This document shows, piece by piece, positions 1-64,000 of a stretch of DNA of 64,000 nucleotides (within the stretch, counting starts at the first letter, position 1; each line of letters begins with the position of its first letter). The translations under genes were made by a program, and so were the position numbers. The DNA comes from an uncultured Acidobacteriota bacterium (lineage in GTDB: Bacteria > Acidobacteriota > Vicinamibacteria > Vicinamibacterales > 2-12-FULL-66-21): NCBI GenBank assembly GCA_963748295.1, contig CAVVIH010000005.1, positions 459,500 through 523,499 of the forward strand, in the 5' to 3' direction. Below the pieces are notes generated by a model, which was given only the letters and a program-made list of their open reading frames with translations, did not search any database and was not told the DNA's origin.

Positions 1-546
1 GAAAATCGAGGACTTCCTTCCACTTGATGATGGTGATCGGATCGCGCTCCTCCTCGAAGAGCCGGCGCAGCGCAATCTGGTGCGCCCGATCCGCCTCGTT
101 CTCCAGACGATTGATCTCGACGGCCGGCGTGGAAATGCCGGTCTTCCGCTCGAGCGCCTTCATCGCGATCACGACCTGCTCGGCCGAGACCTTCACCAGC
201 CGCGCGAGCTCGCGCGCATCCGGGCGGACGTGCTCGATCTGATACAGCCGCACGACCGCCGCCGACGCATCGATCGCATCCATCACGTCGTCGAGCGATC
301 GCGCCAGCGAGTGAATGTCTTCGCGATCGAGCGGGGTGACGAACGTCCGGTGGAGCCGCTGGATGATCTCGTGGGTCAGGAAGTCGCACTTGTGCTCGAC
401 CTCCTTGATCTCATCGGCCTTGTCCCAGATCGGCTTGTCGGGCACGAGCATCTGCTCCAGCAGCCCCGCGCCACGTTGATCTGTTCGGCCAGCGCGACGA
501 AGTCGGCGAAGAATTTCTCCTCGCGCGGTATCAGTCTGAAAGCCAA
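1..546 (-). CDS. DUF47 / PhoU-like phosphate-transport regulator family protein; the 3' end runs off the window; one apparent frame slip
   Basis: Minus-strand translation from TTG 546 (GGAGG at 551-555) reads MAFRLIPREEKFFADFVALAEQINVARG. After a 1-nt slip at the C4 run 464-467 it continues LLEQMLVPDKPIWDKADEIKEVEHKCDFLTHEIIQRLHRTFVTPLDREDIHSLARSLDDVMD... The EKFF start and LDREDI motif are typical of DUF47. It is missing from the ORF track because of the slip. Confidence 0.6.
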
Positions 547-587
547 ACGTCCTCCAAAGGATGAGAATCTTAGCAGATTCCCATCAC

Positions 588-616
588 ATTTAACGGTACC
601 GTTACTTTGACGTTAC
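588..616 (-). promoter_or_regulatory. Candidate Pho box: three 11-bp-phased heptamers GTAACGT-N4-GTAACGG-N4-GTTAAAT
   Basis: Read on the minus strand, the heptamers run 616->610, 605->599 and 594->588. The array ends 42 nt upstream of the DUF47 TTG start. It is the same motif family as the sites at 4598, 4667, 9517, 19668 and 22855. Confidence 0.45.
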
Positions 617-627
617 AAACTGGGGAC

Positions 628-664
628 AAAAAAACGGGACAGTCGCAATGAAAGCGACTGTCCC
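628..664 (-). terminator. Rho-independent terminator downstream of the TonB-dependent receptor gene
   Basis: Perfect 11-bp stem GGGACAGTCGC (636-646) / GCGACTGTCCC (654-664) with a 7-nt loop. On the minus strand it is followed by T7 (A7 at 628-634 on the plus strand). It lies 19 nt after the TAA stop at 683-685. Confidence 0.8.
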
Positions 665-682
665 GTAGAGCGCGCCGCGCGA

Positions 683-3600
683 TTAGAAGCGCAGGTTGAA
701 TCCGAACTGCATCACGCGAGGGCCGCCGACCGTTGCGGTGATCTTCCCGAAGTCGGTGCCCGCTTCGCCGATGACGTTTTCCGGCAGCGCGTAGTTGACG
801 GTGTTGAAGACGTTGAACACGTCCCAGCGCAGTTCGACGATCGACTGTGTCCCGCGATCCGGAAGGTCCGTGCGAGGCTCAGATCCACGCGCCGCTGCCA
901 GAATCCGCGCAGCACGTTACGGCCGAGGTTGCCGAATCCCTGATTGCCGGGATAGCCACCGGCGACGATGCTGGCCGAGCAGAGCACGGCCCGATTGAAC
1001 GCCGCCTCGGTCGGATCGCTACCGGCCTGCTGGAGGTCGTCGAGCGAGCCGCACAGGCTCGGACGGCCGAACGCCGCGCGGTAGAGCCCGCCCGAGCCGC
1101 GCACGAGATTGTTGTACTGCGCCGCGGTCTGGAGTTCCGGCTCCGCCGAGTAGATCGAGTACGGCAGGCCGGACTGCAGCTGGACGAAGCCCGAGAGCCG
1201 GAAGCCGCTGCAGAACGCCGGCAGCTCGTAGATGAAGCTCGTGCTCAACCGATGCGGCCGGTCGAAATCCGACAGCGCGTAGTTCGCGTCCAGGATCGCG
1301 CTGGTTGCCCTGCACCGCGAAGCCCACGTTCGGCACGTCCGGCTTGCCGCCGCCCGCGGTGCTGCCTGGATCGGCCGAGCTCGTGTCCTTCGAACGCGAG
1401 TAGGTGTACGAGACGTTGAACTGCAGGCCGTGCTGACATCCGCCGCAGGAAGTTCACCTGGAGCGAGTTGTAGAGCGAGCGACCCGTATTGGCGAGCAGC
1501 ACCGCCTCGGGAATATTGAACCCGAGAATCGGCGCCCGCGCTTCGAAGCGAATCACGGCGCCGCCGGCGTTCGCCAGGTTCAGATCCACCAACCCGCCGA
1601 GCGCGGCATTGGGGAACCCAAACGCGCGGCCGATTCCGCGCTCGCGCGCGGTGGCACCCCGCGTTGAGCGCGCCGTTCGGGCTGCCGGCGGCGACATACG
1701 CCTGGTTGAAACGCTCGAAGATGTGGTCCGGCACGTCCGGCGCGTTCAGGTCGTAGCCCTGGTTGAATGCCCGCGCCTCGAGCAGCTTCGTGCCCCTTGG
1801 CTGCCCACGTACCGCACTTCAAGCGACCATGTTGTGGCCGAGCTCGCGCTGCACGCCGAAGTTGTACTGCTGGATCCACGGCGCCTGGAGGTCGCGATCG
1901 ATGGCGCGGAACTCGAAGGTCTCGGCGACGTTGCCGCGGGTCGGCGGCCCGGTCGCCGGGTCGATGGGGTTGATGGTCCCATCGGCGCCGCGCGTCACCT
2001 GCGTGTTGTCGCGGATCTCGTACGTCCCGTTCGCCCCAGCCGTGCGCACGATCCGGTTCGGCAGGTACTGCGTTGAACGGGAATAGTTCGGATCCTGCTG
2101 CGAGAACGCGCTGCACGATCGGCACCGCGCGGCTCGGGGCCGTCACTTCGACTTCACGCAGGAACGGATAGTTCGAGAACACGGTATTGATGAACGCCGC
2201 CGACGGCCGGTCGAAGAAGATGCCGTAGCCGCCGCGGACGACCCACTTGCCGTCGGCGTCCGGCGTCCAGGCAAAGCCCGACGCGCGGTGCGACGTTGTT
2301 CCAGTCGTTCCCCTTCAGCGTGTGATTGTTGTCCGCCCTGATCGGACGCGTCGATCGCGCTGTCGATGGCGGCGAAGCCGGTCGTGCCTGACGTTCTTCG
2401 GCACGATGAACGCGGTCGCCGGATTCTCGGTGTTGGTGATCGCCTCGAAGTCGACGTTGCCGATGCGGCCATCGAGCTCCATCGGCCAGCCGAAGAACTC
2501 GTAGCGCACGCCGGCGTTGACCGTGAGCTTGCGGCCGACCTGCCAGTCGTCGGCCAGGAACAGGCTGAAGTCGTTGAAGCGGAACCGCTTGTCGGTCACG
2601 CCGAACTGCGTGTCGGCCTCGCGCGCCAGGCCGCGCAGCAGCATGCGTGAAGTTCTCGAACTTCTCGAACTCGGTCGCCTGCTCCTCGGGAAGGTTCGTG
2701 TCGAACTCGTTGCGGCGGTACTCGCCGCCCATCCGCAGCGGCGTGCGACCCGCGCGTCCAGCTCAGCGTGTCGCCGATCGTCCAGGTGCGCTGGCGGCGC
2801 TGATTGAACGAGTCGTTCGGCCCGCCAAACGAGAACCGCTCCATGATCGTGCCGGGCGCGCCGATGTAGTGGCCGAGGCGCCGCGTCGCCAGTCGACGTC
2901 ATCGAAGAAGGTCGCCGGATTCGGCACGCCGATCGACTGCGTTGGTCAGCGCGAGGAACGGATCGTCGAGCCGCCGGGTGTTATCGCAGGTAGAACACGC
3001 CGCCACGGATCTCGTTGACCTTGTTGCTCGCCGAGCACCCAGTTGTGCGACATGGCGGCCGTCGCGTTCCGGTCGGCGCGTCGAAGCGTAAACGGGAGGC
3101 CAGCGACGAGGGGTCGGGAAACGGATCCAAGCCTGGAAAGTCGGCGTAGAAGACCGTGCCGCTCAGCCGCTGGTTGTTCGTGAGCTGCGCGTCGAGCTTC
3201 GCCGTGTACTGGTCCTGCTCGAACTTCGCGGGGACGACGTTCCGCTGCCGCACGAGCGGGTTGCCGCCGACCGAGGAGCCGGCGACGCCGTCACGTCCGA
3301 CGACCGGCAGCCCGGCGCGCGGCGCCGGCAATGACGAAGTCGCCGGTGACCGGGTTGCGCAGGTTGAACAGACGACAGCGCGACGTCGGAGATGCACGCC
3401 GTGTCGGTCGGCACTGGTGCACTGCGCCTTCGGAATCGACGCGAGGATCCCGGGGTTCAGCGCGAGAACGCCTGCCAGAGATTCTCCTTCGTGCGGTCGC
3501 CCTGGATGAGACGCAAGCGCCTCCGGCAGTACGGTGATGCTGCTGGCCGTCGGGACGAATCCGGTCTCGGCATCGGTGCGCTGGTAACCGCCGAAGAAGA

Positions 3601-4517
3601 ACATGCGGTTGCGCCGAATCGGTCCGCCGATCGTCAGCCCGCCTTCGTTCCGCCGCGCTTTCGGCTTGTCGATGCCGTCCTTCTCGTAGAAGAAGTCGTT
3701 GCGAGTTGAAGTTCTCGTGCTGGACATTGAAGTGCAGCGCCGCCGCGGAGCTGATTCGTACCCGCTGCGCGTGATCAGCTGGAAGTTGCCGCCGCCCGAT
3801 CGGCCCGTGGACGCGTCGTACAGGCTGGTCTGCAGCTTGACCTCCTCGAGCATCTCGGGCGCGGGCGAAATGTTGTCGGACATCGATCCTTCGTTCGACG
3901 TGATGTTGGTCGCGTCGATGCCGTTGAAGAACAGGCTCGTGCTGGTCGTGCGCGTGCCGTTCACCGAAGGTGAGATGTTGCCGGTGCCGTTGATCAGGAC
4001 GGGCGGCAGGTCGGCGCTCACGCCCGCCTCGGCCGACAGCAGATGCGTGAAGCTGCGCGTCGAGGTCGGGACCTGCGTCAGCTCCTCGGCTGCGATCCGC
4101 CGGTATGTCGCTGCAGTGTTGGCCACGAGGATCGGTGCGTCGGCGCTGACCGTGACCTGCTCGGACAGCGTCCCCACTTCGAGCACCACCCGCAACTGGC
4201 GCGTGACGGCCGCTTCCACCTGAACGTCGCTGCGCGTGAGCTTCTTGAAACCGCTCAGCTCGAACGTGAGTTCGTATCGGCCCACAGGCAACGCGGCGAT
4301 GGTCCAGTCACCAGACGTGCCGGTCACGGTCGCTTGAGACAGACCGGTGTCGAGGTTCGTCGCGCGTACCGGTCGCGCCCGGGAGCACGCCGCCGCTCGG
4401 ATCGAGCACCGCTCCGGACAGTGATCCGGTGGCGCTGCTCTGCGCGACTGCCGCGATCGGCATCAACCCGATCAGCAACGCTGCCGCGCACAACCCTCTT
4501 CGAAACGTTTCACGCAT
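683..4517 (-). pseudogene. TonB-dependent receptor with an N-terminal carboxypeptidase-regulatory-like domain, broken by at least 10 frame slips
   Basis: The N-terminus is MRETFRRGLCAAALLIGLMPIAAVAQS (signal peptide), followed by GSLSGAVLDPSGGVLPGA and DWTIAALPVGRYELTFELSGFKK (CarboxypepD_reg-like). Plug/barrel motifs follow (NGTRTTSTSLFFNGIDATN, GGGNFQLITRSG, NDFFYEKDG). The C-terminus ends ...MQFGFNLRF with a terminal Phe. Recognisable segments are spread over all three minus frames (track ORFs 4308-4517, 2981-4327, 2596-2844, 2154-2732, 2315-2902, 2143-2472, 1580-2182, 1819-2049, 1746-1982, 1245-1697, 712-1734). Compensating slips also occur inside the long ORF near 3700-3770. Confidence 0.8.
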
Positions 4518-4597
4518 AGATCCTTTCCCCTCCTTGAACGCGCGAGCGCTGTAGTGATGACAACTGGTGAAGGCTATTGGCGGGGTGTGATCGGGAG

Positions 4598-4626
4598 ACT
4601 ACAGGTGCGTTACACGCGTGTTAACG
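4598..4626 (+). promoter_or_regulatory. Candidate Pho box (distal): ACTACAG-N4-GTTACAC-N4-GTTAACG
   Basis: Heptamers start at 4598, 4609 and 4620 with exact 11-bp phasing. They lie in the divergent region between the TonB receptor (start 4517) and pstS (start 4766). Confidence 0.5.
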
Positions 4627-4666
4627 CGGCGGAAGGCGGCAAAAGTTATTGAATCGTCACGCCGAG

Positions 4667-4706
4667 TTTACGCGATTGAAACATCCGCGTGACAAGCCTG
4701 AAACCT
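4667..4706 (+). promoter_or_regulatory. Candidate Pho box (proximal): TTTACGC-N4-GAAACAT-N4-GTGACAA-N4-GAAACCT
   Basis: Four heptamers at 4667, 4678, 4689 and 4700, each with AC at positions 4-5 and 11-bp phasing. The array ends 60 nt upstream of the pstS ATG, a position compatible with replacing a -35 element. Confidence 0.5.
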
Positions 4707-4765
4707 GCTCAGGACATCCTCCGGAAGGCGTGTTTCTTTCTCACGCCGCGCTTCAGGAGATGTGC

Positions 4766-5842
4766 ATGAGCTGTTACAAAGGCCTGTTGGTGCTAACCGC
4801 GGCGGTGGCTCTTTCCGCGTGCTCGGGAGATTCCAAGTCCGCTTCGAGCGGCACGGCGGCGGGCACGCCCGCGGGCGGCGGCGATATCGTTCAGATCAAC
4901 GGGATGGGCGCGACCTTCCCCAATCCGATCTACTCGAAGTGGTTCACGGAGTACAACCGGCTGCACCCGAACATCCAGATCAACTACCAATCGCAAGGGT
5001 CTGGAGCCGGGATCCGCGGTCTGACCAGCAAAACGGTGTTCTTCGGCGCCTCCGACCAGCCGATGAACGAGGAGCAACTGAAATCCGCCGGGGGCCCGGT
5101 GCTGCACCTGCCGACCGTCATGGGGGCCGTCGTGCCCGTCTACAACCTCCCGGGCGTCTCGCAGGAATTGAAGTTCAGCGGCCCGGTCCTCGCCGACGTC
5201 GTGCTCGGCAAAGTGACGAAGTGGAACGATCCCGCACTGGTGAAGCTCAACCAGGGGGTCAACCTGCCGGACACGCCGATCACGTTCGTTCACCGCTCAG
5301 ACGGGTCGGGCACGACGTTCATCTGGCTGGACTTCCTGGGGAAGGTCTCGCCAGCGCTCAAGCAGAAGGTCGGCGCCAATTCCTCCGTCAGCTGGCCGGT
5401 CGGCGTCGGCGGCAAGGGCAACGAAGGTGTCGCCGGCCTCGTGTCGCAGACGCCGGGCTCGCTCGGCTACGTCGAGCTGATTTACGCGCTGCAGAACAAG
5501 ATCGCCTACGGCGCGGTGCAGAACAGCGGCGGGGCGTTCGTCAAGCCAACCATCGAGTCGGTGACCGCGGCCGCGGAGGCGGCGGCGAGCAACATGCCGG
5601 AAGACTTCCGCGTGTCGATTACGAATCCTCCCGGCGCATCCTCCTATCCGATCGCGTCGTTCACCTGGATACTCATGTACGAGAACGCGGACGACAAGCA
5701 GAAGTCCAAGGTCATGGTCGATTTCATGAAGTGGGCGCTCACCGACGGGCAACAGCCCGCGCGTGAGATCGGGTATGCCCCCCTGCCCAAGAACGTGGTC
5801 GATCTGGAAATGAAAGCGCTCAGCAGGATTCAGGTGCAGTAG
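4766..5842 (+). CDS. pstS: Phosphate ABC transporter substrate-binding lipoprotein PstS
   Basis: Track ORF 4649-5842. I prefer the ATG at 4766 (GGAG at 4756-4759), giving MSCYKGLLVLTAAVALSACSG with an LSAC lipobox. PstS motifs are present: GATFPNPIYSKWF, YQSQGSGAGI, HRSDGSGTTF. Confidence 0.93.
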   Translation: MSCYKGLLVLTAAVALSACSGDSKSASSGTAAGTPAGGGDIVQINGMGATFPNPIYSKWFTEYNRLHPNIQINYQSQGSGAGIRGLTSKTVFFGASDQPMNEEQLKSAGGPVLHLPTVMGAVVPVYNLPGVSQELKFSGPVLADVVLGKVTKWNDPALVKLNQGVNLPDTPITFVHRSDGSGTTFIWLDFLGKVSPALKQKVGANSSVSWPVGVGGKGNEGVAGLVSQTPGSLGYVELIYALQNKIAYGAVQNSGGAFVKPTIESVTAAAEAAASNMPEDFRVSITNPPGASSYPIASFTWILMYENADDKQKSKVMVDFMKWALTDGQQPAREIGYAPLPKNVVDLEMKALSRIQVQ

Positions 5843-5860
5843 GACACGGAGGCGAACGAG

Positions 5861-6802
5861 TTGCGACGCGACGAACTGATCTTCCGCGGCGGGACGGGTG
5901 CGATTGCTCTGCTGCTGATCGTCGTGGTCGTGGCGATCGGCGGCGAGCTGGCGCGCCAGTCGATGCTGTCGATCGAGCATTTCGGGTGGCAGTTCTGGCA
6001 GACGGATGTGTGGGATCCGGTCGCCGGCCAGTTCGGCGCCCGCCCGTTCATCTGGGGCACGCTGTATTCATCGGTGCTCGCGCTCCTGATTGCCGCACCG
6101 ATTTCGCTCGGAATTGCCATCTACATCTCCGAATTGTGCCCGGCGTGGCTGCAGCGCCCGCTGGTGTTTCTCACCGAGCTGCTCGCCGCCATTCCCTCGA
6201 TCGTTTACGGGCTGTGGGGCATCTTCGTCCTGGTACCGTTCGTCCGGCAGCTCCAGATCGCGACGCCGGACTGGATGCGATCGATCCCGCTCTTCAGCGG
6301 GCCGCCGCTCGGCGTCGGCATGCTGTCCGCGGGACTGATCCTCGCGATCATGGTGATTCCGTTCAGCTCGTCGATCGCGCGCGAAGTGCTGCGGTCGGTG
6401 CCTCAGGCACAGCGTGAGGGCGCTTACGCGCTGGGGGCGACGCGGTGGGAAGCGATTCGCATGGCGCTTTTCTACGCGCGCACGGGGATCGTCGGCGCCG
6501 TCATGCTCGGCTTCGGCCGCGCGCTCGGCGAGACGATGGCGGTGACGATGGTGATCGGCAACAACCCGCAGATCAGCCTGTCGCTGTTTGCGCCGCAATA
6601 CACCATGGCCGCCGTGCTGGCGAACGAGTTCGCGGAGGCGGCCGAGGATCTCTACCTGCACGCGCTGGTCGAGATCGGCCTCGTGCTCTTCGTGATCACG
6701 CTGATCGTCAACGGCATTTCGCGGGCGTTCATCTGGTCGATGGGACGCCAGCGCCGGCCGCGCGCTTCGCGCGCCGCCTCCGCGGTAAGGGTTGGAGCCT
6801 GA
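5861..6802 (+). CDS. pstC: Phosphate ABC transporter permease PstC
   Basis: TTG start with GGAGG 8 nt upstream. It is a multi-TM protein with the PstC-type EAA loop (REGAYALGATRWE). Confidence 0.92.
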   Translation: MRRDELIFRGGTGAIALLLIVVVVAIGGELARQSMLSIEHFGWQFWQTDVWDPVAGQFGARPFIWGTLYSSVLALLIAAPISLGIAIYISELCPAWLQRPLVFLTELLAAIPSIVYGLWGIFVLVPFVRQLQIATPDWMRSIPLFSGPPLGVGMLSAGLILAIMVIPFSSSIAREVLRSVPQAQREGAYALGATRWEAIRMALFYARTGIVGAVMLGFGRALGETMAVTMVIGNNPQISLSLFAPQYTMAAVLANEFAEAAEDLYLHALVEIGLVLFVITLIVNGISRAFIWSMGRQRRPRASRAASAVRVGA

Positions 6803-7652
6803 CGTGCGGAATCAGATTCGCCGCTTCGTCTCGCACGCGGTGGTGGTCCTGTGCGGCCTGTCCGTCCTCCTCGCGCTGATCCCGCTCGCGCTCGTTCTGT
6901 TCTACGTGATCTCGCAGGGCGTGTCGTCGCTCAGCTGGGCGTTCTTCACAGAGATGCCGCGCCCTGTCGGCGAGGCCGGCGGCGGCATGGCGAACTCGAT
7001 CGCCGGCACGCTCATCGTCGTCGCCATCGGCGCGTTGTTCGCGATTCCGGTCGGCGTCGTCAGCGGGATCTACGCGGCTGAATACGCCGGCACCAGGCTC
7101 GCCGGCAGCGTCCGGTTCGCCGCAGATACCCTCAACGGCGTCCCGTCGATTGTCATCGGCGTGTTCGTGTATGGAATCGCCGTGCTCCCGTTCAGGCGCT
7201 TCTCAGCGCTCGCTGGCGGCCTGGCGTTGGGCGTCATGATGATTCCGCTCATCATGCGAACGACGGAAGAGCTGCTGCGCCTCGTGCCGACGACGTTGAA
7301 GGAGGGCGCGTTGGCGCTCGGCGCCACGCGCGGCCGCGCGGTCTTCTCGGTCGTGCTGCCGGCCGCCCTGCCCGGTATCGTGACCGGTGTCCTCCTGGCC
7401 CTCTCCAGGATCGCCGGGGAAACCGCGCCGCTGCTGTTCACTTCGTTCAACAACCGGTTCTTCACGACCGACGTCAGCCAACCCATCTCGACGCTGACCG
7501 TGCAGGTGTACACCTACGCCATTTCCCCCTATCAGGACTGGCACCGCCAGGCGTGGGCGGGCGCCCTCGTGCTGGTTCTCATCGTCTTCACCTGCTCGCT
7601 TCTCGCGCGTCTCGCCACCGCGAGAATGGAACGGCTGAGGCGAGGCGCCTGA
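6792..7652 (+). CDS. pstA: Phosphate ABC transporter permease PstA
   Basis: Contains the EAA loop LKEGALALGATRGRAVFSVVLP. An alternative GTG start at 6804 (GGAG 7 nt upstream) is equally plausible. No pstB follows it. Confidence 0.92.
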   Translation: MEPDVRNQIRRFVSHAVVVLCGLSVLLALIPLALVLFYVISQGVSSLSWAFFTEMPRPVGEAGGGMANSIAGTLIVVAIGALFAIPVGVVSGIYAAEYAGTRLAGSVRFAADTLNGVPSIVIGVFVYGIAVLPFRRFSALAGGLALGVMMIPLIMRTTEELLRLVPTTLKEGALALGATRGRAVFSVVLPAALPGIVTGVLLALSRIAGETAPLLFTSFNNRFFTTDVSQPISTLTVQVYTYAISPYQDWHRQAWAGALVLVLIVFTCSLLARLATARMERLRRGA

Positions 7653-7656
7653 CGGT

Positions 7657-8155
7657 TCAGGACTTCCCGATTTCCTTCAGCCGGTGCTGAAGCGCGAGGC
7701 CCGACAGCTTGTCGAGTGGCAGGCTGGCGAAGAGTTCTATGCGCCTTCGCAGAACCAGGAACGCCTCGCGGAAGGCTCTGCGCTTCTCCTCATCAGTGCC
7801 AGTCACCGCCGCCGGATCCGGCACGCCCCAGTGCGCGGTCATCGGCTGCCCGGGCCAGAAGGGGCACGTCTCGCCTGCCGCCTGATCGCAGACCGTGATC
7901 ACGAAGTCCAGCGGCGGGGCGCCAGGCTTCGCGAATTCGTTCCAGCTCTTGCTCTTCAATCCCGTCGTCGAAAGCTTCTGTCGCTGCAGCTCCGCGATCG
8001 CCAGCGGGTGCGGCTCTCCCTTCGGATGGCTGCCGGCGCTGAACGCGCGGAACTTGCCGCCGCCGATGGCCGGATGGTTCATCGCCGATTCCGCCAGGAT
8101 CGACCTGGCGGAATTCCCGGTGCAAACGAAGAGTACGTTGAATACGACGGGACAT
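7657..8155 (-). CDS. arsC: Arsenate reductase, LMW-PTPase (thioredoxin-coupled) type; frame slip at codon 2-3
   Basis: The reading frame gives PVVFNVLFVCTGNSARSILAESAMNHPAIGGGKFRAFSAGSHP...VITVCDQAAGETCPFWPG, with the CTGNSARS P-loop. The only start (ATG 8155) is 1 nt out of frame across the G3 run 8149-8151. The track therefore shows only 7657-8082. Confidence 0.8.
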
Positions 8156-8169
8156 GATGCCCTCCCGGC

Positions 8170-8991
8170 CTATGCCAGCAACGGCTTTCGCGCACGCACG
8201 AACGCGCTTGCGAACTTGCCTTCGACCGCCTCGCCGATCGCATCGACGTCGATGCCGGCGTCGCCGAGGAACTGCCGCGCGTCGTTGACGCCGTAAACCC
8301 GCCAGGGCTCGACCTCGATGCCTTCGAAGCCGGCGTCGTCGAGCAGCCTTTGGTACTCCTCCTCGTGCAGCGCGCCGGCGACGCAGCCGACCCACAGCTC
8401 CATGTTGCGCCGGACTTCCGCCGGCACCTCGCCGCGGACGACGACGTCCGACACCGCGAAGCGGCCGCCCGGCTTCAGCACGCGAAACGCCTCGCGAAGG
8501 ACCTGTCCTTTGTCCGCCGACAGGTTGATCACGCAGTTCGAGATGACGACGTCGATCGAGGCGTCGGGCAACGGGATGTTCTCGATCTCGCCTTTGAGAA
8601 ACTCGACGTTGGCGGCGCCCGCCTTCTGCTGATTCTCGCGTGCGAGCGCCAGCATCTCGTCGGTCATGTCGAGGCCATAGACTTTTCCCTCCGGGCCGAC
8701 GCGACGCGCCGACAGGAACACGTCGATGCCGCCGCCGCATCCGAGATCCAGCACGGTCTGCCCCGGCTCGAGGGCGATGAGCGCAGTCGGATTCCCGCAG
8801 CCGAGCGAGGCATCAACGGCTTCCTTCGGCAGCGCGTCGGTCTCGTCGCTGGCGTAGAGATCCGATGTGATCGGATCGGCGCACCCGCACGACGTCCCAC
8901 AACAGCCGCCCTTGTCCGCTCCCGATCTGGCGCGGCGCGCAGCCTCCCCATACTTCTGTTGAATCGTTTCCTTCAAACCCTGCTCACTCAT
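8170..8991 (-). CDS. arsM: Arsenite S-adenosylmethionine methyltransferase
   Basis: Has N-terminal Cys pairs ([10 protein letters not shown]), the SAM motif [12 protein letters not shown], and the GCGNP and VISNCVINL motifs typical of ArsM. Confidence 0.88.
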
Positions 8992-9005
8992 GGCTGACTC
9001 CTTTG

Positions 9006-9031
9006 TATATATTCGCTATTGCGAATATATA
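9006..9031. promoter_or_regulatory. Candidate ArsR operator: perfect 11-bp inverted repeat TATATATTCGC-tatt-GCGAATATATA
   Basis: The arms 9006-9016 and 9021-9031 are exact reverse complements. The site lies in the 94-bp AT-rich divergent region between arsM and arsR. A second weaker inverted repeat, ATTATAT (9049-9055) / ATATAAT (9070-9076), lies nearby. Confidence 0.6.
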
Positions 9032-9085
9032 GAGCGTAGCCTGGCTGGATTATATCTGTCAATGACGAATATAATATGAGCCACA

Positions 9086-9490
9086 ATGGCTCCTGAAAAA
9101 GACCTGCTCTCGCTCGAAACCGTGCTCAAGGCCGTCGCCGACCGCACCCGGCTGCGGATCGTCCGGCTGCTGCTCGCGGGGGAGGTATGCGTCTGCGATA
9201 TCCACGAGAGCCTCGGCATCCCCCAGCCCAAGGCGTCGCGCCACCTGGCCTATCTGCGGCGAACGGGCCTGGTCGACGCCCGAAAGGATGGGCTTTGGGT
9301 GCACTACCGGCTGGCGCGCCTCGACGATCCGGTGCTGCAGGGCGTGCTGGACTCCGTCGCCCATGCCGTAGGACACCTGCGGACGCCGGCGCGTGACCTG
9401 CGGCGGCTGGCGAGGCGGATCGAGCTCACGCCCGCTGAGCCGGGGAACGAGTCCGGCTCCTGCTGCTCGCCCCTCCGCGAGGGTCGCTGA
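9086..9490 (+). CDS. arsR: ArsR/SmtB family metalloregulator
   Basis: Contains LKAVADRTRLRIVRLLLAGEVCVCDIHESLGIPQPKASRHLAYLRRTGLV: a wHTH with the CVC metalloid-binding motif. It is divergent from arsM-arsC. Confidence 0.88.
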   Translation: MAPEKDLLSLETVLKAVADRTRLRIVRLLLAGEVCVCDIHESLGIPQPKASRHLAYLRRTGLVDARKDGLWVHYRLARLDDPVLQGVLDSVAHAVGHLRTPARDLRRLARRIELTPAEPGNESGSCCSPLREGR

Positions 9491-9516
9491 CAGAATTCGC
9501 GTGGCGAGTCGCGTTC

Positions 9517-9556
9517 GTAACCCAGAATTAACCAGTGCGTCACCCCGCGGAAACCC
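9517..9556 (+). promoter_or_regulatory. Candidate Pho box / autoregulatory site: GTAACCC-N4-TTAACCA-N4-GTCACCC-N4-GAAACCC
   Basis: Four heptamers at 9517, 9528, 9539 and 9550 with exact 11-bp phasing. The array ends 31 nt upstream of the response-regulator ATG at 9588. Confidence 0.5.
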
Positions 9557-9587
9557 ATGACCGATAACCTCTTGTTCGGTTTACCTC

Positions 9588-10349
9588 ATGGAGATACGCG
9601 TGAACGACGCCAGAACGCCGCAACCGGCCGCGCCCGTCGCCGCGGCAGCCGTGAGCAGACCACGGCGCGTCCTCGTCGTGGAAGACGAGCAGGACATCGC
9701 CGGGTTGATCAAACACGCGCTCGAGCGATCGGGTGAGGGCACCGTCGAGATCGTCAGCACCGGAGACGCGGCGCTCCGCGCGGTAACCGAGCAGCCGCCG
9801 GATCTCGTCATCCTGGATCTGAACCTGCCGGTGCTGAGCGGCACCGAGGTGTGCCGCATCCTGCGAGGACGCCCGAGCACCGCGAACATTCCCATCATCA
9901 TGCTCTCGGCGCGCACGGCCGAAACCGATCGCGTCTCGGGCCTCGACCTCGGCGCCGACGATTACGTCACGAAGCCGTTCAGCTTGCGCGAGCTTGCGGC
10001 GCGCGTCAGAGCAGTCCTCCGGCGGCGGCAGCAGGGCGACTCCGCGGCGAGCACAACGAACCTCTACACGGGAGAGCACCTCGTCGCGGACTTCGATGCC
10101 GTCGCCATCAGCGTGGACGGCACCCCCGTGCGGCTCACACGCCGCGAGTTCGAGCTGCTCAAGTTTCTCGTGGAGAACCGGAACCGCGTGCTGTCGCGGG
10201 ACCGGCTGCTGGAACGCGTGTGGGGCTACGAGCGCTTCATCGAAACGCGTTCGGTGGACGTGCACGTGGGGCGTCTGCGCGCCAAGCTGGGGCCCGCCGG
10301 GCAGCAGATCGAGACCGTGGTCGGGCTCGGTTATCGATTCATCGACTGA
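9588..10349 (+). CDS. OmpR/PhoB-family response regulator (REC plus winged-helix trans_reg_C); no adjacent histidine kinase
   Basis: The receiver domain reads RVLVVEDEQDIAGLI...DLVILDLNLPVLSG...DDYVTKPFSLRELAARV. The C-terminal domain reads LTRREFELLKFLVENRNRVLSRDRLLERVWGY...VDVHVGRLRAKL...GLGYRF. Confidence 0.9.
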   Translation: MEIRVNDARTPQPAAPVAAAAVSRPRRVLVVEDEQDIAGLIKHALERSGEGTVEIVSTGDAALRAVTEQPPDLVILDLNLPVLSGTEVCRILRGRPSTANIPIIMLSARTAETDRVSGLDLGADDYVTKPFSLRELAARVRAVLRRRQQGDSAASTTNLYTGEHLVADFDAVAISVDGTPVRLTRREFELLKFLVENRNRVLSRDRLLERVWGYERFIETRSVDVHVGRLRAKLGPAGQQIETVVGLGYRFID

Positions 10350-10359
10350 GCGCCGGGGC

Positions 10360-10593
10360 TCAGTGGGCTTCGTTCAGCGCGCCGACCGGCGACTGCCAAC
10401 CCGCGTCCTCGAGCTCCGACACCCGCCGACGGATCGCTGACAGCGCCCGCTCGACACGATGCCAGTCGGTATAGTGGACGCGCCGGACGACGTGGCTGTC
10501 CTGCTCCTCGCGGAATTCCCATCCGATGCCACCGGCTTCGGAAACGATGAACCGTCGAGTATGCCCCGCTTGAATCAGCTCTTTTGCAAACAT
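10360..10593 (-). CDS. Hypothetical small protein (77 aa)
   Basis: The ORF has coding-like composition and is convergent with the response regulator (10-nt gap). It opens onto an AT-rich divergent region. I recognise no family. Confidence 0.4.
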   Translation of the reverse strand: MFAKELIQAGHTRRFIVSEAGGIGWEFREEQDSHVVRRVHYTDWHRVERALSAIRRRVSELEDAGWQSPVGALNEAH

Positions 10594-10659
10594 CGTCCTG
10601 GTTCCGTGAAGAAGATTGCTTTGGCACCTTCTTTTTATCCCAGGACCGGGGCGCCGGCT

Positions 10660-10676
10660 GTAAATACTGTGTAAAT
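10660..10676 (+). promoter_or_regulatory. Direct repeat GTAAAT-N5-GTAAAT (11-bp phasing) in an AT-rich divergent region
   Basis: GTAAAT occurs at 10660-10665 and 10671-10676. GTTCCGTGA also occurs twice (about 10607 and 10717). The site lies between the two small divergent ORFs. Confidence 0.3.
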
Positions 10677-10787
10677 TACTCGACGGCAGATGACATAACT
10701 CACATGTTATCAGCTAGTTCCGTGATAGTCGTCGACTTATTACGTGAAGTTTATGTTGACGACATTCTGCGTTAATGGACCCGCGCC

Positions 10788-11033
10788 ATGCTCCTCAGGG
10801 GACGGGAGGCGGCCATGGAAATGCGGTTTGACGATGCGGTTCAGCTGATTCGTCTGGAGTATCTGGAAATGCCGGGTATGGCGCTCACCTACGAGCAGGC
10901 CCGCCGTTTGTGGAATCTTCCGGCCGATCTGTGTCAGCGTGCCCTGGACGATCTCCTCGTCTCGCGCTTCCTCACGCTGACGCGCCACGGCGCCTACGTC
11001 CGCTGCGACGCCGGCACCCGGCACGTCACATGA
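10788..11033 (+). CDS. Hypothetical small protein (about 70-81 aa), possibly wHTH-like
   Basis: ORF MLLRGREAAMEMRFDDAVQLIRLEYLEMPGMALTYEQARRLWNL...; the real start may be the internal MEM. The family is not recognised. Confidence 0.4.
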   Translation: MLLRGREAAMEMRFDDAVQLIRLEYLEMPGMALTYEQARRLWNLPADLCQRALDDLLVSRFLTLTRHGAYVRCDAGTRHVT

Positions 11034-12117
11034 TGCCGGCGAAGAACAACACGAGCTCGAACACCAGGATCAGGACGATCGTCAGCTCCATCAGCTGGCC
11101 GCGCGCGATGGCGACCTGCTCGACGGCAAAGCCATAGATGTCGTCGAGCGTCTCGAGCTTGTCTTCGACACTCGCCTTCCACAACCCGACGCCGAGGCGC
11201 GCCGCCACGAGCTGAACCAGCCGGGCGGCATAGATGTCGCCGATCATCTTCAGCGCGTTCTGCGTGCGGTCCGTGATCTCGTTGACGTCGATGAACAGCG
11301 CGTGCAGCTGTTGCGTCGCCTTGACGTAGCCGCCGCCGGCGATGCTGATGAAACGCTGCCGCTTCTGGAGCTGGGCGTAGATGCGCCTCAGCTCGCGCTC
11401 GAGCAGCTCGTCGTAGTAGCGGAACTCGAGCAGCTGGGAGTTCGCGAACTCGAAGATCTCCAGCGCCGCCTGGGCGCCGGCCTCAGAGTCGTAGACGAAA
11501 GCCGCGTTCCAGGTGGGGACGACGAGATCGTCGGCGAGGTACGACAGCCGGTTGCGCAGGATGTCGTCCTGTTCCTGCGGGCTGAGCGCCTGCTGTTCGC
11601 CTCGGACGAGCAAGGCGATCTCGGCGGATCGCTGGGCGAGGAGCTGCTCCGCCGTGACGTGCGTGTCGAGCGTGGTGACCGAAACGACGAGATAGTCTTC
11701 CGACAGCCAGCCCGAACGCACGGCCGCGATCGGCGACTCGAGCTTCTGCACGGCGGCCCGCACGGCCGCTTCGGCCTGCCGCTCGAGCACCTCGTTCTCG
11801 ATGTAGCGCTGCGCCTGCGCGACGAGCGCCGGCCAGTCGCCGCTGAAGGGACGGGTCAGCGCGAGCGAAACGACGCCGTAATCGAAGAACTTGAAACGGG
11901 CGCTGAAGCCGTCGACCTCCGGCACGCCGAGCGCGGCGCCATCGACGACAAGCGGCGGGACCGCGTACTGGAAATAGGAGGGCGCGCCTGACTTCGGAAC
12001 GAACCTGGCCTCGGCGGCACCGGCGCCGATCACTTTCTGCAGCAGCGACAGGTCGATCGCCTCGGCGACGTCGAAAAGGAAGAACGCGGTGAGGCTTGCG
12101 GCGGTGATCTGCGGCAA
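11026..12117 (-). CDS. DUF155/RMD1-like (YagE-type) protein with a C-terminal TM helix
   Basis: 363 aa, TTG start. It contains FKFFDYGVVSLAL and a C-terminal LMELTIVLILVFELVLFFAGIM segment resembling DUF155 architecture. The assignment is from memory of the family. Confidence 0.5.
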   Translation of the reverse strand: MPQITAASLTAFFLFDVAEAIDLSLLQKVIGAGAAEARFVPKSGAPSYFQYAVPPLVVDGAALGVPEVDGFSARFKFFDYGVVSLALTRPFSGDWPALVAQAQRYIENEVLERQAEAAVRAAVQKLESPIAAVRSGWLSEDYLVVSVTTLDTHVTAEQLLAQRSAEIALLVRGEQQALSPQEQDDILRNRLSYLADDLVVPTWNAAFVYDSEAGAQAALEIFEFANSQLLEFRYYDELLERELRRIYAQLQKRQRFISIAGGGYVKATQQLHALFIDVNEITDRTQNALKMIGDIYAARLVQLVAARLGVGLWKASVEDKLETLDDIYGFAVEQVAIARGQLMELTIVLILVFELVLFFAGIM

Positions 12118-12144
12118 CGTTATTGATTAGCATACGCCACTGAC

Positions 12145-13260
12145 GTGATCCCCATTCGAACCGTCGCCCTGCTCTTCCTGCGTCTCGGCGCCACGGCATT
12201 CGGCGGCCCCGCCGCACATATCGCGCTCCTGCACCACGAGGTGGTGGCGCGCCGCAGATGGCTGACCGACGACGAATTCGGCGAGCTGCTGGCGCTGACC
12301 AACCTGATTCCGGGACCCAATTCGACGGAGATGGCGATCCACGTCGGCCGGCGCGTCGCCGGCTGGTGGGGGTTCGTTCTCGCCGGCGTCTGTTTCATCG
12401 TCCCCGCCGCGGTGATGGTGGCATGCCTGGCGGTGCTCTACGTCCACTACGGCCGCACACCCGATGCGCGGGCGGTGATGTCGGGGGTCGCTCCGGTGAT
12501 GCTGGCGGTGATCGCGCATGCGAGCGTCACGATCGGCAGGTCGCAGTTGCGAGGGCCCTTCGCATGGCTCACGGCCATTGCCGCTGCTGGCCTCGCCATC
12601 GCCGGAATCCACGAGCTCGCGCTCCTGCTTGGCGCGGGCCTGCTGTCGGTTGCGGCGAGGCGGACGGGAGTGCTCGCCGTGCTCGCGGCGAGCGGCGGGC
12701 TCATGAGCGCGCAGGCTGCCCAACCGGTGCAGGCAGCGGTTCCACTGACCGGGCTGTCGCTGTTCTTCCTCAAGGTCGGTTCCGTGCTCTTCGGCAGCGG
12801 GTACGTGCTCGTCGCGTTCCTGCGCGCCGATCTCGTGGAACGGTGGCGCTGGCTGACCGATCAGCAGCTCGTCGACGCGATCGCGGTCGGCCAGATGACG
12901 CCGGGACCGGTGTTCACGACCGCCACGTTCATCGGCTACGTGCTGCGCGGCGCGCCGGGCGCCGTGCTCGCGACGATCGCGATCTTTCTCCCGGCGTTCA
13001 TCTTCGTCGCGCTGACGCAGCCGCTGATCCCGCGCCTGCGCGCCTCCGCCGCCGCCAGCGCGTTCCTCAACGGCGTGACCGCGGCGTCCATCGGTCTCAT
13101 CGCCGCGGTCGCGGCGATGCTCGTTCCGGTCGTGCTGACGACCGCGGCCCAGTCAATCGCCGCGCTCGCGGCGCTGCTGGCGCTGCTCAGATGGCGCATC
13201 AACCCGTCATGGCTTTTGGTGGCCGGCGCCCTCCTCGGCTGGGCGGGAGTGTTCGGGTAG
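12145..13260 (+). CDS. chrA: Chromate transporter ChrA (two CHR domains)
   Basis: FLRLGATAFGGPAAHIALLHHEVVARRRWLTDDEFGELLALTNLIPGPNS in the first half and FGSGYVLVAFLRADLVERWRWLTDQQLVDAIAVGQMTPGPV in the second half. These are the classic duplicated CHR motifs. Confidence 0.9.
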   Translation: MIPIRTVALLFLRLGATAFGGPAAHIALLHHEVVARRRWLTDDEFGELLALTNLIPGPNSTEMAIHVGRRVAGWWGFVLAGVCFIVPAAVMVACLAVLYVHYGRTPDARAVMSGVAPVMLAVIAHASVTIGRSQLRGPFAWLTAIAAAGLAIAGIHELALLLGAGLLSVAARRTGVLAVLAASGGLMSAQAAQPVQAAVPLTGLSLFFLKVGSVLFGSGYVLVAFLRADLVERWRWLTDQQLVDAIAVGQMTPGPVFTTATFIGYVLRGAPGAVLATIAIFLPAFIFVALTQPLIPRLRASAAASAFLNGVTAASIGLIAAVAAMLVPVVLTTAAQSIAALAALLALLRWRINPSWLLVAGALLGWAGVFG

Positions 13261-13314
13261 GCAGACCTGAAGGTCTGCGCTACGTGCGCTCGTAGTGCAG
13301 GCCTTCAGGCCTGC
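13261..13314. repeat. Two related REP-like hairpins: GCAGACC-TGAA-GGTCTGC and GCAGGCC-TTCA-GGCCTGC
   Basis: Perfect 7-bp stems at 13261-13278 and 13297-13314, directly after the chrA stop and before glgC. There is no T-tract. Confidence 0.6.
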
Positions 13315-13334
13315 CACGCTAAGATGGTGGACGC

Positions 13335-14591
13335 ATGAACGACGTCCTCACCCTGATCCTGGGCGGCGGCCGCGGCGCTCGCCTGTTCCCGCTCACGCAC
13401 ATGCGCTCGAAGCCGGCCGTGCCGCTCGGCGGCAAGTACCGGCTGATCGACATTCCGATCAGCAACTGTCTCCACGCGGGACTCAAGCAGATCTTCGTGC
13501 TGACGCAGTTCAACTCGGCGTCGCTCAACCGCCACGTCGCGCAGACCTACAGGCTCGACATGTTCTCCGGCGGCTTCGTCGAAGTGCTCGCCGCCGAGCA
13601 GACGCCCGAGAGCTCGGACTGGTTTCAGGGAACGGCCGATGCGGTGCGGCAGGCCGCGCGTCACTTCAGGGGCTACGACGCGGATCACTATCTGATTCTC
13701 GCGGGCGACCACCTCTACCGCATGGACTTCTGCGAGCTGATCGACTCGCACATCGAGGATGGCGCCGACATCACCATCGCGGCGCAGCCGGTGAGCCGCG
13801 CCGACGCGACCCAGATGGGCATCTTCCGCTTCGACACGCTGGGCCAGATCGCCGGCTTCGAGGAGAAGCCGAACGAGGCACGGCTCACCGAGATGGGCGG
13901 CAGCACGCCGAAAGGCGCCACCGTCGGCGCCACCGGGCCCGACAAGCCATTCGTGGCGTCGATGGGCATCTACGTGTTCTCGCGCGAGGTGCTGCTCGAT
14001 CTGCTCGAGCAGCCGGGCATCGACTTCGGCAAGGAAGTCATCCCGAAGGCGCTGAACACGATGCGGGTGAACCCGTTCATCTTCCGCGGCTACTGGGCGG
14101 ACGTCGGCACCATCGAGGCGTTCTACGACGCCAACATCCAGCTGACGCGGCGCGCGGCGCCGTTCAACTTCTTCCATCCGCGGCGGCCGATCTACACGCA
14201 CCAGCGTTTCCTGCCGCCGAGCCGCGCGCACGGCGCGCAGATCGATTCGTCGATCGTCGCCGAAGGGTGCTACCTCGATCGCTGCGAGGTGCGCGACTCG
14301 CTCGTCAGCATCCGCACGCAGATCGGCCAGGGCACGCGGGTGACGCGATCGGTGCTGCTCGGCGCCGACTTCTACGAAGAGGAGTCGGGCGCCCACGCGA
14401 CGCCGCTCGGCATCGGCCGCGACGTCGTCCTCGATCGCGTGATCGTGGACAAGAACGCGCGCATCGGCAACGGCGTGCGCCTGGTCAATGAGGCGAACGT
14501 GCGGGAGGCGGACGGCGACGGGTATTACATCCGCAACGGCATCATCATCGTTCCCAAGGGCGGCGTCATCGCGGACGGTCTGAGCGCGTAG
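13335..14591 (+). CDS. glgC: Glucose-1-phosphate adenylyltransferase
   Basis: LILGGGRGARLFPLTHMRSKPAVPLGGKYRLIDIPISNC, WFQGTADAV, plus a left-handed beta-helix C-terminus. 418 aa. Confidence 0.93.
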   Translation: MNDVLTLILGGGRGARLFPLTHMRSKPAVPLGGKYRLIDIPISNCLHAGLKQIFVLTQFNSASLNRHVAQTYRLDMFSGGFVEVLAAEQTPESSDWFQGTADAVRQAARHFRGYDADHYLILAGDHLYRMDFCELIDSHIEDGADITIAAQPVSRADATQMGIFRFDTLGQIAGFEEKPNEARLTEMGGSTPKGATVGATGPDKPFVASMGIYVFSREVLLDLLEQPGIDFGKEVIPKALNTMRVNPFIFRGYWADVGTIEAFYDANIQLTRRAAPFNFFHPRRPIYTHQRFLPPSRAHGAQIDSSIVAEGCYLDRCEVRDSLVSIRTQIGQGTRVTRSVLLGADFYEEESGAHATPLGIGRDVVLDRVIVDKNARIGNGVRLVNEANVREADGDGYYIRNGIIIVPKGGVIADGLSA

Positions 14592-14602
14592 CGCGGGTCG
14601 GG

Positions 14603-15772
14603 TTGCGATATACTCGTCGCCGCGTGCCCCGTTTCGGTCTTGTGCCGGGCCTCGCGCTCCTCGCAGCGCTGATTCCCGGGTCCCTTTCAGCTCAGACGCC
14701 CGCGGGCCCGACGTTCACCTTCGCGGGCTATCTCCAGACGCAGTACAACCGGCTGTCGGTCGGCGACACGTCCCACGATCGCGTCATCTTCCGCCGCGCG
14801 ATCGTCGGCGTCGAAGCGGAATTGAGCGATCGCTGGATGGGCGAGCTGCAGGCGGACATCGCGCCCGTCTCACTCAGCGAGCGGATCGAGATCCGCGATG
14901 CCTACCTCCGCTACACGGGACTGGCGCCTCGCGGCCTCACCTTCACGTTCGGCAATCAGAAGCTGCCCTTCGCGCGCAGCGTGCTGGTGTCGTCGGCGCG
15001 CCGCGGCTTGGTCGAGCGTCCGGTGACGGGTGAACGGGCATACGGCGCCTCCGGCCGCGCCATCGCCTTCAAGGTCGACGGCCGTGACGTCGATCACCTG
15101 CTGCTCTGGTCCGCCGCGGTCGCGTCCGTCCATCATGCGCCGACGAGCGACCAGATTCGCCTCGACGGGCTGGCGACCTCGCGCGCCGACTGGAACGAAG
15201 GGGTGATGCTGGTAGGGCGCACGGAATGGCACCCGCGCGGCTTCGTGCCGCTCGAGCAGGGCGGGTTCGAGGTGAAGAAGACCATCGCGACGATCGGCGG
15301 CGGCGCGTATTACTGGGTCAACGACGGCGACAACAACCTCTTCACCATGGACGGCGCCAGCACGTCGCAGACCGCCGCCGATCTCGATCGCGCGACCGGC
15401 CTCGAACTGAGCGGCGGCGTGCGGGCGCCGCGGCTGTCGATCGACGCGGAGCTGCATCGCATCACCGGGCGCACGATCGATCCGGCCTTCACCGGCGGTC
15501 TGTACCACGCCGGCCGCACGCGCCTGATCAAGTCCTCGATCGAAGCGGGATACATGCTGGCGCCGCCGCACCTGGAATTGCTTGGCGGCGTCGAATCGCT
15601 CGACGTCGACGCCTACGATTCCGTCTCCTGGCGTCCCGCCGCCGGCGTCAACTGGTACGTCTACCGTCACAGGCTGAAGTTCCAATTCATGCAGCGCGAG
15701 ACGCTCAACGAGCTGGGCGTCCGCGGCGCGCACGGTCACGCGACGTACGTGCAGGCGCAGATCATGTTCTGA
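14603..15772 (+). CDS. Outer-membrane beta-barrel porin, phosphate-selective OprO/OprP-like
   Basis: Has a signal peptide (LALLAALIPGSLSAQ), alternating-hydrophobic strands, and a C-terminal YVQAQIMF. It starts 11 nt after the glgC stop. The family call is tentative. Confidence 0.55.
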   Translation: MRYTRRRVPRFGLVPGLALLAALIPGSLSAQTPAGPTFTFAGYLQTQYNRLSVGDTSHDRVIFRRAIVGVEAELSDRWMGELQADIAPVSLSERIEIRDAYLRYTGLAPRGLTFTFGNQKLPFARSVLVSSARRGLVERPVTGERAYGASGRAIAFKVDGRDVDHLLLWSAAVASVHHAPTSDQIRLDGLATSRADWNEGVMLVGRTEWHPRGFVPLEQGGFEVKKTIATIGGGAYYWVNDGDNNLFTMDGASTSQTAADLDRATGLELSGGVRAPRLSIDAELHRITGRTIDPAFTGGLYHAGRTRLIKSSIEAGYMLAPPHLELLGGVESLDVDAYDSVSWRPAAGVNWYVYRHRLKFQFMQRETLNELGVRGAHGHATYVQAQIMF

Positions 15773-15856
15773 TCGCGCCGCCAACACTTTCCTCCGCTCG
15801 CTCGTCTCCCCTTTCATCACGGCGGCTGTTCGAATGTCGCAGAGGCGCACGATCTT

Positions 15857-15884
15857 CAACCGCTTTTCGACCTGCGCCGTCTAA
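15857..15884 (+). promoter_or_regulatory. Candidate ECF-sigma-type promoter CAACC-N16-CGTCTAA
   Basis: The same architecture and spacing as 16567-16594 lies upstream of the paralogous gene. The AAC -35 core and CGTC -10 core are typical of ECF promoters. Confidence 0.45.
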
Positions 15885-15930
15885 TGCCACGAAGCATGGA
15901 TGAGGGGCACTTCCGGAACGGAGGTGGCCC

Positions 15931-16483
15931 ATGTTGTTCCTGTCGGCCGCACTAGCCACGCTCGCGGCCTTTGCCACGACCGGCGCCATCACGATCAACC
16001 GCGCTCCGGTGCGGATCGTGCGCAACGGCCACACGCTGCTGACCGCCAACGATCGCCGCGTCCGCGCGCTCGCGTCCGACGTGCAGGCGCTGATCGCGCG
16101 CGGCATGGCCAAGTCGAGCACGTTCTCGCGCCTGATGGTCGACATCGACAACACCGACGTGATCGCGTACGTCGAGTTCAATGACCGGCTGCCGATGGGC
16201 ACCGCCGGCCGGCTCGTGTGGGCGGTGTCTCCACCGCAGGGCCCGCGCTACCTGCGCATTCAGATCTCTCCGGACGGCACGCTCAACCAGCAGGTCGCCG
16301 TGCTCGCCCACGAGCTGCAGCACGCCCTCGAGGTCGCGGTCGCGCCGGACGTCCGGGACGTTCAGAGCTTCGCACGCCTTTACGATCGCATCGGCACCGG
16401 CAACACCGCCAGCCCGCTGCTACGACACCGATGCGGCGCAACTCATCGGCCGCCGGGTGATGCTCGAAATCCAGGGTTCCTGA
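15931..16483 (+). CDS. Secreted HExxH-motif protein, paralog 1 (one frame slip near 16415-16421)
   Basis: Signal peptide MLFLSAALATLAAFA. Contains ...VAVLAHELQHALEVAVAPDVRD...ARLYDRIG. The C-terminus YDTDAAQLIGRRVMLEIQGS lies in the +1 frame (track ORF 16181-16483) and aligns with the paralog 2 tail. Confidence 0.6.
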
Positions 16484-16566
16484 ATCGAGGGATTCCAAAT
16501 CCGCAATCGATTGGTCCCTTCATTCATCACGCGATATGTCCTTTTGTCTCGTGCGCGCACACTTCT

Positions 16567-16594
16567 AAACCACCGCGGCACTGGGGTCGTCTAA
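16567..16594 (+). promoter_or_regulatory. Candidate ECF-sigma-type promoter AAACC-N16-CGTCTAA
   Basis: The -10 heptamer and N16 spacing are identical to 15857-15884. The duplicated leader GGATGAGGGGC..GGAGG..CCCATGTT follows. Confidence 0.45.
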
Positions 16595-16688
16595 CTGCCC
16601 GAGTCGCCGGTATGGAGGCCGGCGGCTTCGTCGATGCAGCACGTCGGACGTGAATTGGATGAGGGGCTCTCCGCGAAGGGAGGGTCCC

Positions 16689-17258
16689 ATGTTCTGCCTG
16701 ATACCTGCGCTACTCGCCGCGCTCGTCGTCGGCGTTGCGCCCGCGAGCCTGACGCCATCGCCGCGGTCGAGACCGCCGCTGCATGTCTATCGGGGCATCG
16801 CCCCCGAATACGAAGCGCTGTTGACCGCGCCCCAGCGCCGGCTGCGCGCAACAGACCCACGGATGCAGGCCTTGATCGCGGAGGGCCTCCGCCGCTCGCC
16901 GACCTTCGCGCAGCTGCTCGCCGACCTCGAGAAGACCGACCTCATTGCCTACGTCGAACGCATTCAAAACATGCCGGCGGTGATGTCGGGACGGCTGCTC
17001 TTCGTGTCGGCGTCGCCCGCGCAGCGGTACGTCCGCATTCAGTTGGGGACGGGCGGCACGAACGCGGACGCGATCGTCACGCTCGCGCACGAGCTGCAGC
17101 ACGCAATCGAGGTGGGGACGTCACCGGACGTGCGCGATCAGGAGGCGCTCGCCCGGCTGTACCAGCGGATTGGCCAGAACAGCCTGAGCGGGCATACTTA
17201 CGACACGGTCGCGGCGCAGTCTGCGGGCAAGCTGGTACGCCGGGAACTCGAGGGGTGA
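16689..17258 (+). CDS. Secreted HExxH-motif protein, paralog 2
   Basis: Starts MFCLIPALLAALVVGVAPAS. Contains ...IVTLAHELQHAIEVGTSPDVRDQEALARLYQRIG. It is collinear with paralog 1 over the whole length. I prefer the ATG at 16689, by analogy with the conserved leader/RBS of paralog 1. Confidence 0.6.
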   Translation: MFCLIPALLAALVVGVAPASLTPSPRSRPPLHVYRGIAPEYEALLTAPQRRLRATDPRMQALIAEGLRRSPTFAQLLADLEKTDLIAYVERIQNMPAVMSGRLLFVSASPAQRYVRIQLGTGGTNADAIVTLAHELQHAIEVGTSPDVRDQEALARLYQRIGQNSLSGHTYDTVAAQSAGKLVRRELEG

Positions 17259-18178
17259 GCCGGGGGCAGGCGCGACAGCCAGAACATCACTGACGGCGCC
17301 GCAAAGGCGCCGACCGCCAGCCACGCGCTCGTCCGGTCGGATTTCCGGCTCTGCACGAGCCCATGGACGATCCCACGAAGAGTGTCTCGGGATTTGGCGG
17401 CGTATTCCTCGTGCAGCCGGCGCATGTCCGAGCGAACCCACGCGAGGAGCGAGGCGTACTCTTCGGGAATCGCCCCGCTCGCGCATTCCGCTTCCACCAG
17501 ATCTGCCAGCGTCTGACGGTCGTGCAGGCTTCCGAGCTGCTGCTGAACGCTCTTGAGCGTTTTGAGCGTGCGCTTTCGATCCGGACCATCCAGCGCGAAC
17601 TCGAGCAGGTAGCGCAGCTTCTTGGCCGAGATGCGTACGGCATGCGTCCGGTTTGGAAGGTCCACGCCGCCGGCGCGCTCCACGTCATCCCACAGCTTTC
17701 GCGCGCGGGTTCCGATTCCGGCCCCGATCGCGCGCGCGCGCGCCGCCGACCGCTTGGTGAATCGGAATGGCGAGCGGAGCTCACGGACCGCGGACTCGAG
17801 ATCGTCGAGCGCCAGGCGTTCGAACTTCTTCACCAGGTCCCGTCGAGCGGCGGCCTGGCGATCCATCAGTTTCAGCCGGAGTGCCGTGATTGCCCGTGAC
17901 GCCGACGGAATCCGCAGCTCCAGCCCCTCGAGCTGCTTGACCGAAACGTCGGCGTCGCGCGCCGCGCCAAGCGCGCGACCGATTCGACGGAGCAGCGCGG
18001 ATGTCGCCTCCGTCTGCTGCTCGGGGAGCCCGGCCGTCACAACCGGCAGCAGCGCGCGCAGGCGACGCGTCGCGACGCGCGCATCGTGGACAGCTCCTCT
18101 ATTCCCTTCGCGAATGCCGGGAGCGTTACTGAGCAGTATGTCGAAGTTGGTATGAAAGGCGCGATCCAGGCTGGTCAT
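17198..18178 (-). CDS. CHAD domain protein (polyphosphate-granule-associated family)
   Basis: CHAD signatures VHDARVATRRLRALL, AVRISAKKLRYLLEF and VQQQLGSLHDRQ are present. I prefer the start at ATG 18178 (GGAG 9 nt upstream) over 18202. The 3' end overlaps the convergent HExxH paralog 2 by 61 nt, so the true stop is uncertain. Confidence 0.8.
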   Translation of the reverse strand: MTSLDRAFHTNFDILLSNAPGIREGNRGAVHDARVATRRLRALLPVVTAGLPEQQTEATSALLRRIGRALGAARDADVSVKQLEGLELRIPSASRAITALRLKLMDRQAAARRDLVKKFERLALDDLESAVRELRSPFRFTKRSAARARAIGAGIGTRARKLWDDVERAGGVDLPNRTHAVRISAKKLRYLLEFALDGPDRKRTLKTLKSVQQQLGSLHDRQTLADLVEAECASGAIPEEYASLLAWVRSDMRRLHEEYAAKSRDTLRGIVHGLVQSRKSDRTSAWLAVGAFAAPSVMFWLSRLPPAHPSSSRRTSLPADCAATVS

Positions 18179-18218
18179 CTCGATACTCCGAGTGATCAGC
18201 ATGCAAGAAGCGGGCGAC

Positions 18219-18719
18219 TCAGGACAGCTTGCGGAGCATCAGCGGCGTCACGAACCACCGCAGTTGGCCATGCCCCTTCGGCGGAAGCACCTCGAAGTCG
18301 ATCCGGCAGATCGCCCCCTTCTTGAACTCGATCGGACTGCGGGCTCCGATCAGCCGCGCCGCGAGCTCGCCAAGGTTGGGTTCATGGCCGACAAGGGCGA
18401 TTCGCCCTTTCTTTGAGTGCCGGGCCAGCTCCTGGATCACGGCAGCAGGCGTGCCTGCCGGCGTGAGCGCGTCGCTCGTCGCCACCGGCGGCTTCGACTT
18501 CATCGTCTCGGCGAAGACATCCGCCGTCTGCTTCGCGCGCACGAGCGGACTGGTAATGATTTGATCGAACTCGACCCCGAGATCGTCGAGCGCCTTGGCT
18601 TCGCGCTTCAGCCGGGCGATGCCCTTCGCGATCAACGGACGCTTCGAGTCGTCTGGATACGCCTCGCCGCGCTCCGCAGCGACGCCGTGACGAATGATGT
18701 AGATCTCCCAGGTCGCCAT
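18219..18719 (-). CDS. sixA: Phosphohistidine phosphatase SixA
   Basis: IYIIRHGVA (RHG catalytic motif) ...ITSPLVRAKQTA...LVGHEPNLGEL. 166 aa. Confidence 0.88.
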   Translation of the reverse strand: MATWEIYIIRHGVAAERGEAYPDDSKRPLIAKGIARLKREAKALDDLGVEFDQIITSPLVRAKQTADVFAETMKSKPPVATSDALTPAGTPAAVIQELARHSKKGRIALVGHEPNLGELAARLIGARSPIEFKKGAICRIDFEVLPPKGHGQLRWFVTPLMLRKLS

Positions 18720-18725
18720 GGTCGA

Positions 18726-19704
18726 TCAGCGGTGGGACGTACCAGCCGAGGCCTTCGACAGCGACGCGGCGCGCGCGGCGGACGATGACAGCTTCATCTT
18801 CAGCGGTCCGCGCGATTTGCGACGCCGCGCCACCTGAGGTGCGACGACTGCCTGGATGTCGTCGATCGCGGCCTGCAGCGCGCCGACGGTCGCGAGGTAG
18901 CGCGCATGCAGATGACGGCACTCCTCTTCGAGTTGCCGCGAGATGATTTCGAGGCCGCCCTCGCGCGCCGGATGCGCGCGGCGGCTGCGCCTGCACGGCG
19001 GCGACGTGCGTCTGCAGCACCTGCACGTCGTGCAGACGGCCGAGCGTGTCCTGCACCCGCTTGATGGTCCGCACCGCGTGAGTCGCCGCCTTCACGCCGG
19101 TCTCCCCGCCACTTCCGCCGCGTAACGCAGCTTCTTTGCCGCGATGCGCACCATGTGAAGCCGCTCGGCCTCGTACAACTGACCCGCGTCCGCGACTGCT
19201 GCGCGCAGTGCCTTGGATCGCTTCAGCAGGCGCTTCGAGAGCGCCTCACGCCAGTCGTCTGTTCCGGCCTGCTCGAGCGTCTGCGCCAGCGACGTGAGCC
19301 GCTTATCGAGCTTGTCGACGTTCACACGCCCGAGCCGCTTCAGCATCACCTCGCGACGGCGCTCCTGCTCCTTCATGACGTACGCGCGGACGTCTTCGAG
19401 GGCCAGACGGGGCACCCCTTCGCGCTTGACCAGTTCGTCGATCAGCGCCACCGTGACATCGAGCTCCCGGATCGCCCCGAGCGCGCCCGTAATCCTGCGG
19501 ATCTTCCGTCGCGCCTTGTCGGCTTTGCTGTCCTTCAGGCCGGTCGCGAGCACGGGCACGGCCTCGCGCAGCCGGCGCGAGGCCACCCGTGCCTGGTGAA
19601 CGCCAACCCCATTCCCTGCAGCAGCTTCCGCGAGATGGCGCTTCAGCGCCTGGCTGCGGCGGGCCAGTAACACGGTCGTTACAGGTGGGTTAACGCGGTT
19701 CATG
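18726..19704 (-). CDS. CHAD domain protein, second copy (two frame slips near 19100 and 18975)
   Basis: VHQARVASRRLREAV, MVRIAAKKLRYAAEVAG, then after a slip at a G4 run ETGVKAATHAVRTIKRVQDTLGRLHDVQVL, then a third frame LEIISRQLEEECRHLHARYLATV...SHR ending at 18726. The start is uncertain (ATG 19704 or a downstream GTG). Confidence 0.7.
19668..19696 (+). promoter_or_regulatory. Candidate Pho box: GTAACAC-N4-GTTACAG-N4-GTTAACG
   Basis: Heptamers at 19668, 19679 and 19690 with 11-bp phasing, about 125 nt upstream of ppx. The array overlaps the first codons of the CHAD ORF if ATG 19704 is used. Confidence 0.5.
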
Positions 19705-19819
19705 GTAGGATCGCGGCTCGACAAGACGTTGTGACATGGCTTCCAACCCCAGGTCAGCCAGTATATAACGGGCATATCACGCGGTTCCAACAGTTGAGCC
19801 GCCTCTCCCGCCCGCCCGC

Positions 19820-21487
19820 ATGCGCATCGCAGCCATCGACATAGGCACCAACTCGGTTCACATGATCGTCGTGCAGGTCCGGCCCGACCTGTCGTTCGAA
19901 GTCATCGATCGCGAAAAGGACATGGTGCGCCTGGGCGCGGGGGGCCTCGATGGCCGCAACCTGACCCCGACCGCCATGAGCGCGGCGATGCAGACGCTCT
20001 CGAAGTTCCGGCGGCTGGCCGAATCGCACAAGGTGGACGAAATCGTCGCCGCGGCCACCAGCGCCACGCGCGAAGCCGAGAACGGCGGCGACTTTATCGC
20101 CGAGGTTCTCCGCGAGACCGGAATCGCCATCCGCGTCATCTCCGGCACCGAAGAAGCGCGCCTCATTCACCTCGCGGCGGGGTACGGCGTGGACATCGGC
20201 GGCACCACCGCGGTCGTCGTGGACATCGGCGGCGGCAGCGTCGAGGTCACGCTCGGAACCGCCACGCATCTGACGCTCGGCCGCAGCTTCAAGACCGGCG
20301 TGATCAGGCTGACCGAGCGTTTCGTCCAGAGCGATCCGTTGTCGAGCGGGAACGAGCGGCGCCTCATCAAGCACCTCAATCGCGAGATGGGCGCGTATCT
20401 GGACCAGATTGCCGCGCGCGGCTTCGACCGGGTGATCGGCACGTCCGGCACGATTCTGAGCCTTGGCGCGATGGCGTCGAGCGACGAATCGGGAAGCGTC
20501 GAAGACCTCCGCAACCTTCAAGTCTCCGCCAAGGCGCTTCACAAGCTCCGCAAGCGCATTGTCGAATCGGATATCGGGGAGCGCCTGAAGATTCCCGCGA
20601 TGGATCCGCGCCGCGCGGATCTGTCGGTCGCCGGCTCGGTGCTGTTCGACACCATCGTCCGCCGTCTCGGCGCCGACGAATTCACGCTGTGCGACCTGGC
20701 GCTCCGTGAGGGTCTGGTCCTCGACTACATCCATCGGAACAGCGCGAAGATCCGCAAGGCGGAGCGCTACCCCGACGTCCGCCGGCGCAGCGTGATCGAG
20801 CTGGGCGAACGCTGCGGCTACTGGTCGGAGCACGCGCAGCAGGTGGCGCGGCTCGCGTTGAGCATTTTCGACCAGACACGCAGCGTGCACGGCTTGTCGG
20901 ACAAAGAGCGTGAGTGGCTCGAGTTCGGCGCGCTGCTGCACGACGTCGGCGTGCACATCAGCTACGAGCGTCATCACCGGCATTCGTACTACCTGATCAA
21001 GAACGGCGATCTCCGCGGCTTCAATCCGCAGGAGATCGAGGTCATCGCGCTGCTCGCCCGCTATCACCGTCAGGCCACGCCGAAGAAATCGCACGACGGA
21101 TATACGGATCTCTCCGGCACGCAGCGGGGAACCGTGAAAACGCTCTCGGCGATGGTGCGCCTCGCGGAAGGCCTCGATCGCAGCCACGCCCAGGCACTCT
21201 CGGGACTCGATATCTTCCCGCGCGGCGACGATTATCTCGTCCGGCTGCGGGCGTCAGGAGACGCGGAGCTCGAGCTGTGGGCCGCGCACCGGCACGTCGC
21301 GCCGCTGGAGAAAGTGCTCGGCAAGCCAATACGCTTCGAAGTCGCCGGCAGCGACTACAAGGAACGCGCGAAAAATGGTGAACAACCTGACCACACCGCA
21401 CGTGCACCCGGGAAAGCTGTTCGTGGTCGAAGGCATCGACGGGTCGGGAAAGACGACGCAGCTCGCGCTGCTGGCAAAGTGGCTTAG
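19820..21487 (+). CDS. ppx: Exopolyphosphatase / guanosine pentaphosphate phosphohydrolase (Ppx/GppA) with a C-terminal HD domain
   Basis: IAAIDIGTNSVHMIVV, VVDIGGGSVEV, and HD region LLHDVGVHISYERHHRHSYYLI. The last roughly 37 codons overlap the next gene by 113 nt and look like out-of-frame read-through (Arg/Ala-rich), so the real stop may be earlier. Confidence 0.88.
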   Translation: MRIAAIDIGTNSVHMIVVQVRPDLSFEVIDREKDMVRLGAGGLDGRNLTPTAMSAAMQTLSKFRRLAESHKVDEIVAAATSATREAENGGDFIAEVLRETGIAIRVISGTEEARLIHLAAGYGVDIGGTTAVVVDIGGGSVEVTLGTATHLTLGRSFKTGVIRLTERFVQSDPLSSGNERRLIKHLNREMGAYLDQIAARGFDRVIGTSGTILSLGAMASSDESGSVEDLRNLQVSAKALHKLRKRIVESDIGERLKIPAMDPRRADLSVAGSVLFDTIVRRLGADEFTLCDLALREGLVLDYIHRNSAKIRKAERYPDVRRRSVIELGERCGYWSEHAQQVARLALSIFDQTRSVHGLSDKEREWLEFGALLHDVGVHISYERHHRHSYYLIKNGDLRGFNPQEIEVIALLARYHRQATPKKSHDGYTDLSGTQRGTVKTLSAMVRLAEGLDRSHAQALSGLDIFPRGDDYLVRLRASGDAELELWAAHRHVAPLEKVLGKPIRFEVAGSDYKERAKNGEQPDHTARAPGKAVRGRRHRRVGKDDAARAAGKVA

Positions 21488-22073
21488 CGCCGCCGGCCAT
21501 CCGGTGTTCGTCACCGAGTGGAACTCGTCGGCGATCGTCAAGGCGGCGACGAAAACCGGCAAGAAGAAGAACGCGCTGACGCCGATGACGTTCAGCCTGT
21601 TGCACGCCACGGACTTCGCCGATCGCCTCCTTTACAACGTCATTCCCCCGCTCAAGGCCGGCATGATCGTGCTGGCCGATCGCTATGCCTATACCGCCTT
21701 CGCGCGCGATGCCGCGAGAGGCGTCGATCGGCACTGGGTGCGTGAGCTGTACAGCTTCGCGGTCAAACCGGACCTCAGCGTCTACTTCAAGGTGCCGCTC
21801 GACGTCTCGACCGATCGACTCCTGGCGCGGCGCGTGAAGCTCAAGTTCTACGAAGCCGGCATGGACATGGGCTGGAGCACGAACGTCATCGAGAGCTTCC
21901 GGATTTTCCAGGGCCGCGTGCTCGACGAGTACGATCGGCTCGTCGAGGAGTTCGACCTGAGCGTCATTCCGGCGCACGGCAGCATCACCGACCAGCAGCG
22001 CACGTTCCGCAAGCTGGTCTCTCAGCACCTGCAGATCAAGGACACCGATGAACAGCTCGACGAGCTTGCCTGA
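21375..22073 (+). CDS. Thymidylate-kinase-like P-loop kinase, copy 1 (canonical Walker A)
   Basis: FVVEGIDGSGKTTQ (Lys codon at 21450-21452) and LADRYAYTAFA (DRY-like). It is longer and more divergent than housekeeping Tmk. Confidence 0.7.
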   Translation: MVNNLTTPHVHPGKLFVVEGIDGSGKTTQLALLAKWLSAAGHPVFVTEWNSSAIVKAATKTGKKKNALTPMTFSLLHATDFADRLLYNVIPPLKAGMIVLADRYAYTAFARDAARGVDRHWVRELYSFAVKPDLSVYFKVPLDVSTDRLLARRVKLKFYEAGMDMGWSTNVIESFRIFQGRVLDEYDRLVEEFDLSVIPAHGSITDQQRTFRKLVSQHLQIKDTDEQLDELA

Positions 22074-22851
22074 GGGAGAGCCTCAGGCCCGTAAGAGCAC
22101 CCGCGACGATACGCGCAGCGACCCGTCGGGCGCGTCGGCCGTGAAGCCCGGGAGCTATTACGGCAACGGCATCCCCTATCTGCCGATCGAGGGCTACCCC
22201 GGAAAGATCATCGCGATCGAAGGCACCGATGGCGTCGGCCGGACGACGCAGATCAGGCTGCTGCGGGAGTGGCTGGAGGTCCAGGGCTACGGCGTGATCG
22301 AAACCGGGTGGACGCGCTCCCAGCTGATGCAGCCGACGATCGATCTGGCCAAAGGCAGCAACACGCTCAACAAGCTGACGTTCGTGCTGCTGTATGCCAC
22401 CGACTTCGCGGACCGCCTTGAAAAGGAAATCATTCCAGCCCTCAAAGCCGGCTTCGTGGTCCTCTCCGACCGTTACATCTTCACGGCAATGGCGCGGGCG
22501 GGAGTACCAGGCGTCGATCGCACCTGGGTCCGCAATCTCTACGGGTTCGCCATTGCGCCCCACCTCGTCTTCTACCTCAAGACCGACGAGAAGACGCTGA
22601 TCCGCCGCGTGCTGCAGTCGCGCGGCATGGATTTCTGGGAATCGGGCATGGACATGAAGCTCGGCGACGACATTTACGAGAGCTTCCGCGCCTACCAGCG
22701 CGCGATGCTCCGAGAGTTCACCTCGATGTCCGAAGAGTTCGGGTTCCGGGTGCTCGACGCGCGCCGGAAGATCGACGTCATCCAGGAAGAGCTCCGCCGG
22801 CAGATCGGGGCCTTCCTGGCCGAAAGCGATGGCGGAAGGCCGGGCGACTAG
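22048..22851 (+). CDS. Thymidylate-kinase-like P-loop protein, copy 2 (Walker A Lys replaced by Arg)
   Basis: IAIEGTDGVGRTTQ (CGG Arg codon at 22240-22242) and LSDRYIFTAMA. It is collinear with copy 1 (FVLLYATDFADRL vs FSLLHATDFADRL; FWESGMDM vs FYEAGMDM) and overlaps it by 26 nt. Confidence 0.7.
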   Translation: MNSSTSLPEGEPQARKSTRDDTRSDPSGASAVKPGSYYGNGIPYLPIEGYPGKIIAIEGTDGVGRTTQIRLLREWLEVQGYGVIETGWTRSQLMQPTIDLAKGSNTLNKLTFVLLYATDFADRLEKEIIPALKAGFVVLSDRYIFTAMARAGVPGVDRTWVRNLYGFAIAPHLVFYLKTDEKTLIRRVLQSRGMDFWESGMDMKLGDDIYESFRAYQRAMLREFTSMSEEFGFRVLDARRKIDVIQEELRRQIGAFLAESDGGRPGD

Positions 22852-22854
22852 GTG

Positions 22855-22883
22855 GTTACACAGAATTTACACGTGTGAAACTG
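22855..22883 (+). promoter_or_regulatory. Candidate Pho box: GTTACAC-N4-TTTACAC-N4-GAAACTG
   Basis: Heptamers at 22855, 22866 and 22877. The array starts 4 nt after the preceding stop and ends 35 nt before the pstB ATG. Confidence 0.5.
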
Positions 22884-22917
22884 GCGGGAAATCGCCGGCA
22901 GTTAGGCTGAATCTCGC

Positions 22918-23748
22918 ATGAGTGCGCTTCAGACCAGCCCGCGGCCGCTGGCGGTCCAGACCCGCCCCCAGGATCCGTCCGCACAAGACCGGCCGGTGTC
23001 GATAGACGTTGCCGGGCTGAACTTCTACTACGGGCCCAAGCGAGCGCTCGAAGACATCTCCGTCAAGATTCCCGCCCGGCTCGTCACGGCGTTCATCGGG
23101 CCGTCCGGCTGCGGCAAGAGCACATTCCTGCGCACGCTGAACAGGATGAACGACATCATTCCTGGCACGCGGGTCGAGGGAAAAGTCCTGATCGAGGGCG
23201 ATGACGTCTACCGGCCGGGCACCGACGTCGTCGCGCTTCGCCGGCGCGTCGGCATGGTCTTCCAGAAGTCGAATCCGTTTCCGAAGTCCATCTTCGAGAA
23301 CGTGGCGTATGGCCTGCGGATCAACGGGCTGGCGAATGGACGGGCGGACCTCAACGAGCGGGTCGAGGAGAGCCTGAAGGCCGCGGCCATCTGGGACGAA
23401 GTGAAAGATCGACTCTACGATTCCGCGCTGGCGCTCTCGGGCGGCCAGCAGCAGCGGCTGTGCATCGCCCGCGCGCTGGCGATCAAGCCGGAGATCCTGC
23501 TGATGGACGAGCCGGCGTCGGCGCTGGATCCGATCGCCACCCAGCGCATCGAGGAGCTGATCTACCAGCTCAAGTCGGAGTACACCATCGTCATCGTCAC
23601 CCATAACATGCAGCAGGCGGCGCGGGTGTCGGATCGCACCGCGTTCTTCTGGCTCGGGCGGCTCGTCGAGTACGGGTCGACCGATCGCATCTTCACGAAC
23701 CCGGCGGAAAAGCTGACCGAAGACTACGTCACCGGGCGGTTTGGATAG
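22918..23748 (+). CDS. pstB: Phosphate ABC transporter ATP-binding protein PstB
   Basis: [38 protein letters not shown], and the PstB-typical C-terminal [10 protein letters not shown]. Confidence 0.95.
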
Positions 23749-23755
23749 GACCTCG

Positions 23756-24436
23756 ATGGCAGAACGGATCGTTCCCCACTTCCAGGAGGAGCTGGAACAG
23801 CTCAAGACGCGGCTGCTCGAGATGGGCGGGCTGGCCGAGGACCGCGTGCGCGCCTCGGTGCAGGCGCTGGTCGAACGCGACTCGACGCTGGTCGATCGCG
23901 TGCTCGCCGGCGACGGTCCGATCAACCAGCTGCACATCGAGATCGACAGCCGCTGCTTCAAGCTGCTCGCCCTGCATCAGCCGATGGCGGTCGACCTCCG
24001 CGCGATCGTGTCGGCGGTGAAGATCAACACCGACCTCGAGCGGGTCGGCGATCTGGCGATCAACATCGCCGAGGCGGCGCGCCGGTATCTGCGGCACCCG
24101 CCGGTCAAGGAGCTGATCGACATCCCGCGGATGGCGGACATCGCGCAGCGCATGCTGCGCAACGCGCTCGATTCCTACGTCCGCCGCGACCTCAAGCTCG
24201 CGCACGAGGTGCTCAACGAGGACGACCTGCTCGACTCGCTGAAGACGCAGGTGTTCCGCGAGCTGCTCACCTACATGCTGCAGAACACCGCGACGATCGA
24301 GCCGGCGCTCGACCTGATCCTGATCTCACGGCACCTCGAACGGATCGGCGACCATGCGACCAACGTCGCCGAGGACGTCATCTTCATGGTGTCGGCGCGC
24401 GACGTCCGGCACCACGCCGGCGAGGTCGAGGCCTAA
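23756..24436 (+). CDS. phoU: Phosphate signalling complex protein PhoU
   Basis: Two PhoU repeats are present (INTDLERVGDLAINIAE and ISRHLERIGDHATNVAED). I prefer the ATG at 23756 over the track TTG at 23741, which overlaps the pstB stop. Confidence 0.93.
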   Translation: MAERIVPHFQEELEQLKTRLLEMGGLAEDRVRASVQALVERDSTLVDRVLAGDGPINQLHIEIDSRCFKLLALHQPMAVDLRAIVSAVKINTDLERVGDLAINIAEAARRYLRHPPVKELIDIPRMADIAQRMLRNALDSYVRRDLKLAHEVLNEDDLLDSLKTQVFRELLTYMLQNTATIEPALDLILISRHLERIGDHATNVAEDVIFMVSARDVRHHAGEVEA

Positions 24437-24469
24437 CAGACCGGCGCTCGGCCGGCAACGAACCTCCAC

Positions 24470-24696
24470 GAATCCGCGACAATCAGCGTCCCGCGATCCT
24501 TCTGATCCGTGGAATCCGCGACAATCAGCGTTCCGTGATCCTCCTGATCCTGGATCCGCGACAATCAGCGTTCCGTGATCCTCCTGATCCCTGGATCCGC
24601 GACAATCAGCGTTCCGTGATCCTCCTGATCCGTGGAATCCGCGACAATCAGCGTTCCGTGATCCTCCTGATCCGTGGAATCCGCGTCTCCGCTGAT
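24470..24696. repeat. Tandem array of 5 full and 1 partial copies of a 41-42-bp unit GAATCCGCGACAATCAGCGTTCCGTGATCCTCCTGATCCGTG
   Basis: Unit boundaries are 24470, 24512, 24553, 24594, 24635 and 24677. Copies 2-5 differ by only 1-3 nt. There are no spacers, so it is not a CRISPR array. Confidence 0.92.
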
Positions 24697-24709
24697 AGAA
24701 TAAATAGGT

Positions 24710-24888
24710 TTGCCACGGCCCGAACCGCTCTGCGTGGTACTGTCGCCGTTCGCCGGTCGACCCGGCCTGGCGACCGTTCTGCAGCGAGCGGTGCAAGATG
24801 GCTGATCTCGGCCGCTGGCTGACCGAAGAAGTACCGGGTGCCCGTCGAGGCCCCGCCGGACCGGCCGGAGGATACCGGCGACGAATAA
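24710..24888 (+). CDS. yacG: YacG-like zinc-finger protein (DNA gyrase inhibitor family), not in the ORF track; 2 apparent frame slips
   Basis: The frame containing ...CRRSPVDPAWRPFCSERCKMADLGRWLTEE matches the YacG signature PFCSxRCxxxDLGxW. The N-terminus (TTG 24710, PRPEPLCV) and the tail (YRVPVEAPPDRPEDTGDE, stop 24886-24888) lie in neighbouring frames. Confidence 0.5.
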
Positions 24889-24910
24889 CCGTCAACGCTG
24901 ACTGCTGCGC

Positions 24911-26197
<1,287 letters not shown>

Positions 26198-26199
26198 GT

Positions 26200-27095
26200 A
26201 TGCTGCGCGCCGTCGTGCTCACCGCGCTGACCTCTGCGGCGTGCCTGTACCGGCGTAGAGCCCGGTCCGGCGTTCGACGGCAAGCGCGCCTTCGAGCACG
26301 TGCGGCAGCTCGTCGAGATCGGCCCGCGTCCCGCCGGCTCCCCCGGCGCGGCCCGCGCCCGCGAGTACATCGCCAAGCAGCTCGGCGAGCTCGGGCTCAA
26401 GGTCGAAGAACAGGCCTTCGACGCCAAGACCCCGCTCGGCGTGGTGCGAATGGTGAACCTGCGCGCGACGTTCCCGTCGGAGCCGGCATCCGGCCGCTCG
26501 CCTCCTGATCACCGGCCACTACGACACCAAGCTCTTCGAGGAATTCACGTTCGTCGGCGCCAACGACGGCGGCTCGAGCGCTGCGTTCCTGATCGAGATT
26601 GCGCGAGTGCTGAAGGATGCGAAACGGCCGCTTCCCATCGAGCTGGTGTTCTTCGACGGCGAGGAAGCGGTGATCGACTGGAACCAGGGCGACGACAACA
26701 CCTACGGCAGCCGGCACTACGTCGAGGCGGCGCGCGCCGGCGGCCGGCTGAAGGACATCCGCGCGATGATCCTCGTCGACATGATTGGCGATCGCGACCT
26801 GCGGATCCTGCGCGAGACCAACTCGACGCGGTGGCTGACCGACGCGATCTGGAACGCCGCGAAGCGCGCCGGCCGGCGTGAGTTCGTCGACGAGCCGCTC
26901 GACGTCAAGGACGATCACCTGTCGTTCCTGAAGGCCGGCGTCCCCGCCGTCGACATCATCGACCTCGACTACCCGGCGTGGCACACCGAGGGCGACACGC
27001 TGGACAAGGTGTCGGCCGAGTCGCTCCAGGCGGTCGGGGATGTCGTGCTCGCGGCGCTGCCGGAGATCCTCGGCCGGCTGGCAAAGCAACGCTAG
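26200..27095 (+). CDS. M28-family peptidase / glutaminyl-cyclase-like protein (2 frame slips near 26240 and 26500)
   Basis: MLRAVVLTALTSAA | ACTGVEPGPAFDGKRAFEHVRQLVEIGPRPAGSPGAARAREYI...VNLRATFPSEPASGR | LLITGHYDTKLF...ANDGGSSAAFLIEIARVL...VFFDGEEA...ILVDMIGD...DDHLSFLKAGVPAVDIIDLDYPAWHTEGD. The start is 3 nt after the gltA stop. Confidence 0.75.
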
Positions 27096-28305
27096 CTGCG
27101 GACGCCCAGCTCCCGGCGGATCTCTTCCTCGGTCAGCACCGACTCGGAGGCCTTCGCCCGGGCGAACAGGCGATCGACGATCTCCTCCGTCGCCGGCAGC
27201 CCGCGCTTCTCCAGCCAGAAGACGACGTTCGACTTGCCCGACATCGGCCCGACTTCGATTTCCTGCTCGCGGTTCACCAGGCTCGCCGGCACGCCCGAGT
27301 AGACCGCGTCGACGAGCTCGCGGTCGTTTTTCCGGAACGCCTTGATCACCGCCGCGGCGTGCACGCCGGTCGCCGTCCTGAACGCATCGCGTCCGACCAC
27401 CGGATAGTTCGGCGGAATCGGCACGCGGGTCACCTCGGAAACGTACTCGCAGTATTCCACGAGCGCGGAGAGGTCCCGCTCGATGTAACCCATGAGGACC
27501 AGGTTCACGAGCAGCATGTCCATCGGCGTGTTGCCGACGCGCTCGCCGATGCCGATCGCGGCGCCGTGCAGCCGCGTCGCCCCCGCCTCGAGCGCCGCGA
27601 GCGAGTTGATGACGGCGAAGTCCCGATCGCGATGGCCGTGCCAGTCGATGCCGACGCCGCCGCCGCACTCCTCCACCACGCCGGCGATGAATCGGACGAC
27701 GGCCGCCGCGCCCGCCGGCGTCGAGTGGCCGACGGTGTCGGCGATGCAGACGCGCTTCGCGCCCGCGCGAATCGCCGTCGTGTAGAGCTTGCCGCAGCGT
27801 ATCGGGATCGGCGCGCGTGGTGTCCTCGGTCACGTACATGACCGGCAGCCCCTCGCCGACCGCGAACGCGATCGCCTCTTCGGTCAGCTTCAGCAGCTGG
27901 TCGATCCCCCAGCCCTCGGCGTACTGCCGCAGCGGGCTCGATCCGATGAACGTGCAGCACTCGATCTCGACGCCGGTGCGCTGCGCGATCTCGACGACCG
28001 GCCTGATGTCGGCGATCACCGTCCTGGCCGCGCAGTTGGCGCGGACCGTTGAGCCGCTGATCGCCAATCTCGCGCGCGAGGCGCTCGACGTCCCGCACGA
28101 CGTGGGGGCCGGCGCCGGGCAGGCCGATATCGGCGGTATCGATCCCGAGCCGATCGATCAGGTGGAGGATCCGCAGCTTCTCGTCGATGCTCGGGCACCG
28201 CACGGACGGCGACTGCAGGCCGTCCCGGAGCGTCTCGTCGTCCAGCAGGACCGGGCCGGTGCGCGCTGCGTCAGTCTTGTTCCAGTCGTATATGAGCCTG
28301 TGCAT
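27092..28305 (-). CDS. 2-isopropylmalate/homocitrate synthase family (HMGL-like DRE-TIM) protein (2 frame slips near 28048 and 27790)
   Basis: MHRLIYDWNKTD...LLDDETLRDGLQSPS | TVRANCAARTVIADIRPVVEIAQRTGVEIECCTFIGSS...PVMYVTEDTTRADPDTLR | LYTTAIRAGAKRVCIADTVGHSTPAG...IDWHGHRDRDFAVINSLAALEAGATRLHG. Its stop overlaps the convergent M28 stop within CTAG (27092-27095). Confidence 0.75.
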
Positions 28306-28574
28306 TTGTTGCAACGCGGATCGTCCAGAGGCCGGCGAGCAAGATGAGGCCGGCCCACAGCGTCGAGATCAGCGCCGCGTCGCGCACGGCGGCGTGCATC
28401 ATCTCGCTGAGCGACACGAACGGGCCGCGGCCGGCGTCGTGGAGTGCGGCGCGAAAGAGATAGTCCTTGGCGGCGCGGTTCAGCAGCAGGTCGTAGAGCC
28501 CGTTCCACACCACCACTGCGATCCCGATCCAGATCCAGATCGCCAGTGCGCTGGGAGCGGAGGACTGACCCCAT
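28271..28574 (-). CDS. Hypothetical small two-TM membrane protein (start frame and body frame differ by 1 nt)
   Basis: ATG 28574 directly abuts the upstream TAA (TAAATG). The TM-containing frame (ALAIWIWIGIAVVVWNGLYDLL...ISTLWAGLILLAGLWTI) is the track ORF 28271-28516. Confidence 0.35.
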
Positions 28575-30181
28575 TTACGCCTGATACCGCAGCACCATCA
28601 CCGTGATGTCGTCGTTCTGCGGCGCCCCGCGCGCGAACTCGCGTACGTCCGCGAACAGCTGGTCGAGCAGCTTCTGCGGTTCGACGCTTTCGTTCGCTTG
28701 GACGAGGCTCAGGATCCGGCCTTCGCCGTATTCCTCGCCGGTGACCGACAACGCTTCGGAGACGCCGTCGCTGAACACGACGAGCCAGTCGCCGGGTGTC
28801 AGCTGCACCGTCTCCTCTTCGTAGCTCGCGCTCTCGAACAGTCCCGACGATCGGTCCGCCGCGCTCGAGGCGGCGGAAGCCGTTCGGTCCGACGATCAAC
28901 GGCGGGTTGTGCCCGGCGTTGCAGTAGGTCAAATGGCCGTCGGGATGGAGAGCGCCATACATCAGCGTCACGAACCGCGACTCGATCCCGCGGCGGTAGA
29001 GCGCGAGGTTGACGCGGCTGATGGTCTGCGACGGCGGATCGCTGCCGGCGGCTTGAGCCGCAAACATGCCCTGCATCATCGCGCTGAGGAGCGCCGCCGG
29101 CGGCCCCTTGCCCGCCACGTCGCCGAGCGCGAAGCCGAACGATCCATCCAACAGGTCGACGTAATCGTAGAAGTCGCCGCCGATCGATCGGCATGGCAGC
29201 GACGCGGCCGCCGCACGGAAGTAGGCGCCCGTGCGGCCAGCCTTGGGCAGGAGCGCCTGCTGGATCTCGGCAGCGATCCGCATCTCCTGCTCCATCCGCG
29301 CCTTCTCCATCGTCTCGCGATAGAGCCTGGCATTCTCGATGGCAACCGCGGCTTCGGTCGCAAGCGTCTCGAGCGCGGCGCGCGTCGAGTTCGACAGCAG
29401 CGATCCCTTCTCGCGGCTGTCGAGATACAGCACGCCGATCCGCCGTTCTTCGCCGGCAGCCTCCGCCTTGTCCAGATACCGCACGAGCCGGAGCGGCACG
29501 CACAGCACGTTGCGGATGCCGAGCGCCACGGTGCCGGAGTGGAAGTTGGCAAGCTCGCTGTCCAGCAAGTCGGCGACGATGCGCGGCCTCGCCGGTGCGG
29601 AACACTTCCTCGGGAATCTTGCGGCTGGTCGCGAAGCTTCCGCCCGGCAGCACCACGCGGCCGCGGTTGCGCGCCATCTTGAATTCCAGCTCGCCCCCCT
29701 GGTCGAGCATGATGAAGCCGCGCTCCGCACCACCCACCTCTATCGCCGAGTCCAGCACCAGCGACAGCACGTCGTCGAGCACGCGGCCCGAGCCGAGCGC
29801 CCGCAGGCCCTCCAGGAGCACCGCAATCTGCCGCAGGTCCCCGATCGCCGTGGTCGTCGCGCGCTCCACCGGCGGGGCGGTGTCGGCGAGCAGGAACACC
29901 ATTTCCGCGCCGCCGGTCCGTCCGAGGCGGACGCGATCGCCGTGCGCCAGGGCGCGCTCGGTGACCTGATCGCCGTTGACGTAGGTCCCGTAGCGCGAAT
30001 TGCGGTCGCGCAGCAGGAAACGGTTGTCCTGGACGAGGATTTCGGCGTGATCGCGCGACACTTCGCTGCCGGCCAGGCGGAGGTCGTTGGTCTCGCGGCG
30101 GCCAATCTCGAAGTGCCCCTTGGAAATCGGTACGATTCGCCGGCCCATGGCGTCGGTCACTTCGAGTCGGGCATCTGACAT
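28575..30181 (-). CDS. FHA-GAF-PP2C (SpoIIE-type) serine/threonine phosphatase (2 frame slips near 29587 and 28845)
   Basis: FHA domain: FEIGRRETNDLRLAGSEVSRDHAEI...NSRYGTYVNG. GAF-like middle region. PP2C domain: IGGDFYDYV...GFALGDVAGKGPPAALLSAMMQG...TYCNAGHNPP...VVFSDGVSEA...NDDITVMVL. Confidence 0.8.
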
Positions 30182-30221
30182 GTGGGCAGTCTAGCGAAGC
30201 TTCAGCAGGTTGAAAAGACCG

Positions 30222-30506
30222 TCACCGTCGGCGCCGGAGGACGCCGAGGAACAGCACCACGAGCGCGGCGCCGGCCGACAGCCCGGCCGCAAGCTGCAGA
30301 ATCTGCGGATCCGCGGCCCGGGTGGACGCCTGATACAGGTAAATGCCAAGGATCGCCAGCGCCGCCACCAGCACCAGGAACACCAGAGGGTTCCGGCGCC
30401 TGGCGACTGGAACCGGCCGCCGGACGGGATCAGTGGTCGCGTGCCCGCATCGATAACAAACGATCGCCTTGTCAGCTATCTCGGTCCCGCAACTGCGGCA
30501 CTGCAT
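30222..30506 (-). CDS. Small zinc-ribbon protein with two C-terminal TM helices (94 aa)
   Basis: MQCRSCGTEIADKAIVCYRCGH (CxxC...CxxC) followed by LVFLVLVAALAILGIYLY and AAGLSAGAALVVLFLGVL. Confidence 0.55.
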   Translation of the reverse strand: MQCRSCGTEIADKAIVCYRCGHATTDPVRRPVPVARRRNPLVFLVLVAALAILGIYLYQASTRAADPQILQLAAGLSAGAALVVLFLGVLRRRR

Positions 30507-30549
30507 CGGATAATCCGTCTCCCGCGACCCTCCATCGTACCCCGGCCGA

Positions 30550-31404
30550 TCACGTGTTGGCAATCCGCAGCAGGAATGGACGAACCGCGGCCATCGCGAG
30601 CAGCACGACACCAAAGGTGCAGACGATGGTGGCGCCGGTCGGCAGATCGAAGACGAGCGACAGGTATACGCCCATCGCCGAAACGACTGTTCCCATCGTC
30701 CAGCCGATCGCCAGCCGCCGGCCGACGGTATCCGAATAGAGCATTGCCGCAACCGACGGGACGATCAGGTAACAGAACACGAGCAGCACGCCCGCAATCT
30801 GCACCGACGAGGTGACGACGAAGCCGAACGACGCGTAGAACAGGAAGTCCCAGAACCTGACGTTCAGGCCGGTCGACTCCGGATCGTTGTGAGCGAGCGA
30901 GATCGTCAGGAACGGCTTCCTGAACACGTAATGGAAGATGCCGATGCCGCCGTAGAGCGCGGCCGTCTTGTAGACCTCGGGCCACGAGACCGCAATGATG
31001 TTGCCGACGAGCATGTCTTTGAGGTGCTCGGCCTGCGAGGTCGACTTGCTCATCGCCAGGATCGCCGCGGCGGAGGCGACGGCGTAAGTGATGCCGATGA
31101 TCGCTTCCTGCGGGATGCGCGCGCGCCGGCTTCGCAGCAGCGAGAAGATCGCGGCGCCGATGAAGGTGAACGCGAGAGAGATCCAGTAGACATCCGGGCC
31201 GTGCGGATCGCCGCTCGACCAGGGCAGCAGCATCGCGATCGTGGCGCCGAGCGCCGCGATCTGCGCGAGCGACAGGTCGACGAAAATGACCCCCCGCTCG
31301 ACGACGTGAACACCGAGGTAGGCGTGGATGCCGGTCAGAATCAGGCTCGCGACGAACGGCGCGGCGAGGAAGTCGATGACCTGGCCGAGTGTCATTCCTC
31401 CCAT
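30550..31404 (-). CDS. Metal (Zn/Mn) ABC transporter permease, ABC-3 / ZnuB family
   Basis: 284 aa, 8-9 TM segments. Contains ABC-3 family-like blocks (LGVHVVERGVIFVDLSLAQIAALG, AIIGITYAVASA). Confidence 0.85.
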   Translation of the reverse strand: MGGMTLGQVIDFLAAPFVASLILTGIHAYLGVHVVERGVIFVDLSLAQIAALGATIAMLLPWSSGDPHGPDVYWISLAFTFIGAAIFSLLRSRRARIPQEAIIGITYAVASAAAILAMSKSTSQAEHLKDMLVGNIIAVSWPEVYKTAALYGGIGIFHYVFRKPFLTISLAHNDPESTGLNVRFWDFLFYASFGFVVTSSVQIAGVLLVFCYLIVPSVAAMLYSDTVGRRLAIGWTMGTVVSAMGVYLSLVFDLPTGATIVCTFGVVLLAMAAVRPFLLRIANT

Positions 31405-31407
31405 CCG

Positions 31408-32334
31408 CTACTTTGCCCCCGTCTTCTTGATGGCGGAGACCAGCAGGTTGATGTCGTAGTCGAAGAGCTTGATGTAGTCGGAAACCTCCTTGGTCCCTCC
31501 GACCGAAGGCGGCATCACGAGAACTTCCGCGCCGGTGTCCCGGGCGATCGCGTTCGGCGTTTTCACGTCGAAGTACGGCTCGACCAGGATGATTTTGATC
31601 CCCTGCCGCTTCATTTCCTGCATCAGATCCAGCGTGTGCGCCGGCGACGGAGGGATTCCGGGTTTCGGTTCGACGTAGCCGATGACTTCCAGATCGAATT
31701 CCTTCGCGAAGTTCGGCCACGACCGGTGATAGGTGACGATCTTCAGTCCCTTGTAGGGGGCCATCGTCGCCTTCCAGCGCGTTTCCGCCTCGGTGAGCCG
31801 GCGATCGAAGTCGGCGTATCGCTGCGCGAAGTAGGCCGCGTCCGCCGACTGCAGTGACGTCAGCTTGTCCTGAACCGCCTTGGCGATGCGACGGCCGTTG
31901 GCCGGCGCCAGCCAGTAGTGCGGGTTGCCCTGGGGATGGACATCGCCCATGGCGCGCGTAATCTGTCCGGTCGGGATGTCGACGATTTCGGCCGTCAGCG
32001 AGGCGTCCAGATAACCCGGCGAACCAGGCTGAATCTTCGCATTGCGGCTCTGCGTGATGAGCGGCGGCAGCCACGCGATCTCCAGCTCCCGGCCGACGAC
32101 GACGAGCAGGTCGGCGCGGTTCAGCCGCAGGATGAAGCTTGGCTTCGCTTCGACGAAGTGCGGATCCTGGTATCCGCGCGCGATGGATTCGACCGCGACC
32201 TTGTCGCCGCCGACTTCCCTGACGATCGCGGCAAGATCCTCGGTGGTGGTGACGACGTTGATCGCCGCCCGGGCATCGACGCCGGCAAGGCTGGCGGCGA
32301 GGGTGAGAAGAATGATGAAGAGCCTGGGTTTCAT
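31408..32334 (-). CDS. Metal ABC transporter substrate-binding protein, ZnuA/TroA family
   Basis: The start MKPRLFIILLTLAASLAG is at 32334. Contains INVVTTTEDLAAIV...DPHFVEAKPS...GDVHPQGNPHYW...VTYHRSWPNF. Confidence 0.85.
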   Translation of the reverse strand: MKPRLFIILLTLAASLAGVDARAAINVVTTTEDLAAIVREVGGDKVAVESIARGYQDPHFVEAKPSFILRLNRADLLVVVGRELEIAWLPPLITQSRNAKIQPGSPGYLDASLTAEIVDIPTGQITRAMGDVHPQGNPHYWLAPANGRRIAKAVQDKLTSLQSADAAYFAQRYADFDRRLTEAETRWKATMAPYKGLKIVTYHRSWPNFAKEFDLEVIGYVEPKPGIPPSPAHTLDLMQEMKRQGIKIILVEPYFDVKTPNAIARDTGAEVLVMPPSVGGTKEVSDYIKLFDYDINLLVSAIKKTGAK

Positions 32335-32341
32335 GATGATG

Positions 32342-33692
32342 TCAGAACGTATGCGCGCCGTGGGCGCCGATTGAAAAGAGGAACTGGAAGAGCACTTCAT
32401 TTGCTGTCGATCCCTCCGCATAGCGGAGCCGCCTGTATTGCCCTCGAATCTGGCTGAACTCGCTCGGCCAGAACGTCACGACGAACGATGGTCCCTTGTC
32501 CACCAGCGACGAATCGTCGGCGCGCTCCGACCAGTCGTAGCGCAGGCCCGAGAACCAGCGCCGCGCGAACTGGTAGTCGCCGCTCGCATACATGCCAAAC
32601 GACGAAACCGCAGCCTCGAGCTGTTCGCGCCGGCTCCAGAACAACTCGGTGCGGCCGAGGAAGCGGCGGTAGATCGCGCGCCGCAACGGCCGATACCGGA
32701 TCGTGGCATCCACACCCGACGAGCCGTGTGGTGGAGTCCGGCCCGATGTCGTTGTGCCCCCAGGCGAACGAGCTGCCGACATCGAGGTTGGTGGACTCGT
32801 TGATGTCGTGATAACCGCGCAGGCGCCCGAGCCAGCTGACCTGGCTGCGCTCGTGCGACTCGAAGACGCCGGAGGTGCCCCGGTACACCTCACCGGTCGC
32901 TTCCAGGAAGAACCATGGATTCATTATCAATCGGGAAACCGAAATGCCGGCATCGTTGAGGCCTTCCTCGCCTCCGAGCAGGTTGTTCACCGCAATCGGC
33001 TGATCGACCCACGGCAACTGGTGTGGGTGAAGGGTGTTCGACTTGCCGAACTGCTGCTTGAACTTGCCCACCTTGGCGAGCAGGCCGAGCGGCAGCGTCG
33101 GAAATGTCAGGAATCCTTCCTCGACCTCGACGCCGTCGGGCGAAAACGACAGAAAGAAATCGGCGCGCGCGTAGGGATCCACCACCGCCTGGAACGTCGC
33201 CTCGACTTCGTTCAGCTCGAACCCGGGCGGCGGATTGACCTCGTTCTCTCCCACCGCGCCGAGGAAGTTGCCGATCACGGCGATGTCGGGATTGAAGATC
33301 TTCGAGGACGCGGCGGCGCCGCCATACACCGGCAACGCACCAGTCGGCCCGCCGGCGCCCTGCGCGCCCGGCGGCACCGCAGTCTCCGCCGGTGCTGTGG
33401 CGGGTGCCGTCGGCGGCGGGGGCAGCGGCGGCAGGGGAACAGCAGGTGTCGGCGCAGTGGGCTGCGTGGTTTCCGCTGCTCCGAGCTTCGCCTCGAGCGC
33501 CGCGAGCCGCGCGCCGTAGGCGTCGCGGACCGCTTCGAACTCGCGCCGCAGCTTGTCGAGCTCCTCTCGCAGCGCCTGAGGGCTGGCGGCCTGGCCCGCC
33601 GCCGGCTCCGTCTGCGCGTATGCGCTTGGTGCGAACAGCAGAAACACTGCCGGCACGATGAGAATTCCGAATATCCGTGTTGCCCGATTCAT
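32342..33692 (-). CDS. Outer-membrane beta-barrel protein with an N-terminal coiled coil and Pro-rich linker (1 frame slip near 32716)
   Basis: Signal peptide MNRATRIFGILIVPAVFLLFAPSAYAQ. A coiled coil follows (LREELDKLRREFEAVRDAYGARLAALEAKL), then a PPLPPPP linker. The barrel ends in ...LFQFLFSIGAHGAHTF. Two track ORFs (32397-33728 and 32342-32893) join at a C3 run. Confidence 0.6.
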
Positions 33693-33693
33693 C

Positions 33694-34356
33694 TCAGTAC
33701 TCCCAGCCCTTCTTCTCTCCTTGTTCAACCAGCCGCCAGCCCGCTCCGAGCGTCACGCCAGTAACGAACCCGACGATGTGCGCCCAGAACGCGACACCTC
33801 CGTTCGCGGCGTCCACCCCGATCGACCCGACGCCGCTGAACAGCTGCATGAGGAACCAGATTCCGAGGAAGAAAATGGCCGGGATTTCGATCAGGTCGAG
33901 GAAGAAGACGATGAACACCGCGGTCAGCACCCGCGACTGCGGGTACATGACGAAGTACGCCCCCATCACGGCGGCCACCGCGCCGCTCGCGCCAATCATC
34001 GGCACGGTCGACGACGGGTTCGCCGCGATCTGGCCGAGCGACGCGGCGGCGCCGCAGAACAGGTAGAAAAGCAGGAAGCGCGCGTGGCCGAGGCGATCCT
34101 CGACGTTGTCGCCGAAGATCCACAAGTAGAGCATGTTCCCTCCCACGTGCAGCCACCCGGCGTGGAGGAACATGCCGCTCACGACCGTCGTCCAGGAAAA
34201 CGCGGCGGGGACGACGCCGAACGATTCGACCAGCAGGTGCAGCTGCCGATCGTCGAGCGTCAGCTCGAAGACAAACGCAATCGCATTCAGCGCGATCAAC
34301 GCGATCGTGACGACAGGCGTCGTACGCGAGGGGATGACGTCGCTGACGGGGAACAT
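33694..34356 (-). CDS. Rhomboid family intramembrane serine protease
   Basis: FLHAGWLHVGGNMLYLWIFG, GASGAVAAVMGAY (GxSG) and FWAHIVGF (catalytic His). Confidence 0.88.
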   Translation of the reverse strand: MFPVSDVIPSRTTPVVTIALIALNAIAFVFELTLDDRQLHLLVESFGVVPAAFSWTTVVSGMFLHAGWLHVGGNMLYLWIFGDNVEDRLGHARFLLFYLFCGAAASLGQIAANPSSTVPMIGASGAVAAVMGAYFVMYPQSRVLTAVFIVFFLDLIEIPAIFFLGIWFLMQLFSGVGSIGVDAANGGVAFWAHIVGFVTGVTLGAGWRLVEQGEKKGWEY

Positions 34357-34393
34357 CCGCGCAGTATACGTTCGGACCGCGACCGCGGATCGT

Positions 34394-35390
34394 TCAAGAC
34401 TTAGACACGCTTAGGCCTGCCAAGGCTAAGACGTCACGGTTCTGACGCGCCGACCGCGCAAGCTCGATCATGATCCGTTCGAACTCTTTCTGGTACTCGG
34501 CCTGCGGGATGAAGCTGCGCCGGATCCGCAGCTCCTCTATCTCCGCCTCCAGGCTGGCGCGCTTCTGAAGGAGCTGCAGCAGCACTTCATCGGTCGGCGC
34601 CGCTCCGGCGGCAGGCTGATCGAGATAGGTGCGGCTGGCGACCGATCCATCGTCGCCGCTCGCGGCCGCCTCGCGGCCGACCCCGTCGCCATTGTCGTCG
34701 AGCAACGAGCGTTCGGTCGCGAGCTGGCCGCGGTTCTGGTAGAAGCGACGCACGCCGTTCGTGGCGGCGGCAAACGCCTCCCAGATCGAGATCCGGCCGT
34801 TCTTGTCGATGTCGGTCTGCTCGTCGGCAAACGCGTCGATGAAGTAGCCGAGGGAAGACCGTGTCGAACCGCTGCGCCAGCGAATCGGTCGCGGCCACGA
34901 CGATCCGGCGCTCGCCTTTGAGGCGTTCGAGGAACGGAAAGCTCCCGGCCGTCGTGTTCACGACGACGACCTGCCCCGGCAGCCCGCCGACGAGCTCCGC
35001 CCAGTGCGCGGACTCGAGGTCGGCGCCGACGAGGTTGAACTTCGCGTCGACGCCGTCGAAGGTGCCGTGCCCGATCAGCACGACGAGCAGCAGGTCGCCG
35101 TTCGTCATGGTTCGCCGGATCGACGCGAGCGCCTGCCGCACGTTGGCCGCGGTCGACCGCGTGCGCTCGCTGCTCGAGTCGCTCAGCACCGTCACCTTGG
35201 AGGGGTCCAGCTTCATCCGATCGATCAGCATGGTCGACAGCGACTTGGTCCACTGCTGATACTGCTGGGCGTATTCTTCGCCGCCGCTCGCTCCCGACAC
35301 GATGAGCGCATAGCGTTCCGCGCTGGCCGCGGCCGGCATGCAGACGATCGCCATGGCCAACGCGGCAATCGCGCGTGCTGACGTCTTCAT
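34394..35390 (-). CDS. Secreted caspase/legumain-fold (C13/C14-like) protein lacking the catalytic Cys; coiled-coil tail (1 frame slip near 34853)
   Basis: ERYALIVSGASGGEEY...DLLLVVLIGHGTFDG...QVVVVNTTAGSFPF | GYFIDAFADEQTDIDKNGRISIWEAF... His-Gly is kept, but the mature protein has no Cys anywhere. The ATG overlaps the upstream stop (ATGA). Confidence 0.5.
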
Positions 35391-37597
35391 CGCAGGCCCC
35401 ATCGCCGCCGCACGATCCACTCCGACGCGAGCAGCGTCACCAGCCCGAGCAGCCACCAGCCGTTGTGCCACAGATCGCGGCGCACCGAGAGCACGGCGGC
35501 CGGCACGCTTTCCTGCAGGGTCTGCGCCAGCGCATCGATGTGATCTGACGTCACCACGCGACCACCCGATGCCGTCGCGACACGCTGCAGCAGCGGCTCG
35601 TTGAGCCGCGGATCCGCCATTTCGGCGTCGGCGCCGCCAACCAGCATCGAGGTCGATGCGGATCCGATCGCGGCGCTGCTGTCGCGCGCCTCGGCGGTCA
35701 CCCGGTAGACGCCGCGTTGACTGGGTGTGAAGTGCGCCAGGTATCGCCCGGGGGTAGCGGCTTCCTGATCGACGCCAGCCCGCAGCTGTTCGAGCTTCCC
35801 GTCCGGCGTCACGACCCGGACGTCGACCACGGCATCCCTCAGCGGCTCGAACGCGGCGTTCCGGACGGCGATGCGAACCGGCAGCTTGCCGCCCGGCGCC
35901 GCACCGGCGGGCACCGTCAGAGCCACAGGTTCGGGCGCCGCGACGGCGAGCCATCGCACGGCCTGACGCCAGAACGTGTCGTACGAACGGTCGGCCGCCG
36001 GCAGCAGCATGCGCCAGCGCCAGGCCGCCTCGCCGGTGAACACCATCGCGCGTCCTTCGCCGAATCGCTGGACGGCGACCAGCGCGCGCGGGGCGCCGCC
36101 GGGCCCGCTCGTCATCGCCAGCACGCTGGCGCCCGGACGGGGACCGCCGAGCGGCGCAATCGACGCCAGCGCCGGCACCTCCTGCCAGCGCTTGCGGCTG
36201 TCGTCCGGTGTCGGCGCCAGCTGCATGATCGGGTGCGTTTCGCCATCCTGGGTGAGGACGACGCGGTTGCTCACGCCGGACATGGACGCCGGCAGGACAC
36301 CGCCGCCGCGATCGTTCAGATCCAGGGGCATCACGTCTTCGATCGGCGTGTCCGTCATCCCCTGCTGCAGGAACGACTGCGCGCCGAGCACGAGCAGTCC
36401 GCCGCCGCGCTCGCCGACGAACGTGCGGGTCGCATCGAGCTGCGCGCGCGTCAGCTGGTGAGCGGCGATGTTCGCCAGCACCACCGCGTCGTAGCGGAAG
36501 AGATCTTCCGGCCGAAGCGGATAGCCATCGCGCAGCGCCGCGCTGCGCGACTGCACCGCCTGGATGTAGAACGTATTGCGCCCCTGATCGTTCCGCCCCT
36601 TCCTGACGACCGAGTCGATCTCGAGACCGGGATCGCTGGCCCAGGCGCGCTTCAGGAAACTGTGCTCGAAGCCGGGAGCGCCCTCCACGAGCAGGATGCG
36701 GCGCGGCCGCACCGGCGGCTGCACCAGCGTGCTGCGCGAGTTGTTCTCGGGCACGAGCTCGTCGGCCGCGGCCGGAATCTCAATCGTGTAGACCGTCGGT
36801 CCGCCGCGGCCGGGCGCAACCTGAAAGAGCTCCCTGACTGGCGTGCCGTCCGCGGCCGGCGTCGTGCGGCGCACCTCGATGACGCGGCCGTTCTCGAGCA
36901 GCCTGAGGTCGAACGCTTCGGTGCCGCGCCCGTGACTGACCGCGGAGACCGCCAACTCCACCCGCGAGTCGTCCAGCACCGCATCGGCGGCCGTGACGCT
37001 GACGACCTCGCGATCGAGCCGCAGCAGCGGTGAGCCGATGCCGATCGGGTAGACGGCCGGTCCGGTGGCAAGGTTCGCGTCCAGTGCCGCGCCGGTGTCT
37101 CCGCCGTCCGAGAGGAGAATGATGCCGGCGAGCGGCCGGCCGCGATACTTCTCGCGCACGGCGGCGAGCGCGCCGGACAGATCGGTCTCCCGCGCGGTCG
37201 CGGCGAGCGCATCCGGCTCGACCGGTGCGGTCGATTCGCCGAACGCGAGCACCTCCACCTGCAGCCTGTTCCGCAACGCGGGCAGCACGCTGCCGGTCAG
37301 CAGCTCGCGCGCGCGCTCGATCCGCCGCGCGCCCGGCTCGTCCTCGATCGCCATGCTGCGCGAGACGTCGACCAGCACGGCGACCACCGCGTCACGTGCG
37401 TCCGCGGCGGTGCCGCGTGCCACCGGGCGCATCAGCACGATGACGATCAGGATCAGCGTCATGAAGCGGAGGGCCGTGAGCAGGTATCGAACGCGGCTGC
37501 CGGCAGGGAATCCGCGGTAGGCGTGCCAGGCGACGCCGGCGGCGGCTGCCAGCGCCAGACACAGAGCCCACAACGGTAAGGGATTCGCAAACGTCAC
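35387..37597 (-). CDS. vWA-domain membrane protein with a central GATase1-like region (BatB-like large subunit)
   Basis: N-terminal TM helices, then the vWA MIDAS VLVDVSRSM, ILLSDGGD, a later LLVEGAPGFEHSFL...GGGLLVLG block, and a C-terminal TM helix WWLLGLVTLLASEWI. Confidence 0.7.
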   Translation of the reverse strand: MTFANPLPLWALCLALAAAAGVAWHAYRGFPAGSRVRYLLTALRFMTLILIVIVLMRPVARGTAADARDAVVAVLVDVSRSMAIEDEPGARRIERARELLTGSVLPALRNRLQVEVLAFGESTAPVEPDALAATARETDLSGALAAVREKYRGRPLAGIILLSDGGDTGAALDANLATGPAVYPIGIGSPLLRLDREVVSVTAADAVLDDSRVELAVSAVSHGRGTEAFDLRLLENGRVIEVRRTTPAADGTPVRELFQVAPGRGGPTVYTIEIPAAADELVPENNSRSTLVQPPVRPRRILLVEGAPGFEHSFLKRAWASDPGLEIDSVVRKGRNDQGRNTFYIQAVQSRSAALRDGYPLRPEDLFRYDAVVLANIAAHQLTRAQLDATRTFVGERGGGLLVLGAQSFLQQGMTDTPIEDVMPLDLNDRGGGVLPASMSGVSNRVVLTQDGETHPIMQLAPTPDDSRKRWQEVPALASIAPLGGPRPGASVLAMTSGPGGAPRALVAVQRFGEGRAMVFTGEAAWRWRMLLPAADRSYDTFWRQAVRWLAVAAPEPVALTVPAGAAPGGKLPVRIAVRNAAFEPLRDAVVDVRVVTPDGKLEQLRAGVDQEAATPGRYLAHFTPSQRGVYRVTAEARDSSAAIGSASTSMLVGGADAEMADPRLNEPLLQRVATASGGRVVTSDHIDALAQTLQESVPAAVLSVRRDLWHNGWWLLGLVTLLASEWIVRRRWGLR

Positions 37598-37606
37598 GGC
37601 GCAACC

Positions 37607-40600
37607 TTATTTCTTCGGCCGGGCAAGCGATTCGTAGTAGCGCGCGATCAGTTTGCTGTAGGCATCAGGCACGCGATCGCTGCCGCCCGCGCTGAGCCGA
37701 TCCTGTGCCGCCTGTTTCGCCAGCCGCGCGGACGCGGTCGCCTCGGTCCGCTCGAGGGCCAGGTTGATGTCTTTCCGAAGCGACTGCCAGCCGCTGAAGT
37801 CCTGCTTGAACGCCTGGGTGCCGGGATCGGCCTGGCTCCACTCGTGCTTTTCGGGCGAGGTGCCGCCGACGCCGCTCTGCGGCGCGCTCTGCTGCATGCG
37901 TCCGAGCGTTTCGCGCGCCTGCTGGAGCTCGCGCGCGTACTCCTGCCGCAGCCGCTGCAGTTCGGATTCGGCGTCTGCGCCCGCCTTGCCAGACCGTCCG
38001 CCTTCGCGGCCGCCGGCCTGCTGCTGACGCGCCTCGGCGTCCGCGATTTGCCGTTCGAGCCGATCGAGCCGATTCCTGATCGCGCGTGTCTGATCGAGCT
38101 GGTTGCCCGACTCGCGCGCGTCGGCCCTCGTTCCGCCGAGCTGCTGCACGACCTTGTCGAGCGTGCGGGCGAGCTGTTCTTCCGCCGCGCCGGCGCCGCC
38201 GCCCTCGCGCATCTGCTTCGCGCCCTCGCGCATCCGCCGGCCGATCTGCTCGCGCTCGAGCTCCTGCGCCGCTTCCTTGAAACGCGCGCCGGCGGCATCC
38301 TTCGCCAGGCTCGTGACGTCGCGCTGGAGCGCGTCCATCCGATCGGCGAGCTGCTCCTTTTCGCCCGACAGCCGGCGGCGCGCCTCGGCGGTGCTGCCCT
38401 GTCCTTTCCCGAGGCGATCGGCTTCGGCGGCGATGCGCCGCTGCTCCTCGGCAATCTGCTGCGCTTCGAGCTGCAGCTCGCCGGCGGCGCGCTGCCGCGA
38501 CTCGGGACTGTCGCTGCGCATCTGCCGCTCCAGATCGCGAAGACGTTCGGCCGCCCTCGCCGACTGCTCGGCCGCGGCTTTCGGATCGCCGCGCTGCAGC
38601 TCGCTCGCGCTGCCGCGCATCTGCTCGGCGGCGTCCTTCATGCCGGCGCTGTTCTGCGACTGCTGGCGGCCGCTTGGCGATTGTCCGGCCTTGCCGTCCT
38701 GCGATTGCGATTGCCCCTGGGCGTTCTGCTCGCTCTTCCGCCGCGCGAGCTCCTCCATCTGCTGGCGGAGCTCGTCCTGCTCGCGCGTCAGGCGTTCGAG
38801 CTGGCGCTTGCGCTCTTCCGCCGACAGCTTCTCGAGCTCCTCGACTTGACGGTTGATCTCTTCCTGCCGGCGCGCCAGGTCGCGGATCCGTTCGAGGGCG
38901 TCATCCTGCTTCTTCTGATCGGGACGTTCCTCGATCTGGGACCTGGACTCGTAGTTGGTGCGCTGGTGCCGCTGCAGCTCCTTGTCGAACAGCGCCGACA
39001 GATCCTCGCCCTGCCTGCCGGAGCCGCTTCCCGAGGAATTGTTCGCCGACTGCTGCATGACTTCGCGCCGCCGGACTTCCGCCTGCGCCTGCAACAGCCC
39101 CTGGAGCGCGGCCATCTCGTGTGCCAGGGCATCCTTGGTCTTCTCGCCCTGCAGGTGTTCGACCGCCCGCTGCATCGAGGCGACAGCGTTCGAGACCGGG
39201 TCGCCCGAGGACGCCCTGGGGGGCCCGGGCTGCGGCATCTGCAGGCGCTGGGGCGGCTGGAAGCGCCCGCGCGTGCGTCTCGACGTCATCTGCTCCGCCC
39301 GCGCCTTCAGCTCCGCCTGCGCCTGCGCGACCGCCTGCACGTCCTTCGACGAACGGCCGGCGTCCGATCGCCGCTCGATGTTCCAGGTCGCGCTGATGAT
39401 CTCCTTCTGTCCCGCGATCAGGCTTTCGATCTGCTGGCTCGAGGCCCCGCCGCCGCCCGACTGGCTCTCCGCCGCGACGAACTCTTCGCTGAACGGGCGC
39501 ACCTCGAGGAAGTACATGTCGCTGCGCGTCTCGGTCGGCCGCTTGCCGCGGCCGACGTCGCGCGCCCGCGCGTAATACGTGATCACGTCCCCCGGCCTGA
39601 CGTTCAGGTCTTCCGCCGCCAGCAGATGGGATCCCACACGCACGACGTCAGACCCTGACGTCTTCGCGAATGGTACGGTCTTCGTCTGTCCGCCCGGAAC
39701 CGAGTAGACGAGCTCGAGCGCATCGATGCCGTAGTCGTCCTCGGCGCGCGCCTCGATCGCGACCTCTTCGAGCGGCGTGATCTGCTGATCGCCGGCCGGA
39801 CGAAGGATCCGCACATCGGGCGGCCGATCGTCCATCAACCGGATGAAGTATTCGCTGTCGGTATCGATGCTCAACCCGTCGGCGTCCGCGAGGCGGATCC
39901 GGTAGGCATCGTCGCGCGCGAGCACGAGATCGCCCTCGAGCACGCGCTCTGCCGCCCGCGAGAACGGCCGCGCCGTGCCACCCGCCAGCGTCATCTCGCC
40001 CGACGACACCGGCTTGTCTACGTGAACGCGGAAGCGCACCTTCGTGCCTTTCGGGGCATAGATGTCGCCGCCGTCGTCTTCGGTGCGCGGCCGGAGACCG
40101 GTGAAGGCGGGATACTCGTAGCGCAGCTCGATGCGTTCGATGCGCGGGGGGAACAGCGCGGAGACGGTGTATTCCTGCGAGCGTGCGCGGCCGGCGGCAA
40201 CCTGGTATTTGAACGTGCGATCCACCGATTCGAACGCAAACGCAAAGGCGCCGCCGCTCGACTCCATCGCGACGGAGCGTTGCTGGTTGCCGGCCGTAAC
40301 GGCAAGCTGCGGCGTCAGCTGCGTGAAGACGCGGCCGCGCGCTTTCATCGTCACGCGAATCTCGAGAGGCTTCCCGGCGATGAGCTTCACATCGCCCGGG
40401 TGTACCTCGATCTGGATCGCGCCCGGCCACAGCATGATCCACGCGGTTTCGATTGCGCGGCCGAGCGGCGGCGTCGACATGGCGAGGACGATCACCAGCG
40501 TTGAAAGGCCGGCGGCGGCCGCGAGCGCGCGACGGCGCAGACCTTCGGTCGACACGATGTGCGCCGGCGTAATGTCGTCGAGCCGGCGGACGGCCGCGGC

Positions 40601-40978
40601 AACCAGCAGCGGCCGGAATGCCGGATCCGCCGCGAGGTGCGAATCCACCGCCGTCACCAGCGCATCGTCGAAGGCGAGTACTCCGGGAAGCGAGGCGGCA
40701 CGCTCCTCGACGAACCGTGCCACCTGCTCGTCGGTCGGGCGCGGATGCATGCCGCGCGCGACCGCGATGGCTGCGCCAACCGCTGCAACCACCGTCGCCA
40801 GCCCGAGCAGCACGAGCAGCGCGCCCGCAGGCGCGAACAACCCGTAGGTGACAAGTCCTGCCAGGCCTGGAATGGCGGCGGCGGCGGAGGCGCGGGCGGC
40901 CACCCGGAGGCCTTCGTCGGCGAACCAGCGGCGCCGCACGGCGGCGAGAAACTCGCGTAACTGCTCGTTCGTATCCAT
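37607..40978 (-). CDS. DUF4175-like large membrane protein with a long charged coiled-coil/low-complexity region
   Basis: 1123 aa. It has an N-terminal TM hairpin, a roughly 500-aa E/R/Q/A-rich segment, and the C-terminal DRVPDAYSKLIARYYESLARPKK typical of DUF4175. Confidence 0.65.
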   Translation of the reverse strand: MDTNEQLREFLAAVRRRWFADEGLRVAARASAAAAIPGLAGLVTYGLFAPAGALLVLLGLATVVAAVGAAIAVARGMHPRPTDEQVARFVEERAASLPGVLAFDDALVTAVDSHLAADPAFRPLLVAAAVRRLDDITPAHIVSTEGLRRRALAAAAGLSTLVIVLAMSTPPLGRAIETAWIMLWPGAIQIEVHPGDVKLIAGKPLEIRVTMKARGRVFTQLTPQLAVTAGNQQRSVAMESSGGAFAFAFESVDRTFKYQVAAGRARSQEYTVSALFPPRIERIELRYEYPAFTGLRPRTEDDGGDIYAPKGTKVRFRVHVDKPVSSGEMTLAGGTARPFSRAAERVLEGDLVLARDDAYRIRLADADGLSIDTDSEYFIRLMDDRPPDVRILRPAGDQQITPLEEVAIEARAEDDYGIDALELVYSVPGGQTKTVPFAKTSGSDVVRVGSHLLAAEDLNVRPGDVITYYARARDVGRGKRPTETRSDMYFLEVRPFSEEFVAAESQSGGGGASSQQIESLIAGQKEIISATWNIERRSDAGRSSKDVQAVAQAQAELKARAEQMTSRRTRGRFQPPQRLQMPQPGPPRASSGDPVSNAVASMQRAVEHLQGEKTKDALAHEMAALQGLLQAQAEVRRREVMQQSANNSSGSGSGRQGEDLSALFDKELQRHQRTNYESRSQIEERPDQKKQDDALERIRDLARRQEEINRQVEELEKLSAEERKRQLERLTREQDELRQQMEELARRKSEQNAQGQSQSQDGKAGQSPSGRQQSQNSAGMKDAAEQMRGSASELQRGDPKAAAEQSARAAERLRDLERQMRSDSPESRQRAAGELQLEAQQIAEEQRRIAAEADRLGKGQGSTAEARRRLSGEKEQLADRMDALQRDVTSLAKDAAGARFKEAAQELEREQIGRRMREGAKQMREGGGAGAAEEQLARTLDKVVQQLGGTRADARESGNQLDQTRAIRNRLDRLERQIADAEARQQQAGGREGGRSGKAGADAESELQRLRQEYARELQQARETLGRMQQSAPQSGVGGTSPEKHEWSQADPGTQAFKQDFSGWQSLRKDINLALERTEATASARLAKQAAQDRLSAGGSDRVPDAYSKLIARYYESLARPKK

Positions 40979-40998
40979 GACGTCGTTATCCGATCGCG

Positions 40999-42842
40999 CT
41001 ACGCCCGCACCCTTCCGACGAACGATTCCGCGACCAGCGCGGCCAGCATCAGCAACAACCCGTACCGCCAGTAGCTCTGACTGGCCTCCGCCTCCTGGGC
41101 CTGCAAGGCCAGGGCAGGCGCGGTGTCGCCGGAAGTCCTGAACATCGCCTTGAAGTCGTCGGCGTTCAACCGCATCGTGTCCGCTTCGCGCGCGTCCACG
41201 TTGACGGTGATGGCGCGCCGTCCGCCCTCGAGCTGGTACACGCCCGGCCGCGCGTCGACCCCGGCGGGCGCCTCGCCCACGGTGAAATCGCGGGCCGCTT
41301 CATGACGGCTCGCGGCGTGACGCGCGGTTTCGATCACGAACGGCACGAACGCGGGGTGCAGCGGAAAATCGTTCCAGCGCCGATCGAGGTCCGACGCGAA
41401 CAGCACCACCCGTCCCTTGCCTTCCATGCGCTCGAGCAGCGCGGGCGCGCCGTTGCTGAACCTGGCGGCAATCTCCCATCCGTCCGGCGCGACACGCCAC
41501 GCGCGGTCGAACCGGACCTGGCCGAGATTGGCGAGCAGCGGGCCAAAGGGGCTGAAGATGGGATGGCGGAGATCCGTCGCGGCGAACCGCAGCGGCACGT
41601 CACGCAAGTCGATCGGCGAGAGCGACGGCTGCCACCCGAAGACAGTCGAGAGGACGGCGCCCTCGAGGTCGGGCGCCGCGGTGATCAGCAGCCCGCCGCC
41701 GGCGCGGGTAAATGCCGCGACGGTCTCGCGGGCGCGCCGATCGAGGCCCCGCGTCGCCGTCAGTACAATCAGCGACGTCTCCGACAGCTTCTCCGCCGGG
41801 AGCTTCGAAAACGCGGGTCCGGTCGTCCTGTCCACCGCAACCCCGCCTTCGTCGGCAGACGCGGATTCGAGCGCACGCGCGACATAGAATCCGTTGCTCG
41901 AACCGTACGACACGATCAGCACGCGCGGCTGCGCGCCCGATCCCAGCGCACGAAAGCGGGTATCGTCCGCGGCGAATCCGTCCGGATCCTCGAGCGACAG
42001 GGCGACGCTGCCCGACACGGGCGTGCGTATCTCGATCGGGACGTCGATCGAGGAAGCCGGCGCCGCGTCGTAGGCGACGGTGGTCAGCTCCCGATCGTCA
42101 TGCCGCACCCGCAGCCGGCCAGACTTCCGCTGGCTCCAGCCGTTGTGCAGCGTTGCGACGAACCGTTCGGGCTCGACACTCACCGCGGTAATCGACAGGT
42201 TTCCGCGTGCTGGTCCTACATCCTGCAGGTCGACCGTCCATCCCGTCGGCAGCGACATCGGCTGCGCGCCCTCCCATCCCGAACGCTGCAAGTCGCTGAC
42301 GATCACCAGCGTGCCGCCGCCACCCTCCGCAACCTCCGCCGCCTTGCGAACGAGCGGCGCGTAGCGGGTCGCCCCGAACGACGGTGACAGTTCCGCGAGC
42401 GACGCCTTCGCGTCCGCCTTGGTACCGGGCTCGGCGACGAGCTGCGCCCGTTCGTCGAAGGCAATCACCGCCACTCGTTCGCCGGACGGCGCGCTGTCGA
42501 TGGCGCCGCGCGCCAGATCCAGCGCTTTCGCGAACTGACCGGCGCCGCTCATGCTGTACCGAGCGATCGATGGCAATGACGCGCGTGCCCGGCGAGGCCG
42601 CCGACGGCGCGTACAGGCCTGGCAAAGGCCGCGGCGAGCAGAAGCAGCGCGGCGACGCGGGCCGCCAGCAACAACAGGTCCTGCAGGCGACGGCGCCTGG
42701 AACGCTGGATCGGCGAGCGCCGCAGCAGGCGCACCGCCGTGAACGGGACCTCCGGCGCGACGTCGCGGCGGAGCAGGTGCAGCACGATTGGGATCGCGAT
42801 CGCGATGGCGCCGAGCAGGAACGCGGGGTAGAGGAAGGACAT
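40999..42842 (-). CDS. BatA_N-domain / vWA-like membrane protein (2 frame slips near 42610 and 42555)
   Basis: MSFLYPAFLLGAIAIAIPIVLHLLRR (aerotolerance-regulator N-terminal motif) | YAPSAASPGTRVIAIDRS | YSMSGAGQFAKALDLARGAI...VIVSDLQ... with a C-terminal TM helix YWRYGLLLMLAALVAESFV. Confidence 0.7.
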
Positions 42843-42854
42843 GCGCCGCTCCCG

Positions 42855-43766
42855 CTACTTTCTCCGGCTCCGCGCGTCCAGGTACGCCAGCAGCGCGAAG
42901 TCCAGCGGCTGCGACGTGTCCAGCTGGACGTAATCGATGCCGGCGCCGCGCAGCGCGCGATCGTACTTGAGGGTCAGGCCGGCCAGCTCGCGCAGATACG
43001 CGGTGCGGATGCTCGCCGGTTCCGTCACCAATTCCTGATCGCTCTCGAGATCCTTGAACTTCGCCGAACCCTTGAACGGAAACGTCAGCTCGTTCGGATC
43101 GAGGAGCTGGAAGACGATCACGTCGGAGCCGCGGAACTTCAGGTGCCGCAGGCCCTGGATGATTGGCTCCGGCTCGTCGAGGAGATCCGAAATCAGCACC
43201 ACCAGGCTGCGTTTGAGCAGCGCCTCCGCGAGCTGGTGAAGCGGCCGCCCGACGTCGGACCGCTTGCCGGCCTGGATGCGCTCGAGGCCGAGCAGCAGCG
43301 CGTTCAGGTGGCCGGGGCGCGCGCTCGCGGGAAGCCGGAACGCGATCTTCTCGTCGAACGCCATCAGCCCCGTTGCATCGCGCTGACGATGCATCAGGAA
43401 CGCGAGCGACGCCGCGAGCACCGACCCGTACTCCATCTTGCTCATCGGCGCGGCGCCGCGATACGCCATCGAGGCGCTGACGTCGAGCAGCAGGTGGCAC
43501 TCGAGATTGGTTTCTTCTTCGTACTTCTTGACGTAGTAGCGATCGCTGCGCGCGAACACCTTCCAGTCGAGCGTGGACAGATCGTCGCCGGGAAGGTACT
43601 GGCGGTATTCGGCGAACTCGACGCTGAACCCTTTGTAGGGACTTCGATGCAGACCGGAGAGGAACCCCTCCACCACCGTCCGCGCCTTCAGCTCCATCGT
43701 CCCCAGCCGGGCGATGATGGCGGGGTTCAGGAAGCGGAGATCGCGGGTAGCGGCGGTGTCGGCCAT
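42855..43766 (-). CDS. DUF58 (vWA-like) protein
   Basis: GLHRSPYKGFSVEFAEYRQYLPGDDLSTLDWKVFARSDRYYVKKYEEETN and LLLDVSASM. It is the classic MoxR partner. Confidence 0.85.
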   Translation of the reverse strand: MADTAATRDLRFLNPAIIARLGTMELKARTVVEGFLSGLHRSPYKGFSVEFAEYRQYLPGDDLSTLDWKVFARSDRYYVKKYEEETNLECHLLLDVSASMAYRGAAPMSKMEYGSVLAASLAFLMHRQRDATGLMAFDEKIAFRLPASARPGHLNALLLGLERIQAGKRSDVGRPLHQLAEALLKRSLVVLISDLLDEPEPIIQGLRHLKFRGSDVIVFQLLDPNELTFPFKGSAKFKDLESDQELVTEPASIRTAYLRELAGLTLKYDRALRGAGIDYVQLDTSQPLDFALLAYLDARSRRK

Positions 43767-43768
43767 CG

Positions 43769-44809
43769 CTACATCCCGCTTCGCGGTGGGGGCACCGCCT
43801 CGAGGAGCTTCTCCACGAGTTTGTCCGACGTGATGCGCTCGGACTCGGCGTAGAAGTTCGGGATGACACGGTGCCGCAGCACCGGCAGCGCCAGCGCCTG
43901 GATGTCGCCGACCGAGACGTGATATCGCCCGTGCAGCAGCGCGCGCGCCTTCCCGGCGAGGATGAGCGCCTGCGACGCCCGCAGCCCGGCGCCCCACTTC
44001 ACCCATTCGCGCACGAACGCATGATCGGTCTGGCGGCCGGGCCGCGAGGCGTCGACCAGCCTGACCGCGTATCTCGCGACATCTTCCGCGACCGCCACCT
44101 GCCGGACGAGCTGCTGGATTTCGAGGATGTCCGGTCCGCCCAGCACCCGATCGGGCACCTCCATGTTGACGCCAGTCGTTTGCGTCACCACCCTGACTTC
44201 CTCGTCCTCCGCGAGGTAGGTCATCACGACGTTGAACATGAACCGATCGAGCTGCGCCTCCGGAAGCGGATACGTGCCTTCCAGCTCGATCGGGTTCTGC
44301 GTGGCGAGCACGAAGAAGGGCGGATCGAGCGCATAGGTGCGGCCCGCCGCGGTGACGTGGTACTCCTGCATCGCTTCGAGCAGCGCCGCCTGCGTCTTCG
44401 GCGGCGTGCGGTTGATCTCGTCGGCGAGGATGATCTGCGCGAAGATCGGCCCCTTCATGAAGCGCAGCGAACGGTGCCCGTCCTCCTCGTCGAGCACTTC
44501 CGTGCCGGTGATGTCGGCGGGCATCAGGTCCGGGGTGAACTGAATGCGCTTGAACGAGAGATCCAGGATCTGCGCGAGCGTCTTGATCAGCAGCGTCTTC
44601 GCCAGTCCAGGCACGCCGGTGATCAGGCAATGGCCTCCCGTGAAGAGCGCCATGAGCACCTGATCGATGACCTGATCCTGACCGACGATCACCTTGCGGA
44701 TCTGCGTGAGGATGCGCTCCCGTCCCACCGACACCCGCTCGGCGACGGCGGGGAGGTCGGCCGGCGATGCGGCGGTTCTCTTCAGGCCAAATGCGGCAGT
44801 CGTGTCCAT
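43769..44809 (-). CDS. MoxR-family AAA+ ATPase
   Basis: HCLITGVPGLAKTLL (Walker A), ILADEINRTPPKTQAALLEAMQE (Walker B / sensor), and VLATQNPIELEGTYPLPEAQLDRF. The preferred start MDTTAAF is at 44809. Confidence 0.92.
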   Translation of the reverse strand: MDTTAAFGLKRTAASPADLPAVAERVSVGRERILTQIRKVIVGQDQVIDQVLMALFTGGHCLITGVPGLAKTLLIKTLAQILDLSFKRIQFTPDLMPADITGTEVLDEEDGHRSLRFMKGPIFAQIILADEINRTPPKTQAALLEAMQEYHVTAAGRTYALDPPFFVLATQNPIELEGTYPLPEAQLDRFMFNVVMTYLAEDEEVRVVTQTTGVNMEVPDRVLGGPDILEIQQLVRQVAVAEDVARYAVRLVDASRPGRQTDHAFVREWVKWGAGLRASQALILAGKARALLHGRYHVSVGDIQALALPVLRHRVIPNFYAESERITSDKLVEKLLEAVPPPRSGM

Positions 44810-45645
44810 CAGTGCGTCAGCGAGTAGATGATTTCGTTGATCTGCATCCGGTAGGCCTGCGCGGTGAACCGCACGTAGCCGGGATAGTCCGTGACGTTGG
44901 ACCACTCCCAGCCATCGCCCATGTCGGTATTCCAGTTGATCAGCACCATCGCGCGGCCGTTGTCGTCCTCGATGGCGCGCAGGCGCGCCACGTAGCCGCC
45001 CTTTTCCCAGGTTCGTCCAGAGAGAAACGAGCCGAGCCCGGGGGTCTGCGGGTATTCGTCAATCTGATAGAAGCAGTTGAAGATCGGATGCTGCGGCGGC
45101 AGATCGACGATGCGCCGGTCCGGGAACACGCGCTTCAGCTCGCGCTCGAGGTTCGCCCATTCGACCGGACCATGGAAGTCGTCGAACGTCAGCGTGCCGC
45201 CGCGCAGCAGGAACTCGCGGAGCAGCGGAACCTCCGAATCGCGCAAGCGAAGCGTCCCGGGTTCGACGATGTAGATCCAAGGGAGAGTCCACAACGCGGG
45301 ATCTTCGATCGACACCACCACCGGATCGTTGACCTGGATGGATGTGACGGTCTTCACGCGCCGCGAGAGGTTCTGCTCCGCCGCCGGGTAGTCGATCGTC
45401 CAGCACTCGTTGTACGCGTCGCAGCCCTGAGAGGCCGGAACGTTCCAGGCCTGGTAGTGGATGCGCGCGAACGTCCATTGCAGGCCGGCGAATCGCGCGT
45501 CGGGCAATTGCGGATTCTGGGCGGTGGCTTCCGGCGTCAGCGCGGAGGAACACAGCCACAGCAGCGCCGCGGCGCACCCGAGCGCCGGGACCGCGCGCGC
45601 CAGGGCCTGCCCTGAGCGAGCCACGCGAGTCGAACGGCCGATCAC
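44809..45645 (-). CDS. DUF4159 domain protein (secreted)
   Basis: WTIDYPAAEQNL...LPWIYIVEPG...LREFLLRGGTLTFDDFHG...NWNTDMGDGWEW. GTGA start/stop overlap with the upstream gene. Confidence 0.75.
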   Translation of the reverse strand: MIGRSTRVARSGQALARAVPALGCAAALLWLCSSALTPEATAQNPQLPDARFAGLQWTFARIHYQAWNVPASQGCDAYNECWTIDYPAAEQNLSRRVKTVTSIQVNDPVVVSIEDPALWTLPWIYIVEPGTLRLRDSEVPLLREFLLRGGTLTFDDFHGPVEWANLERELKRVFPDRRIVDLPPQHPIFNCFYQIDEYPQTPGLGSFLSGRTWEKGGYVARLRAIEDDNGRAMVLINWNTDMGDGWEWSNVTDYPGYVRFTAQAYRMQINEIIYSLTH

Positions 45646-48177
45646 TGGCGGCTCCCGCCTGGTCCGCCCGCCTGGCCGCGTCCGTCGACGATCTTGAGCA
45701 GAAGGTCCTGGGCCCGTTCGAAGCTGGGGGCGATTTCGAGCGCCGCGAGCACCTCACGCTTCGCGTCGGCGAGACGTCCGGCCGCCAGATAGCTTTCACC
45801 GAGGTCACAGTGGGCGGCCGCGAGATCCGCGGGGCCGACCGCCAGCGCGGCCTTGAACTCGCGCATCGCCAGCGGCGCGTCGCCGCGCTTGAGCGCCAGA
45901 CGTCCGAGCCCGGTGTGGCCCTGCGCGTCGAACGGATCGAGCTCGACGATGCGATCGTGCGCGACCGCGAGCGCTTTCTCGTCCTGCGCCTTCGTCGCGA
46001 GCGCGGCGAGCCGGCGCGCCGGCTCGATCGCGGTGTGATCCTGAAGCAGCAGCGCCTGGTACTCCTTGATCGCGCGCGCCGAATCGCCAAGCTTCTCCGC
46101 GAGCTCGCCCATCATCGCGTGCGGACTGTCTTCCCCGATCGCCATCGGCACCAGCGCCGCCGCCTTCTCGAGCGGCTCGAACGCCGCCTTGTCGCCCTGC
46201 GCGGCGAGCGCCGCGCCGAGCGCGAGCTGCGCCTGGTAGCTGTTCGGATGCGCGGCGGCCGCGATCTTCAGCCCGGTGATGTCGGCGCCGGCGCCGCCGC
46301 CCTTCGGCTGCTCCTTGAGCGCGGCCCGCACCGTCGAAAACCGCGCGTCGAGCGATTTGTCGAACGAAGCCTGGAGCTGATCGATCGACACGCCGAGCGC
46401 CTTGTTGATCGCGGCGTCGCCTTCGGTGCCGTCGCCGTACGCTCGCACCAGCGAGCGAAGCGCGCTGGCGCCATGGCTCTCGACGATGTGATCCACGAGC
46501 AGCGAGGCCTGGTAGTAGGCGAGCGCGATGGTTTCCGGCTTGGTGAAGCCGGAGTTGAGATCTTTGAGCTTCAGCACCTGGCCGCGCTCGAGCGCCAGCG
46601 CGAACGGCAGCTCCATGTCGCGCCCCCACGCGGGCTTCGCCTGCGTCTCCTCGTACACCGAGGTGCCTTCCGTCAGCCAGCGCGGCACGCGCTGGTTCGA
46701 CATCTGCAGCGTGATGACGTGCGCCATCTCATGCCATAACGTCGCCTGCCAGGAAAACGAACCCGGCGTGTTGCGGGCGCGCGGCGAATCCATGCTGATC
46801 ACGCGCCCGAAGCAGGCGCCGAGCGCGCCGATCAGCCCGGGCAGACCGAGGTTGCGGACGGCGAAGTCGTCGTGGTTCGGGAAGATCTCGACGAGGATCG
46901 GTCCCTTCGGCGTGAACTGGTATTTGGCCGACAGCTTCTTCAGCGCGTCCTGCGCGAGCGGCATCGCATACTCGCGGATGACCGGCGCCTCTTCGGGATC
47001 GAGCTTCAGGATGATGTCGCCTTCGCGGATCACCTCGAACTTCTCGAGCTTGTCGAGCAGCATCAGCAGGTTGTAGGTGACGCGATCGTAGGGATCTTCC
47101 TTGAACGACCGCTCGAGGGCGCGCCGCGCTTCCGCCTCCTCGCCCGTCCGCATCAGGTGCATGCCGAGGTCGCCATACGCGCGCGTGTTCGACGGATCGA
47201 GCGCGATCGCCTGCCGCGTGAGCGCCACCGCTTCGTCGAACCGGTAGTTGCGCGCCGCGAGATCGCCGGCGACTCGATAGACCTCCCCGTAGGCCGGATT
47301 GATGGCGAGGACCTGCTTCACCTGTGCTTCGAAGTCCGGACGGTTGTCGCGGACGTAGGCGATGCCGGCGAGGAGCGACCGCGCTTCGATGTGCGACGGA
47401 TTCGTCTCGAGCACCTCGTCGATCTGCTCGCGCGCTTCGGCATAGCGCGTGTTGTCCAGTTCGAGGTTGGCGAGCAGCAGGTGCGCGTCCGCCAGACCGG
47501 GATCGATCTCGAGGGCGCGCTTCGCCGCTTCGGCCGCGGCCGGCGGGTTCTCGTCGGCGAGCGTGCGCGCGAGCCCGGCATGCGCCGGCGCCCACTTCGC
47601 GTCGGCGTCGATCGCCTGCTTGAAGGCGCGCAGCGCCTCAGCCGGATTGTATTTTTCGTAGAACAGTGTGCCGAACGCGGTCTCGACCCCGGGATCGACC
47701 GGACTGGACGCGGCGCGATAGAGCGCCACCGCCTCACGCGGACGGCCGAGCGCATGCGCGGCGCGCGCGGCCCGGAACGTCGACTCGGTGTCGCCGCCGC
47801 CGCTCCCCTCACGCATCACCGTGTTCAGATGCGTCGCCGCCGACTGAGCCTGACCGATCCGCTGCAGCAGCAGCCCGAGTTCGAGCGCCGCCTCGCCGCC
47901 GGGCGTCTGCGCGGCGGCCGGCTCCAGCAGCCGGCGCGCTTCGTCGGTACTGGCCGCGGCGGACGAGAAGACGACCGAGCAGCGCGGCGGCATCGGAATC
48001 CGTCGCCGGCCGGGTTTTCGCCAGCGCTTCAGCCTCTTCCAGCCGCCCATGCGCAACCGCGCGGCGGCCCTGACGGGCGAACGACTCACCCGCCTGGCTC
48101 GTGCTCTGCGCCGATCCGAACGACGAACTGACCGTGGTCGCACACACGCCAATGAGGATGGCGGCCAGCGGCCGCAT
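45642..48177 (-). CDS. TPR-repeat protein with an embedded MA-clan HExxH metallopeptidase domain (1 frame slip near 47947)
   Basis: Signal peptide MRPLAAILIGVCATTVSSSFGSAQS (track ORF 47809-48249) | many TPR repeats; WQATLWHEMAHVITLQ...WLTEGTSVYEE (HExxH plus a downstream E); more TPR repeats at the C-terminus. Confidence 0.75.
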
Positions 48178-48338
48178 CGACACCGGGAAACGACGGTGCC
48201 CGTGTGTGCCTTGCATTGAGTTGATTCGATTATAAGACACGGTCCTCATTCACTTTGACGCCGTCCGCCTCCGCGCGGTCGTGGCTCCCTGACCGCGCTA
48301 CGGCGCGACAAGCAAGGACAAGGCCCGTTATTAGCGAG

Positions 48339-50228
48339 TTATCGGCTGGAGCCGGTCCCGGACGATGGGGCGGAAGAACTGTGTAACTCGTAGACGTGGA
48401 CGGGACGGCCCTCCCATTTCGCCTGCACGAGCGGCCGGATGTCCGGCATCGCGTCGAGCACGTTCAGGATCGTGTCACACCGGTTGCCGTAGAAGGCGCA
48501 ATTCACCGTGACGTGGGTGACCCCGCGCTGTCTCAGCAGCCGGAACGCGTCCGCGTCCGGAAAGCCCGCAAGTCCTCTGGCGACATCGGTATAGTCGGGT
48601 GGGAAGAAGCCGCTGTAGCCGTTCACCATCGCCGCGCCGTGCCAGACGGAGAAGTACATGTAGATCAGGTTGTCGTCCAGATCGGCGAGCTGCCGGGGGA
48701 ACGGAAACTCGGCCAGCACGACGTCCGTTCGTCCCGCCAGCGAGGCGTAAACGGGTGGGGGGGAATGCCACACCGGCCGCAGCCGGAGGATCGGCTGGAA
48801 GTCCACCATGACGGCAACCACGAGCAGGCCGAAGACGATATGGCCCCTCGTCCCTGGGTGCCGCCGCAGAATTCGCCGCGCGCCGAATCCCGACAGGATC
48901 GCCAGGCTGAGGCCGACCAGAATGCTGAACCGTGCGGGGACGCGCAATCCGCGGATTGGCGGGAACCACTCGTACAAGGCCGGGTACAGCAAGCCGTTGA
49001 ACCCGAGCGATCCGTCGAACGCGACAAAGAGACCAGCGAGCGCCGCCAGTCGAGTCGTTCCGATCGGCGGCAGGAGCCCAGCGCCCGACAGGATCAGGGG
49101 GCTCAATCCCGGAAACAGCGCCCGTTCCGGTTTACGGCCTGGCAGCGTAATCGTCCCGTAGCGCGCGCTGCGAAGATCGGCGCGCAGGTAGTCGGCCGGC
49201 GTGGCGCTCAGGTCCGTCACGGTGCCGACGTCGCGAGCGCCTTTGCGCGCCTGCGCCGCCAGGTACGGCCGCGCGAGCGGGATCGCGATCACCACGGCGA
49301 CGGCAGCCGCGGCAAAGGCCGGCTTGATCAGACGGCGGAGTGCGACCCGGCGCACCCTGCACAACACCGCCGAGACTGCGACGCTGTACAACGCGAAAAA
49401 GACGCCGTAATAGAGCGACGAGTAGAGCTGCGCCACCCAGCACAACGCCGCGACGGCCGCATCGCGGAGACGGAGCGTCCCGATCGCGCGATCGATCGCC
49501 AGGAGCGCCAGCGGCATCCACGCGGTCATCTGAAGCTCGAGGTGGCTGTAGTGCTCGAAGCGATAGGGATAGAAGCCAAAGATGATCCCGGTGATGAAGG
49601 CGGCACGCGCGGACCCTGTCCATTTGAGCGCGAGCAGATAGGCGGCCGCGGCTGAGAGCAGGAACCCCGAGAGGAACAGCACGTTGTACACGACGACCGG
49701 GTGCAGGCCGATCGCGACGAGCGGCGCCGCCATCACCGACGGCAGCAGCATCGAATCGGAGTAGGTGAGCGTCAGCGGCTCGGGATGAAAGATGTTCGCG
49801 TCGAACAGCGGCCGCGGATCGCCGGTCAGCTGCCGGTAGACCCACGACATCCGCCAGATCGAAAACAGCGGGTCGCCGAGATCGGGAACCGAGGACATCG
49901 CGGAGAGCTGCGGGTGCAGGAGAATTGCGGCGACCGCGCAGAAACCGAGGATGGCCGCGAGGTGTGCTTTCCCGGCCCCCGGCCCCCGGTCCCCGGCCCC
50001 TGAACCATCAGCGTCCGGCACGTACAGACGGTCGCGCAACCTGCGCCAGGACGAACCGCTGACGCCCAGGAACCCCGTCCGGCGATCGAGCGCGACGCGC
50101 AGCGCGACAATGCCGAGCGCGATCAGGAGGCCGCGGTCCGGACTGCGCGCGGAGATGCGGACGCCTTCTGTCCGGCTGAAGAAGCCGCCGGTCAGCACGA
50201 TCGCGGCGACCCCGAGCGACGCGAGCAC
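48339..50228 (-). CDS. Large polytopic membrane protein, GT-C-fold (ArnT/PMT-like) glycosyltransferase candidate, paralog A
   Basis: 629 aa, more than 10 TM helices. Contains DLGDPLFSIWR...FDANIFHPE...YRFEHYSHLELQMTAWMP and a C-terminal soluble domain. It is collinear with 56937-58871. Confidence 0.55.
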   Translation of the reverse strand: MLASLGVAAIVLTGGFFSRTEGVRISARSPDRGLLIALGIVALRVALDRRTGFLGVSGSSWRRLRDRLYVPDADGSGAGDRGPGAGKAHLAAILGFCAVAAILLHPQLSAMSSVPDLGDPLFSIWRMSWVYRQLTGDPRPLFDANIFHPEPLTLTYSDSMLLPSVMAAPLVAIGLHPVVVYNVLFLSGFLLSAAAAYLLALKWTGSARAAFITGIIFGFYPYRFEHYSHLELQMTAWMPLALLAIDRAIGTLRLRDAAVAALCWVAQLYSSLYYGVFFALYSVAVSAVLCRVRRVALRRLIKPAFAAAAVAVVIAIPLARPYLAAQARKGARDVGTVTDLSATPADYLRADLRSARYGTITLPGRKPERALFPGLSPLILSGAGLLPPIGTTRLAALAGLFVAFDGSLGFNGLLYPALYEWFPPIRGLRVPARFSILVGLSLAILSGFGARRILRRHPGTRGHIVFGLLVVAVMVDFQPILRLRPVWHSPPPVYASLAGRTDVVLAEFPFPRQLADLDDNLIYMYFSVWHGAAMVNGYSGFFPPDYTDVARGLAGFPDADAFRLLRQRGVTHVTVNCAFYGNRCDTILNVLDAMPDIRPLVQAKWEGRPVHVYELHSSSAPSSGTGSSR

Positions 50229-50270
50229 GAGCGAGGACGTCGAGAAAGACGCTGAGGCGCCGGCGCACGG

Positions 50271-50792
50271 TCAGTCCGCCCTCAACCCGAGCGCCCGCTC
50301 CTCGACGCGGATGCGCGCGCGAAGCAGCGCCGCAAAGGCGGCGACGACGGCGGCGCCGCTCCAATACGCGCCCGACAGCAGCGCGAAGCCGGCCAGCTCA
50401 CCCATCACGCCGAGATAATTGGGGTGCCGCATGAAGCGGTATGGGCCGGCGAGGGTGCGCGCCGAGCCCGGGGGCACGAGCACGCGAAACGTCCAACGGG
50501 ATCCGAGCGTGGAGATCGCCCAGTACTTCACCAGCTTTCCGGCAACGAACACCGCGAGGCCGGCGAGCGCGAGGCTGCTCCATCCGCGCCGCAGCAGCCA
50601 CGATTCCACGATCATCGCCGCGAAGCCGCCCGGATAGATCACCTGCATCGCCGGATACACATCGTCTCGCGGCTCGAGCGCGCCGGCGTCGCGAAGCGCG
50701 CGCTCGTTCCGCCACGACAGCGCCGCTTCGGCGAGCATCGGGACGAAGGCGAGGATACCGAGGATCGCAAGACGCAGATACACGCGGATCAT
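50271..50792 (-). CDS. Isoprenylcysteine carboxyl methyltransferase (ICMT) family membrane methyltransferase
   Basis: 173 aa. Contains LAGPYRFMRHPNYLGVMGE and the RVEERAL tail. Confidence 0.75.
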   Translation of the reverse strand: MIRVYLRLAILGILAFVPMLAEAALSWRNERALRDAGALEPRDDVYPAMQVIYPGGFAAMIVESWLLRRGWSSLALAGLAVFVAGKLVKYWAISTLGSRWTFRVLVPPGSARTLAGPYRFMRHPNYLGVMGELAGFALLSGAYWSGAAVVAAFAALLRARIRVEERALGLRAD

Positions 50793-50805
50793 CGCGGCAT
50801 CGGCG

Positions 50806-52093
50806 TCAGGGGTCGGCCCGGCCGAGGACGACCGCGCTGTTCTTGGATCCGAATCCGAGGCAGTTGCACAGCGCGGCGACCGGCGCCGCGGGCCGACCGG
50901 TGTTGGGGATGAAGTCGAGGTCGCAGGCAGGATCGGCCTCCGCCTGGTTGATCGTGGGCGGCAGGAATCCTTCCTTCAAGGCGAGCGCGCTCGTCACGAT
51001 GCCCGCCGCCCCGCTGGCGCCCTGCGGGTGGCCGATCATCGACTTCGTCGACGAGCCCGGAACCGAATCGGCGAGGCGCCCGAACAGCTGCCGGACGCAG
51101 CGCGCCTCGACGGCGTCGTTGAGCACGGTCGACGTGCCATGAAAGTTGACGTAGCCGATTTCCTCCAGGGCGCGGCCGGAGCGTTCGATCGCGAGCTGCA
51201 TCGCGCGCACGATCTGTTCGCCGTCGGGATCCATCTGGACGCGATGATACGCGTCGCACGTCGATCCGTGACCGTCCACCGTGGCGTAGATGGTCGCGCC
51301 GCGCGCCCGCGCGCGGTCCTCGCGCTCGAGCACCACCATCCACGCGCCCTCACCGAGCACGAAGCCGTCGCGGCCGTTGTCGAACGGCCGCGACGCCGCG
51401 GCCGGCATGTCGTTGTAGCGCGTCGCGACGGCGCGCATCTTCGAGAAGCCGAAGATCATGCCTGGCGTCACGCAGGCGTCGGCGCCGCCGGAGAGAATCA
51501 CTTCCGCTTCGCCGGCGCGGATGAGGGACGCCGCATACGAGATCGCATCGGTGGAGCTGGTGCAGCCGGTCGAGAGCACGTGGCTGATGCCGTGCAGCTC
51601 CAGCGCGATCGAGATCTCGCTCGAGATCATGCCGACGATCGACACGGGAATCGCGTACGGCGTCACGCGCTTCCAGCCGTCGTTGAAGAACTCGTAGTAT
51701 TGCCGCTCGGCGACGTCGATGCCGCCGGCGCCGCTGCCGACCAGCACGCCGGCGCCGGGCTCGGCCAGCCGCAGGCCGGCGTCGTGCCAGGCTTCTCGCG
51801 CCGCGATCACCGCAATCAGCGACGCCTTCGAGTACCGGCGCGGGTCGGCGCGCCCGTGCGCCGTTCTGCCCGCCGTTCTTCGCGCGCCCGGCAATCGTCA
51901 CCGCGTCATCGATCGAGACGGCGGGAACAGGAGCGGCCACGGTGCAGGGAAATGCGGAGGCGTCGAAGTCGGTGATCGCGCGTGTCGCGCTGCAGCCTTG
52001 ACGGACGTGCTGCCAGAAGCGGTCGCGGCCGACGCCATAAGGTGAGACCACGCCGATGCCCGTGATTGCGACACGGGGCGCGCCCGACGCCAT
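50806..52093 (-). CDS. Beta-ketoacyl synthase with a type-II-PKS-like active site (1 frame slip near 51855)
   Basis: MASGAPRVAITGIGVVSPYG | ...HVLSTGCTSSTDAI (Cys codon 51562-51564; FabF would read ACATG), FHGTSTVLND and MIGHPQGASG (the two His). Confidence 0.8.
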
Positions 52094-52146
52094 CCCTCTA
52101 TGATGTATCCAACTACGTGCCAACTGCCAACTGCAAGTGAGCGCGC

Positions 52147-52321
52147 CTACGTACCATGTGCGACGTGCGACGTGCCACGTGCGACGTGCCACGTGCGACG
52201 TGCGACGTGCCACGTGCGACGTGCTTACGTGCCACGTACATTCTTACGTCCCACGTGCGACGTGCGACCTGCGACGTGCCACGTGCGACCTGTCACGTGC
52301 TATGTGCTATGTGCTGACGTG
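52147..52321. repeat. Heptanucleotide tandem array, about 24 units of C(G/C)ACGTG with degenerate ends
   Basis: Nine in-phase units lie at 52161-52223 (CGACGTG/CCACGTG), followed by an interruption. About 10 more units lie at 52251-52321. CAACTGC heptamers occur at 52120-52133. The array fills the divergent region 52094-52334. Confidence 0.92.
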
Positions 52322-52334
52322 CTAAGGTGTCGGC

Positions 52335-53048
52335 GTGCCGGCAGCCGGGGCGGCGGCGATCTCGTGGCTGGGTGCGGCCGCCTTCGCGGCATCGCTGGGC
52401 TGGTTTCTCTACTGCTATCTCGTCACCTGGGGCGTCCCGGCGCCGGAGGGTCCTGTCGCGCGCCCGGTGCTCGTCGACGTCGCCCTCTTCTCCTTCTTCG
52501 CGCTGCACCATAGCGTCTTTGCCAGGACCGGCCTGAAAGCCCGGCTCGTGCGCCTGGTGCCGGTTGAACTCGAACGCTCGCTGTACACCTGGATTTCCAG
52601 CGCGCTGTTCGTGCTCGCCTGCACGCTGTGGCAGCCGGTGCCGGGCGTGGTGTATCGCGCCGAAGGGCTGGCCGCCGTTGCCGGCTACCTGGTGCAGGCC
52701 GCGGGAATCGCACTCACCCTCTACGCCGGACGCAGCATGGACTTCCTCGATCTGGCCGGCGTGCGGCAGGTCCAGATTGCCGCGCGCGGCCGCCAGCCCG
52801 CGCACGTCGCGCTGCAAACCACCGGCCTGTACGGATTCGTGCGCCACCCGCTGTACTTCTCGTGGGTGCTGATGGTCTTCGGCTCGCCGGCCATGACCGC
52901 CACACGCCTCACGTTCGCGCTGACGAGCACCGCGTATCTCGCCATCGCGATTCACTGGGAGGAGCGCAGCCTCGTCGGGCTCTTCGGCGGAGCTTACGTG
53001 CAGTATCGCCGGCACGTGCGGTGGCGGATGATCCCTTATCTGTACTAG
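52335..53048 (+). CDS. ICMT/PEMT-superfamily membrane methyltransferase (237 aa)
   Basis: GTG start with AAGGTG 6 nt upstream. Contains GLYGFVRHPLYFSWVLMVFG and IHWEERSL. Confidence 0.7.
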   Translation: MPAAGAAAISWLGAAAFAASLGWFLYCYLVTWGVPAPEGPVARPVLVDVALFSFFALHHSVFARTGLKARLVRLVPVELERSLYTWISSALFVLACTLWQPVPGVVYRAEGLAAVAGYLVQAAGIALTLYAGRSMDFLDLAGVRQVQIAARGRQPAHVALQTTGLYGFVRHPLYFSWVLMVFGSPAMTATRLTFALTSTAYLAIAIHWEERSLVGLFGGAYVQYRRHVRWRMIPYLY

Positions 53049-53097
53049 CCGCGGAATTTCACTAAACGCGGATCTTCGCGGATTTCCGCGGATTCGG
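53049..53097 (-). repeat. Inverted partial copy of the AATCCGCG repeat family
   Basis: The reverse complement reads CCGAATCCGCGGAAATCCGCGAAGATCCGCGTTT. It is the same family as 53311-53454 and 24470-24696. Confidence 0.7.
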
Positions 53098-53127
53098 CGC
53101 AGCCTGCCGCGCCATTGGCGCGGGCGT

Positions 53128-53198
53128 GTGCAGGTGAGCCGAGGAATGCGAACGCTCACGCGCCATTCATGCGTTCGTATTCCCCGGCTCACCTGCAC
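53128..53198. repeat. Long imperfect hairpin: 28-bp stem, 15-nt loop
   Basis: GTGCAGGTGAGCCGAGGAATGCGAACGC (53128-53155) pairs with GCGTTCGTATTCCCCGGCTCACCTGCAC (53171-53198): 26 Watson-Crick pairs, 1 G-U and 1 mismatch. A second 10-bp/3-nt-loop hairpin lies at 53203-53225. Confidence 0.8.
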
Positions 53199-53310
53199 GC
53201 GCCAGCCCGGCCGACGGCCGGGCTGCAGGCTGCCTGACGTGCGACGTCCGTGCCGCGGCAGCTGTCACATCACCTGAGGATGCGTTTGATGAAGATCTGC
53301 ATCTTCGATC

Positions 53311-53454
53311 AATCCGCGTAAACCCGCGAAATCCGCGTTCCGTTTAGAATCCGAGTAATCCGCGAAAATCCGCGTTCCGTTTCAATCCAGTAGATCCGCG
53401 AAAATCCGCGTTCCGTCTACAATCCGAGGAATCCGCGAAAATCCGCGTCTTTGC
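53311..53454 (+). repeat. Tandem array of about 4 copies of a 36-37-bp unit AATCCGAGKAATCCGCGAAAATCCGCGTTCCGTTT
   Basis: Units start at 53311, 53348, 53384 and 53421. The core AATCCGCGA-AATC-GCGTTCCGT is shared with the 24470 array. Confidence 0.88.
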
Positions 53455-53511
53455 TATGATTCGCTGATGTCCGCGTCCACCCGCGGGTTCGCCGTGACCG
53501 CTATCTGAACC

Positions 53512-55827
<2,316 letters not shown>

Positions 55828-55836
55828 TCGCTGCCG

Positions 55837-56940
55837 TTGCGCTCAGTCTTCTTCTACATCTCCGGCCACGGGTTCGGCCACGCCTCACGGCAGATCGAGG
55901 TCGTCAACGCGCTCGGCGCGCTCGCCCCCGACGTGCCGATCCACATCCGCACGCTCGCGCCGGAATGGCTCTTCACGCGTACGCTGCGCGTTCCCGTCAC
56001 CTTCTCGACAGTCGAATGCGACACGGGCGCCGTCCAGAAGGACAGCCTGCACCTCGACGAGCGCGCCACCATCGAGCGGGCCGCGCGGTTTCACGCGAGC
56101 CTGGCGGAACGGGCGTCAGCCGAGGCCGCGAACCTGACGCGCGCCGGCGCGGCCGTTGTCGTGTCGGATGCGCCGCCGCTCGCCTGTGCCGCCGCCGCAC
56201 GAGCCGATGTTCCCTCGATCGTCGTCGCGAACTTCACCTGGGACTGGATCTACCAGGCGTATCCCGAGCAGCTTGCCGACGCGCCGGAATTGCTCCCGGC
56301 AATTCGGCGGGCCTACACTTGCGCGGCCGCCGGCTGGCGGTTGCCCATGCATGGCGGCTTCGAAACGTTCGGGACTGTCGACGACATGCCGTTCGTCGCC
56401 CGGCATTCGCGCCGCGATCCGGGCGACGTGCGGCGCGCGTTCGATCTGCCTGCCGATCGCCCGCTCGTGCTCGCGTCGTTCGGCGGACTGGGCGCGGACG
56501 ACATCGACGTGCGCAGGATCGACTGCGCCGGAGAATTCCAGATTCTCGTGACGATCAGAGACGGTGCGAACGCCGACGGGCCGCCGGGCATCCGCCTGCT
56601 TCCCGAAGCCACGCTATACGATCGCGGCTACCGGTATGAGGATCTCGTTCACGCCGCGGACGTGGTCGTGACGAAGCCGGGATACGGGATCATCGCGGAG
56701 TGCATCGCGAACGGCGCGGCGATACTGTATACGTCACGGGGACGGTTTGCCGAGTACGATGTCCTCGTTGCCGAGATGCCGCGATTCCTCCGCTGCGGAT
56801 TCATCGATCACGAGGCGCTGTTTACCGGCGCATGGCGTGAACCCGTGCGTGCGCTGCTGGGCGCGCCGCCTCCACCCGAGACGGCGGCAACAAACGGCGC
56901 GGAAGCGGTCGCGCGGCGTCTGCTGGAGTTCCTGAGGTGA
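55837..56940 (+). CDS. GT-B-fold glycosyltransferase (GT1/GT28, MurG-like)
   Basis: FFYISGHGFGHASRQ at the N-terminus and VVTKPGYGIIAECIANGAAILY in the C-terminal nucleotide-sugar domain. TTG start. Confidence 0.55.
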   Translation: MRSVFFYISGHGFGHASRQIEVVNALGALAPDVPIHIRTLAPEWLFTRTLRVPVTFSTVECDTGAVQKDSLHLDERATIERAARFHASLAERASAEAANLTRAGAAVVVSDAPPLACAAAARADVPSIVVANFTWDWIYQAYPEQLADAPELLPAIRRAYTCAAAGWRLPMHGGFETFGTVDDMPFVARHSRRDPGDVRRAFDLPADRPLVLASFGGLGADDIDVRRIDCAGEFQILVTIRDGANADGPPGIRLLPEATLYDRGYRYEDLVHAADVVVTKPGYGIIAECIANGAAILYTSRGRFAEYDVLVAEMPRFLRCGFIDHEALFTGAWREPVRALLGAPPPPETAATNGAEAVARRLLEFLR

Positions 56941-58871
56941 AGCTCGGCTCCCTGCTCGAGGCAGACGCCAACATCACGCCGGCAAGACTTCGCTTCTACA
57001 GGACGCTCGACGCGATCGGGCTGTTGCTGCTGGTGGCGGGGATCGTCGTCAGCATCACCGGCGGCAGGCGCTACGAATTCCCGGCCTTCACGATTTCGCT
57101 TCGATCCGAGTCGCGGTTCTTTTTCTGGGGCGCCATCCTTCTGCTGATCCCGTACATCCGCAATCCGAAAGGGTCGCTGGCTGCGCGCTACCTCGCCGCG
57201 GCGCGCGGACCGGGGCCGTCGGACGAAACGGAGCTGTTCGGCGCCCGCGGTCAAAGTACCCCCCGGCGCATCGCCGGAGTGGCAGGCCTGATCCTTGGCT
57301 TCGGTGCACTCGTCGCCGCGCTCACATGGCCGCAGGCCGGGCATCCGTACTGGGTGTCGGACCTCGGCGATCCGCTGTTCTCGATCTGGCGGGTCGCGTG
57401 GGTCGGCCATCACCTGCCGTTCAACCTGACGACCGTCTTCGACGCGAACATCTTCTACCCCGAACAGCACACGCTCACCTACTCGGATCCCGTGCTCGTG
57501 CCATCGGCGATGGTCGCGCCGCTCCTGTGGATGGGCGCGCATCCGGTGGTCGTCTACAACCTGTTGTTCCTCTCCGGATGGGTGCTTTCCGGCGTGACGA
57601 TGTATCTGCTCGTGCGGTCGCTGACGGGCGAGCGCGCCGCCGCCGCGATCGCCGGCGCGATCTTCGCGCTGTATCCGTTCCGCTACGAGCACTACAGCCA
57701 TCTCGAGCTGCAGATGACGATGTGGATGCCGGTCGCGCTGTATGCGCTCCACCGCACGCTGTCGCGCGAACGGCTGCGCGACGGGCTGCTCATGGGCGTC
57801 GCCTTCGCGCTGCAGACGCTGTCGTGCCTCTACTACGGCGTGTTCTTCTCCGCGTATCTACTGCCGCTCACCGCCGTGCTGTGGATCGGGCATCGATCGG
57901 GATGGCGGGCGGTCAGAGCGCTGGCGGCGGGCGGCGCGCTCGCCGTGCTGCTGGTGCTGCCGGTGGCGATGGTTTACGCCGACAGCAAGCGCGTCGTCGG
58001 CGAGCGGGAAATGAAGATCGTCGAGTACTACAGCGCCGTCCCCGAAGACTATCTGGACGCACAGCCGCGCAGCCGGCTGTACGAGAATTTGATCGCGGTC
58101 GGCGCTCCCGATCCCGAGCGAGCGCTGTTTCCCGGGTTCCTCTCGGTCGCGCTTGCCCTCGTCGCGCTCTGGACGCCGCTGTCCGCCCCGCGCATCGGGT
58201 ATGCGGTCGCGCTCGCGTTTGCGTTCGACGCGTCGCTCGGCATGAACGGCTGGACCTACCCCTGGCTGCACGAGCACATCGGGGCGTTCCGCAGCCTGCG
58301 GGTGCCGGCGCGCTTCAGCATGCTTGCGGGGATGACGCTGGCCATCCTCGCCGGCTACGGCTTCGCGCGAATCGTCCGCCGCTGGCCGTCCCGCCGGATG
58401 GCCATCAGCGCGGGAGCGCTGGCGATCGTCGCGCTGGAAGCGTTTCCGAGCCTCCCGATCGAGCCCGTCTGGCTGCAGCCGCCGTCAATCTATGGCTCGC
58501 TGAAGGAAGGCGAGCCGCAGGTGCTGGCGGAATTTCCGATGGCCCAGCGCGAGGAAGACTTCGCGATCGACACGCGCTATCAATACTTCTCCACCGAGCA
58601 CTGGCAGCGGATGGTGAACGGCAACAGCGGCTTCTTTCCGAGGTCCTATTACGAGATGATCGAGCGCGTCCGCGAGTTCCCCGACGACCGCGCGCTGCAG
58701 TACCTGCGCGCGCGCGGCGTTACCCACGTCGGCGTCCACGGCGCGTTCTACTACGACGAACGAAGATTCAGGCAGGTCGCGGAGCAGCTCGACGCCCGCA
58801 CGGACCTCGAGATGATCGCCTCCACGCGCTTTGCGGGAAGTGAATCGCGGCTGTACCGTTTTGTAAAGTGA
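56937..58871 (+). CDS. Large polytopic membrane protein, GT-C-fold glycosyltransferase candidate, paralog B
   Basis: 644 aa. Contains DLGDPLFSIWR...FDANIFYPE...FRYEHYSHLELQMTMWMP. GTGA overlap with the upstream GT-B gene. Confidence 0.55.
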   Translation: MKLGSLLEADANITPARLRFYRTLDAIGLLLLVAGIVVSITGGRRYEFPAFTISLRSESRFFFWGAILLLIPYIRNPKGSLAARYLAAARGPGPSDETELFGARGQSTPRRIAGVAGLILGFGALVAALTWPQAGHPYWVSDLGDPLFSIWRVAWVGHHLPFNLTTVFDANIFYPEQHTLTYSDPVLVPSAMVAPLLWMGAHPVVVYNLLFLSGWVLSGVTMYLLVRSLTGERAAAAIAGAIFALYPFRYEHYSHLELQMTMWMPVALYALHRTLSRERLRDGLLMGVAFALQTLSCLYYGVFFSAYLLPLTAVLWIGHRSGWRAVRALAAGGALAVLLVLPVAMVYADSKRVVGEREMKIVEYYSAVPEDYLDAQPRSRLYENLIAVGAPDPERALFPGFLSVALALVALWTPLSAPRIGYAVALAFAFDASLGMNGWTYPWLHEHIGAFRSLRVPARFSMLAGMTLAILAGYGFARIVRRWPSRRMAISAGALAIVALEAFPSLPIEPVWLQPPSIYGSLKEGEPQVLAEFPMAQREEDFAIDTRYQYFSTEHWQRMVNGNSGFFPRSYYEMIERVREFPDDRALQYLRARGVTHVGVHGAFYYDERRFRQVAEQLDARTDLEMIASTRFAGSESRLYRFVK

Positions 58872-58886
58872 TGCCTGTTTCGGCCG

Positions 58887-59588
58887 CTACGCCTTTACAC
58901 AGGTGACGAGCGACCAGATCTTCGGCCAGTTCACCTTGTCGATCGACACCGGCCTGACGTCTGCCTGCGCCAGAAACGCGGGCAGATCCAGATCCGACTT
59001 GAACCCGATGTGGATCGTCATCGGCGAAATCAGCCGCTCGACGCGGGAGAGAATCGGATTGGGGCTGAGGAAGTGGTTCAGGAAGATGATGCGGCCGCCT
59101 GGCCTGCACACGCGCCGCATTTCGCACGCCACCTTGACCGGATCGGGCACGACGCTAATCAGGTAGGGCGCGTAGACGATGTCGAACGAGTCGTCGGCGA
59201 ACTTCAGATCGGCTGCGTCCATTTGCAGCAGCCGCATGCTGCGCAGGCCCTTGCGCGCGGCGCGCTCGCGCGCCTTCTCGAGCATGGACGAGGAGAAATC
59301 GATGCCGGTGACCGTCGCCTGTTTCGGATAGAGCGACAGGTTGATGCCGGTGCCGACGCCCACTTCGAGCACACGTTCACCCGGCTGGATGTTCATGTGC
59401 TGAATTGCCTGGATGCGGCCGGGATGGAGTGTCGGTCCGAAGATGAGGTCGTAAACCTTGGCAAGCTTGTCGTAGACGCCCTCGACGAAATCGTTTTCAA
59501 CGGCGGTCACCGATAACGCGCGGGTTGCCGCATCAGACCCGGCGACGAGCTCGTCATCGTTCTCGGCTTTGCGATCGAATAAGGCCAT
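58887..59588 (-). CDS. Class I SAM-dependent methyltransferase, PmtA-like (phospholipid N-methyltransferase type)
   Basis: VYDKLAKVYDLIFG, VLEVGVGTGINL and CRPGGRIIFLNH. Confidence 0.65.
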   Translation of the reverse strand: MALFDRKAENDDELVAGSDAATRALSVTAVENDFVEGVYDKLAKVYDLIFGPTLHPGRIQAIQHMNIQPGERVLEVGVGTGINLSLYPKQATVTGIDFSSSMLEKARERAARKGLRSMRLLQMDAADLKFADDSFDIVYAPYLISVVPDPVKVACEMRRVCRPGGRIIFLNHFLSPNPILSRVERLISPMTIHIGFKSDLDLPAFLAQADVRPVSIDKVNWPKIWSLVTCVKA

Positions 59589-59718
59589 CTACAACGTCTC
59601 CGTCCGGATGATACGCATCACCTGTTTCGCGGGTTCGTGCAAGTGAGGTGCCGCGCCCGCATGCGCGCGGCGTTTGGGAATATATCCGCAATGAACGGCT
59701 GGGGCAACTGTCATGCCT

Positions 59719-61563
59719 TCAGGCTTCCACCGCTTCCATTACCGACAGCGCGCTCTCGACCGCGCCCGCCGACGTCGAAATCTGGAGTCCCTGCACCCTG
59801 GGACGAATCGCCGCCGCCGTCTCGCGGGCGATGGCAATCCCTTCGGCTGCCGCGCGCCCCGCCGCCTCGGCCCGGCGCATGCGATCGACGATGGTGTCGG
59901 GAACGCGCACACCCGGCACCTCGTTCGCCATGAACTCCGCGTGCCGCAGGCTTTCGAGTGGAATCACGCTGGCGATGATCGGGATGCGAAACGCGGCAAT
60001 CCTGTCGAGAAAACGTTCCAGCTCGCGGCAATCGAAGATTGGCTGCGTGATGGCAAACTCCGCTCCAGCCTCGACTTTGTACTGGAAGCGACGGATCTCG
60101 TCGTCCAGGCTCAACGCCGAGGGATTGGCGGCGACGCCGACGTGAAATCCCGTCGGCTGCCCGATTGACTGCTTGCCGATGTCGATGCCGCGATTCAGCG
60201 TGGCCACGACGTTGGTGAGCCCGATCGAGTCCACGTCGAAGACCGCGGTCGCGTCGGGATAGTCGCCAATCCTCGGCGGATCGCCCGTGACGATGAGCAG
60301 ATTCCGTACGCCCATCGAATGCGCGCCGAGCAGATCGGACTGCATGCCGAGCAGGTTGCGGTCGCGGCAGGCGAAATGGAGGATCGGCTCGAGACCGGCC
60401 TGCTGCTGCACCGTCACCGCCGCCGCGAGGGCGCTCATCCTGCCGGTGGCGCGCGGACCATCCGGGACGCTGACGAGATCGACGCCGTGGATCCGCAGTT
60501 GACGCGCCTGTTCGACCAGCGCTTCCGCGCGATAGCCGCGCGGCGGAACCAGTTCCACGCTGACGACGAACGTGCCGCGCGCCAGCGCATTCGCCATGCG
60601 CGACTTCTCGGCGGGCTTGACGATCTCGACCGGCGCCGCCGCGTCACCCTGATCCGCCGATCTGACGGTCTGCGACACTTTCGCCGGCGTCAGCGCGCGC
60701 ACGGCCAGCTTGATGTGGCGGATGTGCTCGGGTGTCGTCCCGCAGCAGCCGCCGACCAGCCGGACCCCGCTGTTGATGAAGCGGCGCGCGTACGACGCCA
60801 TGTACTCGGGCGAGCAGAGATAGATGTTGCGGCCCTCGATCTCGCGCGGACGGCCGGCGTTCGGCTGCGCCGACAGCCGCTTGCCCGACACGCGCGCCAT
60901 CCGTTCGATCGTCTCGAGCATCGCCGCCGGGCCGACGCTGCAGTTCAGCCCGACGACGTCGGCGCCATGCCGCTCGAGCTCGGGCACGAACGATTCCGGG
61001 GCGGCGCCGTCGAGCGAGTTGCCGCCCTCTTCGGTCGTCACCTGCGCGACGATCGGCAGATCGCAGACACCGCGCACGGCGCGGATTGCCGCGCCGATCT
61101 CGTTCAGATCGCGGAACGTCTCGAGCACGAACAAGTCGACGCCGCCTTCCAGCAGCGCGCGCGCCTGCTCGGTGAACCATGCTTCGGCTTCGTCGACGCC
61201 GGTGCGCCCCCACGGCTCGATGCGAATCCCGAGCGGGCCAATCGCCCCGGCCACCCACGCCTGCTCGCGCGCCGCATGACGCGCGATGCGCGCCCCCTGG
61301 ACGTTGACCGCATGCACGCGATCCGTGAGGTTGAACGCGGCGAGCTTCACCTTGTTGGCGCCGAAGGTGTTCGTCTCGATGATGTCGGCGCCCGCGCGCA
61401 CATACTGCTGGTGCACCTCGGCGACGAGATCCGGCTGCGTCAGGTTCAGCTCGTCGAACGATTTGTTCAGGAAGATCCCCTTCGCGTACAGCATCGTCCC
61501 CATCGCCCCGTCGCAGACGAGAACGCGGCGATCCAGCTCTTCGAGAAAGGGGGCCCTGAGCAT
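59719..61563 (-). CDS. Bifunctional homocysteine S-methyltransferase / 5,10-methylenetetrahydrofolate reductase (YitJ-type)
   Basis: The N-terminal part reads VLVCDGAMGTMLY...IETNTFGAN...GGCCGTTPEHI. The C-terminal MetF-like part reads VSVELVPPRG...LIVTGDPP. Confidence 0.85.
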   Translation of the reverse strand: MLRAPFLEELDRRVLVCDGAMGTMLYAKGIFLNKSFDELNLTQPDLVAEVHQQYVRAGADIIETNTFGANKVKLAAFNLTDRVHAVNVQGARIARHAAREQAWVAGAIGPLGIRIEPWGRTGVDEAEAWFTEQARALLEGGVDLFVLETFRDLNEIGAAIRAVRGVCDLPIVAQVTTEEGGNSLDGAAPESFVPELERHGADVVGLNCSVGPAAMLETIERMARVSGKRLSAQPNAGRPREIEGRNIYLCSPEYMASYARRFINSGVRLVGGCCGTTPEHIRHIKLAVRALTPAKVSQTVRSADQGDAAAPVEIVKPAEKSRMANALARGTFVVSVELVPPRGYRAEALVEQARQLRIHGVDLVSVPDGPRATGRMSALAAAVTVQQQAGLEPILHFACRDRNLLGMQSDLLGAHSMGVRNLLIVTGDPPRIGDYPDATAVFDVDSIGLTNVVATLNRGIDIGKQSIGQPTGFHVGVAANPSALSLDDEIRRFQYKVEAGAEFAITQPIFDCRELERFLDRIAAFRIPIIASVIPLESLRHAEFMANEVPGVRVPDTIVDRMRRAEAAGRAAAEGIAIARETAAAIRPRVQGLQISTSAGAVESALSVMEAVEA

Positions 61564-61569
61564 AACTCT

Positions 61570-62250
61570 TTATGGTACTTCGACTCGTTCGTATTCGAGC
61601 GAATCACCGTCTATCAGCACATACGAGCGCGACACGAGATCGAGGCCGACCGATCGCACACCCTGCCGATCGTGCTCGGTAAACCGGTGATGATGTCCGA
61701 ACAGGTGCAGCCGCGGCTGCATCTCCGCGAGGATCTCGTTCACCGGAGTCTTTCCCGCGTCGATGCCGCGCCGCGCCCCGGCCCCGCCGACCACGTAAGG
61801 CCTCGGCGCCTCGTGCGTCATCAGCACATCGACGTTCCGCAAACGCTTCGACGCCTCGACCTCTTCCCTGACAAAATGCCGGCGTCTGTCGGCGAGCTCG
61901 GTCGCCTTCGCGGTGCCTTTCTTCGGGTGTGGAAGCTCCTCCGCGCCGAGCTCGTACATCGTCGGCGCAAACGTTCCGCCCAGACCGGCCACCGTCAACG
62001 CGCCGATCCGCCGGGAGGTTCCATTCGGGAGGTACAGCAATCCGGGCGGCAGATCGCCCGACGCGATCAGATCGAAGTTCTCGTTGTTCCCCTTGATCCA
62101 GTGGACCGGCGCGCCCAGATCTTCGTAGCGGCCTCCGTCGTCGGCGATGTCGCCCACGCAAATCCAGAACGTCACGCCCGCGTGACTGCGGATTGCGCGC
62201 CGAGCCGCCTCGAAATCGCCGTGAATATCTCCTAGGGCGCCAAACTGCAA
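61570..62250 (-). CDS. Calcineurin-like metallophosphoesterase
   Basis: GDIHGD, VGDIADDG, GNNE and HHH motifs are present. The TTG start is immediately after the nuoI stop. Confidence 0.7.
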   Translation of the reverse strand: MQFGALGDIHGDFEAARRAIRSHAGVTFWICVGDIADDGGRYEDLGAPVHWIKGNNENFDLIASGDLPPGLLYLPNGTSRRIGALTVAGLGGTFAPTMYELGAEELPHPKKGTAKATELADRRRHFVREEVEASKRLRNVDVLMTHEAPRPYVVGGAGARRGIDAGKTPVNEILAEMQPRLHLFGHHHRFTEHDRQGVRSVGLDLVSRSYVLIDGDSLEYERVEVP

Positions 62251-62682
62251 TTACTTGGTCGCTGTCGTCGAAGCCGGCACCAGCAGATCGGCCTTATCCC
62301 AGATGAAGTCCTTGTTGCTGTAGACCGCCAGCTCGTAGTCCTTGCCCATGAAGATCGCCGAAACCGGGCAGGCTTCCTCGCAGAACCCGCAGAAGATGCA
62401 GCGCGTCTTGTGGATCTGATAGACCTTCGCGTAGCGCGGTCCTGCCTGAACGGTGCCGTCGTTCTCGGCGGCTTCGAGGTAAATCGCATCGGCCGGACAC
62501 GCCACCGCGCAGAGGCCGCACGCGACGCACTTCTCCAGGCCGCTTTCGTCGCGCATCAGGACCTGTTTTCCGCGGTACTTCGGGAAAACCGGCACCTTCT
62601 CGTCAGGGTAGTTGACCGTGATTTTCTTGGTAAAAAAGTGCTTGAGGGTCGTCGCAAAGCCGACGATGAGCGGACGGATCAT
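62251..62682 (-). CDS. nuoI: NADH-quinone oxidoreductase subunit I-like 2x[4Fe-4S] ferredoxin
   Basis: This is the last 143 codons of track ORF 62251-63939: MIRPLIVGFATTLKHFF...YPDEK...CVACGLCAVACP...CIFCGFCEEACP. GGAGG lies 7 nt upstream of ATG 62682. Confidence 0.8.
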   Translation of the reverse strand: MIRPLIVGFATTLKHFFTKKITVNYPDEKVPVFPKYRGKQVLMRDESGLEKCVACGLCAVACPADAIYLEAAENDGTVQAGPRYAKVYQIHKTRCIFCGFCEEACPVSAIFMGKDYELAVYSNKDFIWDKADLLVPASTTATK

Positions 62683-62775
62683 CCTCCGATCATACCGCGT
62701 AACTCGGCAAAACGACAAAGCCCGCGGCCAGGGCCATCCGGCCAAATTACGGCGGGTGCTATACTTACGGGGCCA

Positions 62776-64000
62776 ATGCCGCAGAACGGAGCCCGCTTCC
62801 TCACAGCGGAGCAGATTCTGCTCACAACCCTGATGGTCAAGCTCGCGGTTGTGGCAGTGCTTGCGACGATGCTCGTGCGGTTTCCGTGGTTCCGCCGCAT
62901 CCTTCTCACCGAAAAACGCGACTGGCCCGAGCGGCTGATTTTCGCCGCGAGCCTCGGTCTTCCGCTTACAGCCGGGGTCGTCGCCCGCGTGCTGCTGAAC
63001 TATGAAGCAGCCGACCTGACGCTCGCCGGATCGTTCCTGGCCGGCCTGCTGGCGGGTCCGTACGCCGGCGCGATTGTCGGCACGATGGTCGGGATCCCGG
63101 CGGTCGTCGCCGGTGAGTGGATTGCGCTGCCTTTCGCGGTCGGGTGCGGATTCGCCGGAGGCGGCCTGCGCGAGATCTGTCCAAAGGAAGCGATCTGGCA
63201 CTTCTCGCCGCTGTTCTTCACCGACCTGCACCGTCACATGTGGCGGCTCGTGCGGCGGTTTCAAATCGACTGGGTGGTCGTTCTGCTCGGCGCGCCGATC
63301 GGCCTCGAACTGACTCGGCAGGCGCTCGGCCACCGCTTCCACCACTATCGCATCTTCTATCACGAGCCTCCGACCTGGTGGCTCTACGCGCTCGTGGTGC
63401 TCGCGACGGTGCTCTGCGTGACGATTCCAATCAAGATCTGGAACAGCGCGCGCATCGAGCACCGGCTGCAGGAGCAGGAAAAGCTGCTGATGGCGGCGCG
63501 GGTGGAGGCGCTCGCGAGCCAGATCAACCCGCACTTCCTGTTCAATACGCTCACGTCGATCTCGTCGCTGATTCGATCGCAGCCGGAAACGGCGCGCACG
63601 GTCATCGTCAAGCTCTCGGGGCTGCTCCGCCGGCTGCTGCGCAGCCAGGAGCATTTCGTCACGCTTCGCGAAGAGCTCGAAGCGATTGACGAATACCTCG
63701 ACATCGAAACGGTGCGCTTCGGGCCGAAGCTGAAAGTCGAGAAGGACATCGATCCCGAAAGCCTCGACGTCGTCGTCCCGAGCATGCTGCTCCAGCCGCT
63801 GATCGAGAACTCGATCAAGCACGGCCTGGCGCCGAAGATCGGCGAAGGACGCATCACGATTCGCAGCGTCCGGCAGAACGGCCACGCCATCATCGACATC
63901 ATCGACAACGGGGTCGGCGTGAACGTGAACGCCGCGCATGCCGACCGCGTCAAGGACGGCGGAATCGGGCTGCGGAACGTCAACGAGCGGCTGCGTGTGA
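62776..64000 (+). CDS. LytS/YehU-type sensor histidine kinase (5TMR-LYT plus His_kinase plus HATPase), 3' partial
   Basis: It is absent from the track because there is no stop in the window. My translation from ATG 62776 gives MPQNGARFLTAEQILLTTLMVKLAVVAVL..., ASQINPHFLFNTLTSISSLI, LLQPLIENSIKHG and DNGVGV...GGIGLRNVNERL. Confidence 0.85.
   Translation, partial: MPQNGARFLTAEQILLTTLMVKLAVVAVLATMLVRFPWFRRILLTEKRDWPERLIFAASLGLPLTAGVVARVLLNYEAADLTLAGSFLAGLLAGPYAGAIVGTMVGIPAVVAGEWIALPFAVGCGFAGGGLREICPKEAIWHFSPLFFTDLHRHMWRLVRRFQIDWVVVLLGAPIGLELTRQALGHRFHHYRIFYHEPPTWWLYALVVLATVLCVTIPIKIWNSARIEHRLQEQEKLLMAARVEALASQINPHFLFNTLTSISSLIRSQPETARTVIVKLSGLLRRLLRSQEHFVTLREELEAIDEYLDIETVRFGPKLKVEKDIDPESLDVVVPSMLLQPLIENSIKHGLAPKIGEGRITIRSVRQNGHAIIDIIDNGVGVNVNAAHADRVKDGGIGLRNVNERLRV

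Follow-up and report, generated by a model that had tools for sequence, protein, structure and literature searches.

Phased hexamer arrays as candidate Pho boxes at phosphate gene promoters in an uncultured Acidobacteriota bacterium

The window analyzed here is a stretch of 64,000 nucleotides from an uncultured member of the Vicinamibacterales (contig CAVVIH010000005.1, positions 459,500 to 523,499), and it carries phosphate genes in separate blocks on both strands. The pstS-pstC-pstA operon (4760..7652, plus strand; pstS ATG at 4760) was assigned by Pfam, and its PstS scores 391.7 bits against TIGR00975. The pstB-phoU operon (22918..24436, plus strand; pstB ATG at 22918) was assigned by matches to ABC_tran and PhoU. 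A gene for an OmpR/PhoB-family response regulator with Response_reg and Trans_reg_C domains occupies 9588..10349 on the plus strand, and a gene for a conserved 77-aa protein, a candidate Pho-regulon member, occupies 10360..10593 on the minus strand. Two further minus-strand genes code for a TonB-dependent receptor (CarboxypepD_reg, Plug and barrel domains; ATG at 4517) and for a DUF47 protein (TTG at 546, after GGAGGA). A preliminary description of this DNA had reported six 11-bp-phased arrays of short repeats as candidate Pho boxes before every phosphate gene block, and all six were found. The generalization to every block nearly stands; the Porin_O_P-like gene at 14603-15772 has no array. 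This gene lies downstream of glgC, and the region upstream of glgC and the porin-like gene reached at most -2.6 bits with no array.

What repeats is an oriented hexamer of the form xT(A/T)ACx, with (G/T)T(A/T)ACA as consensus, and this hexamer with its defined orientation replaces the GTWACAC heptamer consensus proposed at first. The A-C core reported at positions 4-5 holds for most units, but GTTAACG (two occurrences) and GTTAAAT carry A-A because they had been read on the wrong strand or in the wrong register. By definition, the 11-nt units of a Pho box are direct repeats, occupied head-to-tail, and the box lies about 10 bp ahead of the -10 element (PMC4415409, PMC1906773). The repeats found here are likewise direct and oriented, with an 11-bp period, and each site in the window holds 2-5 in-phase units, where a Pho box needs at least two in tandem. 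The canonical promoter reads TTAACA-GTAACA-GTGAC-GAAAC, four units, followed by a TAnnCT -10 hexamer.

Four promoters in the window follow this layout. The TonB-receptor promoter (4571..4624, minus strand) consists of TTAACA 4624-4619, GTAACG 4613-4608, GTAGTC 4602-4597 and ATCACA 4591-4586, with the -10 hexamer TAGCCT at 4576-4571. This array, at 4598-4626, had been read on the plus strand and placed between the TonB receptor and pstS. It belongs instead to the minus strand and serves the divergent receptor promoter; as a plus-strand pstS box it scores 9.2 bits vs 35.9 on the minus strand, where TAGCCT is correctly spaced. The pstSCA promoter itself (4656..4720, plus strand) comprises GTCACG 4656, TTTACG 4667, GAAACA 4678, GTGACA 4689 and GAAACC 4700, with CATCCT at 4715-4720. 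The response-regulator promoter (9517..9570, plus strand) comprises GTAACC 9517, TTAACC 9528, GTCACC 9539 and GAAACC 9550, with TAACCT at 9565-9570, and the pstB-phoU promoter (22855..22908, plus strand) comprises GTTACA 22855, TTTACA 22866, GAAACT 22877 and GAAATC 22888, with TAGGCT at 22903-22908. In all four, and in a matrix derived from other genomes, the TAnnCT hexamer starts exactly 15 nt after unit 4. No complete sigma-70 promoter was found at the arrays, which by sequence geometry occupy the place of the -35 element. Frameshifts are present in two of the target genes, those for the TonB receptor and DUF47, so 1-nt indel errors within the arrays are possible.

The matrix, with 57 columns, was built only from pstS-operon promoters of other genomes. 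It gave the four window promoters 22-36 bits, where shuffles reached 12.6 at most, a comparison that is not fully independent of the preliminary description, since the training sites were chosen by a two-unit pattern from its motif; units 3-4, the -10 hexamer and positional clustering played no part in that choice. The TonB-receptor site is the best match in the window (35.9 bits), followed by pstB-phoU (34.1), the regulator (30.7) and pstSCA (22.2). The DUF47, ppx and small-protein sites reached at most 9.7 bits because their geometry differs, and they were assessed by a 2-unit matrix and by conservation instead. At a threshold of at least 12 bits, this 2-unit matrix matched 6 of the 23 intergenic regions, namely those of the sites described before and 10594-10814. 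The claim that other intergenic regions lack comparable arrays was thus borne out for the remainder, none of which exceeds 5.9 bits, except that a seventh site at 10659-10675 had been overlooked. The preliminary description had held that arrays inside coding sequence would count against its interpretation, and no match of at least 10 bits occurred across 59 kb of coding sequence.

Could the arrays be a by-product of chance and composition, in that intergenic DNA is richer in A+T in a genome of 67% G+C? In its favor, the loosest definition, three NNNAC units at period 11, is not significantly enriched in the window (23 observed vs 16.4 +/- 2.9 expected) and was exchanged for core-specific tests, and GTWAC alone occurs at its expected frequency (46 vs 47). 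The pattern GTWAM-N6-GTWAM, however, gave 10 strand matches against 0.07 in shuffles, all of them intergenic and below 23 kb. Enrichment appears at period 11 only: KTAAC pairs in the window number 4 at this period and 0 at nearly all others, and the 80 related loci hold 69 such pairs at period 11, with harmonics of 17 pairs at 22 and 5 at 33, while most of the remaining periods give 0-3. Intergenic regions elsewhere in the window are of like composition, yet show the low 2-unit scores given above.

The related genomes gave the same result. When strand-specific 6-mers were counted over the 1.5 kb before pstS in 80 Acidobacteriota genomes, without use of the motif of the preliminary description, GTAACA, TGTAAC and TAACAC ranked highest; GTAACA occurred 69 times upstream of pstS operons vs 4.9 expected (z = 28.8). 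The orientation of the units relative to the downstream gene is fixed in the 80 genomes, as is the position of the array upstream of pstS operons, and both are kept where PstS identity is just 57-72%. Conservation is phylum-wide in two forms, four units at 11-bp period followed by TAnnCT in Vicinamibacteria-type promoters and TGTAACA-N4-TGTAACA in Terriglobia. Scanning 1.31 Mb of related loci with the 57-column matrix yielded 81 clusters of at least 14 bits vs 1-2 in shuffles; overall, shuffles of the related loci yielded 0-2 matches against 47-81 observed. These results refute the chance explanation, which we regard as virtually without probability. Matches outside the training set lie upstream of regulator, TonB-receptor, pstB, pstC and porin-pstS genes, and the sites recur before orthologous pstS, pstB, pstC, TonB-receptor, DUF47 and response-regulator genes. 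The receptor array is shared by orthologues in L002 (35.5 bits), L003 (21.4), L010 (19.6), L012 (20.9) and L085 (23.3), and the pstB orthologues of L012 and L037 also have an array (24.5 and 16.4 bits). The TTWAC/GAAACA/GTGAC/GAAAY subtype of the pstSCA promoter recurs as a second array upstream of porin-pstS in L006, L012, L020, L022 and L041. In the window and the related loci scanned, approximately 1.4 Mb in all, arrays stand upstream of pst/pho genes and not of unrelated ones.

Three sites depart from the canonical geometry. The DUF47(-pit) promoter (564..616, minus strand; 12.6 bits with the 2-unit matrix) contains GTAACG 616-611, GTAACG 605-600, GTTAAA 594-589 and a degenerate TGGGAA 583-578. 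Its -10 region CTGCTAAGATTCT offers TAAGAT 572-567 or GATTCT 569-564, 11-14 nt after the degenerate unit 4, and L001, L002, L004, L010 and L012 keep the three phased units and GAATCTGCTAAGATTC ahead of DUF47. The seventh site (10632..10675, minus strand) lies upstream of the 77-aa gene (10593..10360), and at 23.4 bits no other site in the window scores as high with the 2-unit matrix. It consists of two TTTACA units (10675-10670 and 10664-10659), 21 nt and TAAAAA at 10637-10632, so that the -10 hexamer starts 27 nt after unit 2 and the downstream unit is one helical turn further from it than in the canonical layout. The third is the array at ppx.

This last array (19667..19711, plus strand) reads GTAACA 19667, GTTACA 19678 and GTTAAC 19689, then TGgTAGGAT (TAGGAT 19706-19711), which places the -10 element 17 nt after unit 3; read from the minus strand, the units are TTAACC/GTAACG/GTTACT. 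The array had been placed between the CHAD operon and ppx with a start at 19668. It is present and starts at 19667, but it lies inside the CHAD reading frame, overlapping codons 4-12 (ATG 19703), and is poorly conserved. A CHAD promoter on the minus strand at 19667-19693 was rejected, as the CHAD start codon precedes the array and no -10-like hexamer stands at the canonical distance; it was kept only as a possible roadblock. There is thus a real, if smaller, chance that these units are a decoy or intragenic site, a repressor roadblock for the CHAD operon or a lineage-specific accident, and no working activator site. In favor of this, the array lies within codons 4-12, with a conserved TATA(A/C)T element upstream of it on the minus strand. 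Of the four relatives, L012 alone retains part of the array while L020, L022 and L018 lack it, and the full matrix gives only 6.8 and 9.7 bits. Many transcriptionally inert intragenic sites have been reported for E. coli PhoB (PMC9934606). Against this reading, the three units are in phase and score 17.2 (plus) and 16.8 (minus) bits with the 2-unit matrix, and the conserved TGgTAGGAT is on the ppx strand. They are also spelled with five rare codons (GTT 9%, CCA 7%, CCT 7.5%, GTA 3.5% and TTA, which makes up 0.4% of Leu codons), and this choice of codons points to selection at the DNA level. A working ppx site appears the better account of this array.

The interpretation as Pho boxes was supported by all computational tests run. 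We consider it very probable that they are bound by a phosphorylated winged-helix regulator of the PhoB/RegX3 type, most likely the product of 9588-10349. Its receiver and winged-helix Trans_reg_C domains match Pfam at 2.4e-28 and 2.5e-28, and its best NCBIfam model is PhoB (TIGR02154; 229.7 bits, below the cut-off of 296.2), while NF053854 gives 216.5 against a cut-off of 270. By sequence it is PhoB-like, and no certified equivalog. The best solved structure is that of M. tuberculosis RegX3 (2oqr, E = 5e-52), the mycobacterial phosphate regulator (PMC4415409). The gene lies 2 kb downstream of pstA, and directly after it in L082-L084. Its recognition helix, ETRSVDVHVGRLR, can be set beside that of E. 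coli PhoB, EDRTVDVHIRRLR. The array in its own promoter implies autoregulation, which together with pst linkage is expected of a PhoB orthologue, and an array precedes the regulator in at least 10 other genomes. Before orthologues of 72-82% identity it scores 32.0 bits in L001, 29.3 in L002, 27.4 in L003, 23.3 in L006, 24.0 in L012, 29.4 in L018, 46.7 in L041, 38.6 in L082 and 31.2 in L083/L084. No histidine kinase gene lies next to the regulator, where the phoR gene of a PhoB orthologue would be expected; the downstream neighbor is the convergent 77-aa gene, in an arrangement identical in L082-L084. Given the PhoB score below cut-off and the lack of an adjacent PhoR kinase gene, we infer rather than assign its identity as the Pho regulator.

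The same two features, and the large number of OmpR-family paralogues, fit a different assignment in which the arrays are genuine Pho boxes bound by another OmpR/PhoB-family regulator encoded elsewhere, for example one paired with a PhoR kinase, and 9588-10349 is merely a target. This seems unlikely to us, since orthologues of 9588-10349 adjoin or sit within the pst cluster in many genomes, always with an array, since PhoB and RegX3 are its best family and structure, and in view of the helix comparison. It is less likely still, and indeed very improbable, that the arrays are operators of a regulator responding to arsenate, envelope stress, general starvation or another non-phosphate signal. 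An ars cluster (arsC, arsM, arsR) does lie between pstA and the regulator, but its promoter region (8992-9085) carries a palindrome of its own, scores at most 5.9 bits and has no array. Across genomes the targets pstS, pstC, pstB-phoU, a phosphate-type porin and DUF47-pit, with a site next to an alkaline phosphatase in L085, make up the classical Pho regulon.

Phosphate-regulator boxes of other bacteria provide a useful comparison. The B. subtilis PhoP box consists of TT(A/T/C)ACA repeats at a period of about 11 bp, and PhoP promoters of Gram-positive bacteria frequently depend on internal sites and on at least four repeats. Unit 1 here, TTAACA, equals the B. subtilis hexamer, and multiple tandem repeats are common to both, so the earlier view that the motif is closest to Gram-positive types is fair; the cyanobacterial SphR box is at least as close. 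That box, CTTAACCT, has three or more 8-bp repeats in tandem, separated by linkers of 3 bp (PMC1906773). It shares the 11-bp period, the requirement for or prevalence of three or more units, and definition through comparative genomics, and its TTAAC(C) core is nearly identical to the units before the regulator gene (GTAACC/TTAACC/GTCACC/GAAACC). It belongs to another phylum, however; the acidobacterial consensus favors an ACA 3' end and G at position 1 of the inner units, and the acidobacterial four-unit layout has a fixed TAnnCT -10 hexamer. Streptomyces PhoP, also from a high-G+C soil bacterium, binds 11-nt direct-repeat units in variable number per operator, but their core is GTTCACC (PMC2275107, PMC4415409) instead of GTAACA, and complex operator classes have been described in Streptomyces. 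In E. coli, the PhoB box consists of CTGTCAT direct repeats with 7 conserved and 4 variable nt per 11-nt unit. Similar to the present sites, its repeats run head-to-tail every 11 bp, a box holds two units or more, and promoters often have two boxes; it takes the place of the -35 element and ends about 10 bp before the -10 (PMC4415409, PMC1906773). The proximal units start at about -38/-27 here vs about -40/-29 in E. coli; autoregulation of the regulator gene, here implied by its array, and pstS as the prime target are further shared features. Unlike E. coli, the core is (G/T)T(A/T)ACA, Vicinamibacteria-type promoters have their strong units in the distal and their weak units in the proximal position, the regulator gene is unpaired with phoR, and pstSCA and pstB-phoU form separate, separately boxed operons 15 kb apart.

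Based on these features, each monomer of the regulator would recognize one (G/T)T(A/T)ACA hexamer, and with units every 11 bp all monomers would lie on one face of the helix. The strong distal pair, TTAACA and GTAACA, probably nucleates binding at the TonB-receptor, pstS, regulator and pstB promoters. The proximal pair, GTGAC and GAAAC, is weaker; its units start 26 and 15 nt before the -10 hexamer, which puts them near -38 and -27. Because this pair occupies the position of the missing -35 element, the dimer bound there could recruit RNA polymerase to the TAnnCT hexamer in the manner of E. coli PhoB. Activation rather than repression is thereby predicted. Under phosphate limitation, pstSCA and pstB-phoU would be switched on for high-affinity uptake, along with the TonB-dependent outer-membrane receptor, DUF47(-pit), the regulator gene itself, the conserved 77-aa protein and probably ppx.

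The 77-aa protein has no Pfam or NCBIfam match, and a Foldseek search of its model against the PDB gave no significant fold match (best E-value 0.13). The AF2 model (pLDDT 85.9) consists of four strands and one helix. The conserved protein, 72-77 aa long, has 469 cluster representatives and an invariant DWHRVERA motif, and the gene is nearly always convergent with the gene of the kinase-less PhoB-like regulator. Ahead of the homologous gene, L001, L003, L006, L012 and L081-L085 share the element TTTACA-N5-TTTACA-N21-TA(C/A)AAA. This convergent arrangement raises the thought that the protein might be an accessory factor, one that might modulate the regulator or PstSCAB/PhoU signaling rather than act as a scavenging enzyme. 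That the protein belongs to the core of the Pho regulon in Acidobacteriota, with a promoter geometry of its own, and possibly a new phosphate-signaling accessory factor, is a speculative proposal that we consider rather doubtful.

No description of an acidobacterial Pho box was found in the literature searched. The mechanism suggested by the sequence is an ordinary one, which adds nothing new to that of PhoB-family regulators, and has apparently not yet been written down for Acidobacteriota. These are among the most abundant soil bacteria, the majority of them are uncultured, and phosphorus is often limiting in soil. A validated operator signature would make their phosphate-starvation regulon readable from genomes and metagenome-assembled genomes. 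The signature already nominates non-obvious members, namely the CarboxypepD_reg-type TonB-dependent receptor, the regulator itself and the widespread small protein.

The phosphate genes were concentrated in the first 25 kb of the window (G+C content 66.6%), as assigned with Pfam and NCBIfam. This island comprises a DUF47/PhoU_div gene (1-546, minus), a TonB-dependent receptor gene with CarboxypepD_reg, Plug and barrel domains (660-4517, minus), pstS-pstC-pstA (4760-7652, plus), arsC and arsM (7657-8991, minus), arsR (9086-9490, plus), an OmpR/PhoB-family response regulator gene (9588-10349, plus), two small ORFs on mixed strands (10360-11033), chrA, glgC and a Porin_O_P-like gene (12145-15772, plus), CHAD-His_Phos_1-CHAD (17198-19703, minus), ppx (19820-21487, plus), two dTMP-kinase-like genes (up to 22851, plus) and pstB-phoU (22918-24436, plus), with gltA (24911-26197, plus) beyond. 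The remaining genes, including those for Lon, a TPR peptidase, DUF4175 and MTHFR, have no relation to phosphate. The PstS relatives place the window in the Acidobacteriota, the closest being Vicinamibacteria- and Thermoanaerobaculia-type MAGs (63-72% identity). The arsM-arsR divergent region is A+T-rich (39% G+C) and carries a near-perfect palindrome, TATATATTCGCTATTGCGAATATATA, and another CGAATATAAT copy (9006-9032, 9066-9078); the palindrome is probably an ArsR operator and is unrelated to the arrays described below.

Six arrays of heptamers at an 11-bp period had been reported in the preliminary description. All of them are present, except that the fifth begins at 19667 rather than 19668, and the A-C core assigned to positions 4-5 of all units is missing from those written GTTAACG and GTTAAAT. 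In the window, the loosest definition (NNNAC three times at period 11) gave 23 occurrences versus 16.4 ± 2.9, which was not significant, and the word GTWAC alone was not enriched (46 versus 47 expected). GTWAM-N6-GTWAM gave 10 strand hits versus 0.07 in dinucleotide shuffles, all intergenic and all below 23 kb. When all spacings were scanned, KTAAC pairs in the window were confined to period 11; in 1.31 Mb of related loci there were 69 such pairs at period 11, against 0-3 at most other periods, with further counts of 17 at period 22 and 5 at period 33.

The arrays were compared across 80 loci around PstS relatives (L001-L080), one per species, and in most of these a two-unit pattern stood at a constant distance upstream of the pst operon. 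Terriglobia-type loci carry TGTAACA-N4-TGTAACA on the pstS strand immediately upstream of pstS, while Vicinamibacteria-type loci carry TTAACA-N5-GTAACA-N5-GTGAC-N6-GAAAC about 1.3 kb upstream of pstS, preceding an outer-membrane porin gene that is the first of the pstS operon. When strand-specific 6-mers from the 1.5 kb preceding pstS were ranked by enrichment, ignoring the reported motif, the top three were GTAACA (69 versus 4.9 expected, z = 28.8), TGTAAC and TAACAC. A weight matrix of 57 columns was built from 17 sites, all in other genomes, the window being excluded; its consensus was A(T)TTAACA-N4-tGTAACA-N5-GtGAC-N6-GAAAC-N10-TAnnCT. Its training sites were picked by a two-unit pattern inspired by the reported motif, a choice in which neither units 3-4 nor the -10 hexamer nor the flanks played a part. 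In the related loci this full matrix gave 81 clusters at 14 bits or more (1-2 in shuffles) and 47 at 20 bits or more (0-1 in shuffles), 17 of the 47 being training sites. Non-training matches were located upstream of response-regulator orthologues (seven genomes, 23-47 bits), TonB receptor genes (five genomes), pstB and pstC, and at second promoters of porin-pstS operons.

Two further observations concern the porin. Six Vicinamibacteria-type loci (L006, L010, L012, L020, L022, L041) have a pair of four-unit arrays on the same strand, separated by 85-93 bp and situated upstream of the porin-pstS operon, about 1.3-1.4 kb before pstS. A separate -10-like hexamer accompanies each array; the pair may represent tandem promoters, or an unannotated short transcript may lie between the two arrays. 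In the window, 12 bp separate glgC from the Porin_O_P-like gene (14603-15772), which has no Pho array. The chrA-glgC-porin order recurs in L081, a locus fetched through the small protein discussed below, and the phosphate porin of relatives is the first gene of the boxed pstS operon; the porin is split away from pstS in the lineage of the window.

In the window itself, the full matrix identified sites before the TonB receptor gene (4570-4626, minus, 35.9 bits), pstB (22853-22909, plus, 34.1 bits), the response regulator gene (9515-9571, plus, 30.7 bits) and pstS (4665-4721, plus, 22.2 bits), the best of 40 shuffles reaching 12.6 bits. With the two-unit part of the matrix, matches of at least 12 bits were restricted to 6 of the 23 intergenic regions, with the remaining regions at 5.9 bits or less, and no match of 10 bits or more occurred in the 59 kb of coding sequence. 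Run over the window and the related loci, the check proposed in the preliminary description gave the predicted result. The array unit is an oriented hexamer, (G/T)T(A/T)ACA; GTWAC is palindromic, so the arrays could previously be read on either strand, and their orientation is set by the flanks and the -10 hexamer. In all four promoters the units begin at 0, 11, 22 and 33; a -10-like hexamer begins at 48, 15 nt past the start of unit 4. They read TTAACA/GTAACG/GTAGTC/ATCACA with TAGCCT (receptor, minus strand), (GTCACG)/TTTACG/GAAACA/GTGACA/GAAACC with CATCCT (pstS), GTAACC/TTAACC/GTCACC/GAAACC with TAACCT (regulator) and GTTACA/TTTACA/GAAACT/GAAATC with TAGGCT (pstB). If the -10 hexamer is set at -12 to -7, the proximal unit pair begins at about -38 and -27; a complete sigma-70 promoter with a -35 element was searched for at the array sites and none was found. 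The site at 4598-4626, formerly taken as a pstS box, belongs to the minus-strand receptor promoter, and the 242-bp receptor-pstS intergenic region therefore holds two divergent boxed promoters.

The two-unit part of the matrix detected less canonical sites at 19665-19684 (plus, 17.2 bits), 19676-19695 (minus, 16.8 bits), 599-618 (minus, 12.6 bits) and 10658-10677 (minus, 23.4 bits), the last of which had been missed previously. The DUF47 site has three good units, GTAACG, GTAACG and GTTAAA, then GAATCTGCTAAGATTCT, and this arrangement is kept whole in L001, L002, L004, L010 and L012. A G+C-rich, terminator-like hairpin (GGGACAGTCGC-aatgaaa-GCGACTGTCCC, 630-660), just beyond the 3' end of the receptor gene, stands between that gene and the DUF47 promoter. 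The frames of the receptor and DUF47 genes are broken by several frameshifts, reflecting either pseudogenes or assembly indel errors; such errors, if present, could shift array spacings by 1 nt as well. The ppx/CHAD site has three strong units inside codons 4-12 of the CHAD gene, whose start is the ATG at 19703 and whose N-terminus, MNRVNPPVTTVLL, aligns with relatives. Rare codons spell the array (GTT 9%, CCA 7%, CCT 7.5%, GTA 3.5% and TTA 0.4% of their families), pointing to selection at the level of the DNA. A conserved TGgTAGGAT is present on the ppx strand, 17 nt after unit 3. The array is partly kept in L012 only and was absent from L020, L022 and L018, where it was sought; it is probably a binding site of uncertain consequence. 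In addition, the interval between CHAD and ppx contains a conserved (A/G)TATAT(A/C) element (19762-19772; equivalents in L012, L020 and L022), which on the minus strand reads TATACT or TATAAT and is located about 60 nt before the CHAD start. This is probably the -10 hexamer of the CHAD operon, in which case the array at 19667 would fall downstream of the CHAD transcription start.

The site at 10658-10677 precedes a gene for a 77-aa protein (10360-10593, minus) and consists of TTTACA-N5-TTTACA, 21 nt and TAAAAA. TTTACA-N5-TTTACA-N21-TA(C/A)AAA was found before the homologue in every locus checked, four from the pstS set (L001, L003, L006, L012) and five fetched through the small protein (L081-L085), and in the latter the arrays of the regulator, pstS and receptor genes recur as well (23-39 bits). 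The family (72-77 aa, 469 cluster representatives, invariant DWHRVERA motif) had no match in Pfam or NCBIfam, and its confident AF2 model (four strands and one helix, beta4-alpha; pLDDT 85.9) had no significant match among PDB folds. In most cases its gene and that of the PhoB-like regulator are convergent. The small protein behaves, at the sequence level, as a core Pho-regulon member adjoining a kinase-less regulator gene. A second small ORF (10815-11033, plus; 72 aa) belongs to no family; its upstream region reaches only 8.0 bits (10737-10793), and its sole homologue in the fetched loci (L018, ~260, 42% identity) lies behind a 27-bit array.

The regulator encoded at 9588-10349 combines a receiver with a winged-helix domain. 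Among NCBIfam models PhoB fits it best (TIGR02154, 229.7 bits, below the equivalog cut-off of 296.2), and its best solved relative is M. tuberculosis RegX3 (2oqr, E = 5e-52), SenX3-RegX3 being the mycobacterial phosphate two-component system (PMC4415409). No kinase gene adjoins it in the window. In more than 10 genomes it shows linkage to pst genes and a conserved array stands before it, as expected of an autoregulated Pho regulator, and it is likely to be the protein that binds the arrays.

The PhoP hexamer of B. subtilis, TT(A/T/C)ACA, is among the words nearest to the acidobacterial unit. So is the cyanobacterial SphR box, CTTAACCT, which occurs as three or more tandem copies (PMC1906773). 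The E. coli (CTGTCAT) and Streptomyces (GTTCACC) words are farther from it than these two. Pho boxes are defined as 11-nt direct-repeat units, with 7 conserved and 4 variable nt, bound head-to-tail by effector domains (PMC4415409), and the acidobacterial sites show all of the sequence-level features. In E. coli, 10 bp separate the end of the PhoB box from the -10 (PMC1906773), and the acidobacterial proximal pair lies within 2 nt of that arrangement. Among the PstS relatives, the pst operons of some non-acidobacterial MAGs, L043 (Nitrospiria) and L077/L080 ('delta proteobacterium'), are likewise preceded by TTTACA-N5-TTTACA and related phased units, so a TTWACA-type box is probably common to lineages well beyond the Acidobacteriota. 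Taken together, the arrays are very probably Pho boxes, and the preliminary description was correct in substance. No published acidobacterial Pho box was found within the limited body of literature searched. The mechanism here is ordinary, and the most interesting by-product of the analysis is the 72-77-aa protein family; the arrays provide a useful signature of the regulon in a soil phylum that is abundant and mostly uncultured.

Follow-up and report, generated by a model that had tools for sequence, protein, structure and literature searches.

The phosphate importer Pst of Escherichia coli is encoded by the pstSCAB-phoU operon of the Pho regulon. In other bacteria the Pst components need not be co-transcribed: pstS lies apart from pstCAB-phoU-phoB in Caulobacter, and the mycobacterial phoY genes are unlinked from pst. 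Marine cyanobacterial genomic islands reportedly vary in their content of phosphate-acquisition genes (Martiny 2006; Coleman and Chisholm 2010). Two evolutionarily distinct Pst systems, Pst1 and Pst2, occur in a single species, Streptococcus pneumoniae (PMC4913102), and MsmX of Bacillus subtilis and MsiK of Streptomyces are unlinked 'multitask' ABC ATPases (PMC7658222). Polyphosphate kinase PPK3 is encoded in Sulfolobus acidocaldarius by the operon sixA-ppx-cPPK3-rPPK3-CHAD (Hofmann et al., J Biol Chem 2026, PMC12995831); the same study recorded PstS/PstC in PPK3 neighbourhoods, described PPK3 as occurring in 'a few bacteria' and found that most PPK3 genomes lack PPK1 and PPK2.

We analysed a window of 64 kb (64,000 nt) from the genome (86% complete) of a soil acidobacterium of the order Vicinamibacterales (Acidobacteriota). 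Its pst genes are cut between pstA and pstB, and pstB-phoU is joined to a polyphosphate operon, an arrangement that we did not find in the literature searched. The locus is probably a conserved phosphate-homeostasis supercluster of the Vicinamibacterales, in which one Pst transporter would be encoded in two units under Pho-type co-control. The split reveals no new mechanism. The analysis provides a clade-wide map of the phosphate-homeostasis locus in this order and candidate regulator sites for a putative regulon, and it places PPK3, a recently discovered kinase, in a bacterial group that is widespread. Soils and wastewater are rich in Vicinamibacterales (Acidobacteria subdivision 6), and Vicinamibacteraceae, relatives of the host, store polyphosphate and glycogen in situ (PMC8100337).

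Two pst units and their phased arrays

An earlier note on this DNA had described a pst operon in two halves, and the coordinates that we re-derived from ORFs and profile matches agree with it: pstSCA runs to 7652 and pstB-phoU begins at 22918, both on the plus strand. The membrane half begins with an E. coli-type pstS (4766..5842; PBP_like_2; TIGR00975, 391.7 bits against a cut-off of 205), whose ORF is open from a TTG at 4649, the ATG at 4766 being the likely start. It continues with pstC (5861..6802; TIGR02138, 305.6 bits, cut-off 196) and finishes with pstA (6792..7652; TIGR00974, 276.5 bits, cut-off 193), after which no ATPase gene follows. The other half consists of pstB (22918..23748; TIGR00972, 401.5 bits, cut-off 343.2) and phoU (23741..24436; TIGR02135, 223.7 bits, cut-off 130); the latter encodes two PhoU domains and its start overlaps the pstB stop by 8 nt. 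All five products exceed their NCBIfam equivalog cut-offs, as expected of a PstSCAB importer with its PhoU protein. In terms of gene order, not biochemistry, they do not form a single contiguous pstSCAB(-phoU) operon, as the interval between pstA and pstB (7653-22917) spans 15,265 nt and holds at least 18 genes on both strands. A second pstB elsewhere, which the earlier note had considered, was not found in the host's own genome (86% complete), where the next ABC ATPase is 35% identical and a single pstC/pstA pair occurs; split-bearing relatives at 100% completeness likewise have one pstB. Gene content and order thus point to one Pst transporter encoded as two putative transcription units.

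Pho-box-like arrays in 11-bp phase lie at five places, all within the leftmost 23 kb of the window. Four of these places precede DUF47-pit, pstS, the regulator gene and pstB, respectively; the fifth falls within the 5' end of CHAD2, on the upstream side of ppx. Six three-unit arrays were observed in the 64 kb against 0.01 expected, all of them beside phosphate genes and none elsewhere in the window. As in a Pho box, two or more direct repeats in 11-bp phase precede phosphate genes more often than chance would allow. The phasing is that of the E. coli Pho regulon; the repeat core, GTWAC/TTTACA, differs from the E. coli CTGTCAT. Upstream of pstS, GTWAC-like units occupy 4609..4700 (plus strand; scored three-unit array at 4656-4682), in the intergenic region common to pstS and a divergent TonB-dependent receptor gene. 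A four-unit array at 9517..9554 (plus strand) precedes the regulator gene and is kept in four related loci. The pstB-phoU unit has its own Pho-box-like promoter region, as the earlier note had proposed, with four units (GGTTACA, ATTTACA, TGAAACT and GGAAATC) at 22855..22897 (plus strand), 21 nt 5' of the pstB ATG; upstream of pstB, the pattern TTTACA-N5-TTTACA-N5-GAAAY-N6-GAAAC recurs in nearly all relatives in which pstB directly follows the polyphosphate genes. The three-unit array at 19667..19693 (no strand assigned) lies within the first codons of CHAD2, 127-153 nt 5' of the ppx ATG; it is part of coding sequence and only partially conserved, and the CHAD2/ppx intergenic region holds a conserved two-unit element, GTTACA-N5-GTTATATAC. 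In the host genome, glgC, chrA, arsM/arsR and the porin gene have no three-unit array of their own.

The regulator gene (9588..10349, plus strand) encodes an orphan PhoB-like response regulator of the OmpR family (Response_reg and Trans_reg_C) whose best NCBIfam match is PhoB (TIGR02154) at 229.7 bits, under the cut-off of 296.2. Just left of the window, a PhoR-like kinase gene and a second PhoB-like regulator gene stand side by side, and Pit-DUF47 is found there too; a nearby PhoR-like kinase and PhoB-like regulators are further points of likeness to the E. coli system. In the supercluster that we favour, a PhoB-type regulator would bind the phased repeats and turn on all units together when phosphate is scarce; arrays before each pst unit, the orphan regulator gene and the neighbouring DUF47-pit operon suggest such common control. 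PstB would dock on PstC/PstA via conserved EAA loops, PhoU and PstB would report the status of the transporter to the PhoR-like kinase encoded left of the window, and PPK3, Ppx and CHAD proteins would manage the polyphosphate store, with glgC managing glycogen.

The intervening block and its PPK3-type pair

From left to right, the block 7653-22917 contains arsC, arsM, arsR, the PhoB-like regulator gene, two small ORFs, a gene for an unknown 363-aa protein, chrA, glgC, a weakly matching Porin_O_P gene, two HExxH genes, CHAD, sixA, CHAD, ppx and two Tmk-like genes. The arsC gene (7657..8156, minus strand) converges on pstA with only 4 nt between the stops and, as the earlier note stated, with no terminator-like site or significant fold between them. 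Its product is of the low-molecular-weight phosphatase type (LMWPc match) with a CX5R motif, yet scores under its equivalog cut-off; the motif, CTGNSARS, lies 5' of the listed ATG in the same frame, and there is a probable assembly frame slip near the 5' end of the gene. Together with the arsenite methyltransferase gene arsM (8170..8991, minus strand; NF008823, 366.4 bits, cut-off 263) and arsR (9086..9490, plus strand; HTH_5), it makes up an ars operon with regulator, arsenate reductase and a detoxifying output, ArsM; neither arsB nor acr3 was found within the block. The 363-aa protein (11026..12117, minus strand; GC3 0.91) has a C-terminal membrane helix and no Pfam or NCBIfam match. On the plus strand follow chrA, of the chromate transporter family (12145..13260; PF02417, 273 bits), the glucose-1-phosphate adenylyltransferase gene glgC (13335..14591; NTP_transferase and LbH_GLGC), a porin O/P-like outer-membrane protein gene (14603..15772; PF07396, 34.3 bits against a cut-off of 20.9, over the N-terminal part only) and two paralogous genes for secreted HExxH proteins, recognised in translations (15931..17258; the first copy with a frame slip).

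The remainder of the block is a polyphosphate module. A CHAD-sixA-CHAD operon occupies 17198..19703 on the minus strand, with CHAD1 (17198..18202; PF05235), sixA (18219..18719; His_Phos_1; SixA TIGR00249, 95.4 bits, cut-off 74.5) and CHAD2 (18716..19703; PF05235; two frame slips). Divergent from it are the exopolyphosphatase gene ppx (19820..21487, plus strand; Ppx-GppA and domain III) and the two Tmk-like genes (21375..22073 and 22048..22851, plus strand). The earlier note had listed these two genes as Tmk-like; a PPK3-type polyphosphate kinase pair is the better reading. They are tandem paralogues of dTMPK fold nearest to S. tokodaii STK_15430 and Saci_2019, and the closest PDB entry is the S. 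tokodaii cPPK3 homologue (2PLR/5H70, E 1e-53, for the first; 2PLR, E 3e-41, for the second). A housekeeping tmk above its cut-off lies elsewhere in the genome, on contig C1, and both members of the pair fall under that same cut-off. The cPPK3-like product has a canonical P-loop, GSGKTTQ, kept in 93 of 93 orthologues. In the rPPK3-like product the Walker-A lysine is replaced by arginine (GVGR[ST]TQ in all 90 orthologues) and the DRY motif is kept in all 90, so that it is not a regulatory subunit devoid of the catalytic DRX arginine; either it would carry a lesion different from the Sulfolobus one, or it may still be active.

The locus shares with the S. acidocaldarius operon the same five gene families, the tandem Tmk-like pair and a canonical tmk elsewhere. 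It differs in that CHAD-sixA is divergent from ppx-PPK3, pstB-phoU is appended, and the change in the second subunit affects the Walker-A lysine instead of the DRX arginine. The association with ppx, sixA and CHAD is kept in 80 loci. We found no ppk1 in the host's own genome (86% complete) and two PPK2 genes, so that the joint absence of PPK1 and PPK2 seen in most PPK3 genomes, which is not a strict rule, does not extend to this organism. Tandem Tmk-like pairs occur in 32 of 201 sampled Acidobacteriota genomes, in contrast to the 'few bacteria' of the PPK3 study.

Conserved core and variable cargo

In all 38 family genomes with this pstA type and both genes on the same contig, pstA lies upstream of pstB on the same strand, at a distance of 6.6-32.5 kb and never adjacent; these genomes belong to 11 genera. 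The split also occurs in three further genera with another pstA type and in other families of the order. Compared with E. coli, the operon is thus cut between pstA and pstB clade-wide, and pstB-phoU, preceded by an array of its own, comes after a polyphosphate operon; in Caulobacter and mycobacteria the cut falls instead at pstS or phoU. The conserved core comprises the PhoB-like regulator gene, glgC (in eight of the nine split loci of a first set and many of the 80 Vicinamibacterales loci of a wider survey), one HExxH copy (most relatives have a homologue between glgC and sixA), CHAD-SixA, ppx and the PPK3-type pair, and its gene order was recovered in those nine and 80 loci. The rPPK3-like gene runs directly into pstB in 37 of the 80, with a gap of 39-237 nt, and pstSCA intervenes between them in only five.

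The earlier note had regarded the block as a functional supercluster and not a random insertion. Synteny of the pst halves and of the phosphate/polyphosphate core across no fewer than 11 genera of the family, and beyond it in other families of the order, together with native composition, bears out the second point and, for this core, the first; the cluster is even larger than had been proposed, as it includes the PhoB/PhoR-like pair and Pit-DUF47. The proposal that the handling of tetrahedral oxyanions unites the block did not hold: among the nine split loci, arsC, chrA and the porin gene are found in the window only, and the ars, chrA and porin parts are variable. The stretches between pstA, the regulator gene, glgC and the HExxH gene are variable slots, filled in the host genome by arsC-arsM/arsR, by the unknown gene with chrA, and by the porin gene. 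Outside the nine loci arsC, chrA and the porin gene do recur, for instance in the g18 loci. An arsC adjoins pstA again only in L057, and arsM/arsR are present in some relatives; chrA is found in the g18 loci and in one other family genome (G012), most other loci being devoid of it; the porin O/P-like gene reappears in five other loci or genomes. The 363-aa gene is semi-conserved and also lies between the regulator gene and glgC in L056-L063. Arsenic or chromate genes occur in 8 of 22 fully covered pstA-to-pstB intervals, so their link to the locus is a recurrent association and not a fixed part of it.

It might be that these cargo genes (ars, chrA, porin, unknown and HExxH) share no function and sit in a tolerant insertion slot beside a recombining pstSCA cassette. 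Their content, position and orientation vary between genera, they lack three-unit arrays of their own, and the cassette itself is swapped by recombination (see below). Nevertheless, a frequency of 8 in 22 is far above chance for a 10-30-kb stretch of a 6-Mb genome, arsenate is a known substrate analogue for Pst/Pit, and a porin O/P-like gene follows glgC again in several genera; we consider a purely passive slot unlikely.

The pstSCA cassette and the origin of the split

The pstSCA genes behave as an exchangeable cassette at a fixed site, while pstB-phoU stays put. Within a genus, some genomes have an E. coli-type pstSCA (TIGR00975) and others a PstS_2-type one (TIGR02136) at the same site, with the same pstB-phoU. 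Two genomes of one genus, G059 and G064, share 82-92% DNA identity along 38 kb, the ~3-kb pstSCA being the exception, and a swap was seen in a second genus too. This alternation at one site with the same pstB-phoU is new here; it had been overlooked in the earlier note. Between the two cassette types, conservation is highest in the EAA loops, and PstB would energise whichever cassette is present. This resembles MsmX and MsiK in that the ATPase gene lies apart from the permeases and its product may work with different permease sets, in this case in different genomes. It differs in that PstB is a dedicated orthologue with one pstCA set per genome, which gives no sign of one ATPase serving several permease pairs in the same cell.

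A tentative extension, which we think doubtful, is that the split has been selected: a fixed cytoplasmic module, PstB-PhoU, would be kept apart from an exchangeable envelope part, PstSCA, with a naturally promiscuous PstB and possibly an interaction between PstB/PhoU and PPK3. Co-location, perhaps co-transcription, of PstB-PhoU with Ppx-PPK3 would let import, signalling and polyphosphate/ATP buffering be set together, and recombination could exchange PstSCA for a deeply diverged set (E. coli-type versus PstS_2-type) with signalling undisturbed.

The physical tie of pstB-phoU to ppx-PPK3 and not to the permeases could also mean that PstB-PhoU serves mainly polyphosphate control or signalling, PstCA drawing its energy from a different ABC ATPase encoded at an unlinked locus. 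An influence of PhoU on polyphosphate accumulation is known (PMC13577022), and multitask ATPases encoded apart from their permeases exist (PMC7658222). However, PstB lies above its equivalog cut-off (401.5 against 343.2 bits), no other ABC ATPase in the genome comes closer than 35% identity, the EAA docking loops are conserved in both cassette types and both pst units have the same type of array, which makes this explanation very unlikely.

Less probable still is the disruption, in this lineage, of a once contiguous pstSCAB-phoU by recent insertion of a mobile or genomic island. A contiguous pstSCAB-phoU beside ppx(-PPK3) does occur in nine family genomes and in a sister family, and the ars, chrA and porin parts are lineage-specific. 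Against an island, scans of the ORFs for integrase and transposase domains and searches for tRNA genes and bracketing repeats found none of these, in line with the earlier note; the block has the same GC content as the genome (0.661), and no gene departs in codon usage from the null distribution built from the genome itself. The block's core predates the family, with the split in 11 genera with this pstA type, three with the other and further families, and only small cargo segments resemble later additions. Mis-assembly of the two pst halves to foreign DNA, the true operon being contiguous, has a negligible probability and is already contradicted by the conserved synteny. The assembly does show many single-base indel frame slips typical of long-read MAGs, but indels do not generate rearrangements. 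The pstA-arsC junction recurs in L057, the rPPK3-pstB junction is found in 37 other loci from different studies and assemblers, and all 38 same-contig genomes have the split.

The circulation of two deeply diverged Pst 'front ends' among close relatives, with exchange of uptake genes, is also what S. pneumoniae and the cyanobacterial islands present; in the Vicinamibacterales, unlike there, the two types are alternatives at one site and the ATPase-PhoU half is not exchanged along with them. As a natural instance of an ABC importer whose membrane half changes between two old families, with the ATPase/regulator half retained, the locus can help to ask how ATPase-permease specificity and PhoU signalling cope with such exchange. 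In about 85 genomes one cassette type excludes the other, apart from G090 and G096, in which a complete, separate system is present.

The division of the pst genes

Gene order was established from an ORF listing, third-position GC and family scans. The pstS, pstC and pstA genes (4649/4766-7652, plus strand) are followed by arsC and arsM (minus), arsR (plus), a PhoB-like OmpR-family regulator (9588-10349, plus), an unknown 363-aa gene (11026-12117, minus), chrA, glgC and a weakly matching porin O/P gene (all plus), two secreted HExxH paralogues (plus), CHAD-sixA-CHAD (minus), and ppx with two Tmk-like genes (21375-22073 and 22048-22851; plus). Only then come pstB-phoU (22918-24436, plus), a yacG-like ORF and gltA. 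All five Pst/PhoU proteins scored above their own NCBIfam equivalog cut-offs. These scans bore out the separation of pstSCA from pstB-phoU that the earlier note had described, with its coordinates, as well as the 4 nt between the convergent pstA and arsC stops, a junction where a terminator scan and folding revealed nothing beyond chance. Single-base frame slips occur at the 5' end of arsC (~8150), in the first HExxH gene (~16418) and twice in the second CHAD gene (~18975 and ~19100); the intact orthologues point to errors of long-read assembly as the probable cause, not to pseudogenes.

An assembly artefact is ruled out by synteny in relatives, many of the nearest of which are long-read soil MAGs. 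We mapped pstA and pstB in 112 members of the family and in 40 relatives, and kept the genomes whose pstA is at least 67% identical to the window's (taken as orthologous) and shares a contig with pstB. Among the 38 genomes retained (11 genera), pstA was without exception upstream of pstB on the same strand at a distance of 6.6 to 32.5 kb, and in none were the two adjacent; both junctions of the block were found again in independent assemblies. A recent island is excluded by this synteny together with composition: the GC content of the block equals that of the genome (0.661 in both) and the codon usage of every gene, cargo, pstS and the second CHAD gene included, falls inside the genome's own distribution. 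Scans for tRNA genes, mobile-element domains and bracketing repeats in the block found none. Hence, because the junctions recur and both GC and codon usage are native, we consider that sequence comparison, within its reach, excludes both a chimera and a recent island, and the earlier view that the block is no random insertion held, given its syntenic core and native composition.

The window's genome (8 contigs, 5.9 Mb, 66% G+C, 86% complete) contains one detected pstB, the next ABC ATPase being 35% identical, and a single pstC/pstA pair. A second pstB (63-67% identity), encoded on the other strand 9-15 kb past pstSCA, is present in seven other members of the family (G056, G057, G062, G064, G080, G083 and G084) and absent from that of the window.

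On the pstB side, we used the first Tmk-like protein as query and examined the 80 Vicinamibacterales loci that it retrieved. The second Tmk-like gene (rPPK3-like, see below) directly adjoins pstB in 37 of them, at 39-237 nt; a further 15 carry a different insert between the two genes, and pstSCA occupies that position in only five.

Conserved core, variable genes and the polyphosphate module

We compared the window with nine split loci from other genera, four from genus g18 and three from genus g5, in addition to the 80 Vicinamibacterales loci. The backbone kept among them comprises pstSCA, the PhoB-like regulator, glgC, one HExxH gene, sixA and a CHAD gene on the opposite strand, and then ppx, the two Tmk-like genes, pstB, phoU and gltA. 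By contrast with this backbone, arsC, arsM/arsR, chrA, the gene for the 363-aa protein, the porin and the second copies of CHAD and HExxH are variable. Three slots hold them, one each downstream of pstA, the regulator and glgC. None is present in the closest relative, G014, whose interval between pstA and pstB is 8.8 kb long. Among 22 fully covered loci, 8 have ars and/or chrA genes somewhere between pstA and pstB. The proposal that the block forms a functional supercluster was therefore sustained for its conserved phosphate/polyphosphate core but not for ars, chrA and the porin, which vary between loci; judged from these comparisons, the association of ars and chrA with the phosphate cluster is recurrent and non-random, without fixed membership. 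The presence of glgC in the core fits the observation that Vicinamibacteraceae cells hold polyphosphate and glycogen in situ (PMC8100337).

The cluster continues leftward. Within ~4 kb to the left of the window start (G000:C5:455970-459500 in contig positions) lie the genome's best PhoR/PnpS-like kinase, a histidine kinase of sCache-HAMP-PAS architecture, and a second, frame-broken PhoB-like regulator gene. They are followed by Pit (PHO4) and DUF47 genes on the minus strand, and the region takes in window positions 2-616; the phosphate cluster therefore spans ~28 kb.

Both Tmk-like proteins score just below the dTMP-kinase cut-off and a true tmk lies on another contig, which rules out spare thymidylate kinases. 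PPK2 was also rejected, as two ppk2 genes are located elsewhere in the genome and the best match is a crenarchaeal cPPK3 homologue: by far the closest solved structure is Sulfolobus tokodaii STK_15430 (2PLR/5H70), with E values of 1e-53 and 3e-41. In S. acidocaldarius, Saci_2019/2020 form the heteromeric polyphosphate kinase PPK3 (Hofmann et al., J Biol Chem 2026, PMC12995831), encoded in an operon of the order sixA-ppx-cPPK3-rPPK3-CHAD, and PstS/PstC occur in PPK3 neighbourhoods (PMC12995831). Because of this closest match and because the Sulfolobus operon has the same gene families, the conserved half of the block is, on homology and gene neighbourhood, a PPK3-type polyphosphate module. The P-loop GSGK[TS]TQ is kept in 93 of 93 orthologues of the first subunit. 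In the second, the Walker-A lysine is replaced by arginine (GVGR[ST]TQ; P-loop codons ~22231-22251) and DRY is kept in 90/90 Vicinamibacterales orthologues, whereas the Sulfolobus regulatory subunit loses the DRX arginine instead. A search for ppk1 in the window's genome found none.

In an even sample of 201 Acidobacteriota genomes, 32 had tandem PPK3-like pairs (e.g. 8/8 in family f35, 10/14 in f37), a wider distribution in this sample than the 'few bacteria' mentioned in the PPK3 paper (PMC12995831). Beyond Vicinamibacterales, adjacency of PPK3 and pstB was sought and found only in one convergent case.

The two pstSCA types

The pstA genes of the family fall into two deeply diverged types, with ~70-83% and 35-40% identity to that of the window, while PstB is 72-90% identical throughout the family. 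PstS belongs to TIGR00975 (E. coli-type) in the window's set and to TIGR02136 (PstS_2-type) in the other, and PstC/PstA are bona fide in both. The types could have been old paralogues kept side by side; this was ruled out, as they are mutually exclusive and replace each other at one site, the exceptions being two genomes in which a complete second system exists separately. Single genera (g18, g5 and g12) contain both types. The clearest case is a pair of genomes of one genus, G059 (E. coli-type) and G064 (PstS_2-type), which are collinear with 82-92% DNA identity over 38 kb, covering the stretch 5' of pstS as well as the whole run of genes between regulator and gltA inclusive, but show no detectable DNA similarity over the ~3-kb pstSCA segment. 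G059 is nearer to G064 than to G058, whose cassette type it shares. Genus g5 presents the same pattern, less clean. Since G059 and G064 are alike except in pstSCA, these alignments show that one fixed site takes alternative pstSCA cassettes, an exchange in which pstB-phoU, 7-33 kb away, has no part.

The EAA loop, where the ATPase docks, is the best-conserved stretch of PstC/PstA between types (15-18 of 25 residues identical versus 33-36% overall), which explains how one PstB could serve both. Such conservation is expected for the PstC/PstA family.

In nine genomes (including G003, G007 and G012), a PstS_2-type pstSCA lies directly upstream of pstB in the order ppx-PPK3-pstSCAB-phoU, and the sister family f2 has ppx-pstSCAB-phoU without PPK3. 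These contiguous arrangements suggest, short of proof, an ancestral unbroken operon from which pstSCA was relocated.

No part of the locus falls outside known families. Its unusual features are the clade-wide separation of pstA from pstB, which our survey shows to be the rule in the order, the joining of pstB-phoU with a PPK3 operon, and the swapping in situ of membrane halves that come from two old Pst families. No published description of the pstA/pstB split with PPK3 attachment was found in the literature searched; the PPK3 paper noted PstS/PstC nearby but not this split arrangement (PMC12995831).

Regulatory signals and a possible mechanism

We scanned the 64-kb window for Pho-box-like arrays, defined as the unit [GT][TA][ATC]AC repeated three times with exact 11-bp phasing, and observed six against 0.01 expected from Markov-1 random sequences keeping the window's dinucleotide transitions. 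They lie upstream of DUF47-pit (590-616) and pstS (4656-4682), at 9517-9554 (two overlapping matches, ending ~33 nt 5' of the regulator ATG), within the first codons of the second CHAD gene (19667-19693, 127-153 nt upstream of ppx) and 21 nt before pstB (22855-22881, with four units to 22897). This last array corresponds to the candidate Pho box noted earlier for pstB-phoU and is conserved in relatives as TTTACA-N5-TTTACA-N5-GAAAY-N6-GAAAC; the regulator array is conserved too, and so is an intergenic element of two units, GTTACA-N5-GTTATATAC, between CHAD and ppx. The same scan found no such array for glgC, chrA, ars or the porin of this genome.

A single importer is here encoded in two units with one ATPase gene, in a conserved layout and with the same type of array before each unit. 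At low phosphate, a PhoB-type regulator would bind these predicted sites and co-induce pstSCA and pstB-phoU together with its own gene, pit and the genes for polyphosphate; PstB2 would dock on PstCA, and PstB/PhoU would signal to the PhoR-like kinase. Transcription of ppx-PPK3 may also continue across the 66-nt, terminator-free rPPK3-pstB gap into pstB-phoU, tying import to polyphosphate turnover. phoU has been linked to polyphosphate levels in other systems (e.g. PMC13577022).

Several minor features were also recorded. Eight loci with an insert between rPPK3 and pstB (L052, L054, L060, L071, L074, L079, L080 and L082) carry before pstB a conserved palindrome-like GGTAAGTA...CTTACC element together with ATTTAAC-N5-GAAATG, which may be the site of another regulator. 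An AT-rich spacer of 200 nt separates two small divergent ORFs (10360-10593, minus, 77 aa; 10788-11033, plus, ~72-81 aa) in a 0.7-kb stretch that is the block's only low-GC part (GC ~0.5). The neighbouring 363-aa protein has a C-terminal membrane helix and no Pfam/NCBIfam match, and several genera have its gene too, either in the space from regulator to glgC or close to the cluster. An Rfam scan of positions 1-30 kb gave no match. Tandem 41-42-bp units separate phoU from the yacG-like ORF (24470-24696), and short arrays of a similar kind follow phoU in L017 and L020. Finally, glgC has a -10-like element (TAAGAT/TAnnnT) only 7-10 nt upstream of its start codon (13310-13334); the element is conserved at this gene in L012-L018, and similar ones stand before arsR and gltA, which suggests leaderless or near-leaderless mRNAs.

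Follow-up and report, generated by a model that had tools for sequence, protein, structure and literature searches.

A thymidylate kinase-like gene pair between ppx and pstB of an uncultured acidobacterium as a probable bacterial family-3 polyphosphate kinase

The stretch of DNA analysed here (the window) comprises 64,000 nucleotides of contig CAVVIH010000005.1 from an uncultured member of the Vicinamibacterales (Acidobacteriota; assembly GCA_963748295.1). It contains two genes resembling thymidylate kinase (Tmk) genes, designated copy 1 (positions 21375-22073, forward strand, 232 amino acids) and copy 2 (22048-22851, forward strand, 267 amino acids), which overlap by 26 nt in different reading frames and whose products are 43% identical to each other. 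Upstream lies ppx (19820-21487, forward strand), coding for an exopolyphosphatase of the Ppx/GppA family (Pfam Ppx-GppA, 188.6 bits; Ppx-GppA_III, 111.5 bits; HD domain), whose TIGR03706 score of 253.7 bits is below the cut-off of 307 for "exopolyphosphatase only". Downstream follow pstB (22918-23748, forward strand; ABC_tran, 106.7 bits), encoding the ATPase of a phosphate ABC transporter, and phoU (23741-24436, forward strand; PhoU, 157.9 bits, two domains). Divergently from ppx, the reverse strand carries genes for a CHAD-domain protein, a type associated with polyphosphate (polyP) granules (19092-19790; CHAD, 86.5 bits), a SixA-like histidine phosphatase (18219-18719; His_Phos_1, 46.3 bits), and a second CHAD-domain protein (17198-18202; CHAD, 121 bits), resulting in the order CHAD-SixA-CHAD, ppx-copy 1-copy 2, pstB, phoU. 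Also located upstream of the pair are pstS, pstC, and pstA (4649-7652, assigned by Pfam) and a gene for a phosphate porin. A preliminary description of this DNA had placed two overlapping Tmk-like genes between ppx and pstB, and all of its coordinates and motifs were confirmed, including the extension of ppx by 113 nt into copy 1, an overlap shared by 11 of the 13 most closely related loci. Among the 38 open reading frames scanned in the window, no PPK1 or PPK2 domain and no further Tmk domain was detected, and a promoter and terminator scan gave nothing above background.

The spacer between copy 2 and pstB contains an exact Pho-box-like direct repeat, TTACAC-N5-TTACAC, with an 11-bp period (22856-22872, forward strand; 46 nt ahead of the pstB ATG), in agreement with the Pho box proposed earlier for this position. 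Five Pho-box-like sites with up to two mismatches are present in the window compared to 0.35 expected, a number reached in none of 100 shuffles, and a related repeat occurs in the corresponding spacer of 11 of 16 related loci. The same scan returned two sites with two mismatches each, one situated 34 nt upstream of pstS (4599-4615, forward strand) and a weak one in the divergent region between the CHAD gene and ppx (19668-19684, forward strand), the latter being a tentative candidate that may overlap the CHAD reading frame at its 5′ end, depending on the true start of this frame. As judged from its sequence, the exact repeat ahead of pstB may be bound by a regulator of the PhoB/PhoP type.

Both copies match the Pfam family Thymidylate_kin (PF02223) with 78.7 bits (copy 1) and 82.8 bits (copy 2), and they share with canonical Tmk the fold, the arrangement of P-loop, DRX motif, and lid, and the residues of the ATP site. 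Classification as canonical thymidylate kinase was rejected, both copies falling short of the 83.25 bits that NCBIfam requires for the dTMP kinase equivalog TIGR00041 (78.0 and 77.5 bits, respectively). In the alignment with E. coli Tmk, the segment REPGGT is replaced by EWNSS in copy 1 and GWTRS in copy 2, FYAAR by LHATD and LYATD, and STQAYQ by YTAFARD and FTAMARA. From general knowledge of Tmk structures, we take these three segments to form the dTMP site, and the dTMP-binding residues thus appear not to be conserved in the pair. Of the diverged DRY region noted in the preliminary description, the divergence concerns the residues that follow the triplet, the triplet itself being canonical in both proteins (DRYAYTAFARD and DRYIFTAMARA). 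The C-terminal extensions claimed there turned out to be, for the most part, about 50 additional residues at the N terminus of copy 2, whose P-loop begins at residue 58 compared to residue 9 in E. coli Tmk, and an internal insertion of about 11 residues (AGMDMGWSTNV) common to both copies, plus short tails. The extension of copy 2 includes a YYGxGIPY motif, and residues 1-42 are predicted to be disordered in the AlphaFold2 model (pLDDT 81).

Family-3 polyphosphate kinase (PPK3), which consists of a catalytic (cPPK3) and a regulatory subunit (rPPK3), was first described in archaea in 2024-2026 (bioRxiv 10.1101/2024.08.28.610084; Hofmann et al., JBC 2026, PMC12995831). In Sulfolobus acidocaldarius, Saci_2019 synthesizes polyP from ATP and ATP from ADP and polyP and lacks dTMP kinase activity, which resides in the separate protein Saci_0893; Saci_2020 alone has neither PPK nor dTMP kinase activity and produces trace ADP, yet it raises activity 6- to 10-fold (PMC12995831). 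The complex (SaPPK3) is an α2β2 heterotetramer built on an r-dimer core, whereas canonical Tmk is a homodimer, and its positively charged polyP cleft is conserved in cPPK3 only (PMC12995831). The archaeal genes are arranged in the order sixA-ppx-Saci_2019-Saci_2020-CHAD with a 22-nt overlap of the c and r genes, and the acidobacterial locus resembles this arrangement in that two adjacent, overlapping genes for Tmk-fold paralogs directly follow ppx and SixA and CHAD genes lie next to them. It differs in that the SixA gene and two CHAD genes are divergently transcribed, in that a Pho-box-like repeat and pstB-phoU come after the pair, and in that ppx overlaps the c gene by 113 nt rather than 4 nt; moreover, the bacterial host is presumably mesophilic. 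Acidobacteriota homologs were already mentioned in the preprint (bioRxiv 10.1101/2024.08.28.610084), and bacterial and Nitrososphaeraceae operons have been counted as PPK3 (PMC12995831). The feature, which had not been recognized as a described system, is therefore real but most likely already explained.

Among proteins of solved structure, the best sequence match of both copies is STK_15430 of Sulfurisphaera tokodaii (PDB 2plr, 4nzy, 4rzx, 5h70), which was deposited as "dTMP kinase" and later named as a cPPK3 homolog (PMC12995831). Copy 1 matches it (2plr/5h70) with an E value of 1.2e-53 over residues 13-217, whereas its best hit to a genuine Tmk reaches 3e-15, real Tmks trailing the cPPK3 homolog by about 40 orders of magnitude; for copy 2, the values are 3.1e-41 and 1.9e-15. 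STK_15430 is also the top Foldseek match of the copy 2 model (TM score 0.90-0.92, rmsd about 2 Å), followed by Tmks, although it is of the catalytic type (GK, DRY, KKK patch) and differs from copy 2 at the P-loop lysine and in the cleft. To our knowledge, neither an r subunit nor a PPK3 complex has a solved structure. Membership in PPK2 was rejected, Pfam giving no match to PF03976 at E ≤ 0.01 and the 50 best Foldseek hits including no PPK2. PPK2 enzymes, in particular the two-domain class II with its inactive N-terminal domain, resemble PPK3 as P-loop kinases that move phosphate between polyP and nucleotides and that combine an active with a degenerate oligomerization module, but the positions of the nucleotide site and the polyP site are reversed between the two families (PMC12995831). 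A further protein termed "PPK3", SPO1727 of Silicibacter (Ruegeria) pomeroyi (Nahalka and Patoprsty 2009), is homologous to PPK2 and acts selectively on pyrimidine NDPs (PMC3163519); apart from its name and from polyP as phosphate donor, it has nothing in common with the unrelated Tmk-derived family, and the two meanings of "PPK3" need to be kept apart. Public homologs of copy 1 are automatically annotated as "dTMP kinase".

Copy 1 shares 46% identity with Saci_2019 and carries the same P-loop (EGIDGSGKTTQ, with K26), DRY motif, lid arginine (R148), and basic cleft. All seven basic residues specific for the c-type are present (K56, K60, K64, K65, K131, R153, and K157), positions that are occupied by lysine or arginine in 82-100% of the c-types (n=79). 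Copy 2, which is 30% identical to Saci_2020, lacks all seven (Q, D, G, S, A, a gap, and D are found instead), and it shares this lost cleft and an r-type profile score with its archaeal counterpart. Among r-types (n=78), six of these positions are basic in only 0-4% of the sequences and that of K60 in 36%, in agreement with the published restriction of the conserved cleft to cPPK3 (PMC12995831).

The P-loop of copy 2 reads EGTDGVGRTTQ, and the lysine-to-arginine exchange in Walker A noted in the preliminary description was confirmed at residue 65 (codon CGG, 22240-22242, forward strand). The Walker A position is lysine in 79/79 c-type and arginine in 78/78 bacterial r-type orthologs, which shows that the arginine of copy 2 is not a sequencing error. 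In P-loop NTPases, this exchange generally preserves binding and abolishes transfer. It is also present in Nitrososphaera and in three of the five Sulfolobaceae r's sampled, and on these sequences it is the widespread hallmark of the r-type. The inactivity of rPPK3 was attributed to the loss of the DRX arginine (PMC12995831). Saci_2020 indeed combines GK with DGY, whereas copy 2 combines GR with DRY; the DRY motif is kept in all 78 bacterial r-types and in the Nitrososphaera r, and DGY is limited to the five Sulfolobaceae proteins. Since copy 2 and the bacterial r-types keep DRY, the argument from DRX loss does not carry over to them, and the presumed inactivity of copy 2 is based exclusively on the lysine-to-arginine exchange and the missing cleft. 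We treat replacement of the DRX arginine, which copy 2 does not show, as a lineage-specific trait that does not define PPK3. Retention of this arginine in bacterial and Nitrososphaera rPPK3s, with a loss that in the sequences compared is specific for Sulfolobaceae, goes beyond the published description (PMC12995831). The N-terminal extension of copy 2 with its aromatic-aromatic-Gly motif is likewise absent from the r's of Sulfolobaceae.

In a neighbor-joining tree with E. coli Tmk as root, the ingroup comprised all sequences of the c- and r-types, and copy 1 and the archaeal cPPK3s fell into a monophyletic c clade (87% bootstrap). Copy 2 grouped with the bacterial and Nitrososphaera r's; a single r clade including the Sulfolobaceae proteins was not recovered in this tree (32% bootstrap), the latter being placed on a long branch near the outgroup. 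Profile scores assign them to the r-type: for archaeal rPPK3s, the bacterial r profile exceeds the c profile by 47-83 bits (Saci_2020, 129.9 vs 82.9 bits; the Msed rPPK3, 134.6 vs 72.9 bits), for archaeal c's, the c profile exceeds the r profile by 41-117 bits, and E. coli Tmk reaches only 37-39 bits on either, compared to 130-364 bits for archaeal PPK3 subunits on the matching profile.

PPK3 was found in at least 591 species genomes, mostly of Acidobacteriota and Nitrospirota, and is thus much more common in bacteria than the "few" previously stated (PMC12995831). The c gene precedes the r gene in 77 of 80 species genomes, the exceptions being one reverse order, one fusion, and one truncation at a contig end. 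In the 80 related loci, ppx directly adjoins the pair in 69, and a SixA homolog and a CHAD gene are each present in 48; pstB follows rPPK3 in Vicinamibacterales-like loci. A lack of conserved linkage to phosphate genes, raised beforehand as an objection, can therefore be dismissed. Natural c-r fusions occur whose second domain has a fully degenerate P-loop (GHYQ, GVTH, GTSL), and the near-identical apparent fusions are frameshift artefacts. The c-type domain has also been fused independently to Ppx domain III, SPX, MFS transporter, and inorganic pyrophosphatase domains.

On the basis of homology, motifs, and gene context, we consider the pair to be a bacterial PPK3 with copy 1 as catalytic and copy 2 as regulatory subunit, with a probability of about 85%. 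Its enzyme activity would be that extrapolated from the orthologs of a thermoacidophilic archaeon at the identities given above. Copy 1 would bind ATP or ADP in the Tmk nucleotide site, and its lysine- and arginine-lined cleft would accept the end of a polyP chain where Tmk binds dTMP. The reaction, ATP + polyP(n) ↔ ADP + polyP(n+1), would be reversible, and by analogy with SaPPK3 a low ATP/ADP ratio would favour regeneration of ATP from polyP. Copy 2, a paralog with arginine in place of the catalytic P-loop lysine and without the polyP cleft, would most likely not transfer phosphate, but oligomerize and hold cPPK3 active, presumably in the Sulfolobus arrangement of an r-dimer core with one c subunit on each side. 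The active/pseudo-active heterodimer suggested in the preliminary description would thus be very likely as to the active subunit and its non-catalytic partner, and the stoichiometry would rather be the α2β2 of SaPPK3. Since the overlapping c and r genes follow ppx, lie beside SixA and two CHAD genes, and precede a pstB-phoU unit with a Pho-box-like repeat, the functions for synthesis, use, degradation, and granule association of polyP would be encoded together, and this gene group is probably tied to the Pho regulon.

One alternative is that both subunits are catalytically competent and that copy 2 runs a second reaction, such as one with another nucleotide or polyP-dependent NMP phosphorylation, the arginine being tolerated or serving specificity. 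The r-type P-loop is well preserved (E19, G20, D22, and G25 invariant in 78/78, G23 in 76/78, T28 in 77/78, position 27 always S or T), DRY and R111 are invariant, the lid R148 is present in 100% of the r-types, and purifying selection on the r-type is strong (mean pairwise identity 0.62 vs 0.69 for the c-type); the trace ADP formed by Saci_2020 points in the same direction. We nevertheless regard this reading as improbable, given the usual effect of a Walker A arginine, the failure of Saci_2020 to act as PPK or dTMP kinase (PMC12995831), and the missing c-specific basic residues, which leave the r-type without an obvious polyP site. The degenerate P-loops of the natural c-r fusions likewise indicate that the partner need not be catalytic.

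It is very improbable that the pair acts on another phosphorylated substrate connected with its Ppx/GppA neighbour, such as guanosine penta/tetraphosphate or other nucleotide pools, instead of polyP. The subthreshold TIGR03706 score of this neighbour would fit, but the Sulfolobus cPPK3 ortholog uses ATP/ADP and polyP (PMC12995831), copy 1 retains the cleft residues of the archaeal proteins, and the nature of the neighbouring CHAD, SixA, and pst genes suggests polyP and phosphate rather than (p)ppGpp. Least probable of all is the proposal of a mere housekeeping dTMP kinase (copy 1) next to its degenerating tandem duplicate (copy 2). It would account for the Pfam matches of both copies, for the label dTMP kinase or thymidylate kinase on all source-named public homologs, and for the single occurrence of Tmk-like genes in the window, but it conflicts with the TIGR00041 scores, the replaced dTMP-site segments, and the linkage to ppx, and the orthologous Saci_2019 lacks dTMP kinase activity, which a separate protein supplies (PMC12995831). 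Copy 2 is not decaying, because its conservation between phyla is high and the arginine is invariant. A role of the PPK3 pair in polyP and phosphate economy rather than in dTMP phosphorylation, as already suspected in the preliminary description, is accordingly very likely.

As a more speculative extension, bacterial rPPK3 might be a nucleotide-binding sensor rather than a dead scaffold, which binds ATP or ADP without turnover via the arginine P-loop, DRY, and the lid arginine and gates cPPK3 by the adenylate energy charge. Equally tentatively, PPK3 may be a principal polyP kinase in lineages that are abundant in soil and water (Vicinamibacteria, Blastocatellia/Pyrinomonadaceae, Nitrospira, and some Planctomycetota and Chloroflexota) and not a curiosity of "a few bacteria". 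If this holds true, PPK3 would at present be hidden under thousands of "dTMP kinase" annotations.

The two genes that resemble thymidylate kinase (Tmk) genes are both located on the forward strand, copy 1 at 21375-22073 (232 aa, with the motifs EGIDGSGKTTQ and DRYAYTAFARD) and copy 2 at 22048-22851 (267 aa, EGTDGVGRTTQ and DRYIFTAMARA). They share 26 nt, read in different frames, and AAGGA is found 6 nt upstream of the ATG of copy 2. The encoded proteins are 43% identical to each other, and both pass the Pfam model Thymidylate_kin (78.7 bits for copy 1 and 82.8 bits for copy 2). The Walker A arginine of copy 2 is residue 65, encoded by the CGG codon at 22240-22242. The pair is a real and well conserved feature, and its ORFs, coordinates and motifs match the preliminary description; the additional length, which had been placed at the C-terminus, is instead accounted for by about 50 additional aa at the N-terminus of copy 2 (residues 1-42 predicted to be disordered) and by about 11 residues that both copies have inserted relative to Escherichia coli Tmk.

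A heteromeric polyphosphate kinase formed by two 'thymidylate kinases' encoded adjoining ppx has been described in S. acidocaldarius (SaPPK3; Hofmann et al., JBC 2026, PMC12995831; preprint 10.1101/2024.08.28.610084). Its catalytic subunit cPPK3 (Saci_2019) synthesizes polyphosphate (polyP) from ATP, prefers to form ATP using ADP and polyP and is devoid of dTMP kinase activity, and its regulatory subunit rPPK3 (Saci_2020) is inactive alone and boosts cPPK3 6- to 10-fold; the complex has an α2β2 composition (PMC12995831). The same study named STK_15430 as a cPPK3 homolog, reported the operon order sixA-ppx-c-r-CHAD and described a polyP-binding cleft that is conserved in cPPK3, not in rPPK3 (PMC12995831). 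In the S. acidocaldarius locus included in our comparison (L081), sixA (3292-3768) and ppx (3769-5004) are followed by Saci_2019 (5001-5642), by Saci_2020 (5621-6253), which overlaps it by 22 nt, and by a gene for a 206-aa protein. An earlier 'PPK3' of S. pomeroyi is a PPK2 homolog that bears the same name and is unrelated to the Tmk-derived enzyme.

That the two copies are housekeeping Tmks was rejected, since with 78.0 (copy 1) and 77.5 bits (copy 2) both stay just under the cut-off of 83.25 of TIGR00041, the NCBIfam equivalog model for dTMP kinase. Among all PDB sequences, the top match of both copies is STK_15430 of Sulfurisphaera tokodaii (2plr/4nzy/4rzx/5h70), named 'probable thymidylate kinase', with E = 1.2e-53 for copy 1 and 3.1e-41 for copy 2, and the best genuine Tmks reach E values of about 3e-15 and 2e-15, respectively. 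The AF2 model of copy 2 (mean pLDDT 81.2, pTM 0.77, core above 85) is closest to STK_15430 (TM 0.90-0.92, rmsd about 2 Å), canonical Tmks being next (TM 0.74-0.87). Membership in the PPK2 family was also rejected, because no PPK2 occurs among the Pfam matches or among the top 50 structure matches of the copy 2 model. Neither PPK1 nor PPK2 nor a canonical tmk was found in the 38 ORFs scanned within the 64-kb window. The best explanation of the pair is a bacterial PPK3, of which copy 1 would be the catalytic and copy 2 the regulatory subunit, co-encoded with ppx, CHAD, SixA and putatively Pho-regulated pst genes. The functional guess of the preliminary description, an active and a pseudo-active partner serving phosphate or nucleotide economy, was a good one; its view of the system as undescribed has been superseded, as PPK3 has been published (PMC12995831; 10.1101/2024.08.28.610084).

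The assignment of the subunits follows from database matches, profile scores, a tree and the distribution of basic residues. Copy 1 and Saci_2019 share 46% identity, and Saci_2020 is matched with 101 bits by copy 2 vs 75 bits by copy 1. Profiles built on 79 bacterial c-type and 78 bacterial r-type proteins cleanly split the archaeal subunits: the r profile outscores the c profile for Saci_2020 (129.9 vs 82.9 bits) and for the r subunits of Metallosphaera (134.6 vs 72.9 bits) and Nitrososphaera (204.0 vs 120.8 bits), and Saci_2019 scores 268.2 bits with the c profile vs 217.4 bits with the r profile. In a neighbor-joining (NJ) tree rooted with E. coli Tmk, the c clade including the archaeal cPPK3s is monophyletic (87% bootstrap), and the bacterial and Nitrososphaera r-types group in one clade. 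With this single outgroup, monophyly of all r-types reaches only 32%, and the fast-evolving Sulfolobaceae r subunits form a long branch close to the root, beside the outgroup; the NJ tree was therefore dropped as proof of a single r origin, and the Sulfolobaceae r subunits were placed by the profile scores and the published ML phylogeny instead. Seven positions (K56, K60, K64, K65, K131, R153 and K157) are K/R in 82-100% of the 79 c-types; six of them are K/R in 0-4% of the 78 r-types, and K60 in 36%. Copy 1 carries all seven of these c-specific basic residues and copy 2 none, in agreement with the polyP-binding cleft reported for the c subunit only (PMC12995831). By these comparisons, copy 1 is classified as the cPPK3 ortholog and copy 2 as the rPPK3 ortholog.

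In the 80 loci from species-representative genomes, 79/79 c-types have K at the position of the Walker A lysine and 78/78 r-types have R, and in a library of representatives at 50% identity, 82 K/DRY and 39 R/DRY domains form the dominant classes. Since the arginine is invariant among the r-types, the substitution in copy 2 is genuine and not the sequencing error that had been considered beforehand. The DRY motif is retained in all 78 bacterial r-types and in that of Nitrososphaera. The inactivity of rPPK3 has been ascribed to the loss of the DRX arginine (PMC12995831), an account that is not applicable here because the bacterial r-types keep DRY. The five Sulfolobaceae rPPK3s sampled (L081, L085, L087, L088 and L089) all have DGY; in Walker A, three of them (Metallosphaera sedula, S. 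tokodaii and Acidianus manzaensis) have arginine and two (S. acidocaldarius and S. solfataricus) lysine. Judged from these sequences, the family-wide signature of the r subunit is the Walker A Lys-to-Arg exchange with DRY kept, and loss of the DRX arginine is a Sulfolobaceae-specific trait; Saci_2020, the r subunit studied by experiment, has lysine and is atypical of the r family at the P-loop. The Lys-to-Arg exchange is not mentioned in the main texts of either the paper (PMC12995831) or the preprint (10.1101/2024.08.28.610084). The r-types are not decaying: their mean pairwise identity across the loci is 0.62, that of the c-types 0.69, and conservation of at least 90% is reached in 68 (r) and 97 (c) of 203 core columns. 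The bacterial and Nitrososphaera r-types have in common an N-terminal aromatic-aromatic-Gly motif (YYGNGIPY in copy 2), which is absent from those of Sulfolobaceae. In P-loop NTPases, a Walker A Lys-to-Arg exchange usually preserves nucleotide binding and abolishes transfer, so a nucleotide-sensing role of the bacterial r subunit is possible.

The window as a whole is a neighbourhood of phosphate genes. Within it, a polyP block at 17198-22851 comprises two CHAD genes (17198-18202 and 19092-19790, both on the minus strand), a SixA-like gene (18219-18719, minus strand), ppx (19820-21487), c and r. CHAD, SixA, ppx, c and r are thus common to the window and the SaPPK3 operon, and the window then has pstB-phoU (22918-24436). 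The pst operon is split: pstS-pstC-pstA (4649-7652) lie some 15 kb upstream of pstB-phoU, and the latter two genes come directly after the rPPK3 gene; the order r-pstB-phoU recurs in the Vicinamibacterales-like loci L001-L023. Genes for an OmpR-type response regulator (9588-10349) and a phosphate-selective porin (14603-15772) are located between the two parts. The ppx frame extends into cPPK3 by 113 nt (21375-21487), with an Arg/Ala-rich tail; among loci L001-L023, an overlap of 113 nt is also present in 11 of the 13 closest, and most of the next group have a longer one of 239-248 nt. In other phyla the junction is near zero, with short gaps or overlaps measuring a few tens of nt.

The 'Pho box' noted earlier after copy 2 is supported by an exact TTACAC-N5-TTACAC repeat. 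Five such repeats with up to two mismatches occur in the window vs 0.35 expected; three lie before pstS, in the divergent CHAD/ppx region and before pstB, and 11 of 16 related loci conserve the one in the r/pstB spacer. These repeats are putative binding sites of a regulator. The repeat at 19668-19684 has two mismatches, may fall within the CHAD ORF and was kept only as a weak candidate. Those at 10658-10674 and 48370-48386 (both minus strand; one and two mismatches) adjoin no recognised phosphate gene, and one of the two is found some 300 nt downstream of the OmpR-type regulator gene. Between 19500 and 24800, the promoter scan found no sigma-70 promoter, and three intrinsic terminators were found vs 3.0 expected. 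A tandem repeat at 24470-24685 in the phoU/citrate synthase spacer (period 42, 5.2 copies, 95% matches) gives rise to spurious repetitive ORFs on both strands. Five ORFs with coding-like GC3, 16650-17258 (+), 11026-12117 (-), 48339-50228 (-), 55837-56940 (+) and 29339-30178 (+), match no Pfam family at E ≤ 1e-4; the first shares 61 nt with the 3' end of the CHAD gene.

A relative was found in at least 591 species genomes, and 80 loci were kept for comparison. They derive from Acidobacteriota (about 56), Nitrospirota (11), Planctomycetota (5), Chloroflexota (3) and other or unclassified sources (5); the closest relatives among the matches listed, with 83-89% identity, are Vicinamibacterales/Acidobacteriota MAGs, which makes an origin of the window in that order very probable. 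The order c then r is found in 77/80 loci (reversed, fused and cut by a contig end in one each), ppx no more than 300 nt from the pair in 69, SixA and CHAD in 48 each, and at least one of ppx, SixA, CHAD and pstB/phoU in 73. Metagenome proteins contribute more than 7,700 90%-identity clusters of copy 2 relatives. Published accounts speak of 'a few taxonomically scattered bacteria', Acidobacteriota being mentioned in the preprint (PMC12995831; 10.1101/2024.08.28.610084). Although PPK3 as a kind is already known, its bacterial breadth is therefore understated in the literature.

Fusions of c-type domains to phosphate-related modules offer independent functional hints. Two single chains of 650-696 aa (P0127, P0151) combine c, r and Ppx domain III/HD, and a genuine c-r fusion of 460 aa occurs in several genomes of Alicyclobacillaceae (P0121, WP_258112839.1); the second-domain P-loops of these three are fully degenerate (GHYQ, GVTH and GTSL). 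The protist Ancoracysta twista has SPX, c and DUF2252/APH in one protein (P0181), four proteins of 770-1240 aa join an MFS transporter to c and DUF2252 (P0178, P0190, P0205 and P0270, the last from an Elusimicrobiota MAG), and in P0226 (968 aa) and P0167 (2575 aa), c lies beside an 'InPase' inorganic pyrophosphatase domain. P0167 also contains an ART-PolyVal ADP-ribosyltransferase domain, of a kind that typifies mobile-element polyvalent proteins. The SPX and MFS fusions, which the PPK3 papers do not mention (PMC12995831; 10.1101/2024.08.28.610084), might link polyP chemistry with transport or with the sensing of Pi. Five near-identical homologs of 389-466 aa (P0002-P0005 and P0075) have junk linkers, shortened domains or scrambled P-loops; they were rejected as true c-r fusions, being frameshift or assembly artefacts, and served neither as evidence nor as a stand-in for the heteromer. 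Apparent c-r 'fusions' or split r/ppx genes in loci L007, L016, L021, L023 and L040 fit frameshift errors in metagenomes.

The r signature of Lys-to-Arg with DRY and the presence of the pair in at least 591 bacterial species genomes are modest additions to the published account and leave the picture of the PPK3 system unchanged. The practical value of the identification is annotation: homologs retrieved in the searches are, where a source name is given, always called 'dTMP kinase' or thymidylate kinase, and no NCBIfam model sets PPK3 apart from true Tmk, so genome-based polyP surveys of Acidobacteriota, Nitrospira and other environmental phyla will miss a likely polyP kinase. Compared with the 70 °C archaeal enzyme, a PPK3 of bacterial and presumably mesophilic origin would be simpler to study as an experimental model, and it might attract interest in ATP-regeneration biocatalysis.

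Follow-up and report, generated by a model that had tools for sequence, protein, structure and literature searches.

The window, i.e. the whole 64-kb stretch of DNA analyzed here, belongs to a lineage that was assigned to the Vicinamibacterales (Acidobacteriota) based on homolog annotations and a genome scan. In this window, a FabF-type beta-ketoacyl-ACP synthase gene and a membrane methyltransferase gene are transcribed divergently from a 241-bp spacer, and lon follows as the next gene after the methyltransferase. The order ketosynthase, methyltransferase, lon is kept in about 70 metagenome loci. The best NCBIfam match of the methyltransferase was the methanethiol S-methyltransferase MddA, with 152 bits and hence under the 270-bit equivalog cut-off; several homologs carry the same JGI name, and an exact look-up of the protein retrieved no identical sequence on record. 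Compared with the related loci L002, L003 and L007, the ketosynthase gene of the window has a 1-nt insertion near position 51856 that divides it between two frames; the gene is intact in relatives (423–428 aa or more). The initial annotation of this DNA had counted both flanking genes among the usual class of phase-variable targets, yet neither a FabF-type ketosynthase nor an MddA-like methyltransferase is an obvious target of surface variation. The locus comprises the following features:

50806–52093, minus strand: FabF-type beta-ketoacyl-ACP synthase, start codon at 52091–52093 (reverse-complement ATG)
52094–52334, no strand: ketosynthase–methyltransferase spacer, 241 bp, built largely of heptamers
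52099–52104, plus strand: TATGAT, a -10-like hexamer at a distance of 5 nt from the ketosynthase ATG, counterpart of the TATAAT of distant orthologs
52100–52105, opposite strand: CATCAT, overlapping TATGAT, 6 nt before the ketosynthase ATG
52118–52134, plus strand: array A, TGCCAAC/CTGCCAA heptamers, 2.4 copies (Tandem Repeats Finder)
52158–52223, plus strand: array B1, nine in-phase units after one degenerate unit
52224–52250, plus strand: non-repeat island of 27 nt, CTTACGTGCCACGTACATTCTTACGTC
52251–52322, plus strand: array B2, about ten units, increasingly degenerate towards the gene
52324–52329, plus strand: AAGGTG, Shine-Dalgarno-like, 5 nt before the methyltransferase GTG
52335–53048, plus strand: membrane methyltransferase with ICMT/PEMT fold, 237 aa, GTG start at 52335
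53512: start of lon

Reading the spacer in register reproduced both the nine phased units at 52161–52223 and the roughly ten further units at 52251–52321 that had been described initially. The former comprise six CGACGTG and three CCACGTG units, and the degenerate units of B2 include CGACCTG, TCACGTG, CTATGTG and CTGACGTG. Tandem Repeats Finder reported the main array (52158–52322) with a period of 7, 23.6 copies, 77% matches and a score of 151. The array of about 24 heptamers between the two genes is real in the sense that it lies far beyond chance: the two-unit pattern CSACGTGCSACGTG, allowing up to one mismatch, gave 15 matches versus 0.71 expected, none of 100 shuffles reached 15, and 14 of the 15 matches fall inside the array. 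The two-unit “echo” that had been noted upstream of lon is a two-mismatch match at 53235–53248 and is due to chance; six such matches lie outside the array versus eight expected for the whole window. Altogether, the 64-kb window holds four tandem arrays, two of which have a period of 7, and a single large intergenic heptamer array. The runs of alternating purines and pyrimidines proposed for it were borne out in part: 80% of the array steps alternate versus 54% in the window, whereas the long strict alternating run that would point to Z-DNA was not found, the longest in the array being 9 nt.

Position of the array relative to promoter-like elements

In 55 of 69 independent orthologous spacers, a TATAAT-like hexamer lies no more than about 12 nt from the start of the ketosynthase gene (exact TATAAT in 49). 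This -10-like box is the only conserved promoter-like element in the orthologous spacers and sits outside the array, which in the window lies downstream of TATGAT and upstream of the methyltransferase ribosome-binding site. A scan of positions 51900–53600 for sigma-70 and terminator consensus sequences revealed no -35/-10 pair and no terminator. For the ketosynthase, TATTAT/CATCAT reads leftward 6–7 nt before the ATG, a geometry that would suit a leaderless transcript. By its position, TATGAT/CATCAT may be a bidirectional -10 shared by both genes. If the TATGAT box is still the promoter of the methyltransferase, the array is probably a leader of about 225 nt for this gene.

Since the array lies outside the conserved -10-like box, a change in unit number moves the ribosome-binding site closer to or away from this box and does not affect a -35/-10 spacer. 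Judged from conservation alone, the repeat tract neither lies between nor overlaps -35 and -10 elements. The idea that gain or loss of units rotates and re-spaces two divergent promoters is therefore not sustained, as the array is found downstream of the sole conserved -10-like box.

Further promoter readings were considered and rejected. TTGGCA in array A, taken as the -35 of a leaderless ketosynthase transcript, leaves spacers of 12 or 19 nt; these are independent of unit number because the proximal end of array A is fixed, and hence offer no re-spacing mechanism. For a sigma-54 promoter, both array A (TTGGCAC units on the ketosynthase strand) and the GGAAAGCGGCTTACGAA motif of relatives misfit, by eye, in the -12 GC element and in spacing.

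At the level of RNA structure, the putative leader folds with -94 kcal/mol over 240 nt, which corresponds to z = +1.2 versus dinucleotide shuffles, and shows no dominant hairpin. Folding the opposite strand of the spacer gave z = -0.3 versus dinucleotide shuffles, and neither strand provided evidence of a selected hairpin or cruciform. A scan of the whole window against Rfam returned no match at the gathering threshold.

Variation of the array at the orthologous locus

Homologous arrays between identical flanks were present in 14 independent assemblies of close relatives obtained from different samples. We compared the spacer alleles by their anchor-to-anchor length. The window, L001, L003, L198, L002 and L202–L211 share GCTAAGGTGTCGGCGTG without any change; the Shine-Dalgarno-like variants AAGTTG and AAGGTT occur in L199 and L200. 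The anchor-to-anchor lengths are:

Window: 242 nt
L001 and L208: 200 nt
L003 and nine contigs of other samples: 193 nt
L198: 165 nt

The orthologous spacers of close relatives measure 199, 192, 147 and 253 bp, compared to 241 bp in the window. When the window is aligned with L001 and L003, the gaps measure 35, 7 and 14 nt, all of them multiples of 7, and the flanks are nearly identical, so the gain and loss of whole units that had been predicted is indeed visible among close alleles. Array B1 has five units (35 nt) fewer in L001 and L003, and 35 nt are missing in all four close sequences; B2 is shorter by one unit (7 nt) in L001 and by two units (14 nt) in L003. The island CTTACGTGCCACGTACATTCTTACGTC is kept in L001, L003 and L002 and absent in L198.

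The methyltransferase protein P0121 was found on contigs of ten samples, nine with a 193-nt and one with a 200-nt allele, to which L003 and L001 add one each. Thus, the 12 assemblies of this near-identical strain group show two lengths only, 193 nt (10) and 200 nt (2); a few point substitutions are a further difference between their arrays. At the consensus level, the array acts like a slowly evolving VNTR; the length data are those of consensus assemblies, in which heterogeneity within populations is invisible and a high switching rate is possible.

At greater distance, the units themselves are exchanged. L198 combines TGCCAAC (5.7 copies) with CGACGTG (10 copies). Among the farther clade members L199, L002 and L200 (about 80–84% methyltransferase identity), L199 carries 16 copies of TACGTGC plus GTGCCAG-type units, L200 has 7.6 copies of the 8-mer CACGTAAG, and L002 contains a short mixed array; in all three, GTGCCAG units are the counterpart of array A. 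Overall, seven sequence-distinct spacer alleles at a methyltransferase identity of at least about 80% all differ in array length and composition. L201 (68% identity) has a 24-bp spacer without array (CAT-CCTTC-TATGAT-AGT-AGGTG-TAGGC-GTG), and most relatives at 62% identity or less likewise have array-less spacers, of 12–90 bp. As the distant orthologs lack an array, the arrays arose within one clade, delimited by a methyltransferase identity of at least about 80%. The CTTACGTG motif of the island is also found in array-less spacers of the distant relatives L038, L049 and L018, and judging from this distribution it may have seeded the array.

Heptamer arrays across the lineage

Genome-wide occurrence of the repeats was measured in related MAGs and metagenome contigs, while the source genome is represented by the 64-kb window only. 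In 290 kb of related loci, chosen by the methyltransferase protein alone and hence unbiased for the repeat unit, 25 of 61 tandem arrays have a period of 7, and eight more have periods at multiples of 7. Period 7 is therefore the commonest tandem-repeat period across the related Vicinamibacterales/Acidobacteriota loci. Other units with this period are GAAAGCT, GTGCCGG, GGTTCAA, TTCGCTA, CCAACGC, TAACTCG and CGCGGAT, and these diverse arrays often lie in the orthologous methyltransferase–lon spacer. No coding-like frame traverses 83 of the 85 testable period-7 arrays from relatives and the window; the two coding exceptions are a CCCGGCC tract at 49971–50000 in the window and its ortholog in L002.

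Three consecutive CSACGTG units were found in at least 115 stretches of representative genomes (one per species). Among the matches listed, 54 of 115 belong to Acidobacteriota, and the remaining ones to Gemmatimonadales, Planctomycetota, Anaerolineales, Acidimicrobiia, Methylomirabilota and other groups; the source genome is absent from these listed matches. The recurrence of this unit in several phyla is unexpected under pure neutrality.

Related MAGs contain at least 2–10 CSACGTG array loci each (at least 10 in MGR_bin286, at least 6 each in SMAG_U774 and SMAG_U3631, and at least 5 each in MFD02360.bin.1.21 and MFD04212.bin.1.190), and the repeat is thus not restricted to a few contingency genes. 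In addition, 29 heptamer arrays of other units, about 7.8 per 100 kb, were counted in the Acidobacteriota CSACGTG loci. The genes flanking period-7 arrays in these loci are co-directional in 18 and 13 cases, convergent in 17 and divergent in 7.

Four convergent (3'–3') spacers with an ACGTGCG array were checked against Pfam. All eight flanking ORFs had domain hits, and in the genes checked for extent the domain match reaches the C-terminus. The pairs, left and right, are an acyl-CoA dehydrogenase and a PRC-barrel protein (L140), OmdA and an FtsX permease (L110), a Ser/Thr kinase and SGL (L143), and a ClpB-like ATPase and a radical SAM protein (L153). Arrays of window-like length also occur 3' of genes, with 30 units following a peptidase S9 gene in L164. 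The initial annotation had stated that its reading would be refuted by a generic satellite, common outside promoters, and CSACGTG arrays in convergent non-promoter spacers are exactly of this kind.

Nature of the array and alternative explanations

The array is a bacterial intergenic heptameric microsatellite and as such belongs to a known class, to which it adds a new phylum; no report on such heptamer repeats in Vicinamibacterales/Acidobacteriota was found in the literature searched. Many bacterial genomes contain an excess of heptameric repeats; these lie between genes, vary in length among relatives and have tentatively been explained by slippage of the polymerase (Rehm et al. 2015, PMC4692102). 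As cited in that article, the general heptamer excess is credited to Mrazek, Guo and Shah 2007. Described examples are (GGGAATC)n of Xanthomonas, with about 185 arrays per genome, and (GGGGAYT)n of Nostoc (PMC4692102).

The window array shares with this class the head-to-tail 7-nt unit, and its locus displays polymorphism of both length and sequence between close relatives; the excess of period 7 and the confinement to non-coding DNA were seen in relatives. Like the Xanthomonas and Nostoc repeats, the arrays described here are based on a 7-nt unit, are almost all intergenic, occupy many loci per genome, and consist of heterogeneous units in 2 to about 30 copies with no tie to a gene class. In contrast to these repeats, the units described here are not G-rich and cannot form quadruplexes, and Vicinamibacterales/Acidobacteriota use many unrelated units instead of a single dominant motif.

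Intergenic tandem heptamers are also known as STRR of cyanobacteria (Calothrix PCC 7601, Anabaena), and TAACTGA direct repeats have been described in Beggiatoaceae, Cyanobacteria and Bacteroidetes, with post-transcriptional roles proposed (MacGregor 2015, PMC4679880). The arrays studied here resemble both in being tandem intergenic heptamers that are often near gene starts, and TAACTGA-like units are present in array A (CCAACTG), in L024 and L066 (GGCAACTGGTAACTG) and in L072 (TAACTCG). However, TAACTGA sets comprise 2–6 copies of one conserved unit a few nucleotides before start codons, whereas Vicinamibacterales arrays are long, have diverse units and occur in every intergenic context.

We consider it probable that the array represents an intergenic heptanucleotide microsatellite (VNTR) typical of the lineage rather than a specific on/off switch under selection. 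Vicinamibacterales and related Acidobacteriota carry many arrays with a 7-nt period, of diverse units and almost wholly non-coding. According to this explanation, one clade has grown such arrays inside a spacer that originally measured a few tens of bases, in the stretch bounded by the TATAAT-like -10 box on one side and by the Shine-Dalgarno-like site of the MddA-like gene on the other. Whole units would be gained or lost by replication slippage, and point mutation of a unit followed by re-amplification would give rise to variants such as GTGCCAA, GTGCCAG, GTGCCAC, GTGCGAC and CACGTAAG. If the methyltransferase is still transcribed from TATGAT, its long GC-rich 5' leader would include the array, whose length could modulate expression as a side effect; selection on the array would be weak or absent. 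The initial interpretation as a phase-variable pair of divergent promoters is not supported, given a box outside the array, a generic repeat and two lengths in 12 assemblies.

It appears unlikely that the array is instead an expression rheostat or contingency locus, in which unit number tunes expression from the leader or from upstream of the ketosynthase promoter. Such a function would fit the whole-unit polymorphism between close strains, the position between the conserved -10-like box and the ribosome-binding site, and the 63-bp block of in-phase units, which is prone to slippage. A precedent exists in hmw1A/hmw2A of Haemophilus influenzae, where an (ATCTTTC)n repeat in the 5'-UTR forms a long hairpin cut by RNase III, and expression of hmw1A is inversely proportional to repeat number (PMC12721329). 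As in hmw, a heptamer with slippage-variable unit number would lie between promoter and start codon in a putative transcribed leader. However, hmw has a perfect, locus-specific repeat that switches within populations, whereas the window array is degenerate (77% matches overall) and generic, with CSACGTG arrays also in convergent spacers and 3' of genes. Moreover, the putative leader in the window has no fold signal above shuffles and nothing like the long hmw hairpin, the single strain group of 12 assemblies has only the two lengths, and the flanking genes are atypical as contingency targets.

Phase variation by changes in a promoter spacer is exemplified by H. influenzae hifA/hifB, where TA repeats separate -35 and -10, and by Neisseria porA/opc, with poly-G/poly-C tracts in the promoters. 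What the window array has in common with these systems is a repeat that is prone to slippage and lies between divergent genes. Their tracts, however, are short, perfect and located between or overlapping -35/-10, unlike the 165–230-bp array downstream of the sole conserved -10-like box.

The orientation of the arrays bears on a decidedly improbable alternative, namely a strand-specific element at the RNA level, in which (ACGUGCG)n would act as a protein-binding platform, a REP-like stabiliser or a terminator. Its usual site would be the 3'-UTR, with the window locus as a 5'-UTR case. We oriented 41 ACGTG-type arrays to read ACGTGCG and found that they tend to start 0–15 nt past the stop codon of a co-directional gene. 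Arrays within 30 nt of the 3' end of a gene are sense to that gene in 19 cases versus 6 antisense, 11 of 12 sense arrays in co-directional spacers adjoin the upstream stop codon, and the window array is sense to the methyltransferase. Over all flanking genes, on the other hand, the orientation bias was not significant (24 vs 16, p = 0.27; 20 vs 12). The window yielded no Rfam match, fold stability did not exceed that of shuffles on either strand, and the units of other arrays have no motif in common. The skew of sense arrays next to stop codons is a lead rather than a finding. It hints at a strand-specific constraint and some function, but could come from replication-strand G/C skew or from sparing of the downstream promoter.

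More broadly, we regard as rather improbable a genome-wide system of strand-oriented heptamer arrays with a function in transcripts, or a dedicated mechanism, other than generic polymerase slippage, that generates them, in Vicinamibacterales and possibly in other soil phyla with CSACGTG. If true, the arrays would, for example, be REP-like 3'-UTR/leader elements or serve as platforms for a protein that binds RNA or ssDNA in a 7-nt register; the window array would then be an instance in a 5' leader.

An array of binding sites for a regulator recognizing CACGTG (or an ACGT core), with cooperative control of the divergent genes, is highly unlikely. The CCACGTG units do create CACGTG palindromes at a spacing of 7 or 14 bp, but just three of the nine in-phase B1 units carry the palindrome, the remainder being CGACGTG. 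Furthermore, orthologs swap the units for TGCCAAC, CTGCGTG or the 8-mer CACGTAAG, CSACGTG arrays also occupy convergent spacers devoid of promoters, and a 7-bp spacing sets successive sites on different helical faces.

Finally, the array is no assembly artefact. The contig starts of L200 (within the spacer) and L198 (50 nt into the ketosynthase gene) and the nearby 1-nt frameshift in the ketosynthase gene of the window might point to a chimeric join or a mis-assembly of low-complexity DNA, but this is hardly credible against the 14 independent assemblies, which stem from several samples and pipelines (JGI, ENA), although the exact copy number in the window is a consensus-assembly figure.

For this locus, the result is deflationary, since what looked like a pathogen-style switch is one of the generic microsatellites found in this lineage. 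Beyond the locus, Vicinamibacterales, an abundant and largely uncultured soil order, show a very strong preference for 7 nt among their non-coding tandem repeats; related loci contain roughly 8 such arrays per 100 kb, and orthologous positions show a rapid turnover of units. This adds a high-GC case outside cyanobacteria and Xanthomonas to the unexplained heptamer excess of bacteria. The arrays are natural markers for strain typing in these populations and a likely source of contig breaks in short-read soil metagenomes.

Heptamer arrays across loci and phyla

At the orthologous position of the main array, which itself consists of CSACGTG-type heptamers in the spacer between the ketosynthase and methyltransferase genes, one related locus (L200, 139-199) carries CACGTAAG in 7.6 copies with 94% matches. 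Since this unit is 8 nt long, the period is not strictly fixed at 7. The 8-nt unit was found in one sub-lineage, represented by L200.

A second recurrent heptamer family is defined by an AACT core (CCAACTG, GGCAACT, GGTAACT, CAACTCC, TAACTCG), and its members at times form inverted array pairs. These heptamers are similar to the TAACTGA repeats of Beggiatoaceae, Cyanobacteria and Bacteroidetes. Arrays with this core were located in the window and in the loci of other genomes (L-numbers) as follows:

Window, 52118-52134
L198, 78-117
L024, 6527-6550
L066
L032, 433-465
L119, 1561-1592
L151, 706-833
L072, 3714-3751

The position of ACGTGCG-type arrays relative to genes was assessed in the Acidobacteriota loci within L104-L196, which derive from the CSACGTG pattern scan and are limited to the matches listed. 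In this set, the arrays often lie downstream of a co-directional gene, starting 0-15 nt past its stop codon, and among the matches listed, those lying within 30 nt of a gene 3' end comprised 19 in sense versus 6 in antisense orientation. In some loci the entire convergent spacer is array; the distances to the flanking stop codons are 7 and 4 nt in L140, for example, and 2 and 1 nt in L143.

CSACGTG arrays are also present in metagenome-assembled genomes of Gemmatimonadales, Planctomycetota, Anaerolineales, Acidimicrobiia, Methylomirabilota, Rhodothermales and Bacteroidota. Among the matches listed, the non-Acidobacteriota loci of the scan (L083-L197) contain at least 57 ACGTG-type arrays, at least 17 of them with six or more units. 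This occurrence in several phyla may reflect convergent origin, a shared mutational bias or binning contamination.

Further tandem arrays in the window

Besides the heptamers in the spacer, the window contains the following repeats:

24470-24685: 42-bp unit, 5.2 copies, between phoU and the citrate synthase gene
53310-53448: 37-bp unit, 3.8 copies, upstream of lon
53067-53094: inverted occurrence of the phoU/lon-array repeat
49971-50000: CCCGGCC, period 7, 4.3 copies, in a minus-strand ORF (counterpart in L002: 4033-4065)

The 42-bp and 37-bp arrays have the core GAATCCGCGA(C/A)AATC(A/C)GCGTTCCGT in common, and each is followed, at a distance of about 10 nt from its end, by a -10-like hexamer (TAGAAT near 24696 and TATGAT at 53454-53459, respectively). 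The window contains 19 copies of AATCCGCG, where 6.9 would be expected; 13 of these copies fall inside the two array regions. In the relatives L032, L074 and L053, the methyltransferase-lon spacer contains ATCCGCG-type heptamers. The phoU-side and lon-side arrays could represent a dispersed repeat family or an array of regulator sites.

The CCCGGCC array is the sole period-7 array in an open, coding-like frame, and it is kept in the relative L002. The enclosing ORF (48339-50228, minus strand, 629 aa) had no match in Pfam and NCBIfam; within the encoded protein, the array probably forms a Pro/Gly-rich linker.

The ketosynthase gene and the motifs next to its start

Compared with L002, L003 and L007, a 1-nt insertion near 51856 (51847-51862) places the FabF-type ketosynthase of the window (50806-52093, minus strand) in two frames. 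The close relatives L002 and L202-L206 encode an intact 428-aa protein. The window copy is either a pseudogene or the product of a base-calling or assembly error.

In orthologs without TATAAT (L008, L018, L031, L034, L035, L048), the ketosynthase start is adjoined by the conserved motif (CT)GGAAAGCG(G/C)CTTACGAA, which keeps this place even where a 2.1-kb gene separates ketosynthase and methyltransferase (L034, L048). CTTACGTG, located in the non-repeat island between the array blocks of the window (52224-52250), is similar to the 3' half of this motif.

Most of the distant orthologous spacers (L004-L082; e.g. L010, L012, L021, L024) carry the 7-mer TATAATA 5 nt off the ketosynthase start codon, with a counterpart at the ketosynthase-proximal spacer end of the window (52099-52105). 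In the distant orthologs, it reads TATAAT toward the methyltransferase, about 10 nt before the ATG, and TATTAT toward the ketosynthase, 6-7 nt before the ATG. This double reading suggests a putative shared bidirectional -10 element that would give rise to two leaderless or near-leaderless transcripts.
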